Source of the DNA: an uncultured delta proteobacterium
Lineage (GTDB): Bacteria > Desulfobacterota > RBG-13-43-22
NCBI GenBank assembly: GCA_963843145.1
Contig: CAWJJC010000028.1
Location: 96,001 to 160,000 of the forward strand
Direction: 5' to 3'
DNA length: 64,000 nucleotides
A program made the position numbers and the translations under genes. Shown here in pieces: positions 1 through 64,000 of this stretch (the stretch's first letter is position 1; every line of letters begins with the position of its first letter). Under the pieces are notes generated by a model, which saw nothing but the letters and a program-made list of their open reading frames with translations, did not search any database and was not told the DNA's origin.

Positions 1-818
1 ATGCGCCATGAACCTCATGCTCCATGGGATTGGAGGGCAGGAAGATCTACCGATCATCCCGGGAGATTCTTTGGCCTCGGACCCGGGGGATCGATTTGAA
101 CTGGTTATGACCAATCCTCCTTTTGGGAAAAAGAGCAGCACCGCGATTGTGGCCGATGACGGAAAGGTGGTTAAAGAAAAAGAGATCATCGAGCGGGATG
201 ATTTCTGGGCCACAACCACAAACAAGCAATTGAATTTCCTCCAGCACGTTAAAACGCTGCTTAAACCCAACGGCCGGGCGTCCATTGTCCTTCCCGACAA
301 TGTCTTATTTGAAGGCGGGGCAGGGGAGACGGTTCGCCGAAAGCTGATGCATGAGTGTGACGTCCACACCCTTCTTCGCCTTCCGACCGGATTATTCTAT
401 GCCCAGGGGGTCAAGGCCAATGTACTTTTTTTTGACCGCAAACCGGCTTCCGAAAATCCCTGGACCAAAAAGGTTTGGATTTACGATTTGAGGACCAATA
501 AACACTTTACTTTAAAAACCAATCCCCTGAACCGGGAAGATCTGGACGAATTCGTCGGGTGCTATAACCCCTCCAACCGTCACAACCGCCAACCTACCTG
601 GTCTGAAAAAAACCCTGATGGCCGTTGGCGGGCCTTTGACTATGAAGAGTTGATCAACCGGGATAAGACCAGCCTGGACATTTCGGCTGCGGGACGACAG
701 CCTGGAAGATTCGGACAATCTTCCGGACCCGAATATTCTTGCGCTGGAGATTGTGGAGGATTTAGAGGCAGCTTTGGCACAATTTAAAGAGATAACCGAT
801 GATTTGGGGGCCGCTTAA
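1..818 (+). CDS. hsdM: Type I restriction-modification methyltransferase subunit (N-6 DNA methylase), 5'-truncated by window edge, apparent frameshift near 682
   Basis: NPPF catalytic motif, LPDNVLFEGGAG and LRLPTGLFYAQGVKANV. The typical tail LRDDSLEDSDNLPDPNILALEIVEDLEAALAQF continues in another frame to TAA at 816-818. Confidence 0.9.
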
Positions 819-945
819 TCTGTTGATGTTGGCTCCGGAGAAAACTACGTACGTTACGTAGCTTTAGTAAAGAACCATCTGTTTCTGTACTTGATATGAA
901 TCGCGAAATTGCCAAATTGGGTTCGATTATACAGGGCTCACCGTC

Positions 946-1731
946 TCATTCTTGACCCCGCCAAATCCCTCCTTTCATGAGGGGAACCCTTCCAGAAAAA
1001 TATTCGAGCCTTCTCCTGATAAAATAGGTATGAACGACGGCAAAGACTACCAGCGGGGGATACAAGGCGATGATAATTCGAAAGACATGGATAAGGGCGC
1101 CTTCTCCGGGATAATGGGCGTAGAGGCTGAATATCCCATAAAGCCCGAAAACAGTCGGCATCAAAGTCCCGATATACTTCCCGATCATCTTAAGCTCTTG
1201 ATCCCTCCGGTTATGGTACCGAACCCCGAGATCGTCAAAAGTCCAGAGGGTTGATAACAGGAGGGAGATTACTATGGTGATACCTGCCGCGACCAGGAGT
1301 CTACTCGTCTGAAAATGACCGGGGGTAAAGGGAACAGAAGAGTTTGGAGAAGGGCCGGAGATTATTTGGATGACGGCCAACAGCTTGGTAGCAAAAATAA
1401 AGGCTATCCCGATTCCTTGAAACGGTCGGAAGAGCCAATGCTTAAGGCGGCTGATAGTTAATCTCCCGGCGGGCTCGATTTGGACAAAAACCAGACTCCC
1501 CTTCTTCAGGACAGAGTTATAGATCGGTTTTACCAGGTAGAGGGGCAGGCAGAGAAAAACGGCATAGCGGAAGAATCGAAGCAATACCCGGTAGACCACC
1601 CTCCAGCCGTCCATGGAAGGTTGGTTCCCCCAAAAAAGTTGAAAAACAAGGGAAAAAGACAAGACGAGGATAACGGGGACCAGGTCTTTGAACCATTGCC
1701 GGGCGGTTTCCCCTATCCCTGCTTTAGCCAT
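946..1731 (-). CDS. Hypothetical multi-pass membrane protein
   Basis: 261-aa ORF with about 6 hydrophobic segments; lies directly downstream of the MBL hydrolase. Confidence 0.75.
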   Translation of the reverse strand: MAKAGIGETARQWFKDLVPVILVLSFSLVFQLFWGNQPSMDGWRVVYRVLLRFFRYAVFLCLPLYLVKPIYNSVLKKGSLVFVQIEPAGRLTISRLKHWLFRPFQGIGIAFIFATKLLAVIQIISGPSPNSSVPFTPGHFQTSRLLVAAGITIVISLLLSTLWTFDDLGVRYHNRRDQELKMIGKYIGTLMPTVFGLYGIFSLYAHYPGEGALIHVFRIIIALYPPLVVFAVVHTYFIRRRLEYFSGRVPLMKGGIWRGQE

Positions 1732-1745
1732 TACCTACCTCAAAA

Positions 1746-2642
1746 CTAAGACTGGTCCTGTAGATAACCCGCAAAACCGGCCAGGCTGTTTTGCATGAAG
1801 GTGCGCTCCCGCTGTTGAGCCTTTTCATCCATCAATCGGAAATTTTTCAGACAGGGGTCCTGATTCAACAGTGCTGTGGCGGCCGCTTCCAGCGGATCGT
1901 CGGGGTGGGATTCCAGGGCCTGCCGGGTAGCATTCAGCCAGCGGTAGAGCTGTTGCCGGTATTCCCTCAGGATTTCCCGGCTATGGGGAAATGCGCCCAA
2001 ATGAGCAAAAAAGATGGGCCGGTCCGCTAAAGCCAGCATTTGGTCGACACTGGCCACAGCCTGATCAAAAAAGAACCGGGGTGGGGTGGGGGGCCGGAGA
2101 TAAGGCCCGTCCCGGAAAGGGAGATAGATCCCGGCTCCTTCACCGGCGAAGAGCTTTCCCTGATAATCGAAGCTCAAATGATGGGGGGCATGTCCCGGCG
2201 TTTCCAGGATGGTCAAACCCGGAAGGAAAAAATCCGGATGACCGATTAAGCGCTCTTCCGGGACCGGCTCTATGGACCCATAGGCCAAGGCCATCTCTTT
2301 CAGGGTTTTTACACTTCCTTCCCACAATTTACCGGGGTCCAGCAAATGTTTCCGGCCCTGGGCATGGCAGACGGCCTTGGCCAGGGGAAATTCAGCTAAG
2401 AAAGGCCCCAGGCCGCCGGCATGATCGATGTGAATGTGGGAGAGCAACACATAATCGATCCGTTCCAGCCCTCGGGCTTTCAGATCCTGAATGAGCCCCT
2501 GGATCGAGGATCTGGGGCCTACGTCCACCACGATAGTTGGTGGACCGGGTATAACCCAGGCCCCGATAAACTGTTCCAGCCCGGGAACGGTTGGGGGAGA
2601 TCGATTAGAAAAGGGGCGCCGTCGCTTATGGGTTGTATTCAT
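1746..2642 (-). CDS. MBL-fold metallo-hydrolase
   Basis: HIHIDHAGG metal motif, TPGHAPHH and a C-terminal His. Confidence 0.9.
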   Translation of the reverse strand: MNTTHKRRRPFSNRSPPTVPGLEQFIGAWVIPGPPTIVVDVGPRSSIQGLIQDLKARGLERIDYVLLSHIHIDHAGGLGPFLAEFPLAKAVCHAQGRKHLLDPGKLWEGSVKTLKEMALAYGSIEPVPEERLIGHPDFFLPGLTILETPGHAPHHLSFDYQGKLFAGEGAGIYLPFRDGPYLRPPTPPRFFFDQAVASVDQMLALADRPIFFAHLGAFPHSREILREYRQQLYRWLNATRQALESHPDDPLEAAATALLNQDPCLKNFRLMDEKAQQRERTFMQNSLAGFAGYLQDQS

Positions 2643-2670
2643 TCGCTTAATGCCTTCCAGGGAGTTTTAA

Positions 2671-2851
2671 AAGATGAACATCGAACATCGAACGTCCAAC
2701 ATCGAATGAAGAATTAAAATCCCATCAAAGTATTGATGGTCTTGCAAAAAGTCGAAAGAACCGTCATCGCAATGACTGCCCTGGTGACTTTTTGCGAGGT
2801 CATCAAGATTCGATGTTGGATGTTGGACGTTCGATGTTCGACGTTCATCTT
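2671..2851. repeat. Heptamer-built palindromic element (ACATCGA/ACGTCCA units) with a nested TIR element at ~2733-2805
   Basis: Arms AAGATGAACATCGAACATCGAACGTCCAACATCGAA and TTCGATGTTGG...TTCGACGTTCATCTT. Inner ends TTGATGGTCTTGCAAAAAGTC and GACTTTTTGCGAGGTCATCAA. Second copy at 58323-58456. Confidence 0.85.
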
Positions 2852-2861
2852 TTTCAGTGCT

Positions 2862-3509
2862 CTATGCTCCGCCTTCCCCGGCCTTCAGAATGCTTCGGGT
2901 GGTGACGTTGACCAAGGCCCAGATTACGTCTAACGGCAAATGGCGATCGATCGTCCGGTCAAAGGTAATGATCAGTTGGGCCGGGAATTCGTCGTCTTCC
3001 GCATAAAGAATATACTCCAAAGAAATTCGGGGGAGGGCGCGCAGTTCAAAGGCCCCATCCCCTTGATGAGTGGCTATTCCCCCCAGGGTAAGTCCGGCCT
3101 GCAGAAATCCCTGCGGATCCCGGGCAAATTTCTTTTCCAAGGGTTCTTTGGACAGGGCATGGGGCCCACGGAAAAAAAGAGCCCCGCCATTCAGCTCTTT
3201 CTCGTTCACCTTGATCCCCGAAAGCGGGATTTCCCGGGTCCGGAGCAGGTAGATCAGCGAAACCAGCGCTTCCTGAAAACTCGGACTTTTATGGGGAACC
3301 CTCTCCCACTGCAGTTGACGGGTATCCGGCCGGCAAAGCAGCCGATCGTTCAAAAAGGGGAGGGCATACCCGGTAGCGGGGTCATGGGTTACCAGGGACC
3401 GCCGGCAGACTTCTCCGGGGGATTGGTGGTTCAAATCCTCCCAGTATTCCGGGGGGATTTTGTCGAATTCCCGGTAGAGGGAAATGTCATTCGGGTCCAG
3501 CGGGGGCAT
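2862..3509 (-). CDS. DUF3786-like protein
   Basis: GGALFFRGPH, LPRISLEYIL..DDEFPA...FD..I..HLPLDVIW pattern. ORF-track extension to 3557 is repeat-derived. Confidence 0.75.
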   Translation of the reverse strand: MPPLDPNDISLYREFDKIPPEYWEDLNHQSPGEVCRRSLVTHDPATGYALPFLNDRLLCRPDTRQLQWERVPHKSPSFQEALVSLIYLLRTREIPLSGIKVNEKELNGGALFFRGPHALSKEPLEKKFARDPQGFLQAGLTLGGIATHQGDGAFELRALPRISLEYILYAEDDEFPAQLIITFDRTIDRHLPLDVIWALVNVTTRSILKAGEGGA

Positions 3510-3517
3510 CAGGATCC

Positions 3518-3664
3518 ATAAACCCGAAATTCGAAGCACGAAATCCGAAACAAGCACGAAAGTCCAAAATCCAAATGATCAAAACAAAAACATTTCGAAT
3601 TTTGAAATTTGGTCATTTGAATTTGTTTCGAATTTCGATATTCGAATTTTGAATTTTAACCAAT
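3518..3664. repeat. Heptamer-built palindromic element (AAATCCG/AAATTCG units)
   Basis: CGAAGCACGAAATCCGAAACAAGCACGAA...TTTGTTTCGAATTTCGATATTCGAATTT; near-identical copy at 33746-33892. Confidence 0.85.
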
Positions 3665-3695
3665 AACTAAGATATTATGGGTTAGGTTTTTCTGC

Positions 3696-5516
3696 TCAGG
3701 GAACAGCGGGCCGGTTCCGGTAATAAAATTCGATATATTTAACCAATTCCCGCTTCAGGTCTTTTCTTTCCGTCACGGTGTGGATCCCGCGAATGCCGTA
3801 GAAATAGTTCGGGTATTGAAATATGAGACCGGAAAGGGCGCACAGGGAATCGGAGCGGATTAATTTTTCATCCACTTCGAAGCCTCTGGATTTCATAACC
3901 CGGGGACCGGTGAAAATAACCAGGGCATTGGGCTCGGCAATGATCACGTCTCCCAGGGAGGCAAAACTGGCAATGGCGCCCCCGGTGGAGGGATCGCCCA
4001 GGATGGAAATAAAGGGCAGGCCCTCCCGTTTCAGCCGTTGAAGGGAGGCGATGGTCTTGACCATCTGCATCAAAGCCAGGATTCCTTCATAGAGTCGGGC
4101 GCCTCCGGAGCAGCACAGCGTGATGAAGGGATATTTTTTTTCGATGGCTCGATCCACCGCCTGCCGGAATTTTTCCCCGAAGGCTACGCCCATCGAGCCG
4201 CCACTGAAATAAAAATCCGAAATGGCCAGGATCACCGAATGGCCGTAAAGAGTGGCCTCTCCCGTCACCAGGGATTCCCGAAAATGGGACCGTTTTTTCT
4301 GTTTATTCAAAAAATCCTGGTAATAAGGGGTCATGTCCTCCGGTTCCAGTAATTGGCTGACGTCCAGGTCCCGGTTAAGCTCAAAGAAACTTTCCTTATC
4401 CGTCAGGCACTGGATCCAGCCGCCGGCATCCAGGACGGTCCGCCGGCCGCAGTGCGGGCAGACCTGATGGTTCTCCAGGTATTCCTCCAGTTTGATCAAT
4501 TGCCCGCAGCCGCTGGGCGGATTTTGCCCTCTTTCCCGGCCGCATTGAATATAGTCCTGTTGGGGTTCCAGGGCCTGTAAGTCGGCATACTGTTCGTTCA
4601 CCTGAGTTAAGCCGTCAAAATTGACCACCTGGATATCCGGGGGGAGTTTATAGAAAAACTTTTTAAAGGGTCGTTCCAGCAATTTCTTCAGTTCATGGAC
4701 CTTGCCCTGATGCTTGGGAAGGCCGAAAGATAAGGCCCTTCTTTCCCGCTGCTCCAGCAGTTTATTGATTTTTATCCGGGAGAGCTCCTGAGTCGATTTC
4801 TGAAGGTAGCGGCCGATGGAGGCGGCAAAACCCTCCAGGTCGGTAATCTCCTCGGGCACCGGAAGGATCTGGTCGATGACCCCTAGCCGTTTTAGATCCT
4901 TGGCCGTCGGTTTGGATATTTCCAGGGCTTCCTGGATACGGCCGGCGTCCCGAAAGATTATGGAAGCCATGGATTCGGGCGGGGCGGTAGCGTACAGGGC
5001 GTCCTCCATTTGAGCCCGGCGGTCCGTCATCTGCAGGGCCAGCGCGCCGCCGCTCCCGCCTTCTCCCAGGACTACCGAAATGGTGCGGATAGGTATGGTC
5101 AGGAATTCCCGGATCAGGTGACTGATGAAGTAGGCTTGAAAACGACGGGCCGAAGCCATGGAGATATCGGCGCCGTAGGTGTCGATCAAACAAAGAACGA
5201 AAAGATCGTTGGCATCCATGTACCGGGCCTGGTTCAACATGCCTAAAATTTGGGAATGTTCATCCGCCGAGAGCATTCCCAAATTCAATTTCCCGATGTT
5301 TTCCGATTTCCGCAGTTTTTCGAAGTTGGGCTTTTCCTGCCCGATGACCAGGATCCGTTTTCCATTGAAACGACCTTCCCCGCAAACCAGCGATTCCCCC
5401 GCGGGAGTAAAGTATTTAAAGTGATTAAACAGGACGCGGATAATATCCGCTGAACGGGGACGTCGGGGGTGTCGGGTGCGGCGCTTGAAAAGCTCGACCA
5501 AGTCTGAGGGTTTCAT
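3696..5516 (-). CDS. Acyl-CoA carboxylase carboxyltransferase, fused alpha (N-terminal) and beta (C-terminal) domains
   Basis: Alpha motifs IDTYGA and GEGGSGGALA; beta motifs C..C..CPHC zinc finger, GGSMG, SGGARLYEG and STGGAIASFA. Confidence 0.85.
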   Translation of the reverse strand: MKPSDLVELFKRRTRHPRRPRSADIIRVLFNHFKYFTPAGESLVCGEGRFNGKRILVIGQEKPNFEKLRKSENIGKLNLGMLSADEHSQILGMLNQARYMDANDLFVLCLIDTYGADISMASARRFQAYFISHLIREFLTIPIRTISVVLGEGGSGGALALQMTDRRAQMEDALYATAPPESMASIIFRDAGRIQEALEISKPTAKDLKRLGVIDQILPVPEEITDLEGFAASIGRYLQKSTQELSRIKINKLLEQRERRALSFGLPKHQGKVHELKKLLERPFKKFFYKLPPDIQVVNFDGLTQVNEQYADLQALEPQQDYIQCGRERGQNPPSGCGQLIKLEEYLENHQVCPHCGRRTVLDAGGWIQCLTDKESFFELNRDLDVSQLLEPEDMTPYYQDFLNKQKKRSHFRESLVTGEATLYGHSVILAISDFYFSGGSMGVAFGEKFRQAVDRAIEKKYPFITLCCSGGARLYEGILALMQMVKTIASLQRLKREGLPFISILGDPSTGGAIASFASLGDVIIAEPNALVIFTGPRVMKSRGFEVDEKLIRSDSLCALSGLIFQYPNYFYGIRGIHTVTERKDLKRELVKYIEFYYRNRPAVP

Positions 5517-5565
5517 TTGGATTTTGGACCTTTGTGCCTGTTGGGGTTTAGGGATCGATAATATC

Positions 5566-5775
5566 TAGTATGTAAATAGCTTTCCGGGGCAAGGGGGTTT
5601 AGTACGAAAATAGCCTCCTAAAACGACACCAGGGCCAATAATCAATAATCAATTATCGATTATCAATTGATTATTAAGTTTTTCGTAGGGGCGGCGACCC
5701 CGTCACGCCCTAGGCGTGACCGGATTTGACCACCGTCGCCTTAGCTTGACCTTGGATAGGGAGTGAACCCTGACG
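5566..5775 (+). repeat. Degenerate cassette-site pair, AT-rich heptamer palindrome and truncated GTAG REP
   Basis: TAGTATGTAAATA...GGGGGTTTAGTACGAAAATA (5566-5612); AATAATCAATAATCAATT (~5637-5676); GTAGGGGCGGCGACCCCG (~5684). Confidence 0.7.
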
Positions 5776-5911
5776 CTTGCCCATTCGGCAGGCTATGATT
5801 ATATTGTTTCAGAACAAATATAAAATAAGTATAAGAAAGAAAGTTGAAGCAAGTCAAGCAGAAAGGGTCTGGAGGTTTATACCGCTTGTTGGGAAAAAGA
5901 GAAAAAACTCC

Positions 5912-5939
5912 TTGCCAAATCTATTGATTTTGGTAAAAT
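5912..5939 (+). promoter_or_regulatory. Sigma-70 promoter for tRNA-His
   Basis: TTGCCA-16 nt-TAAAAT with extended -10 TG, about 18 nt upstream of the tRNA. Confidence 0.6.
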
Positions 5940-5957
5940 ATTCTATTTTTGACTTAT

Positions 5958-6035
5958 GGTGAGTGTAGCTCAGTTGGTTAGAGCACTGGGTTGTGGCCCC
6001 AGAGGTCGAGGGTTCGAGCCCCTTCACTCACCCCA
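5958..6035 (+). tRNA. tRNA-His (GTG)
   Basis: Encoded G-1; acceptor stem GTGAGTG/CACTCAC; anticodon arm CTGGG-TTGTGGC-CCCAG; T-arm GGTTCGAGCC; C discriminator and CCA. Confidence 0.97.
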
Positions 6036-6065
6036 ATTTTCTAATATCGGGATGGGAACCTCACG

Positions 6066-6725
6066 ATGAGACCATTCAAAGTCATCCAGTTGATCCTTTT
6101 GGGCCTGCTGTCGGTTTCCCTGTGGTCCTGTTCGGGAAGCAGCTCCGACTCCGGGGGTGGAGGATCGAACTCGGATTACCAATTTCTTTTCGACCACAAT
6201 GCCCAGCAATTGGACGGCCACACGATTCGCTGGCAATCCAATACGATAAAAGTATATACCGCGGGGATTCCCGGTGCCGAAACGGCCGTAAACCGCTGGG
6301 CCGGGCCGGTTAATTTCGTTTTTGTCGGTTCCCCCCCGTCCGACGGCATCTCCTTTTCTTTGGCCGGTTCCACCAGTTTTTGTGGTGTAACCAATACCTT
6401 CTATCTTAACTCCGGGAGGATTTCCAGGGCGGAAGTCTCCATCAATGCCAACCAGCAGTTTTGCCGGGGAGGATTGGATAATACCCTGACCCATGAAACG
6501 GCCCATGCCTTGGGCTTTTTCGGACACACCGCGGACGGGACCCTGATGGACCCCGATGGAGGGAACGGGAGCATTACCGGTACGCTTAGAAATTTCATGG
6601 GGCTCCTTTATTCCCATGAACCCGGCTGGGATATCAATTCTTTCCTGTCGTTGCAGCGAAAGATGCCCGACCGTGGTCGTTATCAGGCGAACGGCACTCA
6701 AATGAACGTCCGGGTGGATTACTGA
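6066..6725 (+). CDS. Matrixin/metzincin-family zinc metallopeptidase lipoprotein
   Basis: Lipobox LWSC, HETAHALGFFGH zinc motif, Met-turn TLMDP. Confidence 0.85.
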   Translation: MRPFKVIQLILLGLLSVSLWSCSGSSSDSGGGGSNSDYQFLFDHNAQQLDGHTIRWQSNTIKVYTAGIPGAETAVNRWAGPVNFVFVGSPPSDGISFSLAGSTSFCGVTNTFYLNSGRISRAEVSINANQQFCRGGLDNTLTHETAHALGFFGHTADGTLMDPDGGNGSITGTLRNFMGLLYSHEPGWDINSFLSLQRKMPDRGRYQANGTQMNVRVDY

Positions 6726-6753
6726 TGACGGATAGGCGGCGAGGGGTTTAACC

Positions 6754-7167
6754 ATGCGACTGATCCTGCTTCTGGTCGTTTTGGCTTCCTTCGTCTCCGT
6801 GGCAGCGACCTGCCAGGAGGTCCGGCAGGAGTCGGGTCTTAACCTGATCGTCAGCGATATTCCTTGCGACAGCGTGGGGGATAAGCTCCAACAGGAGCTA
6901 AAACGGTTGCGAATTCCCGTCCTGAAAGTAGATCCGGCGCAGGGTCTTATTGAAACCGGGCCGGTACAAAATGATCCCCTGCCGGGTGATGGCTATAAAA
7001 GGGTTGAGGAACGGTACCGGTTGGAAATGAAATGCCGAGAGGCGTTGACGACTAAGATCACTTGCCAGGCTGTGGTCAAAGGCTTGAATCCGGATAACTC
7101 CTGGATCCAATTGTCGGAAACCGGACCTTACGAAAAGCGTTTTCTGGATCAACTAAAGATCCGATAA
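6754..7167 (+). CDS. Hypothetical exported protein
   Basis: N-terminal hydrophobic signal; SD GAGGGG; follows the peptidase gene. Confidence 0.65.
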   Translation: MRLILLLVVLASFVSVAATCQEVRQESGLNLIVSDIPCDSVGDKLQQELKRLRIPVLKVDPAQGLIETGPVQNDPLPGDGYKRVEERYRLEMKCREALTTKITCQAVVKGLNPDNSWIQLSETGPYEKRFLDQLKIR

Positions 7168-7219
7168 ATCTCCTGGGCTTCCGCCCTTTCCGCCGGTCAA
7201 TCCCCCTCTTTATTGAACC

Positions 7220-7316
7220 TTTTTTGCCGCAGACGCACGCGGACAAAGGCGGACTATTCTTTTTAGCCGGGCAAGTCGCCGCGACCCTGGCTCCGCCTTT
7301 GTCTGCGGCAAAAAAA
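7220..7316. repeat. Palindromic REP-like element
   Basis: Outer arms TTTTTGCCGCAGAC/GTCTGCGGCAAAAA and inner arms GACAAAGGCGGA/TCCGCCTTTGTC. Confidence 0.7.
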
Positions 7317-7366
7317 TTCCAAAATTTCGGCTGGGGTAATTCATTTTCTTAAGCGACTGAGCGACT

Positions 7367-8035
7367 ATGCACCATTTGACCAAGGCCCGGCTCGCAGAGG
7401 CGGACTGGAACATCATAAAGGAAATTGCCCGGAAGGCCGTTGGACCAGGTCCGGGCAGCCACGGTTGGGACCATGTGCGGCGGGTTTATGAATTGTGCCT
7501 GAAGATCGGCCGGAAAGAAAAGGCCGATTTGACCATACTGGGATTGGCCGCCTTGCTGCACGATATCGGGCGGCAGGAGGAGAAGGCCTCTAAGGGGAAG
7601 ATCTGTCATGCCCGGGTCGGCGCCCGCAAAGCCGCCGAAATCCTGGCGCCCCTTAACCTTGCCCCCGGTACCCGGCGGGCGGTGATTCACTGTATTCGCA
7701 GTCACCGCTTCAGAGGGAATCATCCCCCGGACAGTCTGGAAGCCCGGATCCTCTTTGATGCGGATAAGCTGGACTCCCTCGGGGCCGTGGGCGTGGGACG
7801 GGCCTTTTTGTTTGCCGGGGAAGTAGGGGCCAGGCTGCACAATGCCCATAAAGACCTTTCCCGGACCGTTTCATACAGTTGGGAGGATACCGCCTTCAGA
7901 GAATTTCAGGTAAAACTGAGGAAGGTCAAGGATCGCATGCAAACCCGGACCGGGAAGGCCCTGGCTGAAAGCCGGCACCTTTTTATGGTCCGATTTTTTG
8001 CCCGGCTGGATCAGGAGGTCAAGGCGTTGAAGTGA
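7367..8035 (+). CDS. HD-domain phosphohydrolase
   Basis: SHGWDHVRRV, ALLHDIGR, DADKLDSLGA. Confidence 0.9.
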   Translation: MHHLTKARLAEADWNIIKEIARKAVGPGPGSHGWDHVRRVYELCLKIGRKEKADLTILGLAALLHDIGRQEEKASKGKICHARVGARKAAEILAPLNLAPGTRRAVIHCIRSHRFRGNHPPDSLEARILFDADKLDSLGAVGVGRAFLFAGEVGARLHNAHKDLSRTVSYSWEDTAFREFQVKLRKVKDRMQTRTGKALAESRHLFMVRFFARLDQEVKALK

Positions 8036-8070
8036 CGGAGCCACGAGAGGATTCATTTATTCGCTTTTTC

Positions 8071-8244
8071 GTAGGGGAGGGGACTTCGGCGAGCCCTTCG
8101 ATTGACTCAGGGCCTTGAGCTTGCCGAAAGGCTCAGTCGAGTTGTTAACCCCCTCCCGAGCTTGGGAATCGGGGATTCACATCTTTTTACAACAACGTGA
8201 TTTATGCCGGGTTGGGTGCGGGAGGGGATGAACCCCTCCCCTAC
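8071..8244. repeat. GTAG REP doublet with nested palindromic insert
   Basis: GTAGGGGAGGGG[ACTTCGGCGAG...GCTCAGTCGAG]..TTAACCCCCTCCCG and CGGGAGGGGATGAACCCCTCCCCTAC; near-identical copy at 29318-29491. Confidence 0.85.
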
Positions 8245-8264
8245 ACTTTAGTAGCGATGAACCC

Positions 8265-8547
8265 AATTATTAATAATCAATTGTCAATTAATAATTAAGA
8301 ATTGATTATTGATTATTGGCCAAGGTGCAGGTTAAGGAGGTTATTTTCGTAATAAACCCCCATGCCCGGGGGCGGGCACCCCGAAGCATGAAAATATGAA
8401 CCGGCCAAGGTTCGTCATTCCGGACAAGCGAAGCGCGATCCGGAATCCAGCCTCGGATAAGCACTGGAGGTCCTGGATCCCGGATCGAGTCCGGGATGAC
8501 GGCAAAAAAATACCTCAAAGCGGAGTTCGACTTTATTTACATATTAA
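8265..8547 (-). mobile_element. Non-coding cassette array: half-site, CGTC REP doublet, full site, AT-rich heptamer cargo
   Basis: Half-site TTAATATGTAAATA (8547-8534) overlaps the nitroreductase stop codon; full site at 8342-8396. Confidence 0.65.
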
Positions 8548-9194
8548 ATCCAGCGGATCATTTGATCCACGTCGTCCCGATCGGATTTAAATTGGTTCAG
8601 GGGGGACTGGGGATCCCGGTAGCCTAAAGCAATCCCCAGGAGCATTTGTTTCTCCTCCGGGACGTTGAGCTGTTCTTTGATTTCTTCTTCATAGGCGTTG
8701 ATTAACCCTATCGGGCAGGTACCCAGGCCTTTGGCCTGAGCGGCCAGCAGGAAATAGCCCAGGGCCATCCCCACGCAGACCATCCGGGAAGCGGGGAAGA
8801 GACGGTCTAGAAAAACCAGCAGCACCGCCGGCGCTTCGTAAAAGCGGCAGCTCCCCTCGCCGATGAAGTGATTCAAATCCAGGGAAAGCTGTTCGGCGAC
8901 AGGTTTCATCCCGGCAAAAAGCCGGCGCTGGCGACCGATCCAGGGCTCCGGAAGAGGGCGAGACGTCCCGGCCCCGCAGGAAACTTGCTTTTCCCGGTGG
9001 GTCTGGAGAAGACGCTGGACCAGACGATCTCTTTCCCGGTCGGTGACCACTACGAATTCCCAGGGCTGGACATTGATGGCTGAGGGGGCTTTCCCGGCCC
9101 AGGAAAGCAGCTCCCGGATTAACTCCCTGGGAACGGGCTCGGGCAAAAAGACCCGGCAACTGGTGCGGTTTTCGATGGCTTGAAATAAGTCCAT
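8544..9194 (-). CDS. Nitroreductase family protein
   Basis: IENRTSCRVF, KAPSAINVQPWEF, GLGTCPIG. Confidence 0.92.
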   Translation of the reverse strand: MDLFQAIENRTSCRVFLPEPVPRELIRELLSWAGKAPSAINVQPWEFVVVTDRERDRLVQRLLQTHREKQVSCGAGTSRPLPEPWIGRQRRLFAGMKPVAEQLSLDLNHFIGEGSCRFYEAPAVLLVFLDRLFPASRMVCVGMALGYFLLAAQAKGLGTCPIGLINAYEEEIKEQLNVPEEKQMLLGIALGYRDPQSPLNQFKSDRDDVDQMIRWI

Positions 9195-9270
9195 AAGGCC
9201 AAGTTCCTTTCGAAAACTAATTTAAAAAATACTAACTGAACGCTCGGCGATGTCAAGAGAATAGACCTGT

Positions 9271-9845
9271 TTAATACGAAAATAGAACTCGGCACCACTC
9301 GGGCATTCATCAATAATTAATAATGAACAATTGATTATTAATTATTAATGTCAAAAACTTAGGCTTATGTCTGCCCCTTATTTTCATGCTTCGGGGTGCC
9401 CGCCCCGGGCATGGGGGTTAGTATGAAAATAGAATTGATCACCGCTTTTTAGGCGTTTTGTTTTTGCCGTCATCCCGGACTCGATCCGGGATCCAGGTGA
9501 CCCAGGACCTTCACTGCCCTGGATTCCGGCTTTCGCCGGAATGACGGTTATAGGGCACATACCAAAGGTCGTCACCCCGGCGAAAGCCGGGGTCCGGACA
9601 TCAAGCATGGATGAAGCAGAAGGTTGTTCCAATAATGAGTTATTCGTGGGGGCGGCGACCCCGTCACGCCTAAGGCGTGACCGGATTTGGCCACCGTCGC
9701 CGTCGCCTTACCTTGGATGTGCAGGAAACCTTATCCTTCACCCAGCCGGCCGGCGGGGTCGCCGGCCCTACGAAAAACGAAAACTTGGGACATTTTCATG
9801 CTTCGGGGTATCCGTCCAGGGCATGGGGGAGGTATTAAGCAAAAT
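9271..9845 (+). mobile_element. Non-coding cassette array: half-site, AT heptamer cargo, full site, CGTC plus GTAG REP cargo, degenerate full site
   Basis: Half-site 9271-9284; full sites 9379-9431 and 9792-9845; 9418-9548 nearly identical to 33141-33270. Confidence 0.7.
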
Positions 9846-9855
9846 GAGAGACCAA

Positions 9856-10442
9856 ATGAATCGTGTTCTTTTCTTAGACCGGGACGGGGTGATTTGCCGG
9901 GATCGGGCGGATTACGTCAAAAGCTGGGAGGAATTCCGGTTTATTCCCGGGGTCAAGGGGGCCTTGCGCGCAACTTGCGGGAGGCCGGAATACCCGTGCT
10001 GATCATCACCAACCAATCGGTGATCAACCGGGGGATCCTCACCCGGGAGGCCTTGGATAGCCTGCACGGCAAGATGATCCGGGAAGTCGCCCGGGCCGGG
10101 GGAGAAATAGCCGGGATCTATTATTGCCCGCACCGTCCGGATGAAGGCTGCGAGTGCCGCAAGCCCGGGACCGCCCTGTTGAAACAGGCCGCCCGGGAGC
10201 GCCGTTTGAATTTAAAAAAATGCGTCTTCGTGGGCGATACCCTGAAGGACCTGGAGGCGGGAAAAGGGGTGGGCTGCCGAACCATATTGGTTCAAACGGG
10301 GCAAGGCCGCGAAACATTGAAGAAGATATTCCAAACGGACCGTCCCGGCAGCAACTTCTTTATTGCCGGGGATTTGTTCCGAAGCGTTGATCTGATCATT
10401 CGATTGATGAATTCTGCCTTCACATACACACCAGGAGAATGA
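9856..10442 (+). CDS. gmhB: D-glycero-D-manno-heptose 1,7-bisphosphate phosphatase (HAD), apparent frameshift ~9970
   Basis: LFLDRDGVI in one frame; ITNQS, YCPHRPDEGCECRKP and VGDTLKDLEAG in the other. Confidence 0.85.
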
Positions 10443-10606
10443 AGCAACTAGTTACCATGGTGAGGGATTGCTTCACTCCGGATCAAGAAATCCGGGGTCG
10501 CAATGACAGGTTTTTGGACTTTTTGCCAACAGTTCAAGAATAAGGGGCTTGATAAAAATTGGAAAATTATTATGAGAAAAGGGTCGGAGGAAAGGGAAGG
10601 GGGGGC

Positions 10607-10645
10607 AAATAAAAAAGTGCCCGGGGAAGATTCCCCGGGCACTTT
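10607..10645 (-). terminator. Intrinsic terminator of pilA
   Basis: AAAGTGCCCGGGGAA-GA-TTCCCCGGGCACTTT with a U-tract on the minus strand. Confidence 0.8.
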
Positions 10646-10656
10646 GGATGGTTTTT

Positions 10657-11067
10657 TTATAAGGGCTTAATTACCCCGCCGACTGGCAACACCGTTCCAT
10701 CGGCGTTGATTTGATACGTATCGGCGGTCGCCTTCGCATTGACGGCCGTGACAATCCCTGCCGCCGTAACCGCGACAGTATCTCCCGGGCTGGCCCTGCT
10801 GGCCGAAGTATAGACTCCATAAGGCGCGCCGTTCGTGCTGGTATCGCCTACCAGGACGCCGCCCGGATTATCGGCGATACAGGCCTGAACCGCGGTGTAG
10901 AGATTCTTGGCATCAGATTTCATTGAGGCGATATAGGCTCTGCTCCGGTACTGGTTATACTGCGGAATGGCAATGGCGGCCAGAATGCCAATGATGGCGA
11001 CTACCACCAAAAGTTCCACCAGGGTAAAACCTTTTTGATTCCTCTTCTTGTTTAATTGCTTGATCAT
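10657..11067 (-). CDS. pilA: Type IVa major pilin
   Basis: KG|FTLVELLVVVAIIGILAAIAIPQY class III signal; SD AAGGAGG. Confidence 0.92.
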   Translation of the reverse strand: MIKQLNKKRNQKGFTLVELLVVVAIIGILAAIAIPQYNQYRSRAYIASMKSDAKNLYTAVQACIADNPGGVLVGDTSTNGAPYGVYTSASRASPGDTVAVTAAGIVTAVNAKATADTYQINADGTVLPVGGVIKPL

Positions 11068-11275
11068 TTTTTGTTCCTCCTTAGAATGGTTTTTTATTGT
11101 TTTATCGGTTTATTTTTTTAAGACTTTAAGGGCTACCAATGCTTACCAATTAAAGTGACCCTGTCCCCAACCCGATGGATCTGAACGCGCTGCCTGTTTC
11201 CCTCACCCCTTTCTATCATTTGGTTTTGCAATTTATCTATTAGGTATTAGACCGTTGCTTGTTGCCTTTCGTAAA

Positions 11276-11292
11276 TGCAAGACCAATACCAA
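11276..11292 (-). promoter_or_regulatory. Sigma-54 (-24/-12) promoter of pilA
   Basis: TTGGTATTGGTCTTGCA fits GG-N10-GC. Confidence 0.7.
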
Positions 11293-11431
11293 CTTGGGCC
11301 GGCAGTCTAAAAAAATAAGATTTGTATTTATATCAATTAGTTAAAATAACGGAAGGATTGGCCCCGGGGGCCGGAAGGGATGAGGACGCAAAAAGTTGAC
11401 GAGGGGCTGCCAATTTTTGGTGGGAAAGAAC

Positions 11432-13372
11432 TTACCAGCTTCCTCCGCCTCCTCCGCCAAAACCGCCGCCGGAGGAACCGCCGCCGAAACCACCTCCGGA
11501 ACCGCTTCCCCGGGGAGCTGAAATCAGGGCCGTGGTCATGGCAGCATTAGCCTGATTGATGGAATGAGAGAAGCTGGAGGTACTAAAGGTATGAAAACCA
11601 TCGGGGGAAGAATACCAGTCAGGGGGCTCCTGGTAGATACCTTTAAAGGCCCGGGCCCAGTTATCCACCACTCCCAGGGCCAGGGCGTAAGGGAGGTAGC
11701 GGGAGAAGAGGTGGGGGTCGGCCATTCGTTCCAGCCGGTCTTTTTCCGCCCGGCTCAAGAATTCCTGGAATCCTAAGGACTCCAGGCGAGTCCGGGCGCC
11801 CAAAATGGTTTTGACCGGCATAAAACGTGAGAAAAAGTAGAGCGGTAGTCCGCTCAGAGAAAAAGCCACAAAGGGTTTCCAAGAGGAATCCCAGGCCGCC
11901 ATCCCGGCCAGACCCAGCCCGATAACGACCAGGCCCGTATAACGATAACGGAGGCGGACCGTTTCCGGGCTTTGCAGGAAATATTTTTTCGCCACCAGAT
12001 CATTGAACAATTGATCCCGGAGAGGTTTCAAATGGGTATAAAATTTATTTTTAAGATCTGAAATCAGAATTTTTGGCCCGGAGGCGAACAGCCGGTCGAG
12101 CAGTTCCCTCTCGAAAGGACTCAGGGAGGAATCCGCCATCTTTAACCGGGACAAATCGTAATCGGTAGTGTCGAAGATCCAGCCCTCTTTTTTTATTTCC
12201 TCGACCTGAATGAACCCTTTGACCGCCAGTCCGATGAGGGAAGCGGTCAGATCGCGGGAGTCCACCTTCTCGTCTACCAGCGCCCCGATCTCCCCGGGAT
12301 TGAGGCTCTGTTCATTCGATTTCGGGGGTTGGTACTGGACCACCAGGGATTCCCGGACTTGGGGGTCACGCCCCCGGACAGCCCAGTGCCGGACCATGAA
12401 CAGGGTCATTAAGATCGGGAAGAAAAAGACCCAGTTCTCCCGAAAATTCAAAACCCAGGAAAACCGGCGCCAGGCGGAGGGCGGCGTCACCATTCCTTTG
12501 TCCCAGCCTAGGACGATGGTCAATCCTTCCCCGATATCGAGATTTTTTTTGGTAAAAAAGGCAGCGCCCCTCTGCAGCGGTTCCTGCCCGCAGACCGCCT
12601 CCCGTGACCCCGGGGGGCCGGTGTAACAGGCGGTACGAAAGGCACCCCCCTTCTTTTGTCCCATAACCAACACATTGGCGGCCGCCTCACGAATCGGGGC
12701 CGGCCATCCGTTTCCGGTTACGTTCCAGTAAAATTCGTCATGGTCCTCGAAATAGAGGAGTACATTCTCCACCCGGTAGGTGATGACGTAAGTTTGCCGC
12801 CCCTCCACGAATCTTTTTGGATCTCCGATCCGGATATGGACCATCGGGCCTTGTTTATCAATCTTATACTCCCAGGGACCCTGACTTTTATTGGTGACGG
12901 AAAGTATCCGGAGCGGCGTTTCCAGTGATTGGCCCTGGTCATCCCGGTAACGGTAGGGAATGTCCCGGTAGATCCCATGGCGGGGACGGTGGAATTCCAC
13001 CTCGATGGTTTCTTTAACATTTACCGAAGAGTCGGCCTCGATGAGTATGTCGGAGAAGAAACGGGTGATGGTAAAATCGGGAGGGCTAAGAGAAGGGGTT
13101 CGTCTTTTTAGCAGCTCGTCGATCCGGGGAAAATCATCCGTCCGTCCTTGCGGCCCGGCGGCAAAAGCGCTGCCGGCCAAAAGGGAAAATAGTAATCCTA
13201 TCCCGAGGAGAAGCATTAAGATAGGCCAATAATTGTTTTTCCCGTCATCCCGGACTGATCCGGATCCAGGACATTTCAGGCTTAATCGACCCTGGATTCC
13301 GGATCTCGCTTCGCTTGTCCGGAATGACGAGCTAATTTTTAAGCTTAAAAACAAATTTCTCGAAATGTTCAT
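11432..13372 (-). CDS. DUF2207 family membrane protein; start uncertain (13372 or ~13216)
   Basis: HGIYRDIP, DEFYWNVTGNGW, YLPYALALG and Gly-rich GGGFGGGGGGSW tail; classic lemA partner. Confidence 0.88.
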   Translation of the reverse strand: MNISRNLFLSLKISSSFRTSEARSGIQGRLSLKCPGSGSVRDDGKNNYWPILMLLLGIGLLFSLLAGSAFAAGPQGRTDDFPRIDELLKRRTPSLSPPDFTITRFFSDILIEADSSVNVKETIEVEFHRPRHGIYRDIPYRYRDDQGQSLETPLRILSVTNKSQGPWEYKIDKQGPMVHIRIGDPKRFVEGRQTYVITYRVENVLLYFEDHDEFYWNVTGNGWPAPIREAAANVLVMGQKKGGAFRTACYTGPPGSREAVCGQEPLQRGAAFFTKKNLDIGEGLTIVLGWDKGMVTPPSAWRRFSWVLNFRENWVFFFPILMTLFMVRHWAVRGRDPQVRESLVVQYQPPKSNEQSLNPGEIGALVDEKVDSRDLTASLIGLAVKGFIQVEEIKKEGWIFDTTDYDLSRLKMADSSLSPFERELLDRLFASGPKILISDLKNKFYTHLKPLRDQLFNDLVAKKYFLQSPETVRLRYRYTGLVVIGLGLAGMAAWDSSWKPFVAFSLSGLPLYFFSRFMPVKTILGARTRLESLGFQEFLSRAEKDRLERMADPHLFSRYLPYALALGVVDNWARAFKGIYQEPPDWYSSPDGFHTFSTSSFSHSINQANAAMTTALISAPRGSGSGGGFGGGSSGGGFGGGGGGSW

Positions 13373-13378
13373 GCTTGG

Positions 13379-13939
13379 TTACGAAAAGCTGACTTTCACC
13401 GGTTGACGTTCCGTTTCCGGCGACTGCAATTCAAAAAAGTCCGATTTTTCAAACTTGAATCCGGAGGCGACGAGGTTGGAAGGAAAAGACTCAATCAGGA
13501 TGTTGTAATCCCGAACGACGGCATTGTAGTAACGCCGGGCATTCTCAATATCGCCTTCCAGGGATTGAAGCTGGGACTGCAACTGGGTAAAATTGGCATT
13601 GGCCTTCAGGTCCGGGTAGGCCTCGGCCAGGGCAAAGAGGGTTTTAAGTGTGGCCTGGAACTGGGTTTCAGCCAAAGCTTTTTCAGCCGGGCCGGCGGTC
13701 TGCATAGCCTGGGAGCGGGCTTCCGTCACTTTTTGAAAGACCGATTTCTCATGGGCGGCGTATCCTTTAACGGTTTCAATCAGGTTCGGCACCAGGTCGT
13801 ACCGTTTTTTTAACTGGACATCCACATCCGACCAGGACGATTGGACGGTGTTTTTGAGCCGGATCAACTTATTGTAGATCACAATTATGGAAAGGACGAT
13901 TAGACCTGAAAGGGCCAGGACCACTACCAGGGATAACAT
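13379..13939 (-). CDS. lemA: LemA family protein
   Basis: YNKLIRLKN..WSDVDVQLKKRYDLVPNL..AYPDLKAN..ARRYYN..FPSNLVA; SD AAGGAGG. Confidence 0.95.
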   Translation of the reverse strand: MLSLVVVLALSGLIVLSIIVIYNKLIRLKNTVQSSWSDVDVQLKKRYDLVPNLIETVKGYAAHEKSVFQKVTEARSQAMQTAGPAEKALAETQFQATLKTLFALAEAYPDLKANANFTQLQSQLQSLEGDIENARRYYNAVVRDYNILIESFPSNLVASGFKFEKSDFFELQSPETERQPVKVSFS

Positions 13940-14157
13940 GGGCACCTCCTTTTCACCGGTATTCGTGAATATACTTCCCAGTTATTTTAATTCTCGTCAA
14001 TCATTTTATCCAACGGCGATTCCAAAATATAGACAATATTTCATTAAAAATCGGAAATATTCCAAAAAATAGAAAAATAGCCCTTCCCGGAATACTCGTC
14101 TGAATCCGCCAATTTGATAAGATACCGATTTAGTTATAATTATTTATTATTGCCCAT

Positions 14158-14174
14158 TTGGCATAGTGATTGCT
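14158..14174 (+). promoter_or_regulatory. Sigma-54 promoter
   Basis: TTGGCATAGTGATTGCT fits TGGCA-N6-TTGC. Confidence 0.75.
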
Positions 14175-14258
14175 TACTGTATGATCAAAACACAAAATGT
14201 TCATAGCGCTTCACGGCTCATGAAATAGTTTAATTTAGAGGAAAGGAGGTGGAAATCT

Positions 14259-14549
14259 ATGAAAAAGTTATTCGCTTTAATGACGGTATTGGCATTTGCT
14301 TTGACTTTCTCGATGGCTGCTTTCGCCGCCGATAAGGCTGCTGAGAAAATGGCTCCGCCCGCCGCCGCTCCCGCTATTGCTGGTGAAAAGACGGCTGCCG
14401 AGCCCAAGGCTGAAGGAGAAATGAAGGCCCCGGCCAAGAAGAAGAAGGCCACTGCCAAAAAGAAGGTTACGAAGAAGGTCAAGAAGGCGGCTGAAAAGCC
14501 TGCTGCCGAGCCTAAGGCTGACGAGAAAGCCCCGGTGGAAAAGAAGTAA
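14259..14549 (+). CDS. Small exported Lys/Ala/Pro-rich low-complexity protein
   Basis: Signal peptide ending AFA; strong SD AAGGAGGT; dedicated promoter and terminator. Confidence 0.8.
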   Translation: MKKLFALMTVLAFALTFSMAAFAADKAAEKMAPPAAAPAIAGEKTAAEPKAEGEMKAPAKKKKATAKKKVTKKVKKAAEKPAAEPKADEKAPVEKK

Positions 14550-14568
14550 TTCCTTTCCTCAGGTATTT

Positions 14569-14610
14569 AATAAAAAAGGGTGGATATTTATGTATCCACC
14601 CTTTTTTATT
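14569..14610 (+). terminator. Bidirectional intrinsic terminator
   Basis: AATAAAAAAGGGTGGATA-TTTATG-TATCCACCCTTTTTTATT. Confidence 0.85.
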
Positions 14611-14648
14611 ATTAACGGTCTCTTAATTGTATTTACAGGTAATTTCAC

Positions 14649-14850
14649 GTCATCCCCGAATGTCTTTATCGGGGATCCAGTGTTCCCTGAGAAAAGCCTG
14701 GATTCCCGCTCAGAAGCGCTGCGGGACGCGCTACTATGATTTGGAATGGGTTTGTTCCTCGGTCTGGACGGCGGGGTCGCCGACCCTACGAAAGACTCGA
14801 CCCTCTGACCCCTGGCGAGATTCTTCGTCCCTTCGCTCCTCGGAATGGCC
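14649..14850. repeat. Cluster of CGTC and GTAG REP remnants
   Basis: CGTCATCCCCGAATG..GGGGATCCAG/CTGGATTCCC; GGCGGGGTCGCCGACCCTAC; GAGATTCTTCGTCCCTTCGCTCCTCGGAATG. Confidence 0.6.
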
Positions 14851-15141
14851 TGTTGATCGGGCCTGCGGTTTTACCTTGACATCTACTCAAGCTTGTTGTA
14901 TTTTAGAAAATTAATAAATCAGTTCTTGCCTAAAGCTCCGGAAGCCTAACCCGTCAGCCTTTAGCCTTTGGCGCACTTCGCAAGACCAAGTGGAACAGCA
15001 GAGCCTGAACGGCGGCTTCACCGGCAATCCCTCCGTTTTTCTTTTTTAAAGTCCCACGACTTCCAAATGAACCAGCCGGATTAATCCCTCGGGCCGGACC
15101 TGCCTGTTCAGGTCAAGATTGCCCGTGGAAAAAGGAGAATT

Positions 15142-16416
15142 ATGTCATTTACAGCTTTTGAACTTAATCCTAACCTATTGAAAGCCGTTGCGAAAAAAGG
15201 ATTCGAGCAGCCTACCCCGATCCAGCGGCTGGCCATCCCCCCACTGCTCCAAGGCCGGGATATCATGGCTACGGCGGTGACCGGAAGCGGCAAAACCGCC
15301 GCCTTCCTGCTCCCCATCCTCCACCAACTGATCGGGCAGCCCCGGGGGAAAACCAGGGTTTTGGTCCTGGTCCCCACTCGGGAACTGGCCGTGCAGATAA
15401 CGGATCACCTGCAGGACCTGGCCCGCTATACTTCGCTTAAGGCCATGGCGGTTTACGGGGGTGTCTCTCCCGTTCCGCAGGTACAAGCTTTTCGCCGGAA
15501 GGTGGATGCCATTATCGCCACCCCCGGCCGGCTCCTGGACCATATGCGGAGTGACTACGCCCGCCTTGACGGTATTACCCATCTGGTGCTGGACGAGGCG
15601 GACCGGATGCTCGATATGGGCTTTCTGCCCGATATTCGGCGTATCCTCGCAGGCCTCCCGGTAAAGAGGCAGACCCTTTTCTTTTCAGCCACCCTGCCGC
15701 CACCTATAGTAACCCTGGCCCGGGAGATGCTGAAGGATCCGGTTTCTCTAAACATCACCCCGAAACCCATGTCGGCGGCCGGGATTACCCAAGTGGCCTA
15801 CACTATACCTCAGGAAATGAAATCGAACCTCCTGCTGGCCCTCCTGAAGCAGGACCAGCCGAAGAGCGTCCTGGCCTTTACCCGGACCAAGCACCGGGCC
15901 AATCGTCTGGCCGACTTCCTGGAAAAAAAAGGAGTACGTTGCGGCCGGATTCACGGCAACCGTAGCCAGGGTCAACGGACCGAAGCCCTGGCCGGCTTCA
16001 AGGCGGGCCGCTTCCAGGTCCTGGTGGCCACGGACATCGCGGCCCGGGGCATTGACGTGGAAGCCATCGGGCTGGTCTGCAACTTTGACGTGCCGGGACA
16101 GGCGGAAGACTATGTGCATCGGGTCGGCCGGACCGGGCGGGCCAACGCCACCGGCGATGCCTGCACCCTCGTTGCGCCGGACGAAGAGAGAATGTTCCGG
16201 TCCATCGAGCAGATCCTTGGCCGGCGTTTGCCTCGCAAAACGGTCCCGGGATTCGATTATGAGAAAAGAATCGCCCACAAAACAGTCCCGAGTTTCGAGT
16301 ATGAAAAGAAATCTTTCGGAAGGAAGCCCGGTTTTATGGGTAAGGGGACCAATAAATTCGAAATAAGAAACACGAAATCGACTCGGCCGAGCCTTTCGGT
16401 AAACTCAAGGCCCTGA
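15142..16416 (+). CDS. rhlE: DEAD-box RNA helicase (RhlE-like)
   Basis: Q motif, TGSGKT, PTRELA, TPGRL, DEAD, SAT, ARGID, HRVGRTGRA. Confidence 0.92.
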   Translation: MSFTAFELNPNLLKAVAKKGFEQPTPIQRLAIPPLLQGRDIMATAVTGSGKTAAFLLPILHQLIGQPRGKTRVLVLVPTRELAVQITDHLQDLARYTSLKAMAVYGGVSPVPQVQAFRRKVDAIIATPGRLLDHMRSDYARLDGITHLVLDEADRMLDMGFLPDIRRILAGLPVKRQTLFFSATLPPPIVTLAREMLKDPVSLNITPKPMSAAGITQVAYTIPQEMKSNLLLALLKQDQPKSVLAFTRTKHRANRLADFLEKKGVRCGRIHGNRSQGQRTEALAGFKAGRFQVLVATDIAARGIDVEAIGLVCNFDVPGQAEDYVHRVGRTGRANATGDACTLVAPDEERMFRSIEQILGRRLPRKTVPGFDYEKRIAHKTVPSFEYEKKSFGRKPGFMGKGTNKFEIRNTKSTRPSLSVNSRP

Positions 16417-16575
16417 GCGACTCGACTGAGCCTTTCGGCTAGCTCAAGGCCCTGAGTCAATCGAAGGGCTCGCCGAAGTCTTGTCGAAGGGCTCGTCGCA
16501 GGCCTAAACAAGAACGTTTGGATTTTGAAATTTGACCAGTTAAGTTTGTTCCCCGGCCCAGATTTGGGGATTTAA
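16348..16575. repeat. Heptamer element interrupted by tandem CTTCG/CTCAG palindromes, overlapping the helicase 3' end
   Basis: AAATTCGAAATAAGAAACACGAAATC..; GGCCCTGAGTCAATCGAAGGGCTCGCCGAAGT is the reverse complement of the 8083 insert. Confidence 0.7.
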
Positions 16576-16587
16576 GACAGCTAGAAG

Positions 16588-16636
16588 AAAGGCCAGGGTT
16601 CCCGGGCCGAAGGTGCGCCAATGAACCCTGGCCTTT
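16588..16636. terminator. Hairpin between convergent genes
   Basis: AAAGGCCAGGGTTC...GAACCCTGGCCTTT. Confidence 0.55.
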
Positions 16637-16641
16637 TGCTA

Positions 16642-18966
16642 TCAGACCCCCGGGGCAAGGGTTATGGATACTTCCCCCTGGAGACCGTCCCGAGTGGCTG
16701 GGCAACTCCACCCTTTCGCTTTTTCCAGAATGCATTTTCTGGTACCGGCGTCGATCTTGGAGACAAAATCTACCGCCCTTACGGTTCCATCCGCGTTAAT
16801 GGTCAGCTTTATCATTAATCTTTCCGGGTGGGAACCGTTCGGGAAGCAGCTTTTTATTTCACGAATTTGCTTCCCCATGGTCCGAAGGACCTCCTCTTTG
16901 GCCAAATTTCCGGACACCTTGACTTCTTCCATCATAAATCCGTTTTTCTGATCCTTTTCTTCGTTTTTCAATAAAGCCCTTTTCAAAGGGGACGAGTCGG
17001 CGGACTCGGCCGGAGCGAATTGGGCGGATGGCCTGATAGGCGCAAATCCAGCCACTTTTCCATTCCCGCCCAGGGCATAGTCGGAAACCCCTTGGGGCAG
17101 GGGCAGGGGTTGTTTGACCGTAGAGGAAGTCTCGCCCTGGTTTCGGATTTGCGTATCCACGGCTACAAAAGAAGTATAGGCGGTTAAAAGGTTATAGGTG
17201 AGGCCGAGTTCGGTTATCTCCCGGATGCGACGGTCGTCGGACCGAAGCTGGTTAAAGTCCGACAAGATCGTTATTCGCTGTCGGGCCCAGAGGTAGCGCA
17301 GCGCCCGGTTGGTTGGCAGCGGAGTGATTCCTTTCACCTCGATGACCTCCCGAAAGGGACCCTCTCCCGAAAGGCCGGTTAAGGTAATCTTTCCCCGAGG
17401 CTGTCCGCGCCATTTGCCAAAAAGGATGATGGGGCGTTCGGCAAAAAGGTCGGGGACCCCGGCGGGTTCAACTTCGGCCACTGAAAATCCGTTGAAGTCG
17501 ACCTTGATCCGGGTCAGCAGCGGCGATTGGATCATTTCCCGAAACCGTTCAGCCCGGGAGGCGGCTTCTTCCGGGCGGGTGAGAATAAAGGGTTCTCCCA
17601 GCCCCACATGGGCCAGGCCTTCAATGAGGTGACGGTTGACGCTGCTGCCGATTCCAAAGGCAAAGAGGTTGGCCTGTCCGATATTTTTCCGGATAAGATC
17701 AAAGACTTCTTCTTCCACGGTGACATAGCCGTCGGTGGCGATTACCAGGGTTCGCGAATAGCCCTCAGGCTTTTCCAGGGAGAGGGCCCGCTTGAGGGCC
17801 GGCAGGAGCTCCGTGCCGCCGCCCCCCTGCTGGCGGTCGATGAGCCGGATCGCCCGGTCGATATTTTCCTGGCAGGCCGGGAGGGACTGTTCAGCCAACA
17901 GCGAGGACCCGCCGGAGAAGAGCAGGACATTAAAACGGTCCGTCGGACGCAGCCGGCCGATCAGATTTTTCAGCAACGTCTTGGAGATCTCCAGGGGAAA
18001 GCCGTGCATGGACCCGGAGACATCGACGATAAAAATATACTCCCGTCCAGGTATCTGTTCCTGGACCACCCGTTTGGGAGGCTGCATCATCAGCAGGAAA
18101 AAGTTTTCTTTCTCCCCTTCAGCGAGCAGCAGGCCGGATTGGATCCGCCCTCCGGCCAAACGGTAGCGCAGGATAAAATCCCGATCCCCGCCCCGGGTCT
18201 CGGAGCGATCCAAAGCCACTTTGGCCAGGGTAGGGTTGGGGAAATGGGTCTCCACCTTATGGGAAGGGCAAGACAGATCTGCGATGGGCATGCCGGCCGC
18301 CAGGTTGACGGAGAGATCAAAAGCATAAGGTGGATTTTCGCCCTGGTGAAGATAAGGGTTTTTCACCCAATGCTCCGAGGCCGGGGCCTTCTCGGTCGGC
18401 CGATTGGAATAACGCGGCCCGACCACCGTGGGATACACGAATTCATAAACCCGGTCCGTCGGCACCAATAATTCCGTATAGCTCAATTCCACCTGGATGG
18501 CTTCCCCCGGCAGGATATTGGCCACATTCATCTGAAAGACATTGGGCCGTTGCTGCTCAAGAAGAGAGGCCGTTTTCCCCTGCTCCCGGGCCTGTTCATA
18601 GGTCCGCCGGGCCTCCGCTCTTTTTTGGATCCGGGCCTCGATGACCCGTTTCCCGATGGTCATTTTCAGACCATAGACCGCCGCCCGAGTGGAGGCCGGA
18701 AAGATATAGATTGCTTCCAGGGGTTTTCGGCCTTCATTTTTATAGATTTGGGTGACCAGGACATCCGCCATGACCCCGGAGATGTTCACCTTAGCCGAAG
18801 TGGATTTCAGCGGCAATCGATCTACCTGCGGGTTGTCGCTTTTGATGAAGAAAAAGGGAGAGAGCGTCCGGTCCTCGTGTTCTCCGGGATCGGGGAAGGC
18901 GTTGCCTGAATAGAGAGATGTTAAAAGCAAGGTCAAAAACGCCAGAATTCGTGTGAAGCCTTTCAT
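16642..18966 (-). CDS. Exported VIT + von Willebrand A domain protein with TonB-C/AgmX-like C-terminal domain
   Basis: Signal peptide; VIT domain (LEAIYIFP..ASLLEQQRPNVFQMNVANI); MIDAS DVSGSM, GGGTEL, TDG; YTSFVAVD; C-terminal IKSCF...KCILEKAKGWSCP. Confidence 0.88.
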   Translation of the reverse strand: MKGFTRILAFLTLLLTSLYSGNAFPDPGEHEDRTLSPFFFIKSDNPQVDRLPLKSTSAKVNISGVMADVLVTQIYKNEGRKPLEAIYIFPASTRAAVYGLKMTIGKRVIEARIQKRAEARRTYEQAREQGKTASLLEQQRPNVFQMNVANILPGEAIQVELSYTELLVPTDRVYEFVYPTVVGPRYSNRPTEKAPASEHWVKNPYLHQGENPPYAFDLSVNLAAGMPIADLSCPSHKVETHFPNPTLAKVALDRSETRGGDRDFILRYRLAGGRIQSGLLLAEGEKENFFLLMMQPPKRVVQEQIPGREYIFIVDVSGSMHGFPLEISKTLLKNLIGRLRPTDRFNVLLFSGGSSLLAEQSLPACQENIDRAIRLIDRQQGGGGTELLPALKRALSLEKPEGYSRTLVIATDGYVTVEEEVFDLIRKNIGQANLFAFGIGSSVNRHLIEGLAHVGLGEPFILTRPEEAASRAERFREMIQSPLLTRIKVDFNGFSVAEVEPAGVPDLFAERPIILFGKWRGQPRGKITLTGLSGEGPFREVIEVKGITPLPTNRALRYLWARQRITILSDFNQLRSDDRRIREITELGLTYNLLTAYTSFVAVDTQIRNQGETSSTVKQPLPLPQGVSDYALGGNGKVAGFAPIRPSAQFAPAESADSSPLKRALLKNEEKDQKNGFMMEEVKVSGNLAKEEVLRTMGKQIREIKSCFPNGSHPERLMIKLTINADGTVRAVDFVSKIDAGTRKCILEKAKGWSCPATRDGLQGEVSITLAPGV

Positions 18967-19047
18967 CGGGAACCTCCTTAAACCTTGGAAATGAACTTCT
19001 TTCCTGGTTTAGAGCAGGGAGGTCTCCAAAAAGTTCCCGGAAATATT

Positions 19048-19113
19048 TTTGATGGTTTCGTAAAAAGTCCCTGGCGCTGTCATTGCGAGGAGTGAAGCGA
19101 CGAAGCAATCCCC
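19048..19113. repeat. Left half of a TIR element plus CGTC-type REP
   Basis: TTGATGGTTTCGTAAAAAGTC..GTCATTGCGAGGAGTGAAGCGACGAAGCAATCC. Confidence 0.65.
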
Positions 19114-19211
19114 AAAGCAGCAAAAGCTTTTTCCGGCCGTTGGTCCTGGGATCAATGGGGGAATCCTGGTCACACCCGGGAGATAAGTTATCCTCTAACC
19201 GACTGACCCGC

Positions 19212-19664
19212 CTACCTCAGATACAGCGGCATCAGGGTAAAGCTACCATCGATGCGGTCGGGGATATCCCGTAACGTCTGCCCCTTCCATAAGGACTGGC
19301 TCCAGATGAACGGGGTGCCGTTTACCTTGGCGGTCCCGTAGAGCATCCAGAAACCGGTGTTTGAGGCAGGGATATTCAAGATACCCGACAGCCCCATAAA
19401 AGAGCGAACCATCAGGTAGTCGGCGGTGACCATTTCACTGTCGTAATCGGTTGAACAGGCGTTGCCATCCAGCGATTTGCTGGTGACCGTGTAAGGGCCG
19501 CCGGTTGAACGGTAGTAAACAAAGCAACGGTAGGACATCTCTACCAGACCGGTTTCATTGATGTTGGCATCCACCAGCATGTAGCCGTTCAGGTAAGTGC
19601 CGGTATTATCCAGGGAGATGGCGTCGAAGAAATCCGAAATGGAACCAGAAAACTGTTCCGCTTG
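19212..19664 (-). pseudogene. Possible gene fragment (beta-rich hypothetical protein)
   Basis: Coding-like frame is open upstream of the Met at 19580 (QAEQFSGSISDFFDAISLDNTGTYLNGY) back to a TAA; no clear start or RBS. Confidence 0.35.
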
Positions 19665-19986
19665 TTAGATAAGAATTTCTTTCGGTTAGGGCAGAGTTTA
19701 AATAGGCCTTGAGAAGGGTCAAGGGGAAAAAACAGGGGAGAATAAAGGACCTAAGCGCTTCTGACCCGATTTGACGGGCCACCTTGCAGCGAAAGTTGGA
19801 GCCTTGAACCATGGGCCAGTGAAGTACATATTATTTGTTCGAAAAATACTTACTTCCTGTTATTTATCTAAGACCATTAATAGAGAATAATATCCTAGAG
19901 AAAATCGAAGCCCTAAAAAGGCTGGCGATGAGCATTCTTTGAGGAAAGAAAGCCGCGAGGCTTCAAAAATTTCAGGGGAGGGAGTC

Positions 19987-20451
19987 ATGAGAAAATTAAA
20001 AATGGCCAGGAATTTGGTTGTGGCCGCCGCCGTAATCGGAATCGCCTTAACTTCGATATACGTAACGGCTGCGGAGCGAGGTGAGAAGGGCTTGACCAAA
20101 GAAATGGGAAAGACCTTCGGCATGACGGTACTGACTGGAGAGCTCTGGCAAAAGATGACGGAAGACTCCAAGGTGGCTTTCATCTGGGGACTCTGGCACA
20201 CGGTAGCCATCGAAGAATACCTGATGAATAAGTATCCGGACTTGAAAAAAGACAATTTTTCCTCGAAAATCATCGAAGGGTACAATAAATCGCCGCTCAC
20301 TATTAATCAAACAGTGGCCTTGATCGACCAATACTATCAAACGAATCCGGACCATATGGAAAAGCCCGTGGTCGGTGTGCTCTGGCACTCCGTGGTCAGG
20401 CCGAATATAACTACGGGGATAGACGGACGCCCATTGAGGCCAGAAAATTAA
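19987..20451 (+). CDS. Hypothetical exported helical protein
   Basis: Signal peptide; SD GGAGGGAG; TGELWQKM...IDQYYQTNP..KPV..VLW. Confidence 0.75.
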   Translation: MRKLKMARNLVVAAAVIGIALTSIYVTAAERGEKGLTKEMGKTFGMTVLTGELWQKMTEDSKVAFIWGLWHTVAIEEYLMNKYPDLKKDNFSSKIIEGYNKSPLTINQTVALIDQYYQTNPDHMEKPVVGVLWHSVVRPNITTGIDGRPLRPEN

Positions 20452-20469
20452 ACAAAAGGGGGATGAAAA

Positions 20470-20718
20470 ATGAAACGGATCTTTATTACCTCAACTATTC
20501 TCATTCTTATAGTGGCCTTGAGCGGGTGCGTCGGGATGTCCAGAACACAACAGGGCACTTTGAGCGGAGCAGCCATTGGTGCGGGGGGTGGTGCTTTGTT
20601 CAGTACGCTGGTAGGGGGGAATACCCTCGGAGGGGCCGCCCTTGGCGCGGGTATAGGTGCCCTGGGTGGATATTTAGTCGGTGAGTCCGCTGGAGGTTAC
20701 AGACATAGAAGAAGATAG
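20470..20718 (+). CDS. Glycine-zipper lipoprotein
   Basis: Lipobox LSGC; GAAIGAGGGA..GAALGAGIGALGG. Confidence 0.85.
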   Translation: MKRIFITSTILILIVALSGCVGMSRTQQGTLSGAAIGAGGGALFSTLVGGNTLGGAALGAGIGALGGYLVGESAGGYRHRRR

Positions 20719-20827
20719 TAGAGGGGGACGATCCGATGTGGCGGGTTTTGCGTATCGGTTTTTCTCTATTGCAAATTTCTTCTGCTTCTGAACGTTTTGT
20801 TGAAAATAAATCAAAAAGGAGGACAGA

Positions 20828-21247
20828 ATGTCGCACAAGATCTGGCAGTTGATTCTAGGTGTAATGATTTCGGCTTTTGTGGTGGCAACAACCTTTGCCT
20901 ATACCCCCGAGCAGGCGTCAAAGGGAAAGGAGCTTTATGGTAAATATTGTGCCGTTTGCCATGGGGCCAATGGTGAGGGTGGCACGGTTCCCGAGCAATT
21001 CGGCAAAATGGCCGGTGTTAAGGTTTCTCCGGTAGCCGGTCCTGGATATTTACCGAAAATGAAGACAGCCGGTCAGGCCTATGAGTTCGCAAAGAAAAAA
21101 ATGCCGGCGAATAAGCCCGGCAGCTTGAAGGACAATGAATACCTTGAGATCATCTCCTTTGCCCTCCAGGCCAATAACGTCAAACCGGACGACAAGCCCC
21201 TTACCCCGGCTTCGGCCGAAAAGATAAAACTTGCCGGCGGGAAGTAG
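20828..21247 (+). CDS. Monoheme class I cytochrome c
   Basis: Signal peptide; GKELY..CAVCHG; distal Met in KMPANKPGSL. Confidence 0.9.
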   Translation: MSHKIWQLILGVMISAFVVATTFAYTPEQASKGKELYGKYCAVCHGANGEGGTVPEQFGKMAGVKVSPVAGPGYLPKMKTAGQAYEFAKKKMPANKPGSLKDNEYLEIISFALQANNVKPDDKPLTPASAEKIKLAGGK

Positions 21248-21348
21248 TAATTCTCCATCAGAGAATCCCTCTTCTCCCCGGAGCATTGGGGTTCTCTGAA
21301 ATCCTCCCACGGCAATTTCCCGGACAGCGGCCGATGAAGAGTCGTCTT

Positions 21349-21882
21349 TTAAATCAAATTTGCTAGAGCCCTTTCATAGGCCTGATAGGAAGAAGGGCCG
21401 AAAAGGACGAAGCCGACCCGGTCGAAGAAGGCCGGGTTTTCCTTGATGAACCCCACTACCGTTTTTAAGGCGATCCCCGCCGCCTCATCCAACGGGTATC
21501 CATAAGCCCCGGTGCTGAGCGACGGAAAGGCCAGGGAGCGAATGCCGTGTTTCCGAGCCAGCTTCAGACTTTCGAGATAGGCGCTGGCCAGGAGGTCGGC
21601 TTCTCCCTGGGTCCCGCCTCGATAAATAGGCCCCACGGTGTGGATCACGCGATGGGCCTTCAGTTTTCCGCCGGTGGTGATGACGGCTTGGCCGGTGGGA
21701 CAGCCCCCGATTTTTCGGCATTCATCCATGATGGCCGGGCCTCCGGCGCGGTGGATGGCCCCATCAACCCCGCCTCCTCCGGCCAGGCGGGAATTGGCGG
21801 CGTTAACGATGGCCTCGGTTTCCTGCCGGGTTATGTCACCCTCCTCCAGAAAGAATAAGGTCTCTCCGATTTTGACTTCCAT
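21349..21882 (-). CDS. Macro-domain O-acetyl-ADP-ribose deacetylase (YmdB-like)
   Basis: GDIT..AIVNAANSRLAGGGGVDGAIHRAGG, VIHTVGP, AFPSLSTGAYGYP. Confidence 0.93.
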   Translation of the reverse strand: MEVKIGETLFFLEEGDITRQETEAIVNAANSRLAGGGGVDGAIHRAGGPAIMDECRKIGGCPTGQAVITTGGKLKAHRVIHTVGPIYRGGTQGEADLLASAYLESLKLARKHGIRSLAFPSLSTGAYGYPLDEAAGIALKTVVGFIKENPAFFDRVGFVLFGPSSYQAYERALANLI

Positions 21883-21902
21883 AAGTCCTCCCTTTTGCCG
21901 GT

Positions 21903-22659
21903 TCAAAATTTCTTCATGGCTTCCTTTAAACGCTCCCGAGCTTCTTCGCTATACCACATCTTCAAAAAGATCTGGACGTCTTCCTCCAGTTTTTGCCGGC
22001 CCAGGGCGGCTATTTCGGCCGTCCGATTGGTTTTGATGGTCTGGAAAGCTGCCCGGGGGAGACGGCCAAGGGTGCGGGCTTTGGAAACGGCTTCTTTGAG
22101 GAGTTCTTCGGGTGAGACCAAGGCATCCAGGAATTTTAATTTGAAGCGCGTTTTCGGCCGGCACCAGGGTGCCGGTGTACATGATCTCGGTGGCCGCCCG
22201 ATCCCCCACCAGTTGGCGGAGAATCAAATCGGCGATGTAGGGAACCGGTACCCCGATTTGAATCTCGTTCAAACCGCATAATTTTTTCCCCTGGGCCATA
22301 AATCGATAGTCGCAGCAGGAAGCCAGAATAAAACCACCGGCCACGGCGTGGCCGGTCAGGGCGGCTACCGTGGGCCGGGGCAGGGTGTAGAGGTCGAGGC
22401 AAATCCGGTTGAACGAATGAAAAAATTCTTTGAATCCCGAGACCTCCTGGGGATAGAGTTCGGGGAGATCAAAACCGGCAGAGAAGAACTTCCCGTTGGC
22501 GCTGGTCAGCACCAGGGCGGAGGATTCAGGATCGTTTCTGATTTCCACCAGGCAGTCTTCAAGTTCTTTTAAGAGTTCCCCATTGAGGGCGTTGGTGACG
22601 CCATGATTGAGTTCCAGAATTCGGACCGAATCTTCCGTCACCGCATTAATCCATTTCAT
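21903..22659 (-). CDS. Enoyl-CoA hydratase/isomerase, apparent frameshift ~22135
   Basis: FFSAGFDL, GHAVAGGFILASCCDYR, GLNEIQIG; C-terminus (FLDALVSPEELL..) in a shifted frame after an A-run. Confidence 0.85.
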
Positions 22660-22690
22660 TTTAATTCTCCTTTTAACCAAATAATAGCTA

Positions 22691-23662
22691 TTAGAACTTA
22701 TGTTTAAATCCAAGTTGAAACGTGAAATCCGGCGCCCCGGTGGTGTTCAGGTCTTCGGTGAATGAGGCTTCCAGAGAATTCAGGCCGAAGATGTACCGGC
22801 CCCCCAAGGTCAGGATAACGCCGGTCTGATCGATAGCGGATATCCCGGTTTCCGGGAAGGGGGAGGTCTGGGCCAGACACTGGCCCAGGACTTCAAAGTT
22901 TTTCCACCAGGCCCACTCCGCGACCGCGCCGAAATAATAATAGGGTTGCAGGCCTATGGTTTCCCTGGCCCTTAAGTCCCCGGGCAGCACCAGACCCAAG
23001 GCGCCGGTCAGCTTGAACGCCCGGCCCAGTTTTCGTTCCCCGATGAGCGCCAGCCCCCAATCCAGGCTGCCGTTCCCGAAACCGGTATCGGGGTCCCCGG
23101 TCGGCAATTCCAGATCCGCCTTGACGGCCCAGAGCGTTTCTCCGAAAGAAAATTCTTTTTTCCCGGTCAGACGCAGGTCACCCAGCCCGACCTTGCCGCT
23201 TTCCCCCTCGACCAGGAGTTTTCCTTTTCGAAACAGCCGGTAGTGAAACTCGTTTTTCGGGTACCGGCTGCGGCCGTAGTCGGGGAAGCCAAAGGCGCTG
23301 TGATAGCTCTCCAGCGGCTGATCCAGGACCCCGGAGCTGAAGGCCAGCCAAGGGATCTCCAATCCCAGTTCGATCCACCCGGGTAGATTTTTTTTAAAGA
23401 CGAAATCTAATTCCGCCGATTCCAAATCGAGGTCAACCAGCCAGTCGGAGGCCCCTTTTTTCATGAAGGTACTGGAATAATGCAGGCTCAAGACGAGTGA
23501 ATTCTCCTGAGTGGCCTTTTCCAGGATGGGTGAATTCAAATGGAGGAAAAGAGGGAATTGATTTTTGAGCCTAAAGGGGCCTTCGAAGGCAGCGGACGAT
23601 AGAGGGGCCAGGAAAAGAGATATCAGCAAGCAGGATAGTGGAAGAGACCGGTTCTTGAACAT
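22691..23662 (-). CDS. Outer-membrane beta-barrel protein (DUF3187-like)
   Basis: Signal peptide; NQFPL..; GLGDLRL..ELPTGD..FGNGSLD; EDL..APDFT; terminal Phe. Confidence 0.75.
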   Translation of the reverse strand: MFKNRSLPLSCLLISLFLAPLSSAAFEGPFRLKNQFPLFLHLNSPILEKATQENSLVLSLHYSSTFMKKGASDWLVDLDLESAELDFVFKKNLPGWIELGLEIPWLAFSSGVLDQPLESYHSAFGFPDYGRSRYPKNEFHYRLFRKGKLLVEGESGKVGLGDLRLTGKKEFSFGETLWAVKADLELPTGDPDTGFGNGSLDWGLALIGERKLGRAFKLTGALGLVLPGDLRARETIGLQPYYYFGAVAEWAWWKNFEVLGQCLAQTSPFPETGISAIDQTGVILTLGGRYIFGLNSLEASFTEDLNTTGAPDFTFQLGFKHKF

Positions 23663-23702
23663 GCCCTTCCCATATCATATCCTTTCGGGATCAACAAGGA
23701 AA

Positions 23703-23830
23703 AGTAGGGCGGGCGTCCCCGCCCGCCGGTTTGGTGAGGGGAAGGGGTGCTTGCAGAGGGAATAGAACGATTAGTCTAAGGTGGTGAAACCAAATTCCGA
23801 GGTGTTCGGCGGGGACGCCGACCCTACGAA
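23703..23830. repeat. GTAG REP doublet
   Basis: GTAGGGCGGGCGTCCCCGCCCG ... CGGCGGGGACGCCGACCCTAC. Confidence 0.75.
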
Positions 23831-23885
23831 AGACGGGACAGAACGGTTGGGTGGAGCCGGCGTCCCCGCCCGCGAAACTGGAGGA

Positions 23886-24950
23886 TTATTCCAACGCATA
23901 CCGCCCGATCCGATCCGCGTGCAGGCTGCCCAGGTATAGATAGCCGCCGTATTCGCGGGCCGAGGTGATTTCCCAGAGATGTTTCCCGGTAGGCTCCTGG
24001 AGGCTTTTGATTATCTTGCCGTTTTCGTCCAAGGCCAGTACCAGGCCATAGGGCTTAGGTTTGGGCCAGAAGGCCTTGGGCAGTTTGGACAACAGGGACT
24101 TAATGAAGGGATAAGGGTGCATCTTGTCGACCGCGTCGTTGCGTACGGTGAAACAGGCCAACCAGAAGGTCCCCCGGCGGTTAGAGGTGATGTTGTCCGG
24201 AAAGCCGGGCAGGTTGTCGATAAACAGCTCGCTGGTTCCGGCCTTAGGGCCTTTCAGCCAGTAGCGGGTGATACGGTAGCGGTAGGTCTCGTTGACCAGG
24301 ACGAAATCCTCCTCAGCGGAGAGGGCCACCCCGTTGGCGAAAAACAGTCTATCGAGGAGTACGTTGATTTGTCCGGTGGCCGGGTCCAGGCGGATCAGTC
24401 GTCCGTGGGGCCGGGCTTCCAGCAGGTCATAGAGGTATTCGTTCTGGCCATATTTGGAACTGGCATCGGTGAAGTAGATGACGCCTTCCCGGGAGATATC
24501 CAGGGCATCGGTAAACTTGAAGGGAAGGCCGTTGATGGACGTGGCTAAAATAGTAATCTTCCCGGCGGGATTGATGGATAACAGGCCCTGATAGGAGTCG
24601 CAGACGATGAGATTTTGTTCTCGATCGAATTGCATTCCCAGGGGGCGCCCTCCTGTTCGGGCAAAGGTTTCCAGTTGCCCGTCGGGCCGGAGACGCAGGA
24701 TCTTTCCATCCTGGGTCCCGCCATAGACACGACCCTGGCGGTCCACGGCCACTTCCTCCGGCCCGTTGATTTTCCCTAAGGCCAAAAGATCGGCTTTTTT
24801 CAACAGATCATTGGGTGCCAGCACGCCGGTCATCGACGGTTTGAGCGGCGGGTTATAAACCGCCGGGTCGATGGGGGCCTTTTGGAGAAAAAGGCCTATT
24901 AATAGTAGGACCATGAGGATGGCGGCGCCGGCGAAGGTTTTCTTAATCAT
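23886..24950 (-). CDS. Strictosidine synthase-like / SMP-30 beta-propeller protein
   Basis: GPEEV, GGRPLGM, IYFTDAS, FANGVALS, NLPGFPDNI. Confidence 0.9.
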   Translation of the reverse strand: MIKKTFAGAAILMVLLLIGLFLQKAPIDPAVYNPPLKPSMTGVLAPNDLLKKADLLALGKINGPEEVAVDRQGRVYGGTQDGKILRLRPDGQLETFARTGGRPLGMQFDREQNLIVCDSYQGLLSINPAGKITILATSINGLPFKFTDALDISREGVIYFTDASSKYGQNEYLYDLLEARPHGRLIRLDPATGQINVLLDRLFFANGVALSAEEDFVLVNETYRYRITRYWLKGPKAGTSELFIDNLPGFPDNITSNRRGTFWLACFTVRNDAVDKMHPYPFIKSLLSKLPKAFWPKPKPYGLVLALDENGKIIKSLQEPTGKHLWEITSAREYGGYLYLGSLHADRIGRYALE

Positions 24951-25971
24951 GGTTTCCTCGGTCCGTCTCGGTTCCCTCGATCCTTCCTTGAATGATTCCG
25001 GAATCATTCGGCGTTTGAACGGGGATTCGCCGGAGTTCCCGGACCCCGGCCTGGACCAGCATCTCTCGGAGTTGACGATCGGAATAGGACTGGCCGTTTT
25101 CCGTTCCCAAGAGCATATTCAGGGAAAAAAGGGCCGGGAAGACCGGGCCGTCCATTTCGTCGTTCAAGATGAATTCGTGGATCAAAATTAATCCGCCGGG
25201 CGCTAAGCTGGAAACGGCTTTCCGGATCATTCGCTGACAATCCTCCGGTCCTTCCCCATGGAGAATATGGGACAGCCAGACCACATCAAAGGTCCCCTGA
25301 ATCGCTCCCTCCAGGTAATCGCCTTCCTGGAATTCAATGCGATCGGACAACCCGAAACGAGCGATGGTTTTTTCGGCAAAGGACCGGGTGGTGGGCAGGT
25401 CATAGACCGTGGCCCTTAACCCGGGGTTCTTCAGGCAGAAATGGATGGCGTAGGTACCCGGACCTCCCCCCAGATCCAGCAGGTGTTTGCGGCCGGAGAG
25501 GTCTATCTGCGGAACGATCCGGGGGGCCAGGTTCATGGCCATATTGAACATGCCCATGAGAAAACTTTCCCGCACCACCGCTTCTTCGAAGCCGGACCGG
25601 GACCGGGTCGCCTTGCCGGTGATGACCCCTTGGTCCAGTTTGCTCCAGGACTCCACCAGGTGGTGATGGTGCATGACCATATAGCCGAGATACTGCGGCG
25701 AATCCTTCTTCAGGAAGGTTTTACTGATATCCCTGTTGGCATAGACGTTTTCCTTTTTGGACAACAGTCCCAGGGCGGAGAGGGCGTTCAGCAGCATGGT
25801 CACTCCCCTGAGATCGCCTTTCAGGTCATCGGCGATATCCTGGGCCGTGCGGGATCGGTCCCCCATCAGGGAAAAAATTCCGAGCTTGACGCCCGCGTGC
25901 AGGGTGCAGGCTTTCCAATAGCTTCCCGAGACTTCCAATAGTTTTCCCGGATTCCATTCGGTCGTTTCCAT
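24943..25971 (-). CDS. SAM-dependent O-methyltransferase with dimerisation domain
   Basis: LLDLGGGPG, VYDLP, GDY, LSHILH. Confidence 0.9.
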   Translation of the reverse strand: METTEWNPGKLLEVSGSYWKACTLHAGVKLGIFSLMGDRSRTAQDIADDLKGDLRGVTMLLNALSALGLLSKKENVYANRDISKTFLKKDSPQYLGYMVMHHHHLVESWSKLDQGVITGKATRSRSGFEEAVVRESFLMGMFNMAMNLAPRIVPQIDLSGRKHLLDLGGGPGTYAIHFCLKNPGLRATVYDLPTTRSFAEKTIARFGLSDRIEFQEGDYLEGAIQGTFDVVWLSHILHGEGPEDCQRMIRKAVSSLAPGGLILIHEFILNDEMDGPVFPALFSLNMLLGTENGQSYSDRQLREMLVQAGVRELRRIPVQTPNDSGIIQGRIEGTETDRGNHD

Positions 25972-26102
25972 TAGGGTCCTCCTCCGTATTTGACTCTTTC
26001 CATAAAATACAATAAGATTCATTGAAGTTCAATTTGAAATAGTAATTTTTAGATTGGGTGTCCTTGGAACAGGGCAAATTGTTCGAAGTCCTCGAGCTAT
26101 TG

Positions 26103-28475
26103 ATGAATCATTGGACTAAGGAAAACAGGGAAGATCAGGAGCAGACGAGCAGCGAAATGATAGGGGAAGTCGAGGAATTGCGCCGGCGGATAGCTCTATT
26201 GGAGGCCCGTATGGCGCAGCAAAAAAAAAGCGAAGAAGCGCTCCGTTCCAGTGAGGAGCGTTTTCAAGTTTTATTTGAAACCTTGCCTCTGGGGGTGGTT
26301 TATCAAAACCGCCACGGGGAAATCATCCGCGCCAACCCGGCGGCCGAAAGGATCCTGGGACTGACCCTCGATCAACTGCTGGGACGCGCCTCCGTGGATC
26401 CCCTCTGGCGGGCCCTTCATGAGGACGGATCCGATTTTCCCGGAGAAACCCACCCGGCCATCAAGGCCCTGGAGACGGGCGAGGAAGTGAAAAATGTAAT
26501 CATGGGGGTCTATCATCCCGCAACAAAAGATTACGTCTGGATCAATATCCATGCCGTCCCTCAATTCCGGACGGGAGAGGATCGGCCCGGCCAGGTCTAT
26601 TCGATCTTTGAGGAGATCACCGAAAAGAAACGAACCCAGGATGAGATCAAAAAATTGGCCAGGTTCCCCGGTGAGAACCCCAATTCCGTAATGCGGATCC
26701 AGAAGGACGGGACCCTTTTATATCACAATCAGGCCAGTGAAGCCCTGTTGCGACACTGGAAAAAGGAGACCGGGAGCCAAGTCCCCAAGGAGTTGGATAA
26801 GGCAATAAAAGAGGTTTTGTCTTCGAGGACGTCCCGGCAATGGGAAGACCGGATACAAGACCGCACTTTTTCCTTTACGGTGGCTGCGGTAACCGAAGAA
26901 GCGTGTGTCAATGTGTATGGGTTGGAGATCACCGAACTGAAAAGAGTGGAGGAGAATTTAAAAAGAGAAAAAGAAAGATTTCGGATCCTGGTCGATGCCT
27001 CCCCTTTGGGCGTTTCGTTGATGGGCCCGGACGGCCGCTGCAAATACATCAACCCCAAATTCACTGCCATTTTCGGCTATACGCTGGAAGACATCCCGGA
27101 CGGACGGGCATGGTTCCGGAAGGCCTATCCGGATGAGGCTTATCGGCATGAAGTCATAGCCCAGTGGCTCAAAGACCTGCGGGATTTTCCCAGCGGCGAG
27201 TCCCGTCCGAGGACTTTTAAGGTGATCTGTAAGGACGGGGAGGAGAAGGTCGTTCATTTCAGCCCGGTATCCATGGAAACCGGGGACCAATTGGTCATTT
27301 ACGAAGACATCACCGATCGAAAGAAACTGGAGATTCAGCTTATCCAGGCCCAGAAGATGGAGGCTGTGGGAACCCTGGCCGGTGGGATCGCCCATGACTT
27401 TAACAACCTGCTGATGGCTATCCAAGGGAATGTTTCCCTGATGCTGATGGACCTGCCTTCCCCTCACCCGGACCGGGAGCGCTTACAGCATATCGAAAGC
27501 TGCGTGCGCAGCGGGGCGGACCTGACCAAACAATTGCTGGGGTTTGCCCGAAGGGGGAAATACCAGGTCAAAGCCACCGATCTCAACGACTTGATCGACA
27601 AGGCTTCCGCCCTGTTTGGACGGACCCAAAAGGGCCTGAGAATTCATAGAAAATTAGCCCAGAGGGTGTGGACGGTGGAAGTCGATCGAGGGCAGATGGA
27701 ACAGGTCCTCCTTAATCTGCTGGTCAATGCCTGGCAAGCCATGCCCCAGGGAGGGGATCTCTACCTGGAAACCCAAAACGTTTTCTTAGATGAACATTAT
27801 GTCCAGCCTTTTGAGGTCAAATTGGGACATTATGTGAAGACCTCGGTGACCGACACCGGGATCGGGATGGATGAGGAAACCAAACAAAGGATCTTCGAGC
27901 CTTTTTTTACCACCAAGGAGCGAGGGCGCGGGACCGGCCTGGGACTGGCGACCGTTTACGGGATCATTAAGGGACACGAGGGATTCATAACGGTCTACAG
28001 CGAGCCGGGCCGGGGGACCACCTTTAATTTCTATATTCCCGCCTCCGCCAAGTTGGCCGAAGAAGAAAAAAAAGAGCAGGCCACCCTCATGACGGGCCAG
28101 GAAGGGATCCTGCTGGTGGACGACGAGGAGATCATCCTCCAGGTGGCAGCCCAGTTATTGGAAAGATTGGGGTATACGGTATTTGTGGCCCATAACGGCC
28201 GAGAGGCCCTGGATCTCTACTCCCAAAAAGCGAAGGAAATCGATCTGGTGATCCTGGACCTGGTCATGCCGGGCATGGGCGGCGGGGAAACTTTCCAAAA
28301 CCTGAAAAAGCTGAATCCTAAAGTCAAGGTGCTTCTTTCCAGCGGCTACAGCATCAACGGCCTGGCCAGGGAGATCATGGACCAGGGATGCCGGGGATTT
28401 ATCCAGAAGCCCTTTAATCTGAAGGAGGTTTCCGTGATAATTCGGGAGATCCTGGATCAGGAAGACTCTGGTTAG
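26103..28475 (+). CDS. PAS-domain hybrid sensor histidine kinase/response regulator; start approximate
   Basis: Several PAS repeats; AHDFNNLL H-box; DTGIGM, PFFTTK, GTGLGL; receiver domain LLVDDE..DLVMP..QKPF. Confidence 0.95.
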
Positions 28476-28576
28476 TTGCCAACATGAAGGGTTAATTTTC
28501 GCCGGGACCCAAGCTTCCATAGCAGAGATGGGGGGGTACCCACCCAAAAGGACAAGGCGCCGATAAAGAAAACGCC

Positions 28577-29215
28577 TTAGTCGTGGACGGAGACGATGGG
28601 AGGACCGGCGGCCCTGAGTTGCTCCTTAAGTTTTTTTAAATCCGTGGGCTGAACGCGGAAGACCGTGGCTCGGGTTAGACCTTCGGTTTTGGGCAGGGTG
28701 ACCGCGCTGACCAGATAGAGCCCCAAGTCCTTGATGATCTTGGCCGCGTCGGCCAGGGAACCGGTACGGTTCTCCAGTTCCAGTTCGATGCGGACACTGG
28801 GCTCATTGATGCCCAGGACCTCGATGAATGTTTCCAGAATATCCGAACTGGTAATCAACCCCACCAATTCGCCGTTTTTTACCACCGGCAGGGAACCGAT
28901 CTTGTGGTCATAAATCTGCTTGGCCGCCACTTCGATGGGTTCATCAGGATCCACGGTAAAAACCTTCTTGGTCATAAACTGGGAGACCTTAATCTTATCC
29001 AGCAGGTAGTTCAGCTCATAGATCGACAAAGTGGAGGAATCCGAGGCGCTCATCCGCCGGATATCCCGTTCGGTAACCATACCGACGACCTGTTTTCCTT
29101 GGATAACCGGCAAATGGCGGATTCCCTTCTGCTGAACGATGGTCATGGCTCGAAGCATGGTGGTATCCGGGGTCAGGGTGGTGATGTCGGTGGTCATTCT
29201 ATCTTTAACTTTCAT
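28577..29215 (-). CDS. CBS + ACT domain protein (AcuB-like)
   Basis: Tandem CBS domains (IRHLPV, IGSLPVV) and C-terminal ACT (ENRTGSLADAA). Confidence 0.88.
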   Translation of the reverse strand: MKVKDRMTTDITTLTPDTTMLRAMTIVQQKGIRHLPVIQGKQVVGMVTERDIRRMSASDSSTLSIYELNYLLDKIKVSQFMTKKVFTVDPDEPIEVAAKQIYDHKIGSLPVVKNGELVGLITSSDILETFIEVLGINEPSVRIELELENRTGSLADAAKIIKDLGLYLVSAVTLPKTEGLTRATVFRVQPTDLKKLKEQLRAAGPPIVSVHD

Positions 29216-29245
29216 CGGTCGGCTCCTTTTTTCGAGATAATCCCC

Positions 29246-29532
29246 TCGTTTAGTATTAAACCCCCATGCTCGGGGCGGGCACCCACGAAGCATGAAAATA
29301 GTACAACCTTTTTTTATCGTAGGGGAGGGGACTTCGGCGAGCCCTTCGATTGACTCAGGGCCTTGAGCTTGCCGAAAGGCTCAGTCGAGCCGTTAACCCC
29401 CTCCCGAGCTTGGGAATCGAGGATTCGGATTTTTTCGAGGAGCGTGTACTAGGCTTAGCTGGTTGCGGGAGGGGATAAACCCCTCCCCTACACGCGCCCC
29501 CTTGAACTCTGTTTCTGCTTATTTTTTATTAA
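29246..29532 (-). mobile_element. Non-coding cassette: degenerate half-site, nested GTAG doublet, full site
   Basis: Full site 29246-29300; TTAATAAAAAATA at 29532-29520; cargo matches 8071-8244. Confidence 0.6.
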
Positions 29533-29557
29533 GAATACCATATAACAGATCGGATTA

Positions 29558-30865
29558 TCAAATCCATTCTTTCAATTGCTCGGCCAGTATCCCTTTTCCG
29601 TCCCGTCCGGTGATTCGGACCCGGAGACGAGTGTTCTGGCGGAAAAGTCCCTGGACTCGAATGGGCAGATAATTGCCGGTCAATCCTTCACACCAGCCAT
29701 CCGGGTCGGTTGAACGGAGCACCAAGGCCGAGAACTCTCGTCCGACACATCGCCGGTAAAATTCAGATCGTTTGTCTTGATCCAAGGCCCGGAGCCGCCG
29801 GGCGCGCTCTTTCTTCTCCCCGGCCGGGACCTGTTCGGCAAAAAAGGCGGCCGGCGTTCCGGGCCGGGAGGAATAGGGGAAAACGTGGAGATAGGCCAAA
29901 GGCAGACGAGCGATAGAATCATAGGTTCGTTGAAAAGCGTTTTCATCTTCCCCGGGAAATCCCACGATGACGTCCGCCCCCAGGGCCGCGAAAGGAAGTT
30001 CGGCGTGGAGCCGCTGAAGGAGTTCTGTGTATTCAGCGGACGCATAGGGGCGGTTCATTCGATTAAGGATGGAGTCGTCGCCGCTTTGCAGCGGGATATG
30101 CAGATGCGGACACAACCGCGGTTCCTTTTTAAACAGAGAAATCAGGGGGGGCGTTATCTCCTGCATCTCCAGGGAACTTAAGCGCAGAAAAGTTCGTCCG
30201 GGAGTTTTCAGGACCTCTTGCAGTAATTCGGTCAAACTCCAGGGAGGCTGGAGGTCTCGTCCGTATTGACCCAAATGAATACCGGTCAGGATAATCTCCT
30301 GGATCCCCGACGCTCCTAAACGGAAGAGGCCCTCTTGGACCCGCTCGGGCGACAGGCTGCGGGAAGGCCCGCGGGCCTGCGGGACGACACAGTAGCTGCA
30401 GTGGGCGTCGCAGCCTTCCTGAATACGAAAAACCGCCCGGGTGCGAAAAAAGGGATTCGGGCATTCCAGGGATAAGGGCGGAAAGGAAGAAACCGGTTCA
30501 AGCCGGATTTGAAGAGAAGCGGGTTTTCGGGAAAAATCATCGCTGGAAGGAAACCGCAATTTATTCCCGGTCCCGAAGAGGTAGTCCAATCCGGCTATCT
30601 GGCTGAAATAGTCCGGGAAGAGTTGAGCGGCGCACCCGGCGGCGGCAATCAGGGCCTCCGGAGAGCGACGGACGGCCCCGCGCACGGCCTGGGCCGACTG
30701 GCGCTGGGCCTCGGCGGTCACGGCGCAGGTATTGATCAGATAGAGGTCGGCGGCTTCCTGGAAAGGCACCGGATTCCAGCCCCGTTCCTGAAAGGCCCGA
30801 ATCAGGGCCTCGGATTCGAACTGGTTGACTTTGCAGCCAAAGGTCTGAATGGCGACTTTTTTCAT
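29558..30865 (-). CDS. mtaB: tRNA t6A37 methylthiotransferase
   Basis: TFGCKVNQFES, INTCAVT, GCAAQ, radical SAM CDAHCSYC, LHVFPYS, GLTGNY. Confidence 0.92.
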   Translation of the reverse strand: MKKVAIQTFGCKVNQFESEALIRAFQERGWNPVPFQEAADLYLINTCAVTAEAQRQSAQAVRGAVRRSPEALIAAAGCAAQLFPDYFSQIAGLDYLFGTGNKLRFPSSDDFSRKPASLQIRLEPVSSFPPLSLECPNPFFRTRAVFRIQEGCDAHCSYCVVPQARGPSRSLSPERVQEGLFRLGASGIQEIILTGIHLGQYGRDLQPPWSLTELLQEVLKTPGRTFLRLSSLEMQEITPPLISLFKKEPRLCPHLHIPLQSGDDSILNRMNRPYASAEYTELLQRLHAELPFAALGADVIVGFPGEDENAFQRTYDSIARLPLAYLHVFPYSSRPGTPAAFFAEQVPAGEKKERARRLRALDQDKRSEFYRRCVGREFSALVLRSTDPDGWCEGLTGNYLPIRVQGLFRQNTRLRVRITGRDGKGILAEQLKEWI

Positions 30866-30875
30866 TTTCACTTTT

Positions 30876-31922
30876 TTAAAAATTGGATTCAATCCAGCCG
30901 CCGCCCAGCACCGTGCCGTCCAAATAGATCACAGCGGCCTGGCCGGGAGTGACGGCTTTCTCGGGATGGTCAAAGTGAACCCAGAGGTTTTGATCCGATT
31001 TCAGGGAGAGGTTGGCTGAAGCCGGAAGGTGGCGGTAGCGGATCTGCACTTGGACCCTCAGTCCGTCGATTTGCGGGGGACGGCAAAGCCAGTGGACCTT
31101 CCCCAGCCGGCAACTTTTCTGTTCCAAGTCTCTTTTAGATCCAATAACCAGCTCATTTTTTTGGGGATCCATCCGGACCACATAGTAGGGTTCTTTCCCG
31201 GGCAGCCCCAGGCCCCGGCGTTGACCGATGGTGTAGGCGTATAATCCCTGATGCTCCCCCAGCTTTCGGCCCTGTAGGTCCACCATATTTCCCCGCCGTA
31301 TCCAGGTAGGCCCCGCTTCCCGGATCAAGAATTCCCGGTACCCGCCCGGCGGGAGGAAGCAGGCATCCTGGCTTTCTTCCCCTCCGAAAACAGGAAGCCT
31401 TAATTCCCGGGCCAGGGTTTTTACTTCGGTTTTAGTCCGGTCACCCAAAGGAAACAGAAGGTGCGGGAGGACATCCCGGTTAAGGCGGTGCAAAAAATAG
31501 GATTGGTCTTTAGCGGGGTCAGCCCCCCGCCCGATAGTGGACCCCTGGCCCCAGGGGCAGAGGACAGTCCGGGCATAATGGCCGGTGGCGAATTTTTCAG
31601 CCCCCGATTCCCGGGCGGCGCGGAAGAGATGTTCGAATTTGACGGTTTGGTTGCAGACCACGCAGGGGTTGGGGGTCCGGGCCCTTTGGTATTCCGCCAT
31701 CAGGTAATCCATGACCTGCTTCCGAAAGGCCTCCTGCAAGGGGATGATTTCCAGACGGATACGGAGAAAGTCCGCCACTTTCCGCAGGAGGGCGGTCTTG
31801 GCCGGATCGGTCAATCCCAGGTCGGCATGCAGGCCCAGGACCTCAAAACCCTGTTCCCGGAGCAGCCAGGCGGCCGTGGCGCTGTCCACCCCGCCGCTCA
31901 GGGCGATGGCCGCACTTTTCAT
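30876..31922 (-). CDS. mnmA: tRNA 2-thiouridylase
   Basis: SGGVDS, TPNPCVVCN, ATGHYAR, KDQSYFL, YTIGQRRGLG, AVTPGQ. Confidence 0.95.
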   Translation of the reverse strand: MKSAAIALSGGVDSATAAWLLREQGFEVLGLHADLGLTDPAKTALLRKVADFLRIRLEIIPLQEAFRKQVMDYLMAEYQRARTPNPCVVCNQTVKFEHLFRAARESGAEKFATGHYARTVLCPWGQGSTIGRGADPAKDQSYFLHRLNRDVLPHLLFPLGDRTKTEVKTLARELRLPVFGGEESQDACFLPPGGYREFLIREAGPTWIRRGNMVDLQGRKLGEHQGLYAYTIGQRRGLGLPGKEPYYVVRMDPQKNELVIGSKRDLEQKSCRLGKVHWLCRPPQIDGLRVQVQIRYRHLPASANLSLKSDQNLWVHFDHPEKAVTPGQAAVIYLDGTVLGGGWIESNF

Positions 31923-31944
31923 GGAAGCAACAGCTTGGGGGGGG

Positions 31945-33126
31945 TTAATGGGTGAATTTTTTCATGACCCTTTCGAAGCCCGGCAGGGAACGTTCGATCA
32001 CCTCGTCGGCCACACAGTAGGCGATCCGAAAATAGCCGGGAGCTCCAAAACCCCTTCCGGGGACGGTCAGGATCCGCTCTTCCTGCAAGGCCTGGACAAA
32101 GGCCACTTCGTCGGGAATGGGGGAGCGGGGGAAGAGATAAAAGGCCCCCTCGGGCGGATCGAATTGATACCCGGCCTGGGAGAGGCCGTCACAGAAAAGG
32201 TTACGTTTTTTTTGATAGAGGTTGATGTCCACGGTTTGTCCCTGCAGATCGACTAACACCCGCTGCATCAGAGCGGGGGCATTGACAAACCCCAGGATGC
32301 GGTTGGTGAGGGTCATGGCATTAATTAATTCGTCTCGATCGGGGGCTTGGGGATGTACGGCTAGAAAACCGATCCGCTCTCCCGGCAGGGAAAGGTCTTT
32401 GGAATAAGAGGTGACCACGATGCTTTCGTTATAGGCCTGGAAGGCACTTGGCACCTGGACGCCGTCATAGACGATTTTTCGGTAAGGTTCATCGGCCAGC
32501 AGATAGATCACTTGGCCTTTTCGCGAATAATCCGCCAGCAGGTCTCCCAGACCGCGGATAATCGTCTGGTCATAGACTCGTCCGGTGGGGTTGTTCGGGG
32601 AGTTGATCAAGATCGCCTTGGTCCGGGGGGTAATGGCCTCCTGGATAGCCTTAAGGTCCGGTAAGAAATCGGGCCTCGTGGAAACGATTTTGGGCTGGCC
32701 CTGGAAATTGTCCACATAGAAAAGATATTCGACAAAATAGGGGGCTAAAATAATGACTTCGTCTCCAGGGTTGATTAGCGCCTTTAAAACGGCGTTGATG
32801 GCCCCGGCCGCGCCACAGGTCATGATGATGTCTTTGAGGGTGAACGGCAATCCGTGCTCCCGGGAAAGGAAATCGGCCACGGCCGTCCGGGTCTCCGGGT
32901 ACCCGGCGTTGGGCATGTAGGCGTGCAGGGCGGCCGGGGATTCCTGAAGGATTTTAATGAGGGCCTGATGGACCACCAGCGGCGGTTCCAGGTTCGGGTT
33001 GCCCAGGCTGAAATCACAGACCTGATCGGCTCCGTATTGGGCCTTGAGCAGGGCCCCCTGCTCAAACATCTTTCGAATCCAGGAGGACTGCTCCATGGAA
33101 TTTTTTATTTTTTGAGCTATGGCCAT
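31945..33126 (-). CDS. PLP-dependent aminotransferase class I/II (aspartate aminotransferase-like)
   Basis: SWIRKMFE, INSPNNPTG, DEPY, SYSKDLSLPGERIG. Confidence 0.93.
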   Translation of the reverse strand: MAIAQKIKNSMEQSSWIRKMFEQGALLKAQYGADQVCDFSLGNPNLEPPLVVHQALIKILQESPAALHAYMPNAGYPETRTAVADFLSREHGLPFTLKDIIMTCGAAGAINAVLKALINPGDEVIILAPYFVEYLFYVDNFQGQPKIVSTRPDFLPDLKAIQEAITPRTKAILINSPNNPTGRVYDQTIIRGLGDLLADYSRKGQVIYLLADEPYRKIVYDGVQVPSAFQAYNESIVVTSYSKDLSLPGERIGFLAVHPQAPDRDELINAMTLTNRILGFVNAPALMQRVLVDLQGQTVDINLYQKKRNLFCDGLSQAGYQFDPPEGAFYLFPRSPIPDEVAFVQALQEERILTVPGRGFGAPGYFRIAYCVADEVIERSLPGFERVMKKFTH

Positions 33127-33140
33127 CGGGGGTCTCCTAT

Positions 33141-33346
33141 TTAATACGAAAATAGAATTGATCACCGCTTTTTAGGCGTTTTGTTTTTGCCGTCATCCCG
33201 GACTCGATCCGGGATCCAGGTGACCCAGGACCTTCACTGCCCTGGATTCCGGCGTTCGCTGGAATGACGACCTAATAAATTGAATAACCATAAATTTTCA
33301 TGCTTCGTGGGTGCCCGCCCCGGGCCTGCGGGTTTAATGTGAAAAT
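33141..33346 (+). mobile_element. Single complete non-coding cassette (~195 bp)
   Basis: Half-site TTAATACGAAAATA 33141-33154; CGTC doublet; full site 33294-33346. Confidence 0.7.
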
Positions 33347-33375
33347 TTATCCCTTTCGAATTTCTAACCAAAAAT

Positions 33376-33732
33376 TCAAATATTTTTGGTTATGTTTTTG
33401 GGCCGGTAGCGGGCCGGTTCATCAAAAAAATCCAGAGCCTTCAGGGGAGAAAGGATTTGAATTGAGTGGGTGACGCCGGCGGGAATAAAATAGGAATCCC
33501 CCTTTTTGTACCTTTGGCTAACCCCGTCCACGGTCATCTGCATCTCACCTTCCAGCACCACTCCCCATTGGGCCTGGTGCTGATGGGGGGGGATTTCCCC
33601 CGTGGTCTCCACGGAAAAGAACACGGCCTGCCGGCCTTCCCCCTGAAAAAGTTTACCCCGGACCCCCGGGATGGGAATATCGATATCCGGCAATTGTTCG
33701 ATCATTTCCGGGTAGAGTATTTTATCAGCCAA
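33376..33732 (-). CDS. Cupin-domain protein (probable TTG start)
   Basis: PPHQHQAQWGVVLEGE and GDSYFIPAGVTHS; GGGAGG SD before TTG. Confidence 0.85.
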   Translation of the reverse strand: MADKILYPEMIEQLPDIDIPIPGVRGKLFQGEGRQAVFFSVETTGEIPPHQHQAQWGVVLEGEMQMTVDGVSQRYKKGDSYFIPAGVTHSIQILSPLKALDFFDEPARYRPKNITKNI

Positions 33733-33745
33733 AACGTCCCTCCCC

Positions 33746-33892
33746 ATAAATTCGAAAAACGAAGCACGAAATCCGAAACAAGCACGAAGGTCCAAAATCC
33801 AAATGATCAAAACGAAAACGTTTTAAGTTTTGAAATTTGATCATTTGGATTTGTTTCGGATTTCGAAATTCGGATTTCGAGTTTGAACCAAT
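33746..33892. repeat. Heptamer-built palindromic element, copy 2
   Basis: Matches 3518-3664. Confidence 0.85.
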
Positions 33893-34041
33893 AAAAAAAC
33901 TCTTTGATTAGTCTTCATGCTAACGATAGCACATTTCCGGATGGGGGTAAAGGATTAATTTTATTTCTTTCAATGAGTTGGGATGGTTGACGGACTTGAC
34001 AAATCGGTTGACTCATGCCAATACTGCTATCATCTTTGGAC

Positions 34042-34175
34042 TAGCCAAAAAAAGTCGAATTTTTTTGGCTGTAATAAAAAACCTCTAAAAAGGATTTAAA
34101 AGAACGTTTTTTATATTAGATTCTTACATCCGTTGTTAGAGACAAATCCTCAGAACAATGGATGTAAGAATCTAA
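34042..34175. repeat. Double-hairpin element, copy 1
   Basis: TAGCCAAAAA..TTTTTGGCT plus TTAGATTCTTACATCCGTTGTT-16 nt-AACAATGGATGTAAGAATCTAA. Confidence 0.85.
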
Positions 34176-34185
34176 AGGGGAAGGC

Positions 34186-35127
34186 ATGAAAAAAATTCTC
34201 GTTACGGGGGGGGCCGGCTTTATCGGCAGTCACCTCTGCGAAGTTTTGCTCCAGGATGGAAATGATGTAGTCTGCCTGGATAACTATTATACCGGATCGA
34301 AGGAGAATATCCTTCCTCTGCGGGAGAATCCTCATTTTGAGCTGCTGCGGCATGATATTGTCAACCCCATCGTCCTGGAGGTGGATCAAATCTATAATCT
34401 GGCCTGCCCGGCATCGCCCATCCACTACCAGTTCAATCCGGTTAAAACCGTCAAGACGAACGTCATGGGCACTCTGAACATGCTCGGATTGGCCAAACGG
34501 GTCAAGGCCCGAATCCTGCAGGCCTCCACTTCGGAGGTCTATGGGGACCCGGCCGTGCATCCCCAGAAAGAAACCTATTGGGGCAACGTCCACTGCATCG
34601 GACCTCGGGCCTGTTACGACGAAGGAAAGCGGGTCGCCGAGACCTTAATGATGGATTATCACCGCCAGCACCGAGTGGATATCCGAATTGTACGGATTTT
34701 TAATACCTATGGCCCGAGGATGGCCCTGGACGACGGGCGGGTGGTCAGCAATCTCATCATCCAGGCCCTGCGCGGTGAACCGTTGACGGTGTATGGCGAT
34801 GGGCAGCAGACCCGCTCTTTTTGTTACATCTCCGATATGGTGCGGGGGCTGAAGGGCATGATGGAGCAGGAGTCCTTCCCCGGTCCGGTCAACCTGGGCA
34901 ACCCCCGGGAATTCACCATACTGTCCCTGGCCGAAAAAGTGAAGGCCATGACCGGTTCATCGTCTCCGATTATTTTCATGCCCCTGCCCCAGGACGATCC
35001 CATTCAGCGGAAACCGGATATTGCGTTAGCCCAGGAGCGTTTGGGCTGGTTTCCGGAAGTGAGGCTGGAAGAGGGCCTGGTTCTGACCATCGAATACCTT
35101 CGCCAGGCAGTCCAACAAAACAATTAA
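34186..35127 (+). CDS. uxs: UDP-glucuronate decarboxylase (UDP-xylose synthase), SDR family
   Basis: [44 protein letters not shown]. Confidence 0.93.
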
Positions 35128-35131
35128 ACCC

Positions 35132-35809
35132 ATGACGTCTGGTCTAAATTTTTCGTCTAACCGAACGATCGCCCCGCTCCGTCTTCTGGTCTTTATTCTT
35201 TCTCTGCCCTCCGTTTTCTTCTTATTGGCCGCCTTGACTTGGGCCGAATCTCCGGCGGAGTGGCGCCGGGTGGTCAGCGTGGAGGATGGGGATTCGATTA
35301 CGCTGGATAAAGGCCGGCGGGTCCGCTACCTGGGGATTGATTCCCCGGAGCGGGGAGGGCCGGGGAAAGGCGAAACCTTGGCCGAAGAGGCCCATCGTTT
35401 CAATCGCCAACTGGTTCGGGGTCAGGACGTCCGGCTGGAATATGAGGCGGAGCTTCTGGACCGCTACCAGCGGCTGTTGGCCCACGTGTATTTGAAGAAC
35501 GGCCTTTGGGTGAACGGGGAGATGGTCAAAAAAGGCTTGGCCCATGTGCTCTACCAGGCGCCCAATACGAAGAAGTTCGAAGCACTGTTGAAGCGGCAGC
35601 GGGTAGCCATAGACGAGCGGCGGGGTATCTGGAGCAAGGCCCTGGAAGAAACCGAATCGGAATACCGTGGTCAGCGGATCACCAGGAAATTTCATCGAAG
35701 GGATTGCCTCGTCGGACAAAAGATAGCGGCTAGGAACCTGGTCCTTTTCAAGCACAAGAAAGACGCCTATCTCCAGGGCTTCAGCCCCTGCCGCCTATGC
35801 CGGCCATGA
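35132..35809 (+). CDS. Thermonuclease (SNase) with C-terminal Ada-like zinc-binding domain
   Basis: EDGDSI, VRYLGIDSPE, DRYQRLLAHV; FHRRDC..GFSPCRLCRP. Confidence 0.88.
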   Translation: MTSGLNFSSNRTIAPLRLLVFILSLPSVFFLLAALTWAESPAEWRRVVSVEDGDSITLDKGRRVRYLGIDSPERGGPGKGETLAEEAHRFNRQLVRGQDVRLEYEAELLDRYQRLLAHVYLKNGLWVNGEMVKKGLAHVLYQAPNTKKFEALLKRQRVAIDERRGIWSKALEETESEYRGQRITRKFHRRDCLVGQKIAARNLVLFKHKKDAYLQGFSPCRLCRP

Positions 35810-35827
35810 GGTTAACCGTTAACAAAT

Positions 35828-36271
35828 ATGGATGACCGTCGTTACCCCGAACGACCCTTTATCGGGGTCGGGGCCATTGTTTTTGAGGAGGATCGGGTTT
35901 TATTGATTCGTCGGGGAAAGGACCCCGAAAAGGGAAAATGGAGCATTCCCGGGGGGGCGGTTCATCTGGGGGAAACCCTGGTCCGGGCTGTCTGCCGGGA
36001 GGTGGAAGAAGAGACCGGCTTGGAGGTGGAAGCCGAACGCCTGGTCGAGGTTTTTGAACGGATTATTCCCGATGAACAGGATCGCGTCCTTTATCATTAT
36101 GTGCTGATCGATTATCTTTGCCGGGTGGTGGCAGGTCGGCTAAGGGGGGGAAGCGATGCCCTGGAAGCCGCTTTTCATCCTTTGGGGGGCATTGAGGGCC
36201 TGGCGTTAACTGAGGGAACCGGCCCGATTATTCGAAAAGCCTTTGACCTGAAAAATAGAATTTTTTCTTGA
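35828..36271 (+). CDS. NUDIX hydrolase
   Basis: GGAVHLGETLVRAVCREVEEETG Nudix box. Confidence 0.92.
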   Translation: MDDRRYPERPFIGVGAIVFEEDRVLLIRRGKDPEKGKWSIPGGAVHLGETLVRAVCREVEEETGLEVEAERLVEVFERIIPDEQDRVLYHYVLIDYLCRVVAGRLRGGSDALEAAFHPLGGIEGLALTEGTGPIIRKAFDLKNRIFS

Positions 36272-36463
36272 CAAAAGTGGGTTGGAGAAGTATTAACGGA
36301 TGAGTTTTATTCTCTAATAATTCCCAACAAATTGAACTACCCAATAAAAGATGCCTGTGTTTGAAACCATGGGGGTTATCCATATATCGGCCCGACCTGG
36401 ACTATAAATTGGTATAGCCCGGTTCGGGTTTTTTTATAAAATAATAAAATTAGGACAGGGATT

Positions 36464-37045
36464 ATGGAAAAAGAGATGGAAACAGAGGGAAAATCCAAGG
36501 GCACCTGGATGTTTTTCTGGGTCGGGGTCGTGGCATCCTTGATTTTAGGCTGGCTGATCTTCCCGGGACTTATCCAGAGCAAGAAAGTCCAACCCGTGAA
36601 ATTCAGCCATCTCAAGCACGGGGAAGCCGGGGCCGGGGCGCAGTGCGAAGATTGCCATTCATTCCGGAAGGATGGCACCTTTGCCGGTATTCCGCCCCTG
36701 GCCAAATGTCTGGAATGCCACGAGTCGGCTCAGGGCAGCTCCAAGGAAGAGGCCGATTTTATTAAATTGGCGGAGCAACTCAAGAAAGAAAATAGAAACA
36801 TTTCCTGGTTGATCTACTCTCAACAACCCAACAACGTTTTTTTCTCCCATGTGGCCCATGTCAAAATGGCCAAACAAAACTGCACGGATTGCCACAAGCT
36901 GGTGGGCGGAAAAACCGATAAAAATCCGGTATATAATTACAAGTGGATTTCAGGCTACGCTCCTGAAGTGATGATGATGGAAACCTGTGAAGCCTGTCAC
37001 CAGAAGAAGGGTAAAAGCAACGCCTGTTTTGTCTGTCACAAATAG
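36464..37045 (+). CDS. qrcA: Menaquinone reductase complex multiheme cytochrome c subunit
   Basis: N-terminal TM helix; five CxxCH motifs; QQPNNVFFSHVAH; terminal NACFVCHK; operon context. Confidence 0.88.
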   Translation: MEKEMETEGKSKGTWMFFWVGVVASLILGWLIFPGLIQSKKVQPVKFSHLKHGEAGAGAQCEDCHSFRKDGTFAGIPPLAKCLECHESAQGSSKEEADFIKLAEQLKKENRNISWLIYSQQPNNVFFSHVAHVKMAKQNCTDCHKLVGGKTDKNPVYNYKWISGYAPEVMMMETCEACHQKKGKSNACFVCHK

Positions 37046-37090
37046 AACTTGACCAGACCTTAACGCTGGTAAAACACGAGGAATAGGAAA

Positions 37091-39406
37091 ATGCCAACCA
37101 TTGATCGCAGAGATTTCCTGAAGTTTATCGTCGGGGGCGCGGTGGGGACCATGGTTTCACCCCTGCCCTGGGTGCCCATGGATGAAGTGGCCAAATGGAG
37201 CCAGCGTTGGGCCCCCATTCCCGAGAGCGGCGAATCCTCCTATCTGAATTCTATCTGCCTCCTTTGTCCGGGGGCCTGCGGCATCAAAGTCCGGCTGATC
37301 GAAAGTAAGCGGGCGGTAAAAATCGAAGGCCAGCCAAACCATCCGGTAAATCAGGGCGGGCTATGTCCATTGGGCTTGGCCGGGTTGCAGTACCTGTACC
37401 AGGAAGAGATCCGCGTGAAGGGTCCGATGAAGCGTTTCGGTCCCCGGGGGAAGGGGGATTGGCTGCCGGTCTCCTGGGAAGAGGCCTATGGTGATTTGAC
37501 CAAATGGTTAAAGGAATTGCGTCAGAATAACCAGACCCACACGGCGGCCCTTCTGGATGGTCGCGGCGGACAAGGAAGCCTTTCCCTGTTGATGGCCCGA
37601 TTCATGAGAAGCTACGGTTCCCCTAATTATATTCGAACCCCGCGATTGGGAGATACGGAAGAAATGGTGACGGCCTCCCTTCATGGGGTCCGCTCCTCCT
37701 TGGCCTATGACCTGCCCCAGGCCAAATATATCCTCAGCTTCGGCGCGGGATTGTTGGACGGTTGGGGAACTCCGACCTGGGTGAGCCAGGCTTACCGGGA
37801 ATGGAGAAAAGATCCCCCGGCGGGAAGGGCCAAATTAGTCCAGGTGGAACCCTTAGCCTCCACGACGGCCTCCCTGGCGGATGAATGGGTGGCGGTAAAA
37901 CCAGGGACCGAGGGATCTTTGGCCTGGGGCTTGGCCCAAATCATGATTTCCAAAGGCTGGATTAACCGGGAGGCTATCCAGGCGGGGACTTCAGGTTTGG
38001 AAGGCTTGAAAGAAGTGCTGGATAAAAAATATACTCCGGACAAAGTGGCCAAGATTACCGGCTTGCCTCCCGAGGATATTGAAAAACTGGCCAAGGAATT
38101 CGCCTCGGCCAAACAAGGGGTCGCCCTGATGGGGAGAGGGAAAGGGGACCTGGCCATTCCTTTTTCTGAGGGTGCGGCCATCCTTACCTTGAACGTTCTG
38201 ATCGGGGCGCTGAATCGCAGCGGCGGGGTCTTTTTAAAGTCAGAAGGGGGACTAACCGCCTCCTGGCCCAAGGCGCCGCTGGATGGCAGTGCTGAGAAGG
38301 GGTTGGCCCAACCGCGGCTGGACAGCATCGGGAGTTCGAAGTTTCCCGCGGGCCAACCTAATTATATCCAATTTTTCAGCAATGCGGCCCAACAGACACC
38401 TTATCCGATCAACCTCCTGATGCTTCACGAGGCCAACCCGGCCTTTCGGTTGGGGGAGGAGGCGATCAAGGCCGCCGTGGCCCGCATCCCCTTCATCGTC
38501 AGCTTTTCATCCTTTTATGATGAAACCACCCAATTGGCGGACCTGATCCTGCCGGCGCCGACCTTCCTGGAGCGTTGGGATGACGCCTATGGGGTCCCGG
38601 GGGTGCCCTATCCGGTTTATGGCCTGGCCAAGCCCGTACTGCCCCCCCTTCATGGAAACCGAAATCCGGGCGAGGTGCTGATCGCTTTGGCCAAAAGCCT
38701 GGGCGGATCGGTTCAGGAGGCCTTAAGCTTCGAAAATATGGAAGCCGTAATTAAGCAGAGCGCCAAAACCGTTTTCGAGACCAAAAAGGGCCGGCTGAGC
38801 GATAGCCCGCCGTCGGAAGCCGGCAAGTCCGGCGCCGCCTCTTTTGAATCCTTTGATAAATTCTGGGAAGGGCTGGTCCGGGAAGGGGCCTGGTATCATC
38901 TGGAAGGCGCCGGGGTCGGGGGACAGGGGAAGATTGACGTCTATCCTGCCGCCCTCCGCCAGGAACCGGAAAAAATTGATTTAAGCTTTACCTACTATCC
39001 TGGAGAGGAGAGCCCGCTTTTGATGGTGCCACTGTCCTTGATGTTGCTCCAAACCGGATACTTCCCCAATCCGCCTTTCCTGACCAAGTACCTGGGCGAA
39101 GAAATCTTAAAGGCCAATGACCTGATGGCCCAGATTCATCCGGCTACCGCTAAAAAGTTCGGCCTGAAACAAGGGGAACGGGTGACACTGAAATCGGAGG
39201 GAGGGAGCATTAAGGTGGGGGTCCAATTGTTTGAAGGGGCCATGCCTCAGGTCATTTTCGTTCCCCTGGGAATGGGGCACGAGGCCTTTGATCCGACTTT
39301 GAAAAATCGCGGGGCCAATCCCTATCCGCTGCTGGATAATATTATTGACCCGGTGAGCGGGTTACCGATCTCCTGGGTCACCAAGGTAAAAATTCAAAAA
39401 ATTTAG
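37091..39406 (+). CDS. qrcB: Menaquinone reductase molybdopterin-oxidoreductase-like subunit
   Basis: Tat signal DRRDFLK; CLLCPGACG..LCPLG; DMSO-reductase-fold motifs (DETTQLADLILPA). Confidence 0.88.
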   Translation: MPTIDRRDFLKFIVGGAVGTMVSPLPWVPMDEVAKWSQRWAPIPESGESSYLNSICLLCPGACGIKVRLIESKRAVKIEGQPNHPVNQGGLCPLGLAGLQYLYQEEIRVKGPMKRFGPRGKGDWLPVSWEEAYGDLTKWLKELRQNNQTHTAALLDGRGGQGSLSLLMARFMRSYGSPNYIRTPRLGDTEEMVTASLHGVRSSLAYDLPQAKYILSFGAGLLDGWGTPTWVSQAYREWRKDPPAGRAKLVQVEPLASTTASLADEWVAVKPGTEGSLAWGLAQIMISKGWINREAIQAGTSGLEGLKEVLDKKYTPDKVAKITGLPPEDIEKLAKEFASAKQGVALMGRGKGDLAIPFSEGAAILTLNVLIGALNRSGGVFLKSEGGLTASWPKAPLDGSAEKGLAQPRLDSIGSSKFPAGQPNYIQFFSNAAQQTPYPINLLMLHEANPAFRLGEEAIKAAVARIPFIVSFSSFYDETTQLADLILPAPTFLERWDDAYGVPGVPYPVYGLAKPVLPPLHGNRNPGEVLIALAKSLGGSVQEALSFENMEAVIKQSAKTVFETKKGRLSDSPPSEAGKSGAASFESFDKFWEGLVREGAWYHLEGAGVGGQGKIDVYPAALRQEPEKIDLSFTYYPGEESPLLMVPLSLMLLQTGYFPNPPFLTKYLGEEILKANDLMAQIHPATAKKFGLKQGERVTLKSEGGSIKVGVQLFEGAMPQVIFVPLGMGHEAFDPTLKNRGANPYPLLDNIIDPVSGLPISWVTKVKIQKI

Positions 39407-39536
39407 CCAAAAATATTTGAAATATTTTTGGCTATAATAAAAACCTCTTAACAGATCTTAAAATAACGTCTTTTAATTTAGATTTTTACATCCATTGTTC
39501 TGAGAATTTGTCTTTAACAATGGATGTAAAAATCTA
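39404..39536. repeat. Double-hairpin element, copy 2, inside the qrc operon
   Basis: Homologous to 34042-34175; begins at the qrcB TAG stop. Confidence 0.85.
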
Positions 39537-39546
39537 GAGGGTAGCC

Positions 39547-40326
39547 ATGAAAGAAATTCCTCTCGGCAAAGAACTCTATGGCATGGTGATCGATTTAGAC
39601 CGGTGCACCGGATGTGGGGCCTGTGGCGTGGCCTGTTTCGCTGAAAATAACATCGCCTATCGAACGGATGAAACCGACAAGCTGCGAACGGGCACCTGGA
39701 TGCGGCTGTACCGCTTGAACAACGGAAAGCCCTTTCCCAAGACCCGGGTAGCCTATTTCCCCCGTCCCTGCATGCACTGCCAGAACCATACGCCCTGCGT
39801 TTCAGTCTGCCCGGTCAACGCCACTAAGATTGATGAACAAGGAGTGGTCAGCCAGATCTATCCCCGCTGCATCGGTTGCCGGTACTGTGTGGCCGCCTGC
39901 CCCTACCATGCCCGGTTGTTTCACTGGTGGGACCCGGTGTTCCCTCAGGGTATGGAAAATTACCTGAACCCGGACGTTTCCGTGGCCATGCGCGGAGTGG
40001 TCCATAAATGCACTTTCTGTCATCACCGCTATCAGCGGGCGAAAGACCGGGCCTTTATGGAAGAGCGCCGGGACCTGAAAGAGGGGGAATATAATACGGC
40101 CTGTGCCGAGGCCTGTCCCACCCAGGCTATAACCTTCGGGAATCTGCAAAATCCCGAAAGTGCGGTGGCCAGGCTGAGCAAAAGTCCCCGGGCCTTTCGC
40201 CTGTTGGAAAAACTGGGAACCCAACCCAAAGTGTATTATCTGACCTCGCAGGAGTGGATTCAGCGGCAAATTGACAACTATTTGGAGGGAGAGACCATCA
40301 AAAGGGTCTCGTCCGGGCATAACTAA
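39547..40326 (+). CDS. qrcC: Menaquinone reductase Fe-S subunit
   Basis: CTGCGACGVAC, CMHC..PCVSVCP, CIGCRYCVAACPY, KCTFC..ACAEACP. Confidence 0.9.
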   Translation: MKEIPLGKELYGMVIDLDRCTGCGACGVACFAENNIAYRTDETDKLRTGTWMRLYRLNNGKPFPKTRVAYFPRPCMHCQNHTPCVSVCPVNATKIDEQGVVSQIYPRCIGCRYCVAACPYHARLFHWWDPVFPQGMENYLNPDVSVAMRGVVHKCTFCHHRYQRAKDRAFMEERRDLKEGEYNTACAEACPTQAITFGNLQNPESAVARLSKSPRAFRLLEKLGTQPKVYYLTSQEWIQRQIDNYLEGETIKRVSSGHN

Positions 40327-40373
40327 CCGATTCGATTGCATCTTAAGGATATTCTATTAAAAGGGGTAACATA

Positions 40374-41612
40374 ATGGAGAAGACCTTGCCTGTTGATCAT
40401 GCCTTATTCCCGGAGGGGGTGGAACGGGGTTCCCTGCCAAAATTTCTGACCTGGATCTTTTTTCTTCTCCTGGTCGTGGGCTGGGGATTGGTTGGAGGCC
40501 TTCTGGTTTTGATTTTCGGGTTGAACCAGACCAATATGAACGACTATTTCGGGTTCGCCCTCTGGATCACCTTTGACCTGGCGATAATTGCTTTAGGGGC
40601 CGGGGCCTTCTTTACCGGGTTTTTGACCTATATCATCGGTAAAAAGGAACTCAAGGCCATTATCAATTTCGCCGTGATCATCGGGTTTATCTGTTATAGC
40701 GGGGCCATCCTGATACTCACCCTGGACGTGGGCCAGCCCTTACGGTCCTGGTACGGTTTCTGGCACCCCAACGTCCATTCCATGTTGACCGAAGTGATGT
40801 TCTGCATCACCCTGTATCTGGGGGTCCTGGCCATCGAATACTTGCCCTTGATCCTGGAAAACCGGGGTATCAATAAAAACCCCGGGGCCCATTATTTCGC
40901 CCATAACCTCCACCACCTGATGTTTATTTTTGCCGGGACCGGCACCTTTCTTTCGTTTTTCCACCAGGGTTCCCTGGGCGGTATGTACGGGGTCATGTTT
41001 GCCCGGCCTTTTGCCTTCCGGGAAGGGATTTTTATCTGGCCCTGGACTTTCTTCCTCTTCATCTCCTCGGCCATCGCCTCCGGCCCGGCCTTCACGGTGC
41101 TGATCACGGCCATTGTCCAAAAGGTCACCGGCCGGAAACTGGTCAAGCTGGAGGTGCTTTCTCTGATGGGCAAGATCGCCGGCAGCCTGCTGGCGGTCTA
41201 CTTGATCCTCAAGATTTTGGATACCCTCGGCTGGGCCTTTTCCATTCTGCCCAATCGGGGGATCACCTTCGGAAGCCAGTTCCATGGCCCCTACGGAATC
41301 TGGCTGATGGTGATGGAAATCGGGGTCCTGGGCATCCTTCCGGCCTGGATCCTCCTGTCCAAACGACGAAACAGTTACGGCTGGCTGGTCTTTGCCTGCC
41401 TCCTGGACTGCGCCGGGATTGTCTTTAACCGGTTTATTATGACCATCGTCACCTTGGCCATCCCGGTTATGCCTTTCGACCGGTTCGTCACCTACTGGCC
41501 CAGTTGGCAGGAGTGGGCGCCCACCTTTGCTATCCTGGCCTACGGAGGCCTGCTGATCTCCCTGTCGTACCGCTATTTGCCGATCTTTCCTCAGGAAAAA
41601 GAATTGAACTGA
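40374..41612 (+). CDS. qrcD: Menaquinone reductase NrfD/PsrC-family membrane subunit
   Basis: WITFDLAIIALGAGAF, DVGQPLR, SMLTEV, HQGSLGG; about 10 TM helices. Confidence 0.9.
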   Translation: MEKTLPVDHALFPEGVERGSLPKFLTWIFFLLLVVGWGLVGGLLVLIFGLNQTNMNDYFGFALWITFDLAIIALGAGAFFTGFLTYIIGKKELKAIINFAVIIGFICYSGAILILTLDVGQPLRSWYGFWHPNVHSMLTEVMFCITLYLGVLAIEYLPLILENRGINKNPGAHYFAHNLHHLMFIFAGTGTFLSFFHQGSLGGMYGVMFARPFAFREGIFIWPWTFFLFISSAIASGPAFTVLITAIVQKVTGRKLVKLEVLSLMGKIAGSLLAVYLILKILDTLGWAFSILPNRGITFGSQFHGPYGIWLMVMEIGVLGILPAWILLSKRRNSYGWLVFACLLDCAGIVFNRFIMTIVTLAIPVMPFDRFVTYWPSWQEWAPTFAILAYGGLLISLSYRYLPIFPQEKELN

Positions 41613-41636
41613 TCCTTATTAATAACCTTCAGGAGA

Positions 41637-41665
41637 AACGGGGGGATGGTTGCCATCCCCCCGTT
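41637..41665 (+). terminator. Hairpin after qrcD
   Basis: AACGGGGGGATGG-TTG-CCATCCCCCCGTT. Confidence 0.6.
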
Positions 41666-41714
41666 ACTATTTGGAGGGGTTGATCGTCGAATATCGAATG
41701 ACGAAGTGGTCTTT

Positions 41715-41895
41715 CGTAGGGGCGGCGACCCCGCCGCCCACCCCGGGGCCGGATTTGACCACCACCGCCGTAGCCTTGCCGGGGATGTGGAGTGCACCGT
41801 ATTCCTCACCCAGCCGGCAGGCGGGGTCGCCTGCCCTACGAAAAACGAAGACTTGGAACATTTTCGTGCTTCGCGTGACAGGGGAGTTAAATAAA
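41715..41895. repeat. GTAG REP doublet followed by a degenerate cassette site
   Basis: GTAGGGGCGGCGACCCCG..GGCGGGGTCGCCTGCCCTAC matches 9645-9770; then ACATTTTCGTGCTTCG. Confidence 0.75.
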
Positions 41896-41932
41896 TGGGG
41901 CTAACTGGGAAAAGTGAATTTGTCGATGAAAG

Positions 41933-42240
41933 CTATCTTCGTATAATATATGTCCGTTCGGGATAATATGGGTTACTTTCAATTACGGATTTTTCTCTCT
42001 GCAAAGACCGAATAACCCCTTGATGTGCCCTGGTATTAGGCGTATTGCGTAAAGATCTGGCATTTTCTTCTGCCAAACGGTAATGGGCTATCTCCGCTTC
42101 TTCCTGCGCCCGCTGAAGTTCGTTTGAAGTCCTGTTTGATTTTTCAATATTTACGGCGCCTTGGAAGTTGTTCTGGACGGGGACGTTTGAAAAAGAAACG
42201 TTGCCATTTTTATCCACAGATTTATAGTTAGTAAATTTAT
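41933..42240 (-). pseudogene. 5'-truncated DUF4124-like paralog of 44286-44822
   Basis: DKNGNVSFSN..ELQRAQEEAEI..ARSLRNTP aligns with the 44286 protein; no signal peptide or clear start. Confidence 0.6.
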
Positions 42241-42301
42241 CAAAAAAAGAAGTGATTATTCTCTTGACAGCCGGGCGGGAAAGCTTGAAAATATACCCTC
42301 A

Positions 42302-42736
42302 ATGAAGCGGGTTATATTCTTTTTGGCGGTCGGACTGAGCTTGGTTTTTCCTTTCGGAGGGCCGGTGGGGCAGGGTTATTCTTCGTCCGGTCCTTCGATT
42401 TCCATTTCGCCGGATGATTATGATGCCGGGGATTTGTCCAGAGCCCCTTCCACAGTCTACAAGGTGTTCCAGGTATTTAATACGGGAGATTCTCCGCTTT
42501 CCATTACCAAAATCAAATACACCTGAAGCATGAAGGTGGTGCGGTTCGATCCGCAGATCCAGCCCGGCGGGCAGGGAGAAATCGTCATAGGATTGGAAAC
42601 GGAGAAACTGGACGGCAAGTTCGATCGATATTTCAAAGTCCTCAGCAACGACCCCCGACGTCCTGAAATCCTCATCAAAGTGTATGGCTTCTCCTCCCCC
42701 TTCCGGTCTTCCCTGGCCCCGCCTTGTAATCTTTGA
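42302..42736 (+). CDS. DUF1573-like exported Ig-fold protein with in-frame TGA (candidate selenoprotein)
   Basis: F.VFNTGDSPLSI..T-TGA-SM..IQPGGQGEI..SNDP; the two ORFs are in the same frame, separated only by TGA 42524-42526 and AGC. Confidence 0.7.
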
Positions 42737-43346
42737 TTGTGACGGGGTATTATTCGATTCTCGGGAAGCCAACCGGGCGTTTTATAATCTCCTCTTGACC
42801 CGTTTCGGGAACCCCCCCTTATCGGAAGAAGCCTTAGATTACGTGCATATGCACACGGTGTTTGAAGCCGTCGATTTCCTTTTCCCGGCAGAAGGGGAAC
42901 GTTTGGCCGCCCATGCCTATCGACAGGATCTCGACCCGGAACCCTTCATTCGGCTCATGGTAGAAGAACCGGGGGTTAAGGAGTTCCTGACCTTTTTAAG
43001 GCCGGCGGTCAAGACCGCCATTTCCACTAACCGCACCACCACCATCAGGCAGGTCCTTTCCTTCCATGGGCTGAGCGAATGTTTCGACCTGGTGATCAGC
43101 GCCCTGGATGTATCCTGTCCTAAACCCCACCCGGAATCGCTGATTAAAATCCTTGACACCTTTCAAGTCCGGTCCGACGAGGCCGTCTATATTGGAGATT
43201 CGGTGGTCGATGCCGAGGCCGCGCAAAGGGCCGGAATTCCCTTGGTTGCCTATAAGAATCCTTGCCTGAAAGCGGACCTGCATGTGGCATCGTTCCGGGT
43301 TTTGAAGGAATGGATGGAAGAGCGGGGAGGCTGTTCCCGCGGTTAG
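42684..43346 (+). CDS. HAD-family hydrolase (phosphoglycolate phosphatase-like)
   Basis: IFDCDGVLFDS, STNR, PKPHPE, IGDSVVD. Confidence 0.9.
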   Translation: MASPPPSGLPWPRLVIFDCDGVLFDSREANRAFYNLLLTRFGNPPLSEEALDYVHMHTVFEAVDFLFPAEGERLAAHAYRQDLDPEPFIRLMVEEPGVKEFLTFLRPAVKTAISTNRTTTIRQVLSFHGLSECFDLVISALDVSCPKPHPESLIKILDTFQVRSDEAVYIGDSVVDAEAAQRAGIPLVAYKNPCLKADLHVASFRVLKEWMEERGGCSRG

Positions 43347-44034
43347 TATGTAAATAAGCCTCTATGACCTGCAAAAAGGCAATAATCAATAGATAATTGA
43401 CGATAGATAATTGACAATTGATTATTGATTATTGATATCCTGCGGTTAGGGAGTTGTCTCGCCCCTTTATTTTCATGCTTCGTGGGTGCCCCGCCGCCCA
43501 AACCAAGGCCGGAGAGGATCCCCGGCACCTTAGCCTAACCTTAGGATGTGAAGGGAACCATATCCCTCTCCCCGCCGGCCGGCGACCCCGCCGGCCCTAC
43601 TTTTAACTACGGTTATCCCCCACACCCCCACCCTCTCCCTCGTGGGGGAGAGGGAGCCAGAGGAAACAGCCCAAGCCTTTGAACTTCCCCTCCCCTGGCG
43701 GGAGGGGACTTCGGCGTGAGCCCTTCGGCAGTGAGCTCAGGGTCGAACTGCTCAGTCGAACGATAGAGGGGTGGGGGAACTACGATTTTTATGCTTCGTG
43801 GGTGCCCCGCCGCGGGGCATGGCGGTTTAGTACGAAAATAGAATCGAACACCGCTTTTTATGACTTTCCCCTAGGTAGTCATACCGGACTTGATCCGGTA
43901 TCCAGTACCTCCGGTGCTTATCCAAGGCTGGATTCCGGATCGCGCTTCGCTTGTCCGGAATGACAAATCTTGGTCAATCCTTATTTTCAAGCTTCGGGGT
44001 GCCCGCCCCAGGCATGGGGGTTTAGTATGTAAAT
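43343..44034 (+). mobile_element. Three-unit non-coding cassette array with nested REPs
   Basis: Half-site 43343-43356 (contains the HAD TAG stop); partial site 43468-43500; full sites 43785-43840 and 43982-44034. Confidence 0.7.
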
Positions 44035-44285
44035 GCAAAGTGCAAAATTAAAGATGTCTGATGTAGCACAGACGCCCTCGTCTGTGTCCCTATTCGTTTG
44101 AGGACCCACCAACAGGAAATAGGGAGCAACAAAAGCAAAGATAAAAATCCTCTCGAGTTAGGGAGGATTTTTTATTTGTGCGCCCGGCAGGGTCATACGG
44201 ATCCCAGTGCTGGCATCCTTCTTGTATTTTCTAATCCCCAGGGTTATTCAAAAATCTTAAGGATGAGTGAAGACGAGGAGGAAAA

Positions 44286-44822
44286 ATGAAACCGGGAATG
44301 GCTTGTTGCTGTCTTTTAGGTGTCTTATCTTGCTGGACACAGGGTTATCCGGAAACGATTCACCGATATACCGATAAAAACGGGGTGCTCTGTTTTTCCA
44401 ATTCCCTGACAGAGGGGAATTTTCCAAACCGGGGCCTATCAGAAAATCAAAAACCTGCTTCGGCTGAGCTGCAACGGGCGCGTGAACAAGCCGAAATCGA
44501 GTACTGGCGGGCGGTCGAGGCCAAGGCCCGCTCTTTGAGGAATACCCCTGACACCGAAGTTCACAGGAAAGGAAGACCTTCTTCACAGCTAGAGGACTTT
44601 AGTTTGCGGAAGGGCCCGTCCGGGAAAAAAACTCACAGACGGAAGACGGGGAAAATGCGTGGCTCCGTTTCTAATGACCGAAAACCTGTTCCTGATTCGG
44701 CTGAATCAAAGAAAGTTCGATCGAGGAAAACAAAGTTGCAGGCCTGGAAGAACGCACCGGAATGGGAATTTCAGAGTATGAATAGAAGCTATTTCCCGAG
44801 GAGGAACGCGGCTCTAAAGTAA
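44286..44822 (+). CDS. DUF4124-like exported protein with basic tail
   Basis: Signal-like N-terminus; IHRYTDKNGVLCFSN; SD GAGGAGG. Confidence 0.65.
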   Translation: MKPGMACCCLLGVLSCWTQGYPETIHRYTDKNGVLCFSNSLTEGNFPNRGLSENQKPASAELQRAREQAEIEYWRAVEAKARSLRNTPDTEVHRKGRPSSQLEDFSLRKGPSGKKTHRRKTGKMRGSVSNDRKPVPDSAESKKVRSRKTKLQAWKNAPEWEFQSMNRSYFPRRNAALK

Positions 44823-44825
44823 CCC

Positions 44826-45045
44826 GCTTCGGGGCACCCTCTGTGGCATGAGGGTTTAATACGTAAATAAAGTTGGACACCGCTTTTGAGGTTTTGGTTT
44901 TTGCTGTCATCCCGGACTCGATCCAGGATCCAGGCAACCCAAGACCTTCACTGCCCTGGATTCCGGCGTTCGCCGGAATGACGACCTAACCAAATGAATA
45001 AAAATTGATCTTCATGCTTCGCAGGTACCCGCTCCGGGCATAACG
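44826..45045 (+). mobile_element. Non-coding cassette with CGTC doublet cargo
   Basis: Partial site 44826-44869 ending TTAATACGTAAATA; cargo similar to 33155-33290; partial site 45008-45045. Confidence 0.65.
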
Positions 45046-45074
45046 GGCGCAGGTTACGGTAAATCGGGTTTGGA

Positions 45075-46221
45075 CTAAAAGGGATAGGACCGATTATCCG
45101 GATCGACTACCATTTTTATGGAAACATCCGGGTCTTTTTGGGGTTCGGAAACTACCTTAACCACGAGATAGGTCGTAGACCCCGGGGTCAGCTTGAAAGG
45201 GTAGGAGACCGCCTTTTTATTGAGGGTGTTGACCGGGAAAACGCTAAAGGCCAGTTGATGATTCCCCCCCTTGACCTCGGCATCAAACCAGATCTGATCG
45301 GCTCCGAACCCGCTCAATATATTATAATAGTAATCTCTAAAAGTGGCGATCTGCCTATCTTCAAAGATATACAGCTCCTGTTTGTCCAGCCAACCGGTCA
45401 AATCCTGGGGGTCACCCAGATTTAATTGCCTGAGGGTACTCGCCTGCTCTTTTTCATTGGAGGGCCGGGTGGCCTCCAAGGTCCCCAAATAGCGGCGTTC
45501 CTGTTCTCGAGGTTTTTCTAAAAGATAATTGGACAGAATAATGAGGCGGCCATAGCCGGGATTTATGGCCAACCTTTTCTCGATTTTAGGTTTGGCCAAG
45601 GCCTGTTTTATTTCTTCATCGGTCAACTTGGAACTCAAAAAGGAAAGCTGGGGGAAAGGCAGGCTTTCCGCTTCTATTTCAACCGGACTCAATGGTTGAT
45701 AAAATGGGATAAGCGTGACGTTGACCTGGAGTTGATTTTCATCGGTCTTCCGGATTTCACCGGCCACGATAAGATGGATCGGTTTTTTAAAGAGCTACCG
45801 GCACCAACTCTTGCAGTCGGCTGATCAGATAAGGCCTCATCTCACGATTTACTTGAAAAAAGTGCCCCAGGGAAAGGCGTATTTGCTCCCTCCCGTAAAT
45901 ATAGAACTGATTTTCCCGGTCCAAGGCGATCCGTAAATATGCGGACAGTTCATTCCCCACGGCGATTTCCTGCCCGGTTGGATCATGGAAATCCAGAATC
46001 ACCGTCCGGATCAGCGGCCTGGTATCATAATTATAAACCAAGTCCGCGGATTTTTCGGCCACCTGCCTCAAGATTTCCTGATAGAAAGGTTCCAGGTTCT
46101 TAAAAGCGGGTGAAGCGAAGGTGCCGGCCGATGAATCAGAGGCGAAGCCCGTTTTGAATCCGGCAGCGGTCACGGAAATTCCGATTGCGAGAATAAGTAG
46201 ATATTTAATAAAATTTTGCAT
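45075..46221 (-). CDS. Exported protein with FlgO/CsgG-like N-terminal domain, apparent frameshift ~45790
   Basis: Signal peptide; RTVILDFHD..VGNELSAYL..GREQI; continues KPIHLIVAGEIRK in the adjacent frame. Confidence 0.55.
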
Positions 46222-46256
46222 GAAAGGTCTCCGTGAAAATTAAAACCGAGTGGCCT

Positions 46257-46667
46257 TTACCGGGGATTAACCACCCGAACCAAATCCCCGACGGATATTT
46301 CCTTGGTACTGGAATCAATAATGCAAACGACTTTTCTTTTCGTCAATCTTTTCAATAATTATCCCCAGTCCGATTTTTCTGAATAATGCCTCGTTGTCCT
46401 TATTTCATTTCCCATGTCTAAGGGGTTGATAAATTTCGATTTGATCCCAGGGTTGAGCCCCATAGGCTTTTTTCAAATCGATAACGATCTTGTCATTGGA
46501 AGAGAGTAAGAGTTTTCCCGGGTTCAAAGGTTCCCGCTAATAATTCCGGACATGGAGGAAGCGGGCAATACTTCCTTTTTACTGTTTTCGGCTTGGCCCG
46601 TACAGGTAAAGATTAAACTAAATAAAAGCGGATAAAGAATATGAATCCAATGCCTATACCTGCTCAT
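46257..46667 (-). CDS. Small exported FlgT-C/TsaP-C-like protein, multiply frameshifted and absent from the ORF track
   Basis: Joined frames give MSRYRHWIHILYPLLFSLIFTCTGQA..KIVIDLKKAYG..IEIYQP..FRKIGLGIIIEKID..VVCIIDSSTKEISVGDLVRVVNPR*. Confidence 0.5.
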
Positions 46668-46685
46668 ATTTTCCCCTTTAAAAAA

Positions 46686-48642
46686 TTAACTTTCGGAAGC
46701 AAATTTTTCCTGCAGCGGCAAAATGATTTTGGGGGTAATGAATAACAATAATTCCCCATCATCCGTGCTCTTTTCCTTGGTTTTAAACAGCCAACCCAAC
46801 ACGGGGATATCTTTCAATCCGGGGACCCCTTGCTCAGTGTTTTTTCCGTACGGCTCTTAACTCCCCCGATTACCAGCGTTTCACCATCATTAATCGCCAA
46901 TTCCAGTTCGGCTTCCTGGGTGTTTATAGCAAGGTTTCCGATGACTATCTTGATTTTATCATCTGGTCAGGTCGTTATTAAGTTTCACATTCATGGTGAT
47001 TTTTTTGCCGTTTCTGGCGATATGGGGGGTAACCTCCAATCTTAGATTGGCATCGACATACACTGTGGTAAAAGCGTTATTTTGGTCGCGTGTAGTTACC
47101 GGTAGTTTAAGCCTTGTTTAATCGTCGCCTTTTTATTGTCCAGGGTTAAAATTTTGGGGGAGGATATAATTTTAACATCGCCCTGCTGTTCGAAGGCCCG
47201 CAAGCGAACATCGATATTGAGATTGGCGGAGGCAATCGTCAAACCGATCCCCGCCATTCCTGTAAAAGGGTTAAGTGAGGACCCGGATCCTATCGGAAGA
47301 TTTACGGCGTTATTCCCGGTATCGGAACTGAATCCTCTCAGCGTTCCCGCCAGGGGACCATAGGGGTTTGAATAACTGGTGCCGCCCCCCCATTGCAGTC
47401 CAAAATCACGGGCAAAACTGGAACTGGCTTCAACAATCCTCGCTTCGATCATCACCTGCGGGGTAGGCTGGTCGTTGGCTTTGATTAATTTTTCTATTTG
47501 ATCGATATCTATTCTGTTCGAGCGGATAAAAATGGAGTTGGTTTGTTTCAGGGCCGCACAGATGCCTTTTCCCAATTTAGTCGCACCAGTGGTTGCTGGA
47601 CCGGCGGCTTCGTTTTTACCCGGACTGTCCGGTTCTTTCCCCCCGCCCCAGATCGCATCGATTATCTTTTTCATTTCCTCCGCTGCAATATAATTCAGCT
47701 TTATAGTTTTGGTCAGCAGGGGAAGCCGGCCCTCCTGGACTTTCTGGAGCGCGTCTTCGGTTTTTAACAATTCCTGTTCGGTTTTTAACTAGGTCCTGCT
47801 GTTCCTTGACCACGCTCTGGCTTTCTTTCCGCCGGATGGTTTCGACCTCTACATAATCCTTCACGAGTGGAGATCCGAATGTTTTTCCCGTCGGTTATTT
47901 TTATCAGCCGGTTGGAATTCAAGATCATGTCTAAAGCCTGATCCCAGGGGATGCCTTTTAGACTGACGGTCACTTTTCCCTTTACTTCTTCACCGACGAT
48001 GATATTGACGTGTCCCACTTCCCCCAGCAGGCGGAGGACGTTGTGCAGGTCGGCGTTGTAGAAATCAAAGGTGACCCGCGGGGTAAGGACGGGCGCCGGG
48101 GGTTGCAGGGATTTTTCCTGTTCCTGTTTGAAGTCGTTTAAGTTGAGCACTTCTTTGGGCGGAGAGGAAGGATTGTTAGAACCCACCAGCGGAGCGGTTT
48201 TCTTTTTGGAAGCCGTCGCCAGATCCACTTGCCAGATCAAGGAGGAGTCCTTGGAGGGATACACTTTAAACGAAGGCCTTTCGGACACGATCAATACGAT
48301 CCGGGTGGTAGAGGCATTGAATTGGGAGACGCGTAAATCCGAAACCAGGGGGTCATCCGAAATGGTCGGCGCCTTTTTAAGACCCAGGCGGCAGGGAGAT
48401 AAATACAGCACCAACCTTTGGGGTTCTTCCGGAATAAAGACGGTCCGGATTTTAATCGGTTTGGTGACCTTTAATTGCAGTCGTAATAGATCGGGGGTTC
48501 GGTTGGACTGAATATTCACTAAGTTGGCCTGGGGTTTATTCGCCCCCTTGGCCCAGGAAGAAGGGCTGAAAGACCCCAGGGTCATCAGGATTAAACCCAT
48601 CCAGACCAGTATCCCGGTTTTCGATCTTAATTTAGGTGTCAT
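46686..48642 (-). CDS. pilQ: Type IV pilus secretin, split by several apparent frameshifts
   Basis: AMIN-like domain; [13 protein letters not shown]; [12 protein letters not shown]; [14 protein letters not shown]; [15 protein letters not shown]; [10 protein letters not shown]. Confidence 0.88.
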
Positions 48643-48708
48643 TGGCTCCTCACCGAATGATTGGAGTTCCGTTCAAATGAAAATAGGTTAGCAACTTAAT
48701 GTAAGCAC

Positions 48709-49224
48709 CTAAGGGGCCAGGGGCATTTTTAAAGGTACGGTTCGGAGCTTTTCCCGGCCCAAATAGTCTTTAATTGTTTCTTTTATCAGAATTTCCCGAT
48801 TCGCAATAGCCACCACCCGCCCCTGGTTTTTGCCGATGGGAGTCCCCACCTTGATAAGGTACCCTTTTCCAAAGGGATCCTGGACCATAGCCTTTTTTTC
48901 ACCTGGACCGATGACAGTTGAAACCAACTGAAATTCACTTACTTCAAACTTTTGCAGCGGAAGTTGTTGTTTGGCCTGTTGGGGCTGCTCCAGCACCGGT
49001 GGCTGAAAAGGGTCCGGCTTTCCGCTGGGGTCGTAGTACGGTTCAGTTTTGGGCGGCAAAGTCGAGGGACCGGCCGACGGCGGCAGGGCCATTTGAGGGG
49101 TTAAGGTTTTTCCCAAGGTCAGGGGTGTTAGCTTTTGAGCGATCGGCCCTTCCCCGGACGAACCGCACCCGTAAGCGGCCAGGATACAAACACCTATCCA
49201 AAAATATTTGAATTTTTGGATCAT
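48709..49224 (-). CDS. pilP: Type IV pilus lipoprotein
   Basis: Lipobox AYGC; YDPSGKPDPF; PLQKFEVSEFQLV; IGKNQGRV. Confidence 0.9.
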   Translation of the reverse strand: MIQKFKYFWIGVCILAAYGCGSSGEGPIAQKLTPLTLGKTLTPQMALPPSAGPSTLPPKTEPYYDPSGKPDPFQPPVLEQPQQAKQQLPLQKFEVSEFQLVSTVIGPGEKKAMVQDPFGKGYLIKVGTPIGKNQGRVVAIANREILIKETIKDYLGREKLRTVPLKMPLAP

Positions 49225-49875
49225 TTTACTTTGCTCTCCGGGGGAACGGGTTTGGTCCCCGAGGCCGAGGGGCTTTGGGGAGGCTGTCCCGGTGTCGGTA
49301 CCGGGGTTGACAAAAGCTTATAGGTTACCAACTGACAGCGGGCGGTTATCTGGCCTGATTTTTCGTCATAGGCCCCCATTTCCAGGTTATGGACATTAAT
49401 CAAGCGGGGAAGACGACGGATCTGATCAAAAAAAATACCCATCTGGTGGTAATGGCCCCTCAGTTGAACGCTAACAGGGACTTCGGTAATAAAATCGCGG
49501 GCGATTTCCGGTTCCGGCTTAAAAAGTAAAAATTCCAAGCCGTTCTGTTGACCGACAGAGGAAACGGATTTTAAGAGTTCCGGAATTTCCTTGTCTGCGG
49601 GAAGTACCGCGGTCACTTCTTTGAGTTGAAGATCGATCTGGACCAGATCGTTCTGAAATTGTTTGATTTGAGCCAACGTTTTTTGTATTTGGGCCAACCG
49701 TTCCCGACCCCGAAGGACATCTTCCTGAAGCTCCACCCGTTTATCCCATTTCGGCTTAAGAATGAAGAGACTCAGGGCCAGGGCCAACAAAACCAGGCCG
49801 ACAAGCCCCGGCGGCTATTTTTTTGGCCGGACTGAGCATGATCCATTGATCGACCAGCGGGGTGTAAAAGGCCAT
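49221..49875 (-). CDS. pilO: Type IV pilus alignment protein, apparent frameshift ~49810
   Basis: LPADKEIPELL, EVPVSVQLRGHYHQMGIFFD..LPRLINV. Confidence 0.88.
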
Positions 49876-49879
49876 GGCT

Positions 49880-50488
49880 TTATTTTTTCTCCACCGGCGC
49901 CGGAGGCCTCACCGCACCTTTTTTGAGGGCGGTGATCGTGAACTGGTTGATTTTGATCTCCCAGTTGGGGGGAGGCTGCCCCTTGGTCGCTGTCGGGTAG
50001 GTTACCTGGCTGGATTGGATTAAATCGACCCGCGAAATGGGTTCCAGGGTATCCAATCGTTTCATGTAATCGGCCAGGACTTGATTGCTTAAGCTCATCC
50101 CGTCCAAGCGGATCTCCGAGTCCGTTTCCTTTAAGGCGGTGAGCCAAAGCTGATTAACCGGCAGGGCCACGGCCAGTTGCTCCAATAATCGCACCGGGCC
50201 GTGTCTTTCTTTTTCCAGTCGGGTCAGCAGGGCCAGACGGTTCTGGGCCAATTCCTTCTTGTCTTTCAAGACCTTGATTTCCCGTTGCAGGGTCGAAAAA
50301 CCCTGGGCCTGTTTTTCCAGGCTTAAGCGCTCTGTCTCCAAACGATGAATCTGCGCGCCTAATATCCAGTACCCGATGATGACGAAAGCCAGGATCGCTC
50401 CCAGGGAGAGTATGAAAATATTCCGGATCAACGAGGACTTATCAGTTCCCCGCGGTTCCTCCCTGGATAACAGATTGATCCGGATCAT
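49880..50488 (-). CDS. pilN: Type IV pilus alignment protein
   Basis: MIRINLL N-terminus, TM helix, coiled coil, LWLTAL. Confidence 0.92.
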   Translation of the reverse strand: MIRINLLSREEPRGTDKSSLIRNIFILSLGAILAFVIIGYWILGAQIHRLETERLSLEKQAQGFSTLQREIKVLKDKKELAQNRLALLTRLEKERHGPVRLLEQLAVALPVNQLWLTALKETDSEIRLDGMSLSNQVLADYMKRLDTLEPISRVDLIQSSQVTYPTATKGQPPPNWEIKINQFTITALKKGAVRPPAPVEKK

Positions 50489-51543
50489 CGATCACTTCTC
50501 CGGCGTAAGGCCAACCCCAGAGCGGTCACTGCCTGGGGGGCCACCCGGTTGAGTGACTCTCGATCAAAGGCGTCGGGATTCACTTTAACTCGGGTAAAGG
50601 GGTTGAACAGTTCCACCGGAAGCTTCAATTCCTGGGAAAAGAACGGGGCCAGTCCAGGGATCAAGGCTGATCCCCCGGAAAGAACGACCTTGGTCGGGCG
50701 GCTTTCGGGATCGGAGGCGGCCAGGAAATCAAAGGCCCTTTTAATTTCCTCAGCCCAGGAGGCGAGGGTATTCAAAACGGCCGGACCGATGGATTCCAGT
50801 GACCGGACGGCGGGGTCCCATTTTAACTTGGCCTCTTCGGCCTCATTAAAGGATAGCTTGCCCTGGGTTTGAATCTGTTCGGTTATCTGCCGGCCGCCCA
50901 AAGGAAGATCCCGGATGAAAAGGGGGCCTGAAGAATTAAACACATTAACGGTGATGAGGTCCGATCCCAGATCCAGAACGGCAATCGGGTTCCCGCTCAG
51001 GGGGTAATTGACTTCGTAGGCATTTTGGAGGGAAAAGGCGGTCACATCGGCAATCTTGACCTCTAATCCAGCCGTCTGAAGTATCTGCTGATAGGTCTCT
51101 AAAATATCTTTTTTGCCGGCTACCAATAAAACGGCCATGGTATCCGGTTCATCTTTTAACGGCCCAAGTATTTGGAAGTCCAGATTTACTTCTCGGACAT
51201 CAAAAGGGATATGTTGTTCGGCTTCCAGATGGATAGTCTCGGCCAACTCCTTTTCGGTCAACAAGGGCAGGGTGATTTTTTTGATTATGACCGAATAACC
51301 GGAAATGGCAAAGGCCGCCTCCTTGGTCGAGATTTCTAAGTGCTCCAATAAGGTGGCTAAGCTTCTGGCAATGACCTGGTGATCTTTTATGCTGCCGTCT
51401 TGAATGGAGTGGGGAGGGAGGTCGGTCTGTCCGTAATGTTCGAGGGCAATCCCAGCGGACGATTGATCAACTTGGCAAACCTTAATGGCTTGTGAACCTA
51501 TATCGACCCCGATGAGTTTAGTGGGTTTGGAAAAGCGCATCAA
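50485..51543 (-). CDS. pilM: Type IV pilus assembly actin-like protein
   Basis: IGVDIGS, EAEQHIPF, DLG, LSGGSA, GLALR. Confidence 0.93.
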   Translation of the reverse strand: MMRFSKPTKLIGVDIGSQAIKVCQVDQSSAGIALEHYGQTDLPPHSIQDGSIKDHQVIARSLATLLEHLEISTKEAAFAISGYSVIIKKITLPLLTEKELAETIHLEAEQHIPFDVREVNLDFQILGPLKDEPDTMAVLLVAGKKDILETYQQILQTAGLEVKIADVTAFSLQNAYEVNYPLSGNPIAVLDLGSDLITVNVFNSSGPLFIRDLPLGGRQITEQIQTQGKLSFNEAEEAKLKWDPAVRSLESIGPAVLNTLASWAEEIKRAFDFLAASDPESRPTKVVLSGGSALIPGLAPFFSQELKLPVELFNPFTRVKVNPDAFDRESLNRVAPQAVTALGLALRRRSDR

Positions 51544-51612
51544 TTTGGTTCAGCGTCTCTTTGGAAACTCGTTTATCCTCAACCTAAAATATAAACATAT
51601 CGTTGGAATTAG

Positions 51613-51629
51613 AGCAATTCACGTGCCAA
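51613..51629 (-). promoter_or_regulatory. Sigma-54 promoter of pilMNOPQ
   Basis: TTGGCACGTGAATTGCT, a near-perfect consensus match. Confidence 0.85.
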
Positions 51630-51806
51630 AACAGGAAAAATAAAAATACTAAATAATTTCAAATAATTAAATAAAAAAAACGCCCGGAGCCATCTCGTAC
51701 TGTCTTGTTTTCGTGACAAAAAAGGAAATTAGGGTCAAGGGTTTGACATCAGGAAACAAAAAGCTGAAAGGCATCCCCTCGCGTCCTTTAAGGATTGAAA
51801 CCAAAT

Positions 51807-52076
51807 CTTGGCCGTGCATCCTCTCTCGAACCAACAGCCAGGGTGTCCCCTGCCTGAAACAAAAGACTAGAGGCAGTTACGACACAAACCGCATTATTTA
51901 CCGCTGCTTCCTCCCGGACCTGACGGGGTTCATAATCGTTTGTTGCGTAACGTCCAATCCCAATTTCAAGAGAGGTAATCACCATGGATATTTCAAGTCC
52001 TCAAGAGGATATTCAGCCCCGCGTAAGCGGATTTCGGGTACAGGGCACCGCTAACTCCCCGCCTAGCACGACCAAG
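51807..52076 (-). ncRNA. ffs: Large (Alu-domain, Bacillus scRNA-type) signal recognition particle RNA
   Basis: 5' CGTGCTAGGCGGGGAGTTAGCGGTGCCCTGTACC; helix 8 GTCAGGTCCGGGAGGAAGCAGC; terminal pairing CTTGGTCGTGC/GCACGGCCAAG; ~270 nt. Confidence 0.92.
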
Positions 52077-52096
52077 CTGCTTCTAGGTATATATAT

Positions 52097-52375
52097 CTAT
52101 AAGATATCGACCATTTCTTTTAATTCTTTGCCGACTTTAAAAAAAGGAAGCTTTTTTTGGTTGACATTGATCACCGAGCCGGTCTTGGGGTTTCTTCCCT
52201 GGTAACCCTGGTAGTTCTTGACTTTAAAACTTCCGAACCCCCGAATTTCCACACGCTCCCGTTGCACCAAAGCCAGTTCAATACTATCAAAAAAATTGGT
52301 GACCACGAATTCGGCGTTTTTAATGGTCAAACCCTGCATTTTGGCCAAGGCTTCAATCAATTGCGATTTATTCAT
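52097..52375 (-). CDS. ihfB: Integration host factor beta / HU family protein
   Basis: MNKSQLI..RVEIRGFGSF..GRNPKTG..PFFKVGKELKE. Confidence 0.88.
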   Translation of the reverse strand: MNKSQLIEALAKMQGLTIKNAEFVVTNFFDSIELALVQRERVEIRGFGSFKVKNYQGYQGRNPKTGSVINVNQKKLPFFKVGKELKEMVDIL

Positions 52376-52532
52376 AACCCCAATTCTCCTTTAAATTGGA
52401 AAAACTCAACGCTTTTTAGAGACCTTGATAGCAAAGGATACTGATATTATTTAAAAATGCAAGAAAAAAGAGCACCTCCGAACAGAAAAAATTAGCAGTT
52501 GATTTTTCAAAGTAGGATGATATAAGGGCTCT

Positions 52533-53660
52533 ATGGAAAAGCGATTACCCTCCGTAAAGAAAACTATCCAGGACTTGGTACCCTATCCTCCCGGAAAACC
52601 CATTGACGAGTTAACCCGGGAATATGGGATCCGGGAAGTGGTTAAACTGGCCTCCAATGAAAATCCGCTGGGTCCTTCCCCTAAAGCGGTTTTGGCGATT
52701 CAACGGGAGCTGGCCCAGTTGCACCGCTACCCGGATGGAAGCGGCTATTATCTGAAGCAGGCCTTAAGCGAACGGTTAAGGGTCGAGGCGAGCCGAATAT
52801 TTTTAGGAAACGGTTCCAACGAAATCATTGAGTTGGCCCTGAAAACCTTTATGACTCCGGGGGACGAAGTCCTTTCCCCTTTCCCCTCTTTTTTGATGTA
52901 CACCAAGGCCGTGCAGGCCTTGGCCGGGCGAAACCGATTGATCCCTTTAGCAGGATTTACGGTGGACTTAAAAGGTCTGCTTAAAGGGATTGGTCCGCGG
53001 ACCAGAATAGTGATCGTCAACAATCCCAACAATCCGACCGGAACCGTTGTGTCCCGCAAGGACTGGGAATATTTTATAAAACGGGTGCCGTCCGGAGTAT
53101 TGATACTTCTGGATGAGGCTTATATCGATTTTGTGGAGGATCCCAACTGCCCTGTGGGGACGGATTATCTGGCCAAGTACAAAAATCTATTGGTGATTCG
53201 CACTTTTTCCAAGGCCTACGGTCTGGCCGGGTTGCGAATAGGTTACGGGTTGACCAGCCCGGAACTGGCGGACTACCTGAATCGGGTCCGACAACCCTTC
53301 AATGTGAATTCACTGGCCTTGGCCGGAGCCCTAGGGGCACTGGAAGACGGTTCTTTCTATCAAAAGACCCGCCGTCTAATCTTGAGAGGCAGGAAAAGGC
53401 TGGAGGAGGAGCTGGAACGTCTGGGGTTGAGAGTAGTCCCCTCGCAAACCAACTTTATTTTGATTGAAGTTCCCCTGGAGGCCCAGGCGTTGTACGAGAC
53501 CATGCTCCGCCAGGGGGTAATCATTCGCTCGATGAAAAGCTTCGGTCTGGAACGGTTCATACGGGTCAATGTCGGCCTTCCTTCGGAAAACTCCAAGTTT
53601 TTGAGGGCCCTCCGTCTTTCGTTAGGAAAAGCAGGGTATGCTCCCGATCGTCACCATTGA
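52533..53660 (+). CDS. hisC: Histidinol-phosphate aminotransferase
   Basis: KLASNENPLG, GNGSNE, NPNNPTG, DEAY, RTFSKAYGLAGLRIG. Confidence 0.95.
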   Translation: MEKRLPSVKKTIQDLVPYPPGKPIDELTREYGIREVVKLASNENPLGPSPKAVLAIQRELAQLHRYPDGSGYYLKQALSERLRVEASRIFLGNGSNEIIELALKTFMTPGDEVLSPFPSFLMYTKAVQALAGRNRLIPLAGFTVDLKGLLKGIGPRTRIVIVNNPNNPTGTVVSRKDWEYFIKRVPSGVLILLDEAYIDFVEDPNCPVGTDYLAKYKNLLVIRTFSKAYGLAGLRIGYGLTSPELADYLNRVRQPFNVNSLALAGALGALEDGSFYQKTRRLILRGRKRLEEELERLGLRVVPSQTNFILIEVPLEAQALYETMLRQGVIIRSMKSFGLERFIRVNVGLPSENSKFLRALRLSLGKAGYAPDRHH

Positions 53661-54315
53661 CGGTCCGGCCGGCAGCGGGAAAAGCACCTTATGCCGACTG
53701 CTGGCCGATCGGCTCGGATTCGAATGTCTGGATACCGGGGCCATGTACCGGGCGGTGGCCTGGGCTCTGCGAGAAAAGGGGGCAGGCCATTTATGCGGAG
53801 AACCATTAAAAGCCTTCATCCGTTCCCTTGAAGTGGAAATAAAGGGGGTGGGGGACCGGCAAACGGTTCAAGTAGGGGGGCTGGAGGTCACCCGGGAGAT
53901 TCGACAGCCGGAAATCAGTCAATGGGCCTCGATCTTTTCATCCCGGCCTGAGGTCAGGCAAGTCCTGACCGAAAAACAAAGGCGGATAGGAGCCTTGGGG
54001 GGCTTGGTCGCCGAGGGCCGGGATATGGGGACCGTGGTTTTTCCCGAAGCTCCGATCAAGTTTTTTTTGGAGGCCTCCCTGGAGGTTCGGGCCCGGCGAC
54101 GATTAAGGGAACTGGTCCAGTCGGGGTATCCGTCGCCGAGTCTGGACGAAGTGCTGGCCGAAATGGCTCGGCGGGATCTTCGAGATCAACAACGGGCCTT
54201 AGCCCCCTTGCGTCCGGCCAGCGACGCCGTGGTCCTTGATACTTCCGGCTATTCGATTGACGAGGTACTGCAAGAAATGCTGGCCAAAATCAGCCTGTCC
54301 CCTCCGGTGGTCTGA
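53638..54315 (+). CDS. cmk: Cytidylate kinase
   Basis: IDGPAGSGKST, LDTGAMYR, EGRDMGTVVFP. Confidence 0.95.
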   Translation: MLPIVTIDGPAGSGKSTLCRLLADRLGFECLDTGAMYRAVAWALREKGAGHLCGEPLKAFIRSLEVEIKGVGDRQTVQVGGLEVTREIRQPEISQWASIFSSRPEVRQVLTEKQRRIGALGGLVAEGRDMGTVVFPEAPIKFFLEASLEVRARRRLRELVQSGYPSPSLDEVLAEMARRDLRDQQRALAPLRPASDAVVLDTSGYSIDEVLQEMLAKISLSPPVV

Positions 54316-54512
54316 GCCGGGAGTCTACCTATTATTTTTCGAAGCTGACGAAAAAACTTGATTTTTTATTTATTTTTGATATAAATGAAAAGTTTTAATA
54401 CGGATTTAGTGCGGTTGGTCTGTACACTGATTTCGAATTTGAAGGTCACCTGTCCGTCAGGGAGAGGCGGTCGGGATATTAAACCAGGATTTTGAGGGGG
54501 ATAAACAATTAA

Positions 54513-56432
54513 ATGGAAAATAACAACGAGGAAATGGGTAAACTTGAACAAGAAACCAACACTGAGGAACCGTCCGTCCAGGAATCCGTGGTAACCGACA
54601 GGGGGGAAGAGGATCTCCAGACTTTGGAGGAACCGTCCATCCAGGAATCCGAGGTAACCGACAGGGGGGAAGAGGATCTCCAGACTTTGGAGGAACCGTC
54701 CGTCCAGGAATCCGTGGTAACCGCCCAGGGGGAACAGGAGTTCCAGACTTTATATGAAGAAAGCTTGAAAACCTACCAGGAGGGGGAAGTCGTTCGGGGT
54801 AAGATCGTGAGCATTGAGAAAGAATTTGTCATGGTCGATATCGGATATAAGTCCGAGGGACGGATCCCGATCGATGAATTTATGAGTTCGGTTGGCGGGG
54901 AAATAACCGCCAAGGTCGGCGATTGGATTGATGTGCTCATTGAAAAGCGGGAAGACGAAGATGACGGCGATATCCGTCTTTCCAAGGAACGGGCGGCGAA
55001 GATTTTAATCTGGGATGAAATCAGCCGGATCTACCGGGATGACGGGGTCATTGAAGGCCGGGTAGTCGGGAAAGTGAAGGGCGGGTTGTCGGTCGATATC
55101 GGCCTGCCGGCCTTTTTGCCCGGATCGCAAGTGGATCTTCAACCGGTTCGGGATATGGATCATCTCATCGGCCAAACCCTCTTTTTTAAGATATTGAAAT
55201 ACAATAAGAAGCGGAACAATGTCGTTCTGTCCCGGCGATCCATATTGGAAAAAGAAAGGGAAAGTCAGCGAAACCAGATATTGGATACCCTGGAAAAGGG
55301 GCAGATTCTGGAAGGAGTGGTGAAGAATATCACCGATTATGGGATCTTTATCGATCTAGGCGGTATTGACGGACTGCTGCACGTGACCGATATTTCCTGG
55401 GGTCGGGCCAGTCACCCTTCCGATATCTGCCAGGTGGGCGAAACGCTACGGGTGGTAGTCTTGAATTTCGACCGGGAAAGGCAGCGGGTTTCTCTGGGAC
55501 TTAAACAGCTTCTGGCCGATCCCTGGACGGTAGTAACGGAAAAATACCAAATCGGTTCCCGGGTTCAGGGGAAAGTGGTGAACCTAACCGAGTACGGGGC
55601 CTTTGTGGAACTGGAGACCGGGGTGGAAGGGCTGATTCACGTTTCGGAAATGTCCTGGACGCAGAAGATCCGTCATCCATCGAAAGTTGTTTCGGTGGGG
55701 GATCAGGTGGAAGCCGTGGTCATATCCGTGGACCCCGATAAGAAACGCATTTCGTTGGGCATGAAACAGATAGAGCCGAATCCCTGGGATGTGATTGCCG
55801 AAAAATATCCGGTGGGGACGGTTATTGAAGGCAAGATTAAGAATATTACCGACTTCGGCTTGTTTATCGGCATCGACGAAGGCATTGACGGGCTGGTTCA
55901 TATTTCAGATATTTCCTGGATCAAGCGCATCAAGCACCCGGCCGAGTTATACAAAAAAGGTCAGGAGATTCAGGCCAAGGTCCTGCATATCGATAAGGAT
56001 CAGGAACGTTTTTCTTTGGGCATCAAGCAGTTGGAGATCGATCCCTGGGAGGATATCCCCCGAAAATACGCCCCCGGGACAATGGTTACCGGAATTATCA
56101 CCAATGTGACCGATTTCGGTATCTTCGTGGAGTTGGAAGAGGGGATCGAGGGTCTGGTGCATGTTTCCGAGGTGAGCAAGGAAAAAATCAAGACCCCGGT
56201 CGGTCTATTTAAAGTGGGTGACCTGATCAGCGCCAAGGTTATCAATGTCAATAAAAAGGACCGGCGCATCGGATTGTCTATTCGCCGGGCCAAAAAAGAA
56301 GAAGATCAACAATACGTGAAGGAATATGTCAATACTTCCCGGGAAGCCAGTTCCAACCTGGGGGATTTGTTGCGGGAAGGATTGGAAAATAAAACCAAGA
56401 CCTCTCTCGATCCCCAGGAAAATACCGACTGA
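54513..56432 (+). CDS. rpsA: 30S ribosomal protein S1 with N-terminal acidic tandem repeat
   Basis: Six S1 domains (DIGYKSEG, AFLPGSQVD, DGLLHVTDISW, EGLIHVSEMSW). Confidence 0.96.
   Translation: MENNNEEMGKLEQETNTEEPSVQESVVTDRGEEDLQTLEEPSIQESEVTDRGEEDLQTLEEPSVQESVVTAQGEQEFQTLYEESLKTYQEGEVVRGKIVSIEKEFVMVDIGYKSEGRIPIDEFMSSVGGEITAKVGDWIDVLIEKREDEDDGDIRLSKERAAKILIWDEISRIYRDDGVIEGRVVGKVKGGLSVDIGLPAFLPGSQVDLQPVRDMDHLIGQTLFFKILKYNKKRNNVVLSRRSILEKERESQRNQILDTLEKGQILEGVVKNITDYGIFIDLGGIDGLLHVTDISWGRASHPSDICQVGETLRVVVLNFDRERQRVSLGLKQLLADPWTVVTEKYQIGSRVQGKVVNLTEYGAFVELETGVEGLIHVSEMSWTQKIRHPSKVVSVGDQVEAVVISVDPDKKRISLGMKQIEPNPWDVIAEKYPVGTVIEGKIKNITDFGLFIGIDEGIDGLVHISDISWIKRIKHPAELYKKGQEIQAKVLHIDKDQERFSLGIKQLEIDPWEDIPRKYAPGTMVTGIITNVTDFGIFVELEEGIEGLVHVSEVSKEKIKTPVGLFKVGDLISAKVINVNKKDRRIGLSIRRAKKEEDQQYVKEYVNTSREASSNLGDLLREGLENKTKTSLDPQENTD
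54564..54752 (+). repeat. Three 63-bp in-frame tandem repeats
   Basis: EEPSVQESVVTDRGEEDLQTL and two variants. Confidence 0.95.
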
Positions 56433-56626
56433 TACGGGGAACCAACCTTCGTCTCTAACCCGATCCCCCCCCTGGAGGGCTATCTAGGCCCGTCTAGGGG
56501 GAGGCCCCATCTTTCTGCAGGTTTTCTACTGTGGAGATCGAAAAAAGTCTCTCCCATCCTTCTCCCATTATCTAATGGCCAAACACCGACATCCGTTTTC
56601 GACTGGTTATGGGTCCCCCCCGCTTT

Positions 56627-57234
56627 TTACAGAAACTGACTCACCTCACCCTGGCCGGCCCGAATGACTTCCGGCAGGTCGTCCAGCAACGAGATGATGC
56701 TGGAGGGCTGGTTGGGGAGGATTCCTCCGTCAATCGTGAGTTCTATCTGGGAGCCGAAGGTTTCTTCGATCTGCTGCGGGTCGCTTAAGACCTCCCGGCC
56801 GGACCAACCGACGCTGGTGCTGATGATCGGATGCCCTAAGGCCTCGACAATAGCCAGACAAATGTTATTATTGGGAACCCGGATGCCCACCGTTTTCCTT
56901 TTGGTCAGCATGATCTTGGGCACCAGTTTGGTTCCCGGCAGGATGAAGGTATAAGGGCCAGGCAGTAGGCGCTTCATGGTCTTATAGGCATAATCGGTCA
57001 CCTGGGCGTATTCGCTGATATTTTTCAGGTCGGAACAGATAAAACTGAAGGGTTTGGAGCGGTCCCGCTTTTTGATCTGATAAATCCGCTGGATCGCTTT
57101 TTTGTTCAGGATGTCACAACCAAAACCGTAAATGGTGTCGGTCGGGTAGGCGATCACCCCCCGGTCCTTAAGATGTCCACCGCTTTGGAAATCAGTCTTT
57201 TTTGCGGATTTTGCGGGTTGATGCGGTAGATCAT
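56627..57234 (-). CDS. L-threonylcarbamoyladenylate synthase family (Sua5/YrdC/YciO), apparent frameshift in a G-run ~57160
   Basis: MIYRINPQNPQKRL.. then IAYPTDTIYG, PGPYTFIL, VGIRVP, PIISTS. Confidence 0.88.
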
Positions 57235-57396
57235 AGACCTTCCCCTTTCCCGGCGTCCGGGCGGCGGATTCAATTAGGTAAACGGTTCACAAAGACTGTA
57301 AAGTTTCTTCCCTTTATGGTAATAGTACCGAGAACCGGGACAATTGTCAAATTCATTAGACTATCGGAATAGTAGGCCGAAGGAAAGGTTAAATCC

Positions 57397-58203
57397 ATGA
57401 CAACTCTGGGAAACGGTTTGCCGATAATGGTTTATGGGCTGGTTGGCCTGTTGGGTCTGGTATTGGGCAGTTTTTTCAATGTCTGTATTTATCGGCTGCC
57501 CCGGGATGAGTCCATCGTTTGGCCGGGCTCGCACTGTCCCCGCTGTGGGCACGGCCTGTCCCCCTGGGAGAATATTCCTTTGGTAAGTTTCTTGCTATTA
57601 AGGGGGGCATGCCGCTACTGCCGACAACCCATCGCTTATCGCTATCCGCTGATCGAACTCCTGACGGCCTTCCTGATGGTCGCCCTGGTTTGGCGTTTTG
57701 GAATTTCCTGGCTCTTCCTCCAGGGTGCCGTTTTGGCCGGCGCCCTGGTGGTGGTCACTTTTATCGACTGGGAGCACCAAATCATCCCGGACGTTATTTC
57801 GTTGCCGGGGTTGGTCGTGGGCCTGGGATTATCCTGGCTGACGGGAGAACCCGGATGGAAATCCTCCCTGATCGGATTACTGGTTGGAGGCGGTCTCCTC
57901 TACCTGCTGGCCACCGGCTACGAACTATTGGCGAAAAGAGAAGGTATGGGCGGGGGAGATATCAAGTTATTAGCCATGATCGGCGCTTTTTTGGGCTGGA
58001 CCGGTGTCCTGGTTACCATAATCATCTCCTCACTGATCGGCAGCATCCTGGGAATCGCCCTGATCCTTTTCTGGAAAAAAGGGCGAACCCACGCCCTGCC
58101 TTTCGGACCCTTCCTCGCTTTGGGCGCTCTGGTCCATCTTTTCCTGGGACCCGAGCTCATCGCCTGGTATCTGAATTTTTCTTCCCTTACCCCCCCCAGG
58201 TAA
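57397..58203 (+). CDS. pilD: Prepilin peptidase/N-methyltransferase
   Basis: GSFFNVCIYRLP, CPRC..CRYC, FIDWEHQIIPD, GMGGGDIKL, PFGPFL. Confidence 0.95.
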   Translation: MTTLGNGLPIMVYGLVGLLGLVLGSFFNVCIYRLPRDESIVWPGSHCPRCGHGLSPWENIPLVSFLLLRGACRYCRQPIAYRYPLIELLTAFLMVALVWRFGISWLFLQGAVLAGALVVVTFIDWEHQIIPDVISLPGLVVGLGLSWLTGEPGWKSSLIGLLVGGGLLYLLATGYELLAKREGMGGGDIKLLAMIGAFLGWTGVLVTIIISSLIGSILGIALILFWKKGRTHALPFGPFLALGALVHLFLGPELIAWYLNFSSLTPPR

Positions 58204-58322
58204 CTCCAAAAATCATTCGCAGAATTGTTGCCGTTCCTTCGGAGAGGTCTTGTGAACCTCTGGGGGAATCCTTACGCGACGATCTATCTTGGCGCGGGAT
58301 GGATTCTGGCGAGGTCAATGAA

Positions 58323-58456
58323 GAAGATGAACATCGAACATCGAACGTCCAACATCGAAGGTCTAATGGGGAAAGAACTAGAAACAGCCTTCGGTATTGG
58401 CTGCTTGTTTTTCATTCGATGTTGGACGTTCGATGTTCGATGTTCGACGTTCATCT
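58323..58456. repeat. Heptamer-built palindromic element, copy 2 of 2671-2851
   Basis: Same arms, different centre. Confidence 0.85.
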
Positions 58457-58494
58457 TTTAAGGCACCCCTAGACGACATAAATGGAGCCCTTTA

Positions 58495-59004
58495 ATGTTT
58501 ATAAAACAACGTAGCGCTTATGAGAAAGAAGACAGGAGGGCTCAAGCCAAGGGACTGACTCTCCTGGAGATCGTCGTCACCATGGGGTTGGTCGGTCTGA
58601 CGGCGGCCCTGGTCGGTTTTGGTTTCCGGGACCTTTACCCCACTCTCCATCTGCAGGGAGCAGTAAAGGATATCGTCCTGGATATCCAGACGGCTCGGAT
58701 GATGGCCATTGCTCAAAACCGCCCATGCCGAATAGTTTTTTCCCCGGGCCGGGAATCCTATCAGATCGAGAAGGCCTCCGCCTCCGGGGGCGTCCAGTGG
58801 ACAGGAGTCCCGGCAGGAATCCCGCGAGAATTCAATAACCCCGACAATCCCTATTATCATCCGGGGGTGGATCTCTTGAGCAGCAGCTTCAACCCGGTTT
58901 TTTCACCCCGGGGGACGGCTGCCGGCGCCTCTATTCTCCTGAAGAGCGGAGAACGACAGAAGTTGATTACTGTTTCATCACAAGGAAGGGTAAGAGTGCA
59001 ATAA
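58495..59004 (+). CDS. FimT/FimU/GspH-like minor pilin
   Basis: KG|LTLLEIVV; DIQTARMMAI; VFSPRG; VSSQGRVR. Confidence 0.85.
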   Translation: MFIKQRSAYEKEDRRAQAKGLTLLEIVVTMGLVGLTAALVGFGFRDLYPTLHLQGAVKDIVLDIQTARMMAIAQNRPCRIVFSPGRESYQIEKASASGGVQWTGVPAGIPREFNNPDNPYYHPGVDLLSSSFNPVFSPRGTAAGASILLKSGERQKLITVSSQGRVRVQ

Positions 59005-59142
59005 AGCGTCGCTTCGCCCTTTTGGGTGGGTACCCCCCCCATATCTGGTATGGCCGCCGGGTCTCGGCGGCCACGGAGCACCGATTTCAGACTAAGCTAC
59101 CATATATTGTGGCCATCCACCCAAAAAGGAGGAGGTAAAGAA

Positions 59143-60063
59143 ATGGTCCGGATTCCGGGGAATGCTGTTCAAGACACGGTCCGATATCGGATCAAAGACG
59201 TCGCCGGTTTTCAGCTTCTGGAACTGTTGGTGGCCCTGGGGCTGATCGTCTCGATTCTGGGGCTAACCTACGAGCTGTTTATCCATCAGGCCGATGCTTT
59301 CAGACAACAGGGTCGAAAAGTGAATCGCCAACAGGTGCTCCGGGCCTCCCTGGAAATGATCAGCCGCGACCTCCGGCTGGCTGCCTATCCCGATGGGGAT
59401 GAGTCGCAGCGACTGATCGCTGACCTGGGGGTCCCGGAGGCGTATCTCCCCAAATACCCCCTGGCCGTAAACCTCCAGGAAGCGGTGACTATAATCTCCG
59501 GTGGACTTGATCCGGATGTAATTTCCATCCTGACGGTCTTGCCGAATGAAAACAACCCGACCGTCCTGGCCTCGGAGGTCCTGGCCGGTGGGAATATTTT
59601 AACTCTGTCGTTATCCGCTTCCGAGGTCAGCGACCAGTATCGGGTAGGGGATATCCTCTATCTCGGAAAACCTCCCCAATTTGCCCTGGTCAGAGCGATC
59701 AACGGCCGGAGCCTGACCATTGATGCCGATCCCAAGGATCCAGGGTGGCAGGGGTTAGAACAGACCCAACCTTCTGGAACAGAGGTGGGTGAAGTGAGCC
59801 TGGTCAGTTACGCCGTTTTTACCGACCAGAATGATTCGGGCGGGCATTTCCACGAGGCCGGAAGACCGGTGTTGAAACGAAAAATCAACGCCGGTGGATT
59901 TGAGCCGGTGGCGGAAGATATCTCGCATCTAAAAATCAAATCAGGGCCGAACGGTTCCTATGACCTTGAAATCGGGGCCCTTCTGGAGCCGGGAAGGGCT
60001 ACGGGCGCTGAAAAGGAAGGACAACCATTGCTTTTGAACTCACAGGTAAGGAGACGGAATTGA
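59143..60063 (+). CDS. PilW-like minor pilin
   Basis: AG|FQLLELLVAL; QQVLRASLEMISRDLRLA; EPVAEDI; SD AGGAGG. Confidence 0.8.
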   Translation: MVRIPGNAVQDTVRYRIKDVAGFQLLELLVALGLIVSILGLTYELFIHQADAFRQQGRKVNRQQVLRASLEMISRDLRLAAYPDGDESQRLIADLGVPEAYLPKYPLAVNLQEAVTIISGGLDPDVISILTVLPNENNPTVLASEVLAGGNILTLSLSASEVSDQYRVGDILYLGKPPQFALVRAINGRSLTIDADPKDPGWQGLEQTQPSGTEVGEVSLVSYAVFTDQNDSGGHFHEAGRPVLKRKINAGGFEPVAEDISHLKIKSGPNGSYDLEIGALLEPGRATGAEKEGQPLLLNSQVRRRN

Positions 60064-61190
60064 AGCGACCTAAAAAGGACAGCCGGAAGCAGGAAAAGGG
60101 CGCGGCCTTGGTCATGGTTTTACTGGCCATGCTGGGGGTAACCATCATCGGAACCACCGCCTTCCTGATGTCCGGGGCGGACCTGAAGATCATGGCCCAT
60201 TACCGGGATAGCCAACAGGTCCTCTATGCGGCCGAGGCTGGGGTTCAGACCCTCTTGGCCGGTTTTCGCGCCCACCCCGAATTCTTCCTCCTGAAGAAAA
60301 ACGGTTCGGAAATAGCGCTGCCGTTCCATGAGCCGGCGCAAGCCAATTGGAAACAGTATCGGCTTTGGGTGGAGTCTTTGCGCTACGATCCCGGAGCGGT
60401 TCCGGGTTTTGCTGAATTAGTTGTTCAGGCGGTCGATCCCCTTAATCAAACAACGGCTCGACTCAAGGCCACCATTCTGGGGGGCTTCAGCGGCGGGGCC
60501 CAGGAAGCCACCCCTCCCTTTCGAATTGGGCTGTTAACCGCCGGCAGCCTGCACTTGGGAGGGCCCATCCAAATGCAGACCCATATTCATGCCAATCAGG
60601 GGTTCGATCTTGACCCGACACTGGTCGATGGTCTGCGGCAGCAGCAATTCACCGTCAGTCAATCCGCGGATCCCCTCCGCGGCGACTATCGGGAGGCCTG
60701 GGAAGTGCCCGTACTTCAACCGGCCGATTTTGACCGGCTGCGGGGACAGGCCCAAGAGAAGGGAAACCATTATTTCGTCGGTCCCCAGACCCTGAAGTTG
60801 TCCGGAGATCAACAAGGAACCCTGATATTCGTGGATGGGGAGATAACGCTTGAGGGGGAGGAATTGAGCGGGATAACCCTGGTCAGTACCGGAAAAATCA
60901 CCTTCAAGGGTACTGCCCGGCTTAACGGAGCCCAGAAACTGAATGTGGCCTTCCTGGCCGGAGGAGATATCCTCGTGGAAGCGGCCACGGAGGCAGCGGC
61001 TGTATTCTGGTCGGGAGGGGCGTTTATTCCACCGGTCAACGGAAGCCTGGAGGGCCTGATCGTCAGCCGAGGATCCATTCACTCCTCGGGCCCTTTGATT
61101 TTCCGGCGCTCCGACCGGGTTGATAATCCCTACTTGCCTCATCCACCGCTGATAGGGGAATTTAGAGTAAAGGGATGGATGCAACTTTAG
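60060..61190 (+). CDS. PilX-like minor pilin
   Basis: KG|AALVMVLL (no Glu5); YAAEAGV; beta-helix-like C-terminus. Confidence 0.8.
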   Translation: MKRPKKDSRKQEKGAALVMVLLAMLGVTIIGTTAFLMSGADLKIMAHYRDSQQVLYAAEAGVQTLLAGFRAHPEFFLLKKNGSEIALPFHEPAQANWKQYRLWVESLRYDPGAVPGFAELVVQAVDPLNQTTARLKATILGGFSGGAQEATPPFRIGLLTAGSLHLGGPIQMQTHIHANQGFDLDPTLVDGLRQQQFTVSQSADPLRGDYREAWEVPVLQPADFDRLRGQAQEKGNHYFVGPQTLKLSGDQQGTLIFVDGEITLEGEELSGITLVSTGKITFKGTARLNGAQKLNVAFLAGGDILVEAATEAAAVFWSGGAFIPPVNGSLEGLIVSRGSIHSSGPLIFRRSDRVDNPYLPHPPLIGEFRVKGWMQL

Positions 61191-61385
61191 CCGCCGGAGA
61201 TCAAAAAAAATCTTGACATGCTTTATAATCCAAGTTAAATAGCCCCTTATCGAGGTTTTTGATTTTTATATGAATGTCCGATTCCCAGCAAGGTAAAAAG
61301 GTGACGTCGCTTTTTTACCTTTTTTTGTCCGGCCTGCAGTAACGGAGCTTTCATCCGTGTAGCCTATTTTTAAGGAGGGGGTACC

Positions 61386-61589
61386 ATGATGAGTCGAGGT
61401 AAAGTCAAGTGGTTTAACGATGCCAAGGGGTTTGGATTTATTGAAAGGGAGGGCGGATCCGACGTCTTTGTTCACTACACCGCCATCCAGAGTGATGGGT
61501 TTAAGACGCTTAAACAAGGGCAGGATGTGGAGTTTGAAATCAAGGATGGGGATAAGGGGTTGCAGGCTGCGAATGTCATGAAGGTTTAA
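61386..61589 (+). CDS. Cold-shock protein
   Basis: [21 protein letters not shown]. Confidence 0.95.
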
Positions 61590-61615
61590 CCATCCGCTGA
61601 AAATCTAAAAACACC

Positions 61616-61656
61616 AGGCCCTCAAATGGCATCGTCTTTTGGAGGGCCTTTTTTTA
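61616..61656 (+). terminator. Intrinsic terminator after the cold-shock gene
   Basis: AGGCCCTC...GAGGGCCT followed by a T-tract. Confidence 0.65.
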
Positions 61657-61723
61657 TTCCTTGGGTTCGAATCAACCTTGGCGGTTAAGAAGCCAAAAAT
61701 CCTTTTTCAGGGAACGCGGTCCT

Positions 61724-63442
61724 ATGCTGGAACTGCTGCAAATCCAAAATCTTGCCCTCATCGAAAACCTGGATATTGTCTTCGGCCCCGGGCTTAACGT
61801 CCTTTCCGGGGAAACCGGGGCCGGGAAATCGATTATCATCAAGGCCGTGAACCTTCTTTTGGGGAATAAGGCGACGGCGGAGGTAATCCGTCAGGGGACG
61901 ACGGAAGCCAACGTTTCGGCCCTGTTTGTACTGGAAGCGGGTGACGGCCGGAAGGTCGGGCCGTCCTGCCCTGAATGTTCAGAGGAATCCCAGTTGCTGT
62001 TTCGTCGGAGCATCCAGGGCGCCGGTAAAAGCCGGGCTTGGATTAACGGCCAAGTCGCCGGTTTGACCCAATTGGCCCAGCAAACCCGAACCCTGATCAG
62101 CATTTCCAACCAGCATGAATATCAAACCCTATTAAACCCCAATCAGCATCTTTCTTTTCTGGACCGTTTTGCCGATCTGGAAGATCTTCGCCAGGAAGTC
62201 AGAGAAGGCTATGAGGAATTGGAAAGGCAGGTTCGTCTGCTGGAAAGGCTCAAGGAGGAGGCGCGGCAACGAAATGACTTGGTGGAACTCTGGAATTTCC
62301 AGCTCCGGGAAATTCGCCAGGCCCAACTCAAACCCGGAGAGGAACAGGAATTGCGCCGGCGCAAGGAGGTCATGCGTCAGGCTGAGAAGATCTGGGAAAA
62401 GATCCATCAGGCTCAGGAAATCTTGGAGGGTTCGGACCAATCCCTCTCCAATTTGCTGGGGCGGGTAAAGGAGCTGGTGCGGTCGGTAGCCGTCATTGAT
62501 CCCACCTTGGAAGCAAGCCGAGAAACCCTGGACCGCCTGGGAGTGGAACTGTCGGAAATTGGGATTGTCCTTCGCCAGTACGGCCAAGGGTTAATTTTCG
62601 ATCCCCGGACCCTGGAGGAGGTGGAGGACCGGCTCCAGCAGTTCCAGCGTTTAGCGGCCAAATACGGTCCAACCGCCGAAGCGATTTTGGATTATTCGGC
62701 CACTCTGGAAGGGCAGTTAAAAGAACTAGAGGACAGCGGCCAGCGCCGAGGCGCCTTGGAGCAGGCCGTGGAAGACCGGCGCCGGGACGTATTCGAAATT
62801 TCCGAAGGCCTCTCCGCCCGGCGCCGCGAAAGCGCCCGGCGCTTGATCCGCCTGGTGGAGGAGGAATTTAAGGAATTGGGCCTTGCCGGCTGTCGCTTTG
62901 AAATCCAATTTACCTCACCGTCATTTGATCCCAAAACCGAATCGGTATTTTCCTATGGGGGCCGACTGTTGACTCCGGAGGGCCTGGAAAAGGGGGAATT
63001 CCTGCTGGCCCCTAATCCCGGGGAAGGGCTTCGTCCGTTGGCCCGCATCGCTTCGGGGGGAGAATTGTCCAGGATCCTTCTGGTGCTTAAAGGATTGCTT
63101 TCCCAACGCGGAGTGACCGAAACCCTGATTTTTGACGAAGTGGATGCCGGTATCGGGGGTAGCCTGGGAGAAAAGGTCGGACGCAAACTGAAAGCCTTGG
63201 CCCGGATTCATCAGGTTTTATGCATCACCCATCTGCCGCAAATCGCCGCCTTTGCCGACAGCCACTATCAGGTCATAAAAAAAGTAAAAGCCAAACGCAC
63301 CTACACCGAGATAAAAGTTTTGAACGAAGAAGAGCGGTTGCTGGAATTGGCCCGGATGTTGTCCGGGACCGCCCCCTCGGAATCGACCAAAATCCTGGCC
63401 AGGGAATTGTTGAACAGGTCTCAGGAACCGACCGAGTATTGA
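61724..63442 (+). CDS. recN: DNA repair protein RecN
   Basis: GETGAGKS, ASGGELSR, IFDEVDAGIGG, CITHLPQIA. Confidence 0.96.
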   Translation: MLELLQIQNLALIENLDIVFGPGLNVLSGETGAGKSIIIKAVNLLLGNKATAEVIRQGTTEANVSALFVLEAGDGRKVGPSCPECSEESQLLFRRSIQGAGKSRAWINGQVAGLTQLAQQTRTLISISNQHEYQTLLNPNQHLSFLDRFADLEDLRQEVREGYEELERQVRLLERLKEEARQRNDLVELWNFQLREIRQAQLKPGEEQELRRRKEVMRQAEKIWEKIHQAQEILEGSDQSLSNLLGRVKELVRSVAVIDPTLEASRETLDRLGVELSEIGIVLRQYGQGLIFDPRTLEEVEDRLQQFQRLAAKYGPTAEAILDYSATLEGQLKELEDSGQRRGALEQAVEDRRRDVFEISEGLSARRRESARRLIRLVEEEFKELGLAGCRFEIQFTSPSFDPKTESVFSYGGRLLTPEGLEKGEFLLAPNPGEGLRPLARIASGGELSRILLVLKGLLSQRGVTETLIFDEVDAGIGGSLGEKVGRKLKALARIHQVLCITHLPQIAAFADSHYQVIKKVKAKRTYTEIKVLNEEERLLELARMLSGTAPSESTKILARELLNRSQEPTEY

Positions 63443-64000
63443 TGGCTTTACCCTCCGACTGCGCGATTAATCCCAAGAAATCCGGTCGTGAACCGGCCAT
63501 CGGCCCTTTGGCTATACTGGTGGCGGTTCCCGGGGACTTGAAAATGCTGAGCCAGACGATCCAGCCTCCAGGGGAACTCCGTTTCAAAAATCCCTGGCTG
63601 CGACTCTATCATTTACCGCACCCGCCCCGGACCCTGGCCTTGGCCGGACCGGTTCTGGGATCTCCGCAGGCGGTCATGGTGCTGGAGAAATTGATTGCCC
63701 TCGGGGCCCGGAGCGTGCTGCTCTTCGGCTGGACCGGCAGTCTGAAATCGGATTTGTTGCCGGGAGATCTCCTCCTCCCGGACTGGGCCGAAAGCGATGA
63801 GGGCACTTCCCGGCATTACACCCCCGAACCCAATCCCCGTGCCCATCCCCGGTTTTCGGCGGACCTGCGGAGGGCGCTGGACCACTCGGGCCTGTCTTAC
63901 CGCGTGGGCCCGGTCTGGACGACCGACGCTCCCTATCGGGAAACCTGGCCCAAGATCCGGGCCTGTCAGTCCCGAGGCATCTGGGGGGTCGACATGGAGA
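63442..64000 (+). CDS. Nucleoside phosphorylase family protein, 3'-truncated by window edge
   Basis: Translated by hand from ATG 63442: GSPQAVMVLEKLIALG..GWTGSL..SDEGTSRHY..VWTTDAPYRET..GVDME. Confidence 0.88.
   Translation, partial: MALPSDCAINPKKSGREPAIGPLAILVAVPGDLKMLSQTIQPPGELRFKNPWLRLYHLPHPPRTLALAGPVLGSPQAVMVLEKLIALGARSVLLFGWTGSLKSDLLPGDLLLPDWAESDEGTSRHYTPEPNPRAHPRFSADLRRALDHSGLSYRVGPVWTTDAPYRETWPKIRACQSRGIWGVDME

Follow-up and report, generated by a model that had tools for sequence, protein, structure and literature searches.

In a 64-kb stretch of the genome of an uncultured sulfate-reducer-type bacterium (the window), the same ~54-bp imperfect palindrome recurs in the gaps between ordinary genes, and the question is what kind of element carries it. 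A first-pass annotation had proposed integron-like arrays, in which a lone half-site, a noncoding cargo and a full site follow one another and an enzyme encoded elsewhere excises and shuffles the cargo. Our analysis supports the layout, the boundary, the shuffling and an enzyme acting in trans, but not the assignment to integrons. Instead, we favor the reading that the palindrome is the shared 3' tail of small, gene-less mobile units that stand head-to-tail between genes; the 54-bp 'site' is then probably a 3' module common to these units, not a free-standing recombination site, and the units likely constitute a lineage-specific superfamily of gene-less mobile DNA.

The site consists of an L arm, a GC hairpin and an R arm. 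With a profile built on six copies from the window and then used in a genome-wide search, we recovered all seven full and four partial copies known in the window (Table 1); in the genome, the profile has 172 matches at E<1 and 93 at E<=1e-5, and 88 of these 93 are intergenic according to crude gene calls. The window contains 10 copies of the 15-nt R arm when <=2 mismatches are allowed (0.07 expected; 100 shuffles, maximum 1), and the degenerate R 15-mer is found 41, 126 and 245 times genome-wide at 0, <=1 and <=2 mismatches (1, 7 and 64 times for the reversed control). The 10 window copies include the lone half-sites at 5564, 8534-8548(-), 9270, 33140 and 43342, which are real; the one suspected near 29532(-) is weak, that is, an R-like TCTTAATAAAAAATA at 29521-29535(-) that, read by eye, has 3 mismatches. 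Single-stranded folding of the site is also weak, with one of four copies clearly beating its shuffles (z -3.6; about -1 for the other three), and covariation between L and R is missing, as two common variants of R, ACG and GTA, do not match L when read by eye. Repeated intergenic DNA of many kinds occupies ~240 kb of the genome.

A same-strand R is located <=400 bp upstream of 71 of the 116 full sites and an opposite-strand R of none (0/116), so the repeating unit is R - palindromic core - L - hairpin - TTTA. In those 71 cases the distance from R to the site is 21-358 bp (mostly 90-180 bp), and the units are mostly 110-260 bp long; thus the half-site, cargo, full-site geometry stands and the cargo is free of ORFs, as described, but R and L are usually separated by 90-180 bp of cargo, and the 150-290 bp assigned to it are the lengths of whole units. 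The ends are fixed (5'-TTARTAYGAAAATAG ... GGGGGTTTA-3'): the units have in common the 5' module RTAYGAAAATAG and a 3' module composed of the L arm, the GC hairpin and GGGGGTTTA. Between these shared ends stand palindromic cores of at least six kinds that are unrelated to one another (inverted REP pairs, AT- or GC-rich heptamer palindromes, GTAG REPs); the first description of three cargo kinds (A, B, C), and of the order in which they stand at 8.5, 9.3 and 43.3 kb, holds, and at least three further kinds occur elsewhere in the genome. We found no conserved hairpin at the 5' end of the units, where the core types have only ~12-25 nt in common; the hairpin follows L 89 times, and real L arms without it are only a handful. 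The cargo is enclosed by R and L as an inverted repeat of 9-13 nt, yet inverted cargo was never found. No unit contains an ORF, and the two long R-to-L intervals that bear genes contain ordinary host genes between two separate elements. A gene lies within 25 bp of the site on the left side in 2/87 cases and on the right side in 21/87.

Table 1. Arrays, sites and cargo in the window (positions of the 64-kb stretch)
Array	Feature	Position	Strand	Evidence
1	Opening: lone R 5564-5578, then hairpin-deleted site ending in R 5598-5612	5564..5612	+	R search, profile (partial, 5584-5613)
1	Cargo: AATAATC heptamer palindrome (B), then GTAG-type REP module	5613..5800	+	families D3, D12
2	Opening R	8534..8548	-	R search
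2	A cargo: CCGCTTT leader and inverted REP pair (GTCAT...ATGAC)	8398..8533	-	
2	Full site (L arm, GC hairpin, R arm)	8342..8397	-	profile E 7.8e-18
2	Completion: B heptamer palindrome 8255-8341, GTAG REP doublet 8040-8254	8040..8341	-	families D3, D10
3	Opening R, just past sigma-70-like promoter of divergent gene	9270..9284	+	R search, promoter scan
3	B' cargo: AT-rich heptamer palindrome with own leader and trailer	9285..9377	+	
3	Full site; R common to next unit	9378..9432	+	profile E 6.7e-17
3	A cargo (9433-9546), then GTAG-type REP modules up to next site	9433..9791	+	families D1, D12, D14
3	Gene-proximal site, decayed R arm	9792..9845	+	profile (full, 9792-9829)
4	Weak R-like 29521-29535, GTAG REP doublet cargo, full site 29246-29301	29246..29535	-	profile (full site)
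5	Single young A-type unit: R 33140-33154, cargo, site 33293-33347	33140..33347	+	profile (full site)
6	5' part: R 43342-43356; B cargo; truncated site 43468-43495 fused to GTAG REP	43342..44035	+	profile (partial site)
6	3' part: further REP modules; site 43784-43841; A cargo; site 43981-44035	43342..44035	+	profile (full sites)
7	Partial site with R (44853-44867), A cargo 44868-45006, partial site 45007-45042	44826..45042	+	profile (partial, 44826-44869 and 45007-45042)

Whole units are copied to new intergenic loci. For 56 of the 71 units, a paralog elsewhere spans >=80% of the length, and 12 of these 56 paralogs are >=93% identical (best 98.1%); the single unit of array 5, for example, shares 94-95% identity with a unit on contig C2 and is missing from the related genome G002. 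In 11/11 aligned young copies the similarity begins at TTA[AG]T, and the preceding base varies; it stops at GGGGGTTTAGTAC or a variant, where unique DNA follows, and none of the 11 is flanked by a target duplication. The units land beside TTA/TTTA without target duplication, often at the 3' end of a resident unit, and it is this frequent insertion at the resident TTA/TTTA end that generates arrays.

Gain or loss at the TTA/TTTA boundary, on which the first-pass annotation had staked its reading, agrees with four events at orthologous loci; the types seen are insertions and precise indels. Two insertions are polarised by outgroups. In the cleanest, the unit G000:C28:614753-614999 (G000 is the genome of the window) is missing from G002 and G001, with gaps of 3 bp and 1 bp between the flanking matches; the empty site, T-rich and R-like, lies 8 nt 5' of a ribosome-binding site, and the cut is not placeable to the nucleotide because the joint bases differ from both relatives. 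In the other, the unit G000:C27:88715-88958 lies directly 3' of a resident site's GGGTTTA; G002 has the orthologous site, and the unit itself is missing from G002, G001 and G003. One-unit indels at the same boundary separate G002:C42:21352 from G000:C25:60886 and G000:C28:435947 from G002:C13:164677; these two are unpolarised, and deletion by slippage across the 6-nt GGTTTA could explain them equally well.

Once in place, units are lost at the insertion boundary, or their palindromic cores undergo deletion or replacement (e.g., the internal core deletion at G002:C13:105305). The predicted shuffling of cargo is seen in sister species, between which cores are swapped while the flanking R and the gene-proximal site stay: at 9230-9792, the window has B'-site-A-REPs and G002 has one K unit with the same opening R and gene-proximal site. 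Eleven nt separate the end of that gene-proximal site from the ATG (9857), itself conserved, that starts a HAD-family hydrolase gene; the site is orthologous in G002 and G001 but missing in G003; in the preceding full site of array 3, alignment ends pile up at 9418-9419 and 9431. In array 2, the TAA of the opening R is the stop codon of a nitroreductase-family gene (8544-9194(-)), and an R-like motif occurs at this position also in G001, G002 and G003; G002 and G001 carry a different filling at 8040..8341. One locus has four different fillings in four genomes. Several presence/absence differences are unclean, with replacement by unrelated DNA or extra bases; all of array 1 (5557-5831), for instance, is missing from G002, which has 24 unrelated bp instead. 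In array 7, G002 lacks the A cargo and R abuts L.

Correia elements are an example of classical MITEs, which have terminal inverted repeats and target duplications. The units are like MITEs in size, in their gene-less and palindromic body, in their intergenic location near gene starts or ends and in the R/L inverted repeat around the cargo; they differ by site-specific insertion without target duplication and in that the copied unit runs past the inverted repeat, through the hairpin to TTTA. A MITE with ordinary target duplications, the main alternative of the first-pass annotation, is not supported by the 11 aligned young copies. 'PATE'-type elements are gene-less miniature derivatives of the IS200/IS605 family, and it is in this family that the units have their closest known counterparts, the TTTAA-targeting and duplication-free mini-IS605-type elements. 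In the passages on IS200/IS605 targets, the left end inserts 3' of a fixed tetra- or pentanucleotide (PMC5027513), the target of IS605 is TTTAA and gene-less mini-IS605 copies exist (PMC2993954), and the target of IS608 is TTAC (PMC5027513/PMC2993954). As in mini-IS605 and mini-IS606, the left end of our units is directly 3' of a short T-rich word (TTA/TTTA), the ends are asymmetric, a hairpin is located ~9 nt before the 3' end, no target is duplicated, and tandem head-to-tail copies are possible because the 3' end of the element mimics the target; Y1 HUH genes are also present in the unit-bearing genome. Unlike mini-IS605, the units have no conserved left hairpin, at least six unrelated cores per shared ends and no lagging-strand orientation bias, and we found neither an autonomous element with the unit ends in this genome nor TnpB in the searched genus members (G000-G003). 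The units also recall REPINs (PMC3337134, PMC3116915), which are mobilised by RAYT transposases: cores A and D are inverted REP pairs, and, as for REP-BIMEs, the units are intergenic, abundant and lineage-restricted in a genome with RAYT-like genes. However, the 54-bp site does not consist of a REP pair, the unit has a strict polarity, its 5' end being different from its 3' end, one common shell holds several REPIN kinds as well as non-REP heptamer palindromes, and the RAYT-like genes are not flanked by the site.

We propose that an enzyme specific for both strand and site acts in trans to move the units. The most likely candidate is a Y1 HUH transposase (IS200/IS605-RAYT kind), which would act on single-stranded DNA. 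L would pair with the 5' arm, and the GC hairpin would mark the 3' cleavage site. Because every unit ends in ...GGGGGTTTA, the 3' end of a resident unit can receive a further one; the joint thereby regains a complete R, and head-to-tail arrays (R-core-L-hairpin-R-core-L-hairpin-R) result. The genome has 11 Y1_Tnp matches, among them one IS200 transposase; about eight RAYT-like genes are present, and two of the 330-aa proteins score just below the NCBIfam cut-off for REP-associated tyrosine transposases. Neither the site nor the L arm lies within 3 kb of any of the 11, a stray R-like 15-mer is near only three, and no cognate transposase for the unit ends was found in the genome. The genome also has 16 Phage_integrase matches; no integrase or recombinase gene is located in the window or beside any array. 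A gene flanked by the site, as the first-pass annotation suggested looking for, was thus not found; since no enzyme gene adjoins the sites, any enzyme acts in trans, as it had supposed. IS200/IS605 elements prefer the lagging-strand template (passages of PMC5027513), whereas the orientation of 106 sites relative to GC skew (60 concordant, 46 discordant; Fisher p = 0.24) shows no replication-strand bias. The weak folding of the site, the missing covariation between L and R, the lack of a conserved 5' hairpin and the unclean presence/absence differences likewise speak against this proposal.

A tyrosine-recombinase cassette system, integron-like or Xer-like, is an unlikely alternative. The full L-hairpin-R site of a circular unit would recombine with an R or R-like target in the TTTA(R)TA core of R, leaving R as attL and L-hairpin-R as attR, and the same reaction would excise and reshuffle units. 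In geometry the arrays match cassette arrays exactly, with a short 3' part of the site, cargo and a full imperfect-palindromic site, a site shared by neighbors and a fixed boundary inside it; the same 7-8 nt (TTARTAC) are found at both ends of every unit, as for att cores, empty targets are R-like, one-unit indels fall at the hairpin/R boundary, and the 16 integrase matches would supply candidates. However, the likeness to integron cassettes, and to integrase-less attC clusters, is one of layout only. An integrase (in the window or beside any array), attI and promoter module are missing, the cargo has no ORF, the arms TATTTTCAT/ATGAAAATA differ from the attC core motifs, and the units form >100 dispersed loci of 1-3 units, not one array, so membership in integrons is rejected; the sites matched no Rfam family. 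Another system close to the units is that of Xer/dif sites, above all difH and difSL; elements such as IMEX and plasmid dif modules exploit Xer. The resemblance to XerH-type dif arms suspected in the first-pass annotation is real at the sequence level: in difH of Helicobacter pylori (TTTAGTTATGAAAAC..TTTTCAAAC; PMC2731167, Table 2), the left arm is nearly identical to the R arm TTTAGTATGAAAATA and the right arm has the TTTTCA of L. Cargo-less R-L joints (the G002 versions of 44867-44999 and of G000:C28:435947) approximate the difH arm spacing, and R matches 8/11 positions of the outer arm of the best dif candidate in the genome. But dif is single-copy near the terminus, and this classical candidate is elsewhere (C27:81647); the arms of the full site face each other across ~36 bp, not 6-8 bp, and the unit boundaries are in the outer R, not in the central region between arms. 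Furthermore, the left and right 'cores' of one unit differ (TTAATAC vs TTAGTAC), these differences are inherited among sibling copies, not reset per insertion, and cargo is never inverted although L and R are inverted repeats.

BIMEs are alternately oriented short motifs with alternating linkers, and the unit arrays recall them. We consider it distinctly improbable that the arrays are such a mosaic with no dedicated mobility, in which the AT-rich arms are common linkers among extragenic palindromes and ectopic gene conversion, homologous recombination and replication slippage between dispersed copies do the reshaping. The exchange of cores between conserved arms, the internal core deletion, the many messy replacements, the failure to find an enzyme or strand bias and the abundance of repeated intergenic DNA (~240 kb) are all compatible with this, as is the A-cargo difference at 44867-44999, which fits a deletion across TAAA(T/A)A microhomology. 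It does not explain the two units in DNA that is unit-free in sister and outgroup, where no prior homologous arms exist beyond a few T-rich bases, or the near-identical whole units, including both ends, at unlinked loci; nor are fixed termini and 0/116 opposite-strand R expected from random exchange. To a site that is mainly a selected regulatory signal (terminator/attenuator, promoter or translation start), with spread secondary, we assign very little probability: site orientation is only mildly skewed relative to neighboring genes (55 vs 32, at both gene starts and ends), the hairpin is followed by G5TTTA with no U-tract, no sigma-70-like pair is on the sites themselves (scan of 5400-10100), no Rfam family matches, and sister species lack units at many loci. 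A simple scan does flag the A trailer hairpin with the L T-run, and the A leader, as terminator-like; 15 of the 55 sites with a co-oriented downstream gene end <=25 nt from the called start; and the gene-proximal site 9792-9845 is orthologous in three genomes. At G000:C28 ~435.9 kb, the G-run and ATG in R appear from the alignment alone to be a ribosome-binding site and start codon, and this arrangement is kept in four genomes.

We built a profile of the recurrent palindromic site from six copies in the window and searched the source genome (G000), a 5.35-Mb draft in 32 contigs (C-numbers) with 54% G+C. The profile recovers all seven full and four partial sites that the first-pass annotation had placed in the window; genome-wide it gives 172 matches at E<1 and 93 at E<=1e-5, and 88 of the 93 strong matches are intergenic by crude ORF-based gene calls. 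The full site reads, in order, a left arm (L), (T)ATTTTCATGC; TTCG(N)GGG; a GC hairpin of 6-8 bp; TGGGGG; and a 15-nt right arm (R), TTTAGTAYGWAAATA. Lone R half-sites had also been described, and R occurs 10 times in the window (0.07 expected); for the probable half-site near 29532(-), an R-like match is present but weak (3 mismatches). Genome-wide, R has 41, 126 and 245 matches at 0, <=1 and <=2 mismatches, compared with 1, 7 and 64 for the reversed control; 102 of the 245 are array openers (intergenic, the DNA upstream being unique and that downstream repeated), 30 are internal, 23 are terminal, and the remainder are solo, coding or noise. The site hairpin is mostly TGCCCG-CCC-CGGGCA, with the variants TGCCCCG..CGGGGCA and TGGCCC..GGGCCA and, in the sister genome (G002), TGGCCG..CGGCCA; this 3' hairpin is kept, with some compensatory variants (TGCCCG/CGGGCA vs TGGCCG/CGGCCA); the left half of the cross-genome alignment was fixed by the search pattern, so this alignment gives no measure of covariation.

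Polarity is the decisive regularity of the layout. A same-strand R lies upstream of 71 of the 116 full sites, at a distance of 21-358 bp (mostly 90-180 bp), and an opposite-strand R lies within 400 bp of none of them. L is followed by the hairpin in 89 cases, and true L arms without it number only a handful; a called gene lies within 25 bp of the site's left edge in 2 of 87 cases and of its right edge in 21 of 87. Because the R/L polarity is strict, the repeating entity is R, core (cargo), L, hairpin and (R), which we call a unit. The 12-25 nt shared at the 5' side of the units hold no conserved hairpin, and four sites folded as single strands are only weakly better than shuffled sequences; the sole Rfam matches in the window are a tRNA and the SRP RNA. 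Cargo-less R-L palindromes give 155 matches genome-wide vs 110 in the control, mostly noise.

The units hold at least six kinds of palindromic core (table). Cargo was sorted by hand and by BLAST clustering, which lumps 54 of the 71 cargos because they are mosaics; greedy nhmmer repeat families gave 0 matches on the low-complexity AT-rich cores. Two sorts of gene-bearing candidate were rejected: the called genes in R-to-L intervals of 807-1243 bp (C19, C27) belong to the host and lie between two distinct elements, one of them, from its translation, presumably a TatD-like hydrolase, and S23p genes are not full-length forms, as no site lies within 800 bp of the 13 inspected of 17 PF05635 matches. 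The heptamer arms at the inspected S23p genes match the B, G and H cores, but neither R nor L flanks these genes. Repeated intergenic DNA amounts to ~240 kb of the genome, so the unit family adds just one layer to a genome very rich in repeats.

Most units have close relatives elsewhere: 56 of the 71 (measured from opening R to site end) have a paralog at an unlinked locus that covers at least 80% of the unit length, and 12 of these 56 paralogs are at least 93% identical (best, 98.1%). G002 matches the window at 88-98% identity (27 blocks, 55,230 bases), and the closest unit paralogs resemble each other at least as much as the genes of G000 and G002 do. We mapped the unit ends from 11 aligned copies of the youngest subfamily, flanks included. 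In every one of the 11, similarity starts at TTA[AG]T, preceded by A, G, T, T, C, T, C, T, T, G and T; TTA stands before RTAYGAAAATAG in all of them and the bases ahead of it vary. In copies followed by unique DNA, the similarity runs as far as GGGGGTTTAGTAC or a variant of it. Within one copy the left end (TTAATAC) and the right end (TTAGTAC) differ and each is constant among copies, so the ends are carried by the element and are not a target duplication; no other flanking duplication is found in the 11 copies. The first-pass annotation had named a MITE as its main alternative, and R/L inverted repeats do exist; however, the unit extends through the hairpin, and duplications are missing from these copies and from both polarised insertions described next.

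Three genomes of the same genus (G001-G003) carry the same repeat family. We compared 1.18 Mb of G002 with G000 (888,614 aligned bases, 303 gaps between collinear blocks), and the search for empty alleles at orthologous loci yielded two insertions polarised by outgroups and two one-unit differences, all consistent with a TTTA boundary. The empty site of the polarised insertion on C28 is CATATAG TTTTGATAATCACCTAG AGGAGG, a T-rich, R-like sequence just before a ribosome-binding site; the polarised insertion on C27 immediately follows the GGGTTTA of a resident site, and G002 has the ortholog of that site. At the other two loci the difference falls at the hairpin/R boundary and the outgroups give no polarity; at both, the R of the empty allele matches the right-hand R of the filled allele, which places the joint within GGTTTA. 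Within the window, G002 lacks one A cargo and has R abutting L there, and two arrays are replaced in G002 by 24-80 unrelated bases, differences that are not clean. Less regular, too, are a D unit in G002 with ~22 extra bases at its right end and a unit on C5 without TTTAGTA at the joint. Of the public read runs, none contains more than 0.16 of the sampled words; contigs from four runs over 5400-10100 are short pieces, two of which pass over 5557-5824/5846 on flanks of just 28 and 20 letters, too weak to count and uninformative about circles. We conclude with good confidence that the units are mobilised in trans, without duplication, and target TTA.

Cores are exchanged between fixed flanks. 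One such stretch runs from the opening R, which follows the promoter of the gene at 8544-9194(-), to the gene-proximal site at 9792-9845: its filling is B'-site-A-REPs in G000 but just one K unit in G002. At another locus, the filling before one conserved gene-proximal site is different in each of four genomes. Where R overlaps a stop codon in the window (table), an R-like motif is present in all four genomes. Passive recombination and slippage surely contribute to such core swaps and to losses, but they cannot put whole units into naive DNA, as at the two polarised insertions. The site may also have a regulatory role as a secondary use, and in an alignment of four genomes one gene apparently uses the G-run and ATG inside R as its start region; for regulation to be the primary explanation, however, site orientations and positions are too mixed.

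The integron-like geometry that had been proposed (partial site, cargo, full site, fixed boundary) holds in the 71-to-0 contrast between same-strand and opposite-strand R and in the four indels that fit the TTTA boundary, but an integrase with attI beside the arrays, ORF cargo and attC core motifs are all missing. PF00589 matches 16 places in the whole genome and none in C28:96001-160000; the 12 window proteins that flank arrays are ordinary enzymes. Unlike integron cassettes, which carry ORFs that are mostly promoterless, the 71 units contain no ORF. The ends of attC carry conserved 7-nt inverse-core and core motifs, whereas the arms here read TATTTTCAT and ATGAAAATA, with no attC core motif. 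A cassette system moved by a tyrosine recombinase fits the geometry equally well, and the suggested likeness to XerH-type dif arms proved correct: by Table 2 of PMC2731167, R is almost the left arm of difH (the Helicobacter-type Xer site) and L contains the right arm; the arm spacing of cargo-less R-L joints is about that of difH. However, the arms of the full site are ~36 bp apart, both unit ends fall in R's outer part, differences between the ends are inherited and not reset, no recombinase gene is linked, and the genome's own classical dif candidate lies elsewhere. Moreover, dif has two ~11-bp inverted arms around a 6-8 bp centre and occurs once per replicon near the terminus, whereas the units' site has >100 copies.

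An HUH enzyme is no more than the likeliest of several possible movers. According to PMC5027513, IS200/IS605 elements without exception place their left end 3' of a tetra- or pentanucleotide, which is TTAC for IS608, and favour the lagging-strand template; in PMC2993954 the target of IS605 is TTTAA/TTTAAA, and mini-IS605 copies are described. Like IS200/IS605 miniatures, the units abut a fixed T-rich word at their left end and lack a target duplication, and the polar ends, the absence of duplication, the left TTA/TTTA, the 3' TTTA ~9 nt past the hairpin and the head-to-tail stacking that rebuilds R together make up the 'peel and paste' pattern of IS200/IS605 elements and their gene-less miniatures. 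Unlike these elements, the sites have no visible orientation bias to the lagging-strand template (60 vs 46 of 106 by local GC skew, p = 0.24, in a test weakened by the 32-contig draft). The genome has 11 matches to Y1_Tnp, the HUH type of IS200/IS605 and RAYT, and neither a site nor an L arm lies within 3 kb of any of them; an IS200 transposase is among the 11, and the ends of the IS200 copy differ from the unit ends. No TnpB was found in G000-G003 or in one further genome. The orientation, Y1 and TnpB results, the hairpin-free shared 5' end and the weak folding of the site all weigh against an HUH enzyme. The suggestion that a RAYT gene might be flanked by the site found no counterpart: the RAYT-like genes are multi-copy and none is site-flanked, unlike a REPIN/RAYT system, in which a single-copy RAYT gene is flanked by its REPs. 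Two 330-aa Y1 proteins, one with a DnaA-C-like tail, score 78.3 and 63.7 bits against the NCBIfam cut-off of 80 for the REP-associated tyrosine transposase. Cores A and D are REPIN-like, being inverted REP pairs, yet the copied unit is a larger polar shell. An IS91-type rolling-circle partner was rejected, the only Y2 gene (C10:46185-46671) being broken and without a site match near it. Separately, a 333-aa RAYT-like Y1 gene is present in three copies with similar flanks (..GGGACGTTGGTT.. / ..AACCAACGT..) and so looks like a multi-copy element, unlike classic single-copy RAYTs.

A more ambitious proposal, which we consider rather unlikely, is that the units form a chromosomal, integrase-less vehicle for non-coding cassettes: one trans-acting site-specific enzyme (a domesticated RAYT-like HUH or an Xer-like protein) would read the folded L-hairpin-R, move the shell with captured selfish palindromes, stack it at TTTA and reshuffle intergenic DNA. 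The interchangeable cargo would then be REPINs of several families and IVS-like heptamer palindromes, and the reshuffling would take in ribosome-binding sites and stop codons, between species ~5% apart in genes. A circle or tandem junction of one unit would read GGGGGTTTA joined to RTAYGAAAATAG.

An exact 21-22-nt word (L and the hairpin start) occurs in 41 stretches of a 185,579-species collection. By record title, 40 of the 41 are from uncultured delta-proteobacterial or Thermodesulfobacteriota genomes, the majority of them in the window's genus; the remaining one is a 3.6-kb contig recorded as Terriglobia. The proposed site scan of relatives, using a looser pattern, found matches in 5 of 41 genomes, including G000, and no record in a plasmid collection matches a unit. 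Literature searches, directed at the comparison families and not at this lineage, found no papers describing these elements. Miniature, enzyme-less, duplication-free elements and REP mosaics are already known as a kind; what appears new is a polar shell common to many unrelated palindromic cores, cassette-like stacking at TTTA and the absence of a cognate enzyme. The units offer a well-defined example of duplication-free, TTA-targeting miniature elements in which many unrelated palindromic cores share one set of ends, and of cassette-like arrays built without a linked enzyme. Intergenic turnover is fast, with different fillings at many loci in sister genomes ~95% identical in genes, and the data suggest that units can provide host genes with stop codons and, apparently, with start regions. 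For now the work extends known repeat biology descriptively, in an uncultured lineage; were the mobilising enzyme to be found, the system would connect REP/RAYT biology with single-strand transposition of the IS200/IS605 type and with the building of integron-like arrays, and could offer a compact site-specific insertion module.

The table also lists other features of the window and of its genome. At the tandem 63-bp repeats the G002 alignment breaks, with ~300 extra bases, which suggests copy-number variation of the repeat.

Units, repeats and genes with their coordinates (window positions unless a contig is given; contigs are those of G000 unless G002 is named)
Feature	Position	Observation
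Cores A, D, E variant		inverted REP pairs
Cores B, B', F, G, H		AATAATC-type and other heptamer palindromes
Cores C, J		GTAG REPs
Core K		hairpin, C-run/G-run type
Polarised insertion	C28:614753-614999	missing in G002 and G001 (flanking matches 3 bp and 1 bp apart); 171 other bases in G003
Polarised insertion	C27:88715-88958	missing in G002, G001 and G003
K unit	G002:C42:21352-21494	missing at C25:60886
B unit	C28:435947-436094	missing in G002
A cargo	44868-45006	missing in G002
Arrays	5557-5831; 33138-33375	missing in G002
R overlapping stop codon	8534-8548(-)	
Sigma-70-like promoter (TTGACA, 16 nt, TAGTAT)	9229-9256(-)	nitroreductase-family gene; kept in four genomes; separated from the gene by repeat modules in G003
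Putative gene start in R arm (..CATGAGGATTTACTATGAGC..)	C28 ~435,880-435,950 (outside window)	gene seems to start at the ATG, the G-run probably being its ribosome-binding site; kept in G000-G003, upstream DNA different in all four
333-aa RAYT-like gene	C12:95484-96485; C15:55410-56411; C15:62242-63243	
Best classical dif-like 28-mer of the genome	C27:81647-81674	3 mismatches to a dif consensus; outer arm shares 8/11 positions with the GTATGTAAATA form of R
GAACATC-type heptamer palindromes	2671-2853; 58324-58473	type also flanks '23S rRNA IVS protein' genes (C28:509044, C3:115300)
GTAG-type REP modules	41687-41873	C-cargo kind, without any R or L arm
Intergenic block (570 bp)	41675-42248	absent from G002
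Repeated module (..GGTTGTTCGCCCTTTGGGGTGGGTGG..)	e.g. C25:5875-6163; C27:427220-427260	often directly before opening R; reverse complement after some sites
tRNA gene	5959-6032(+)	just beyond the first array
DUF2207 membrane-protein gene	11432-13372(-)	missing from syntenic G002 stretch (1.9-kb indel)
Strictosidine-synthase-like gene	23886-25007(-)	missing from syntenic G002 stretch (1.1-kb indel)
SRP RNA, large bacterial type	51812-52071(-)	
Three tandem 63-bp repeats	54564-54752	inside ORF called at 54513-56432
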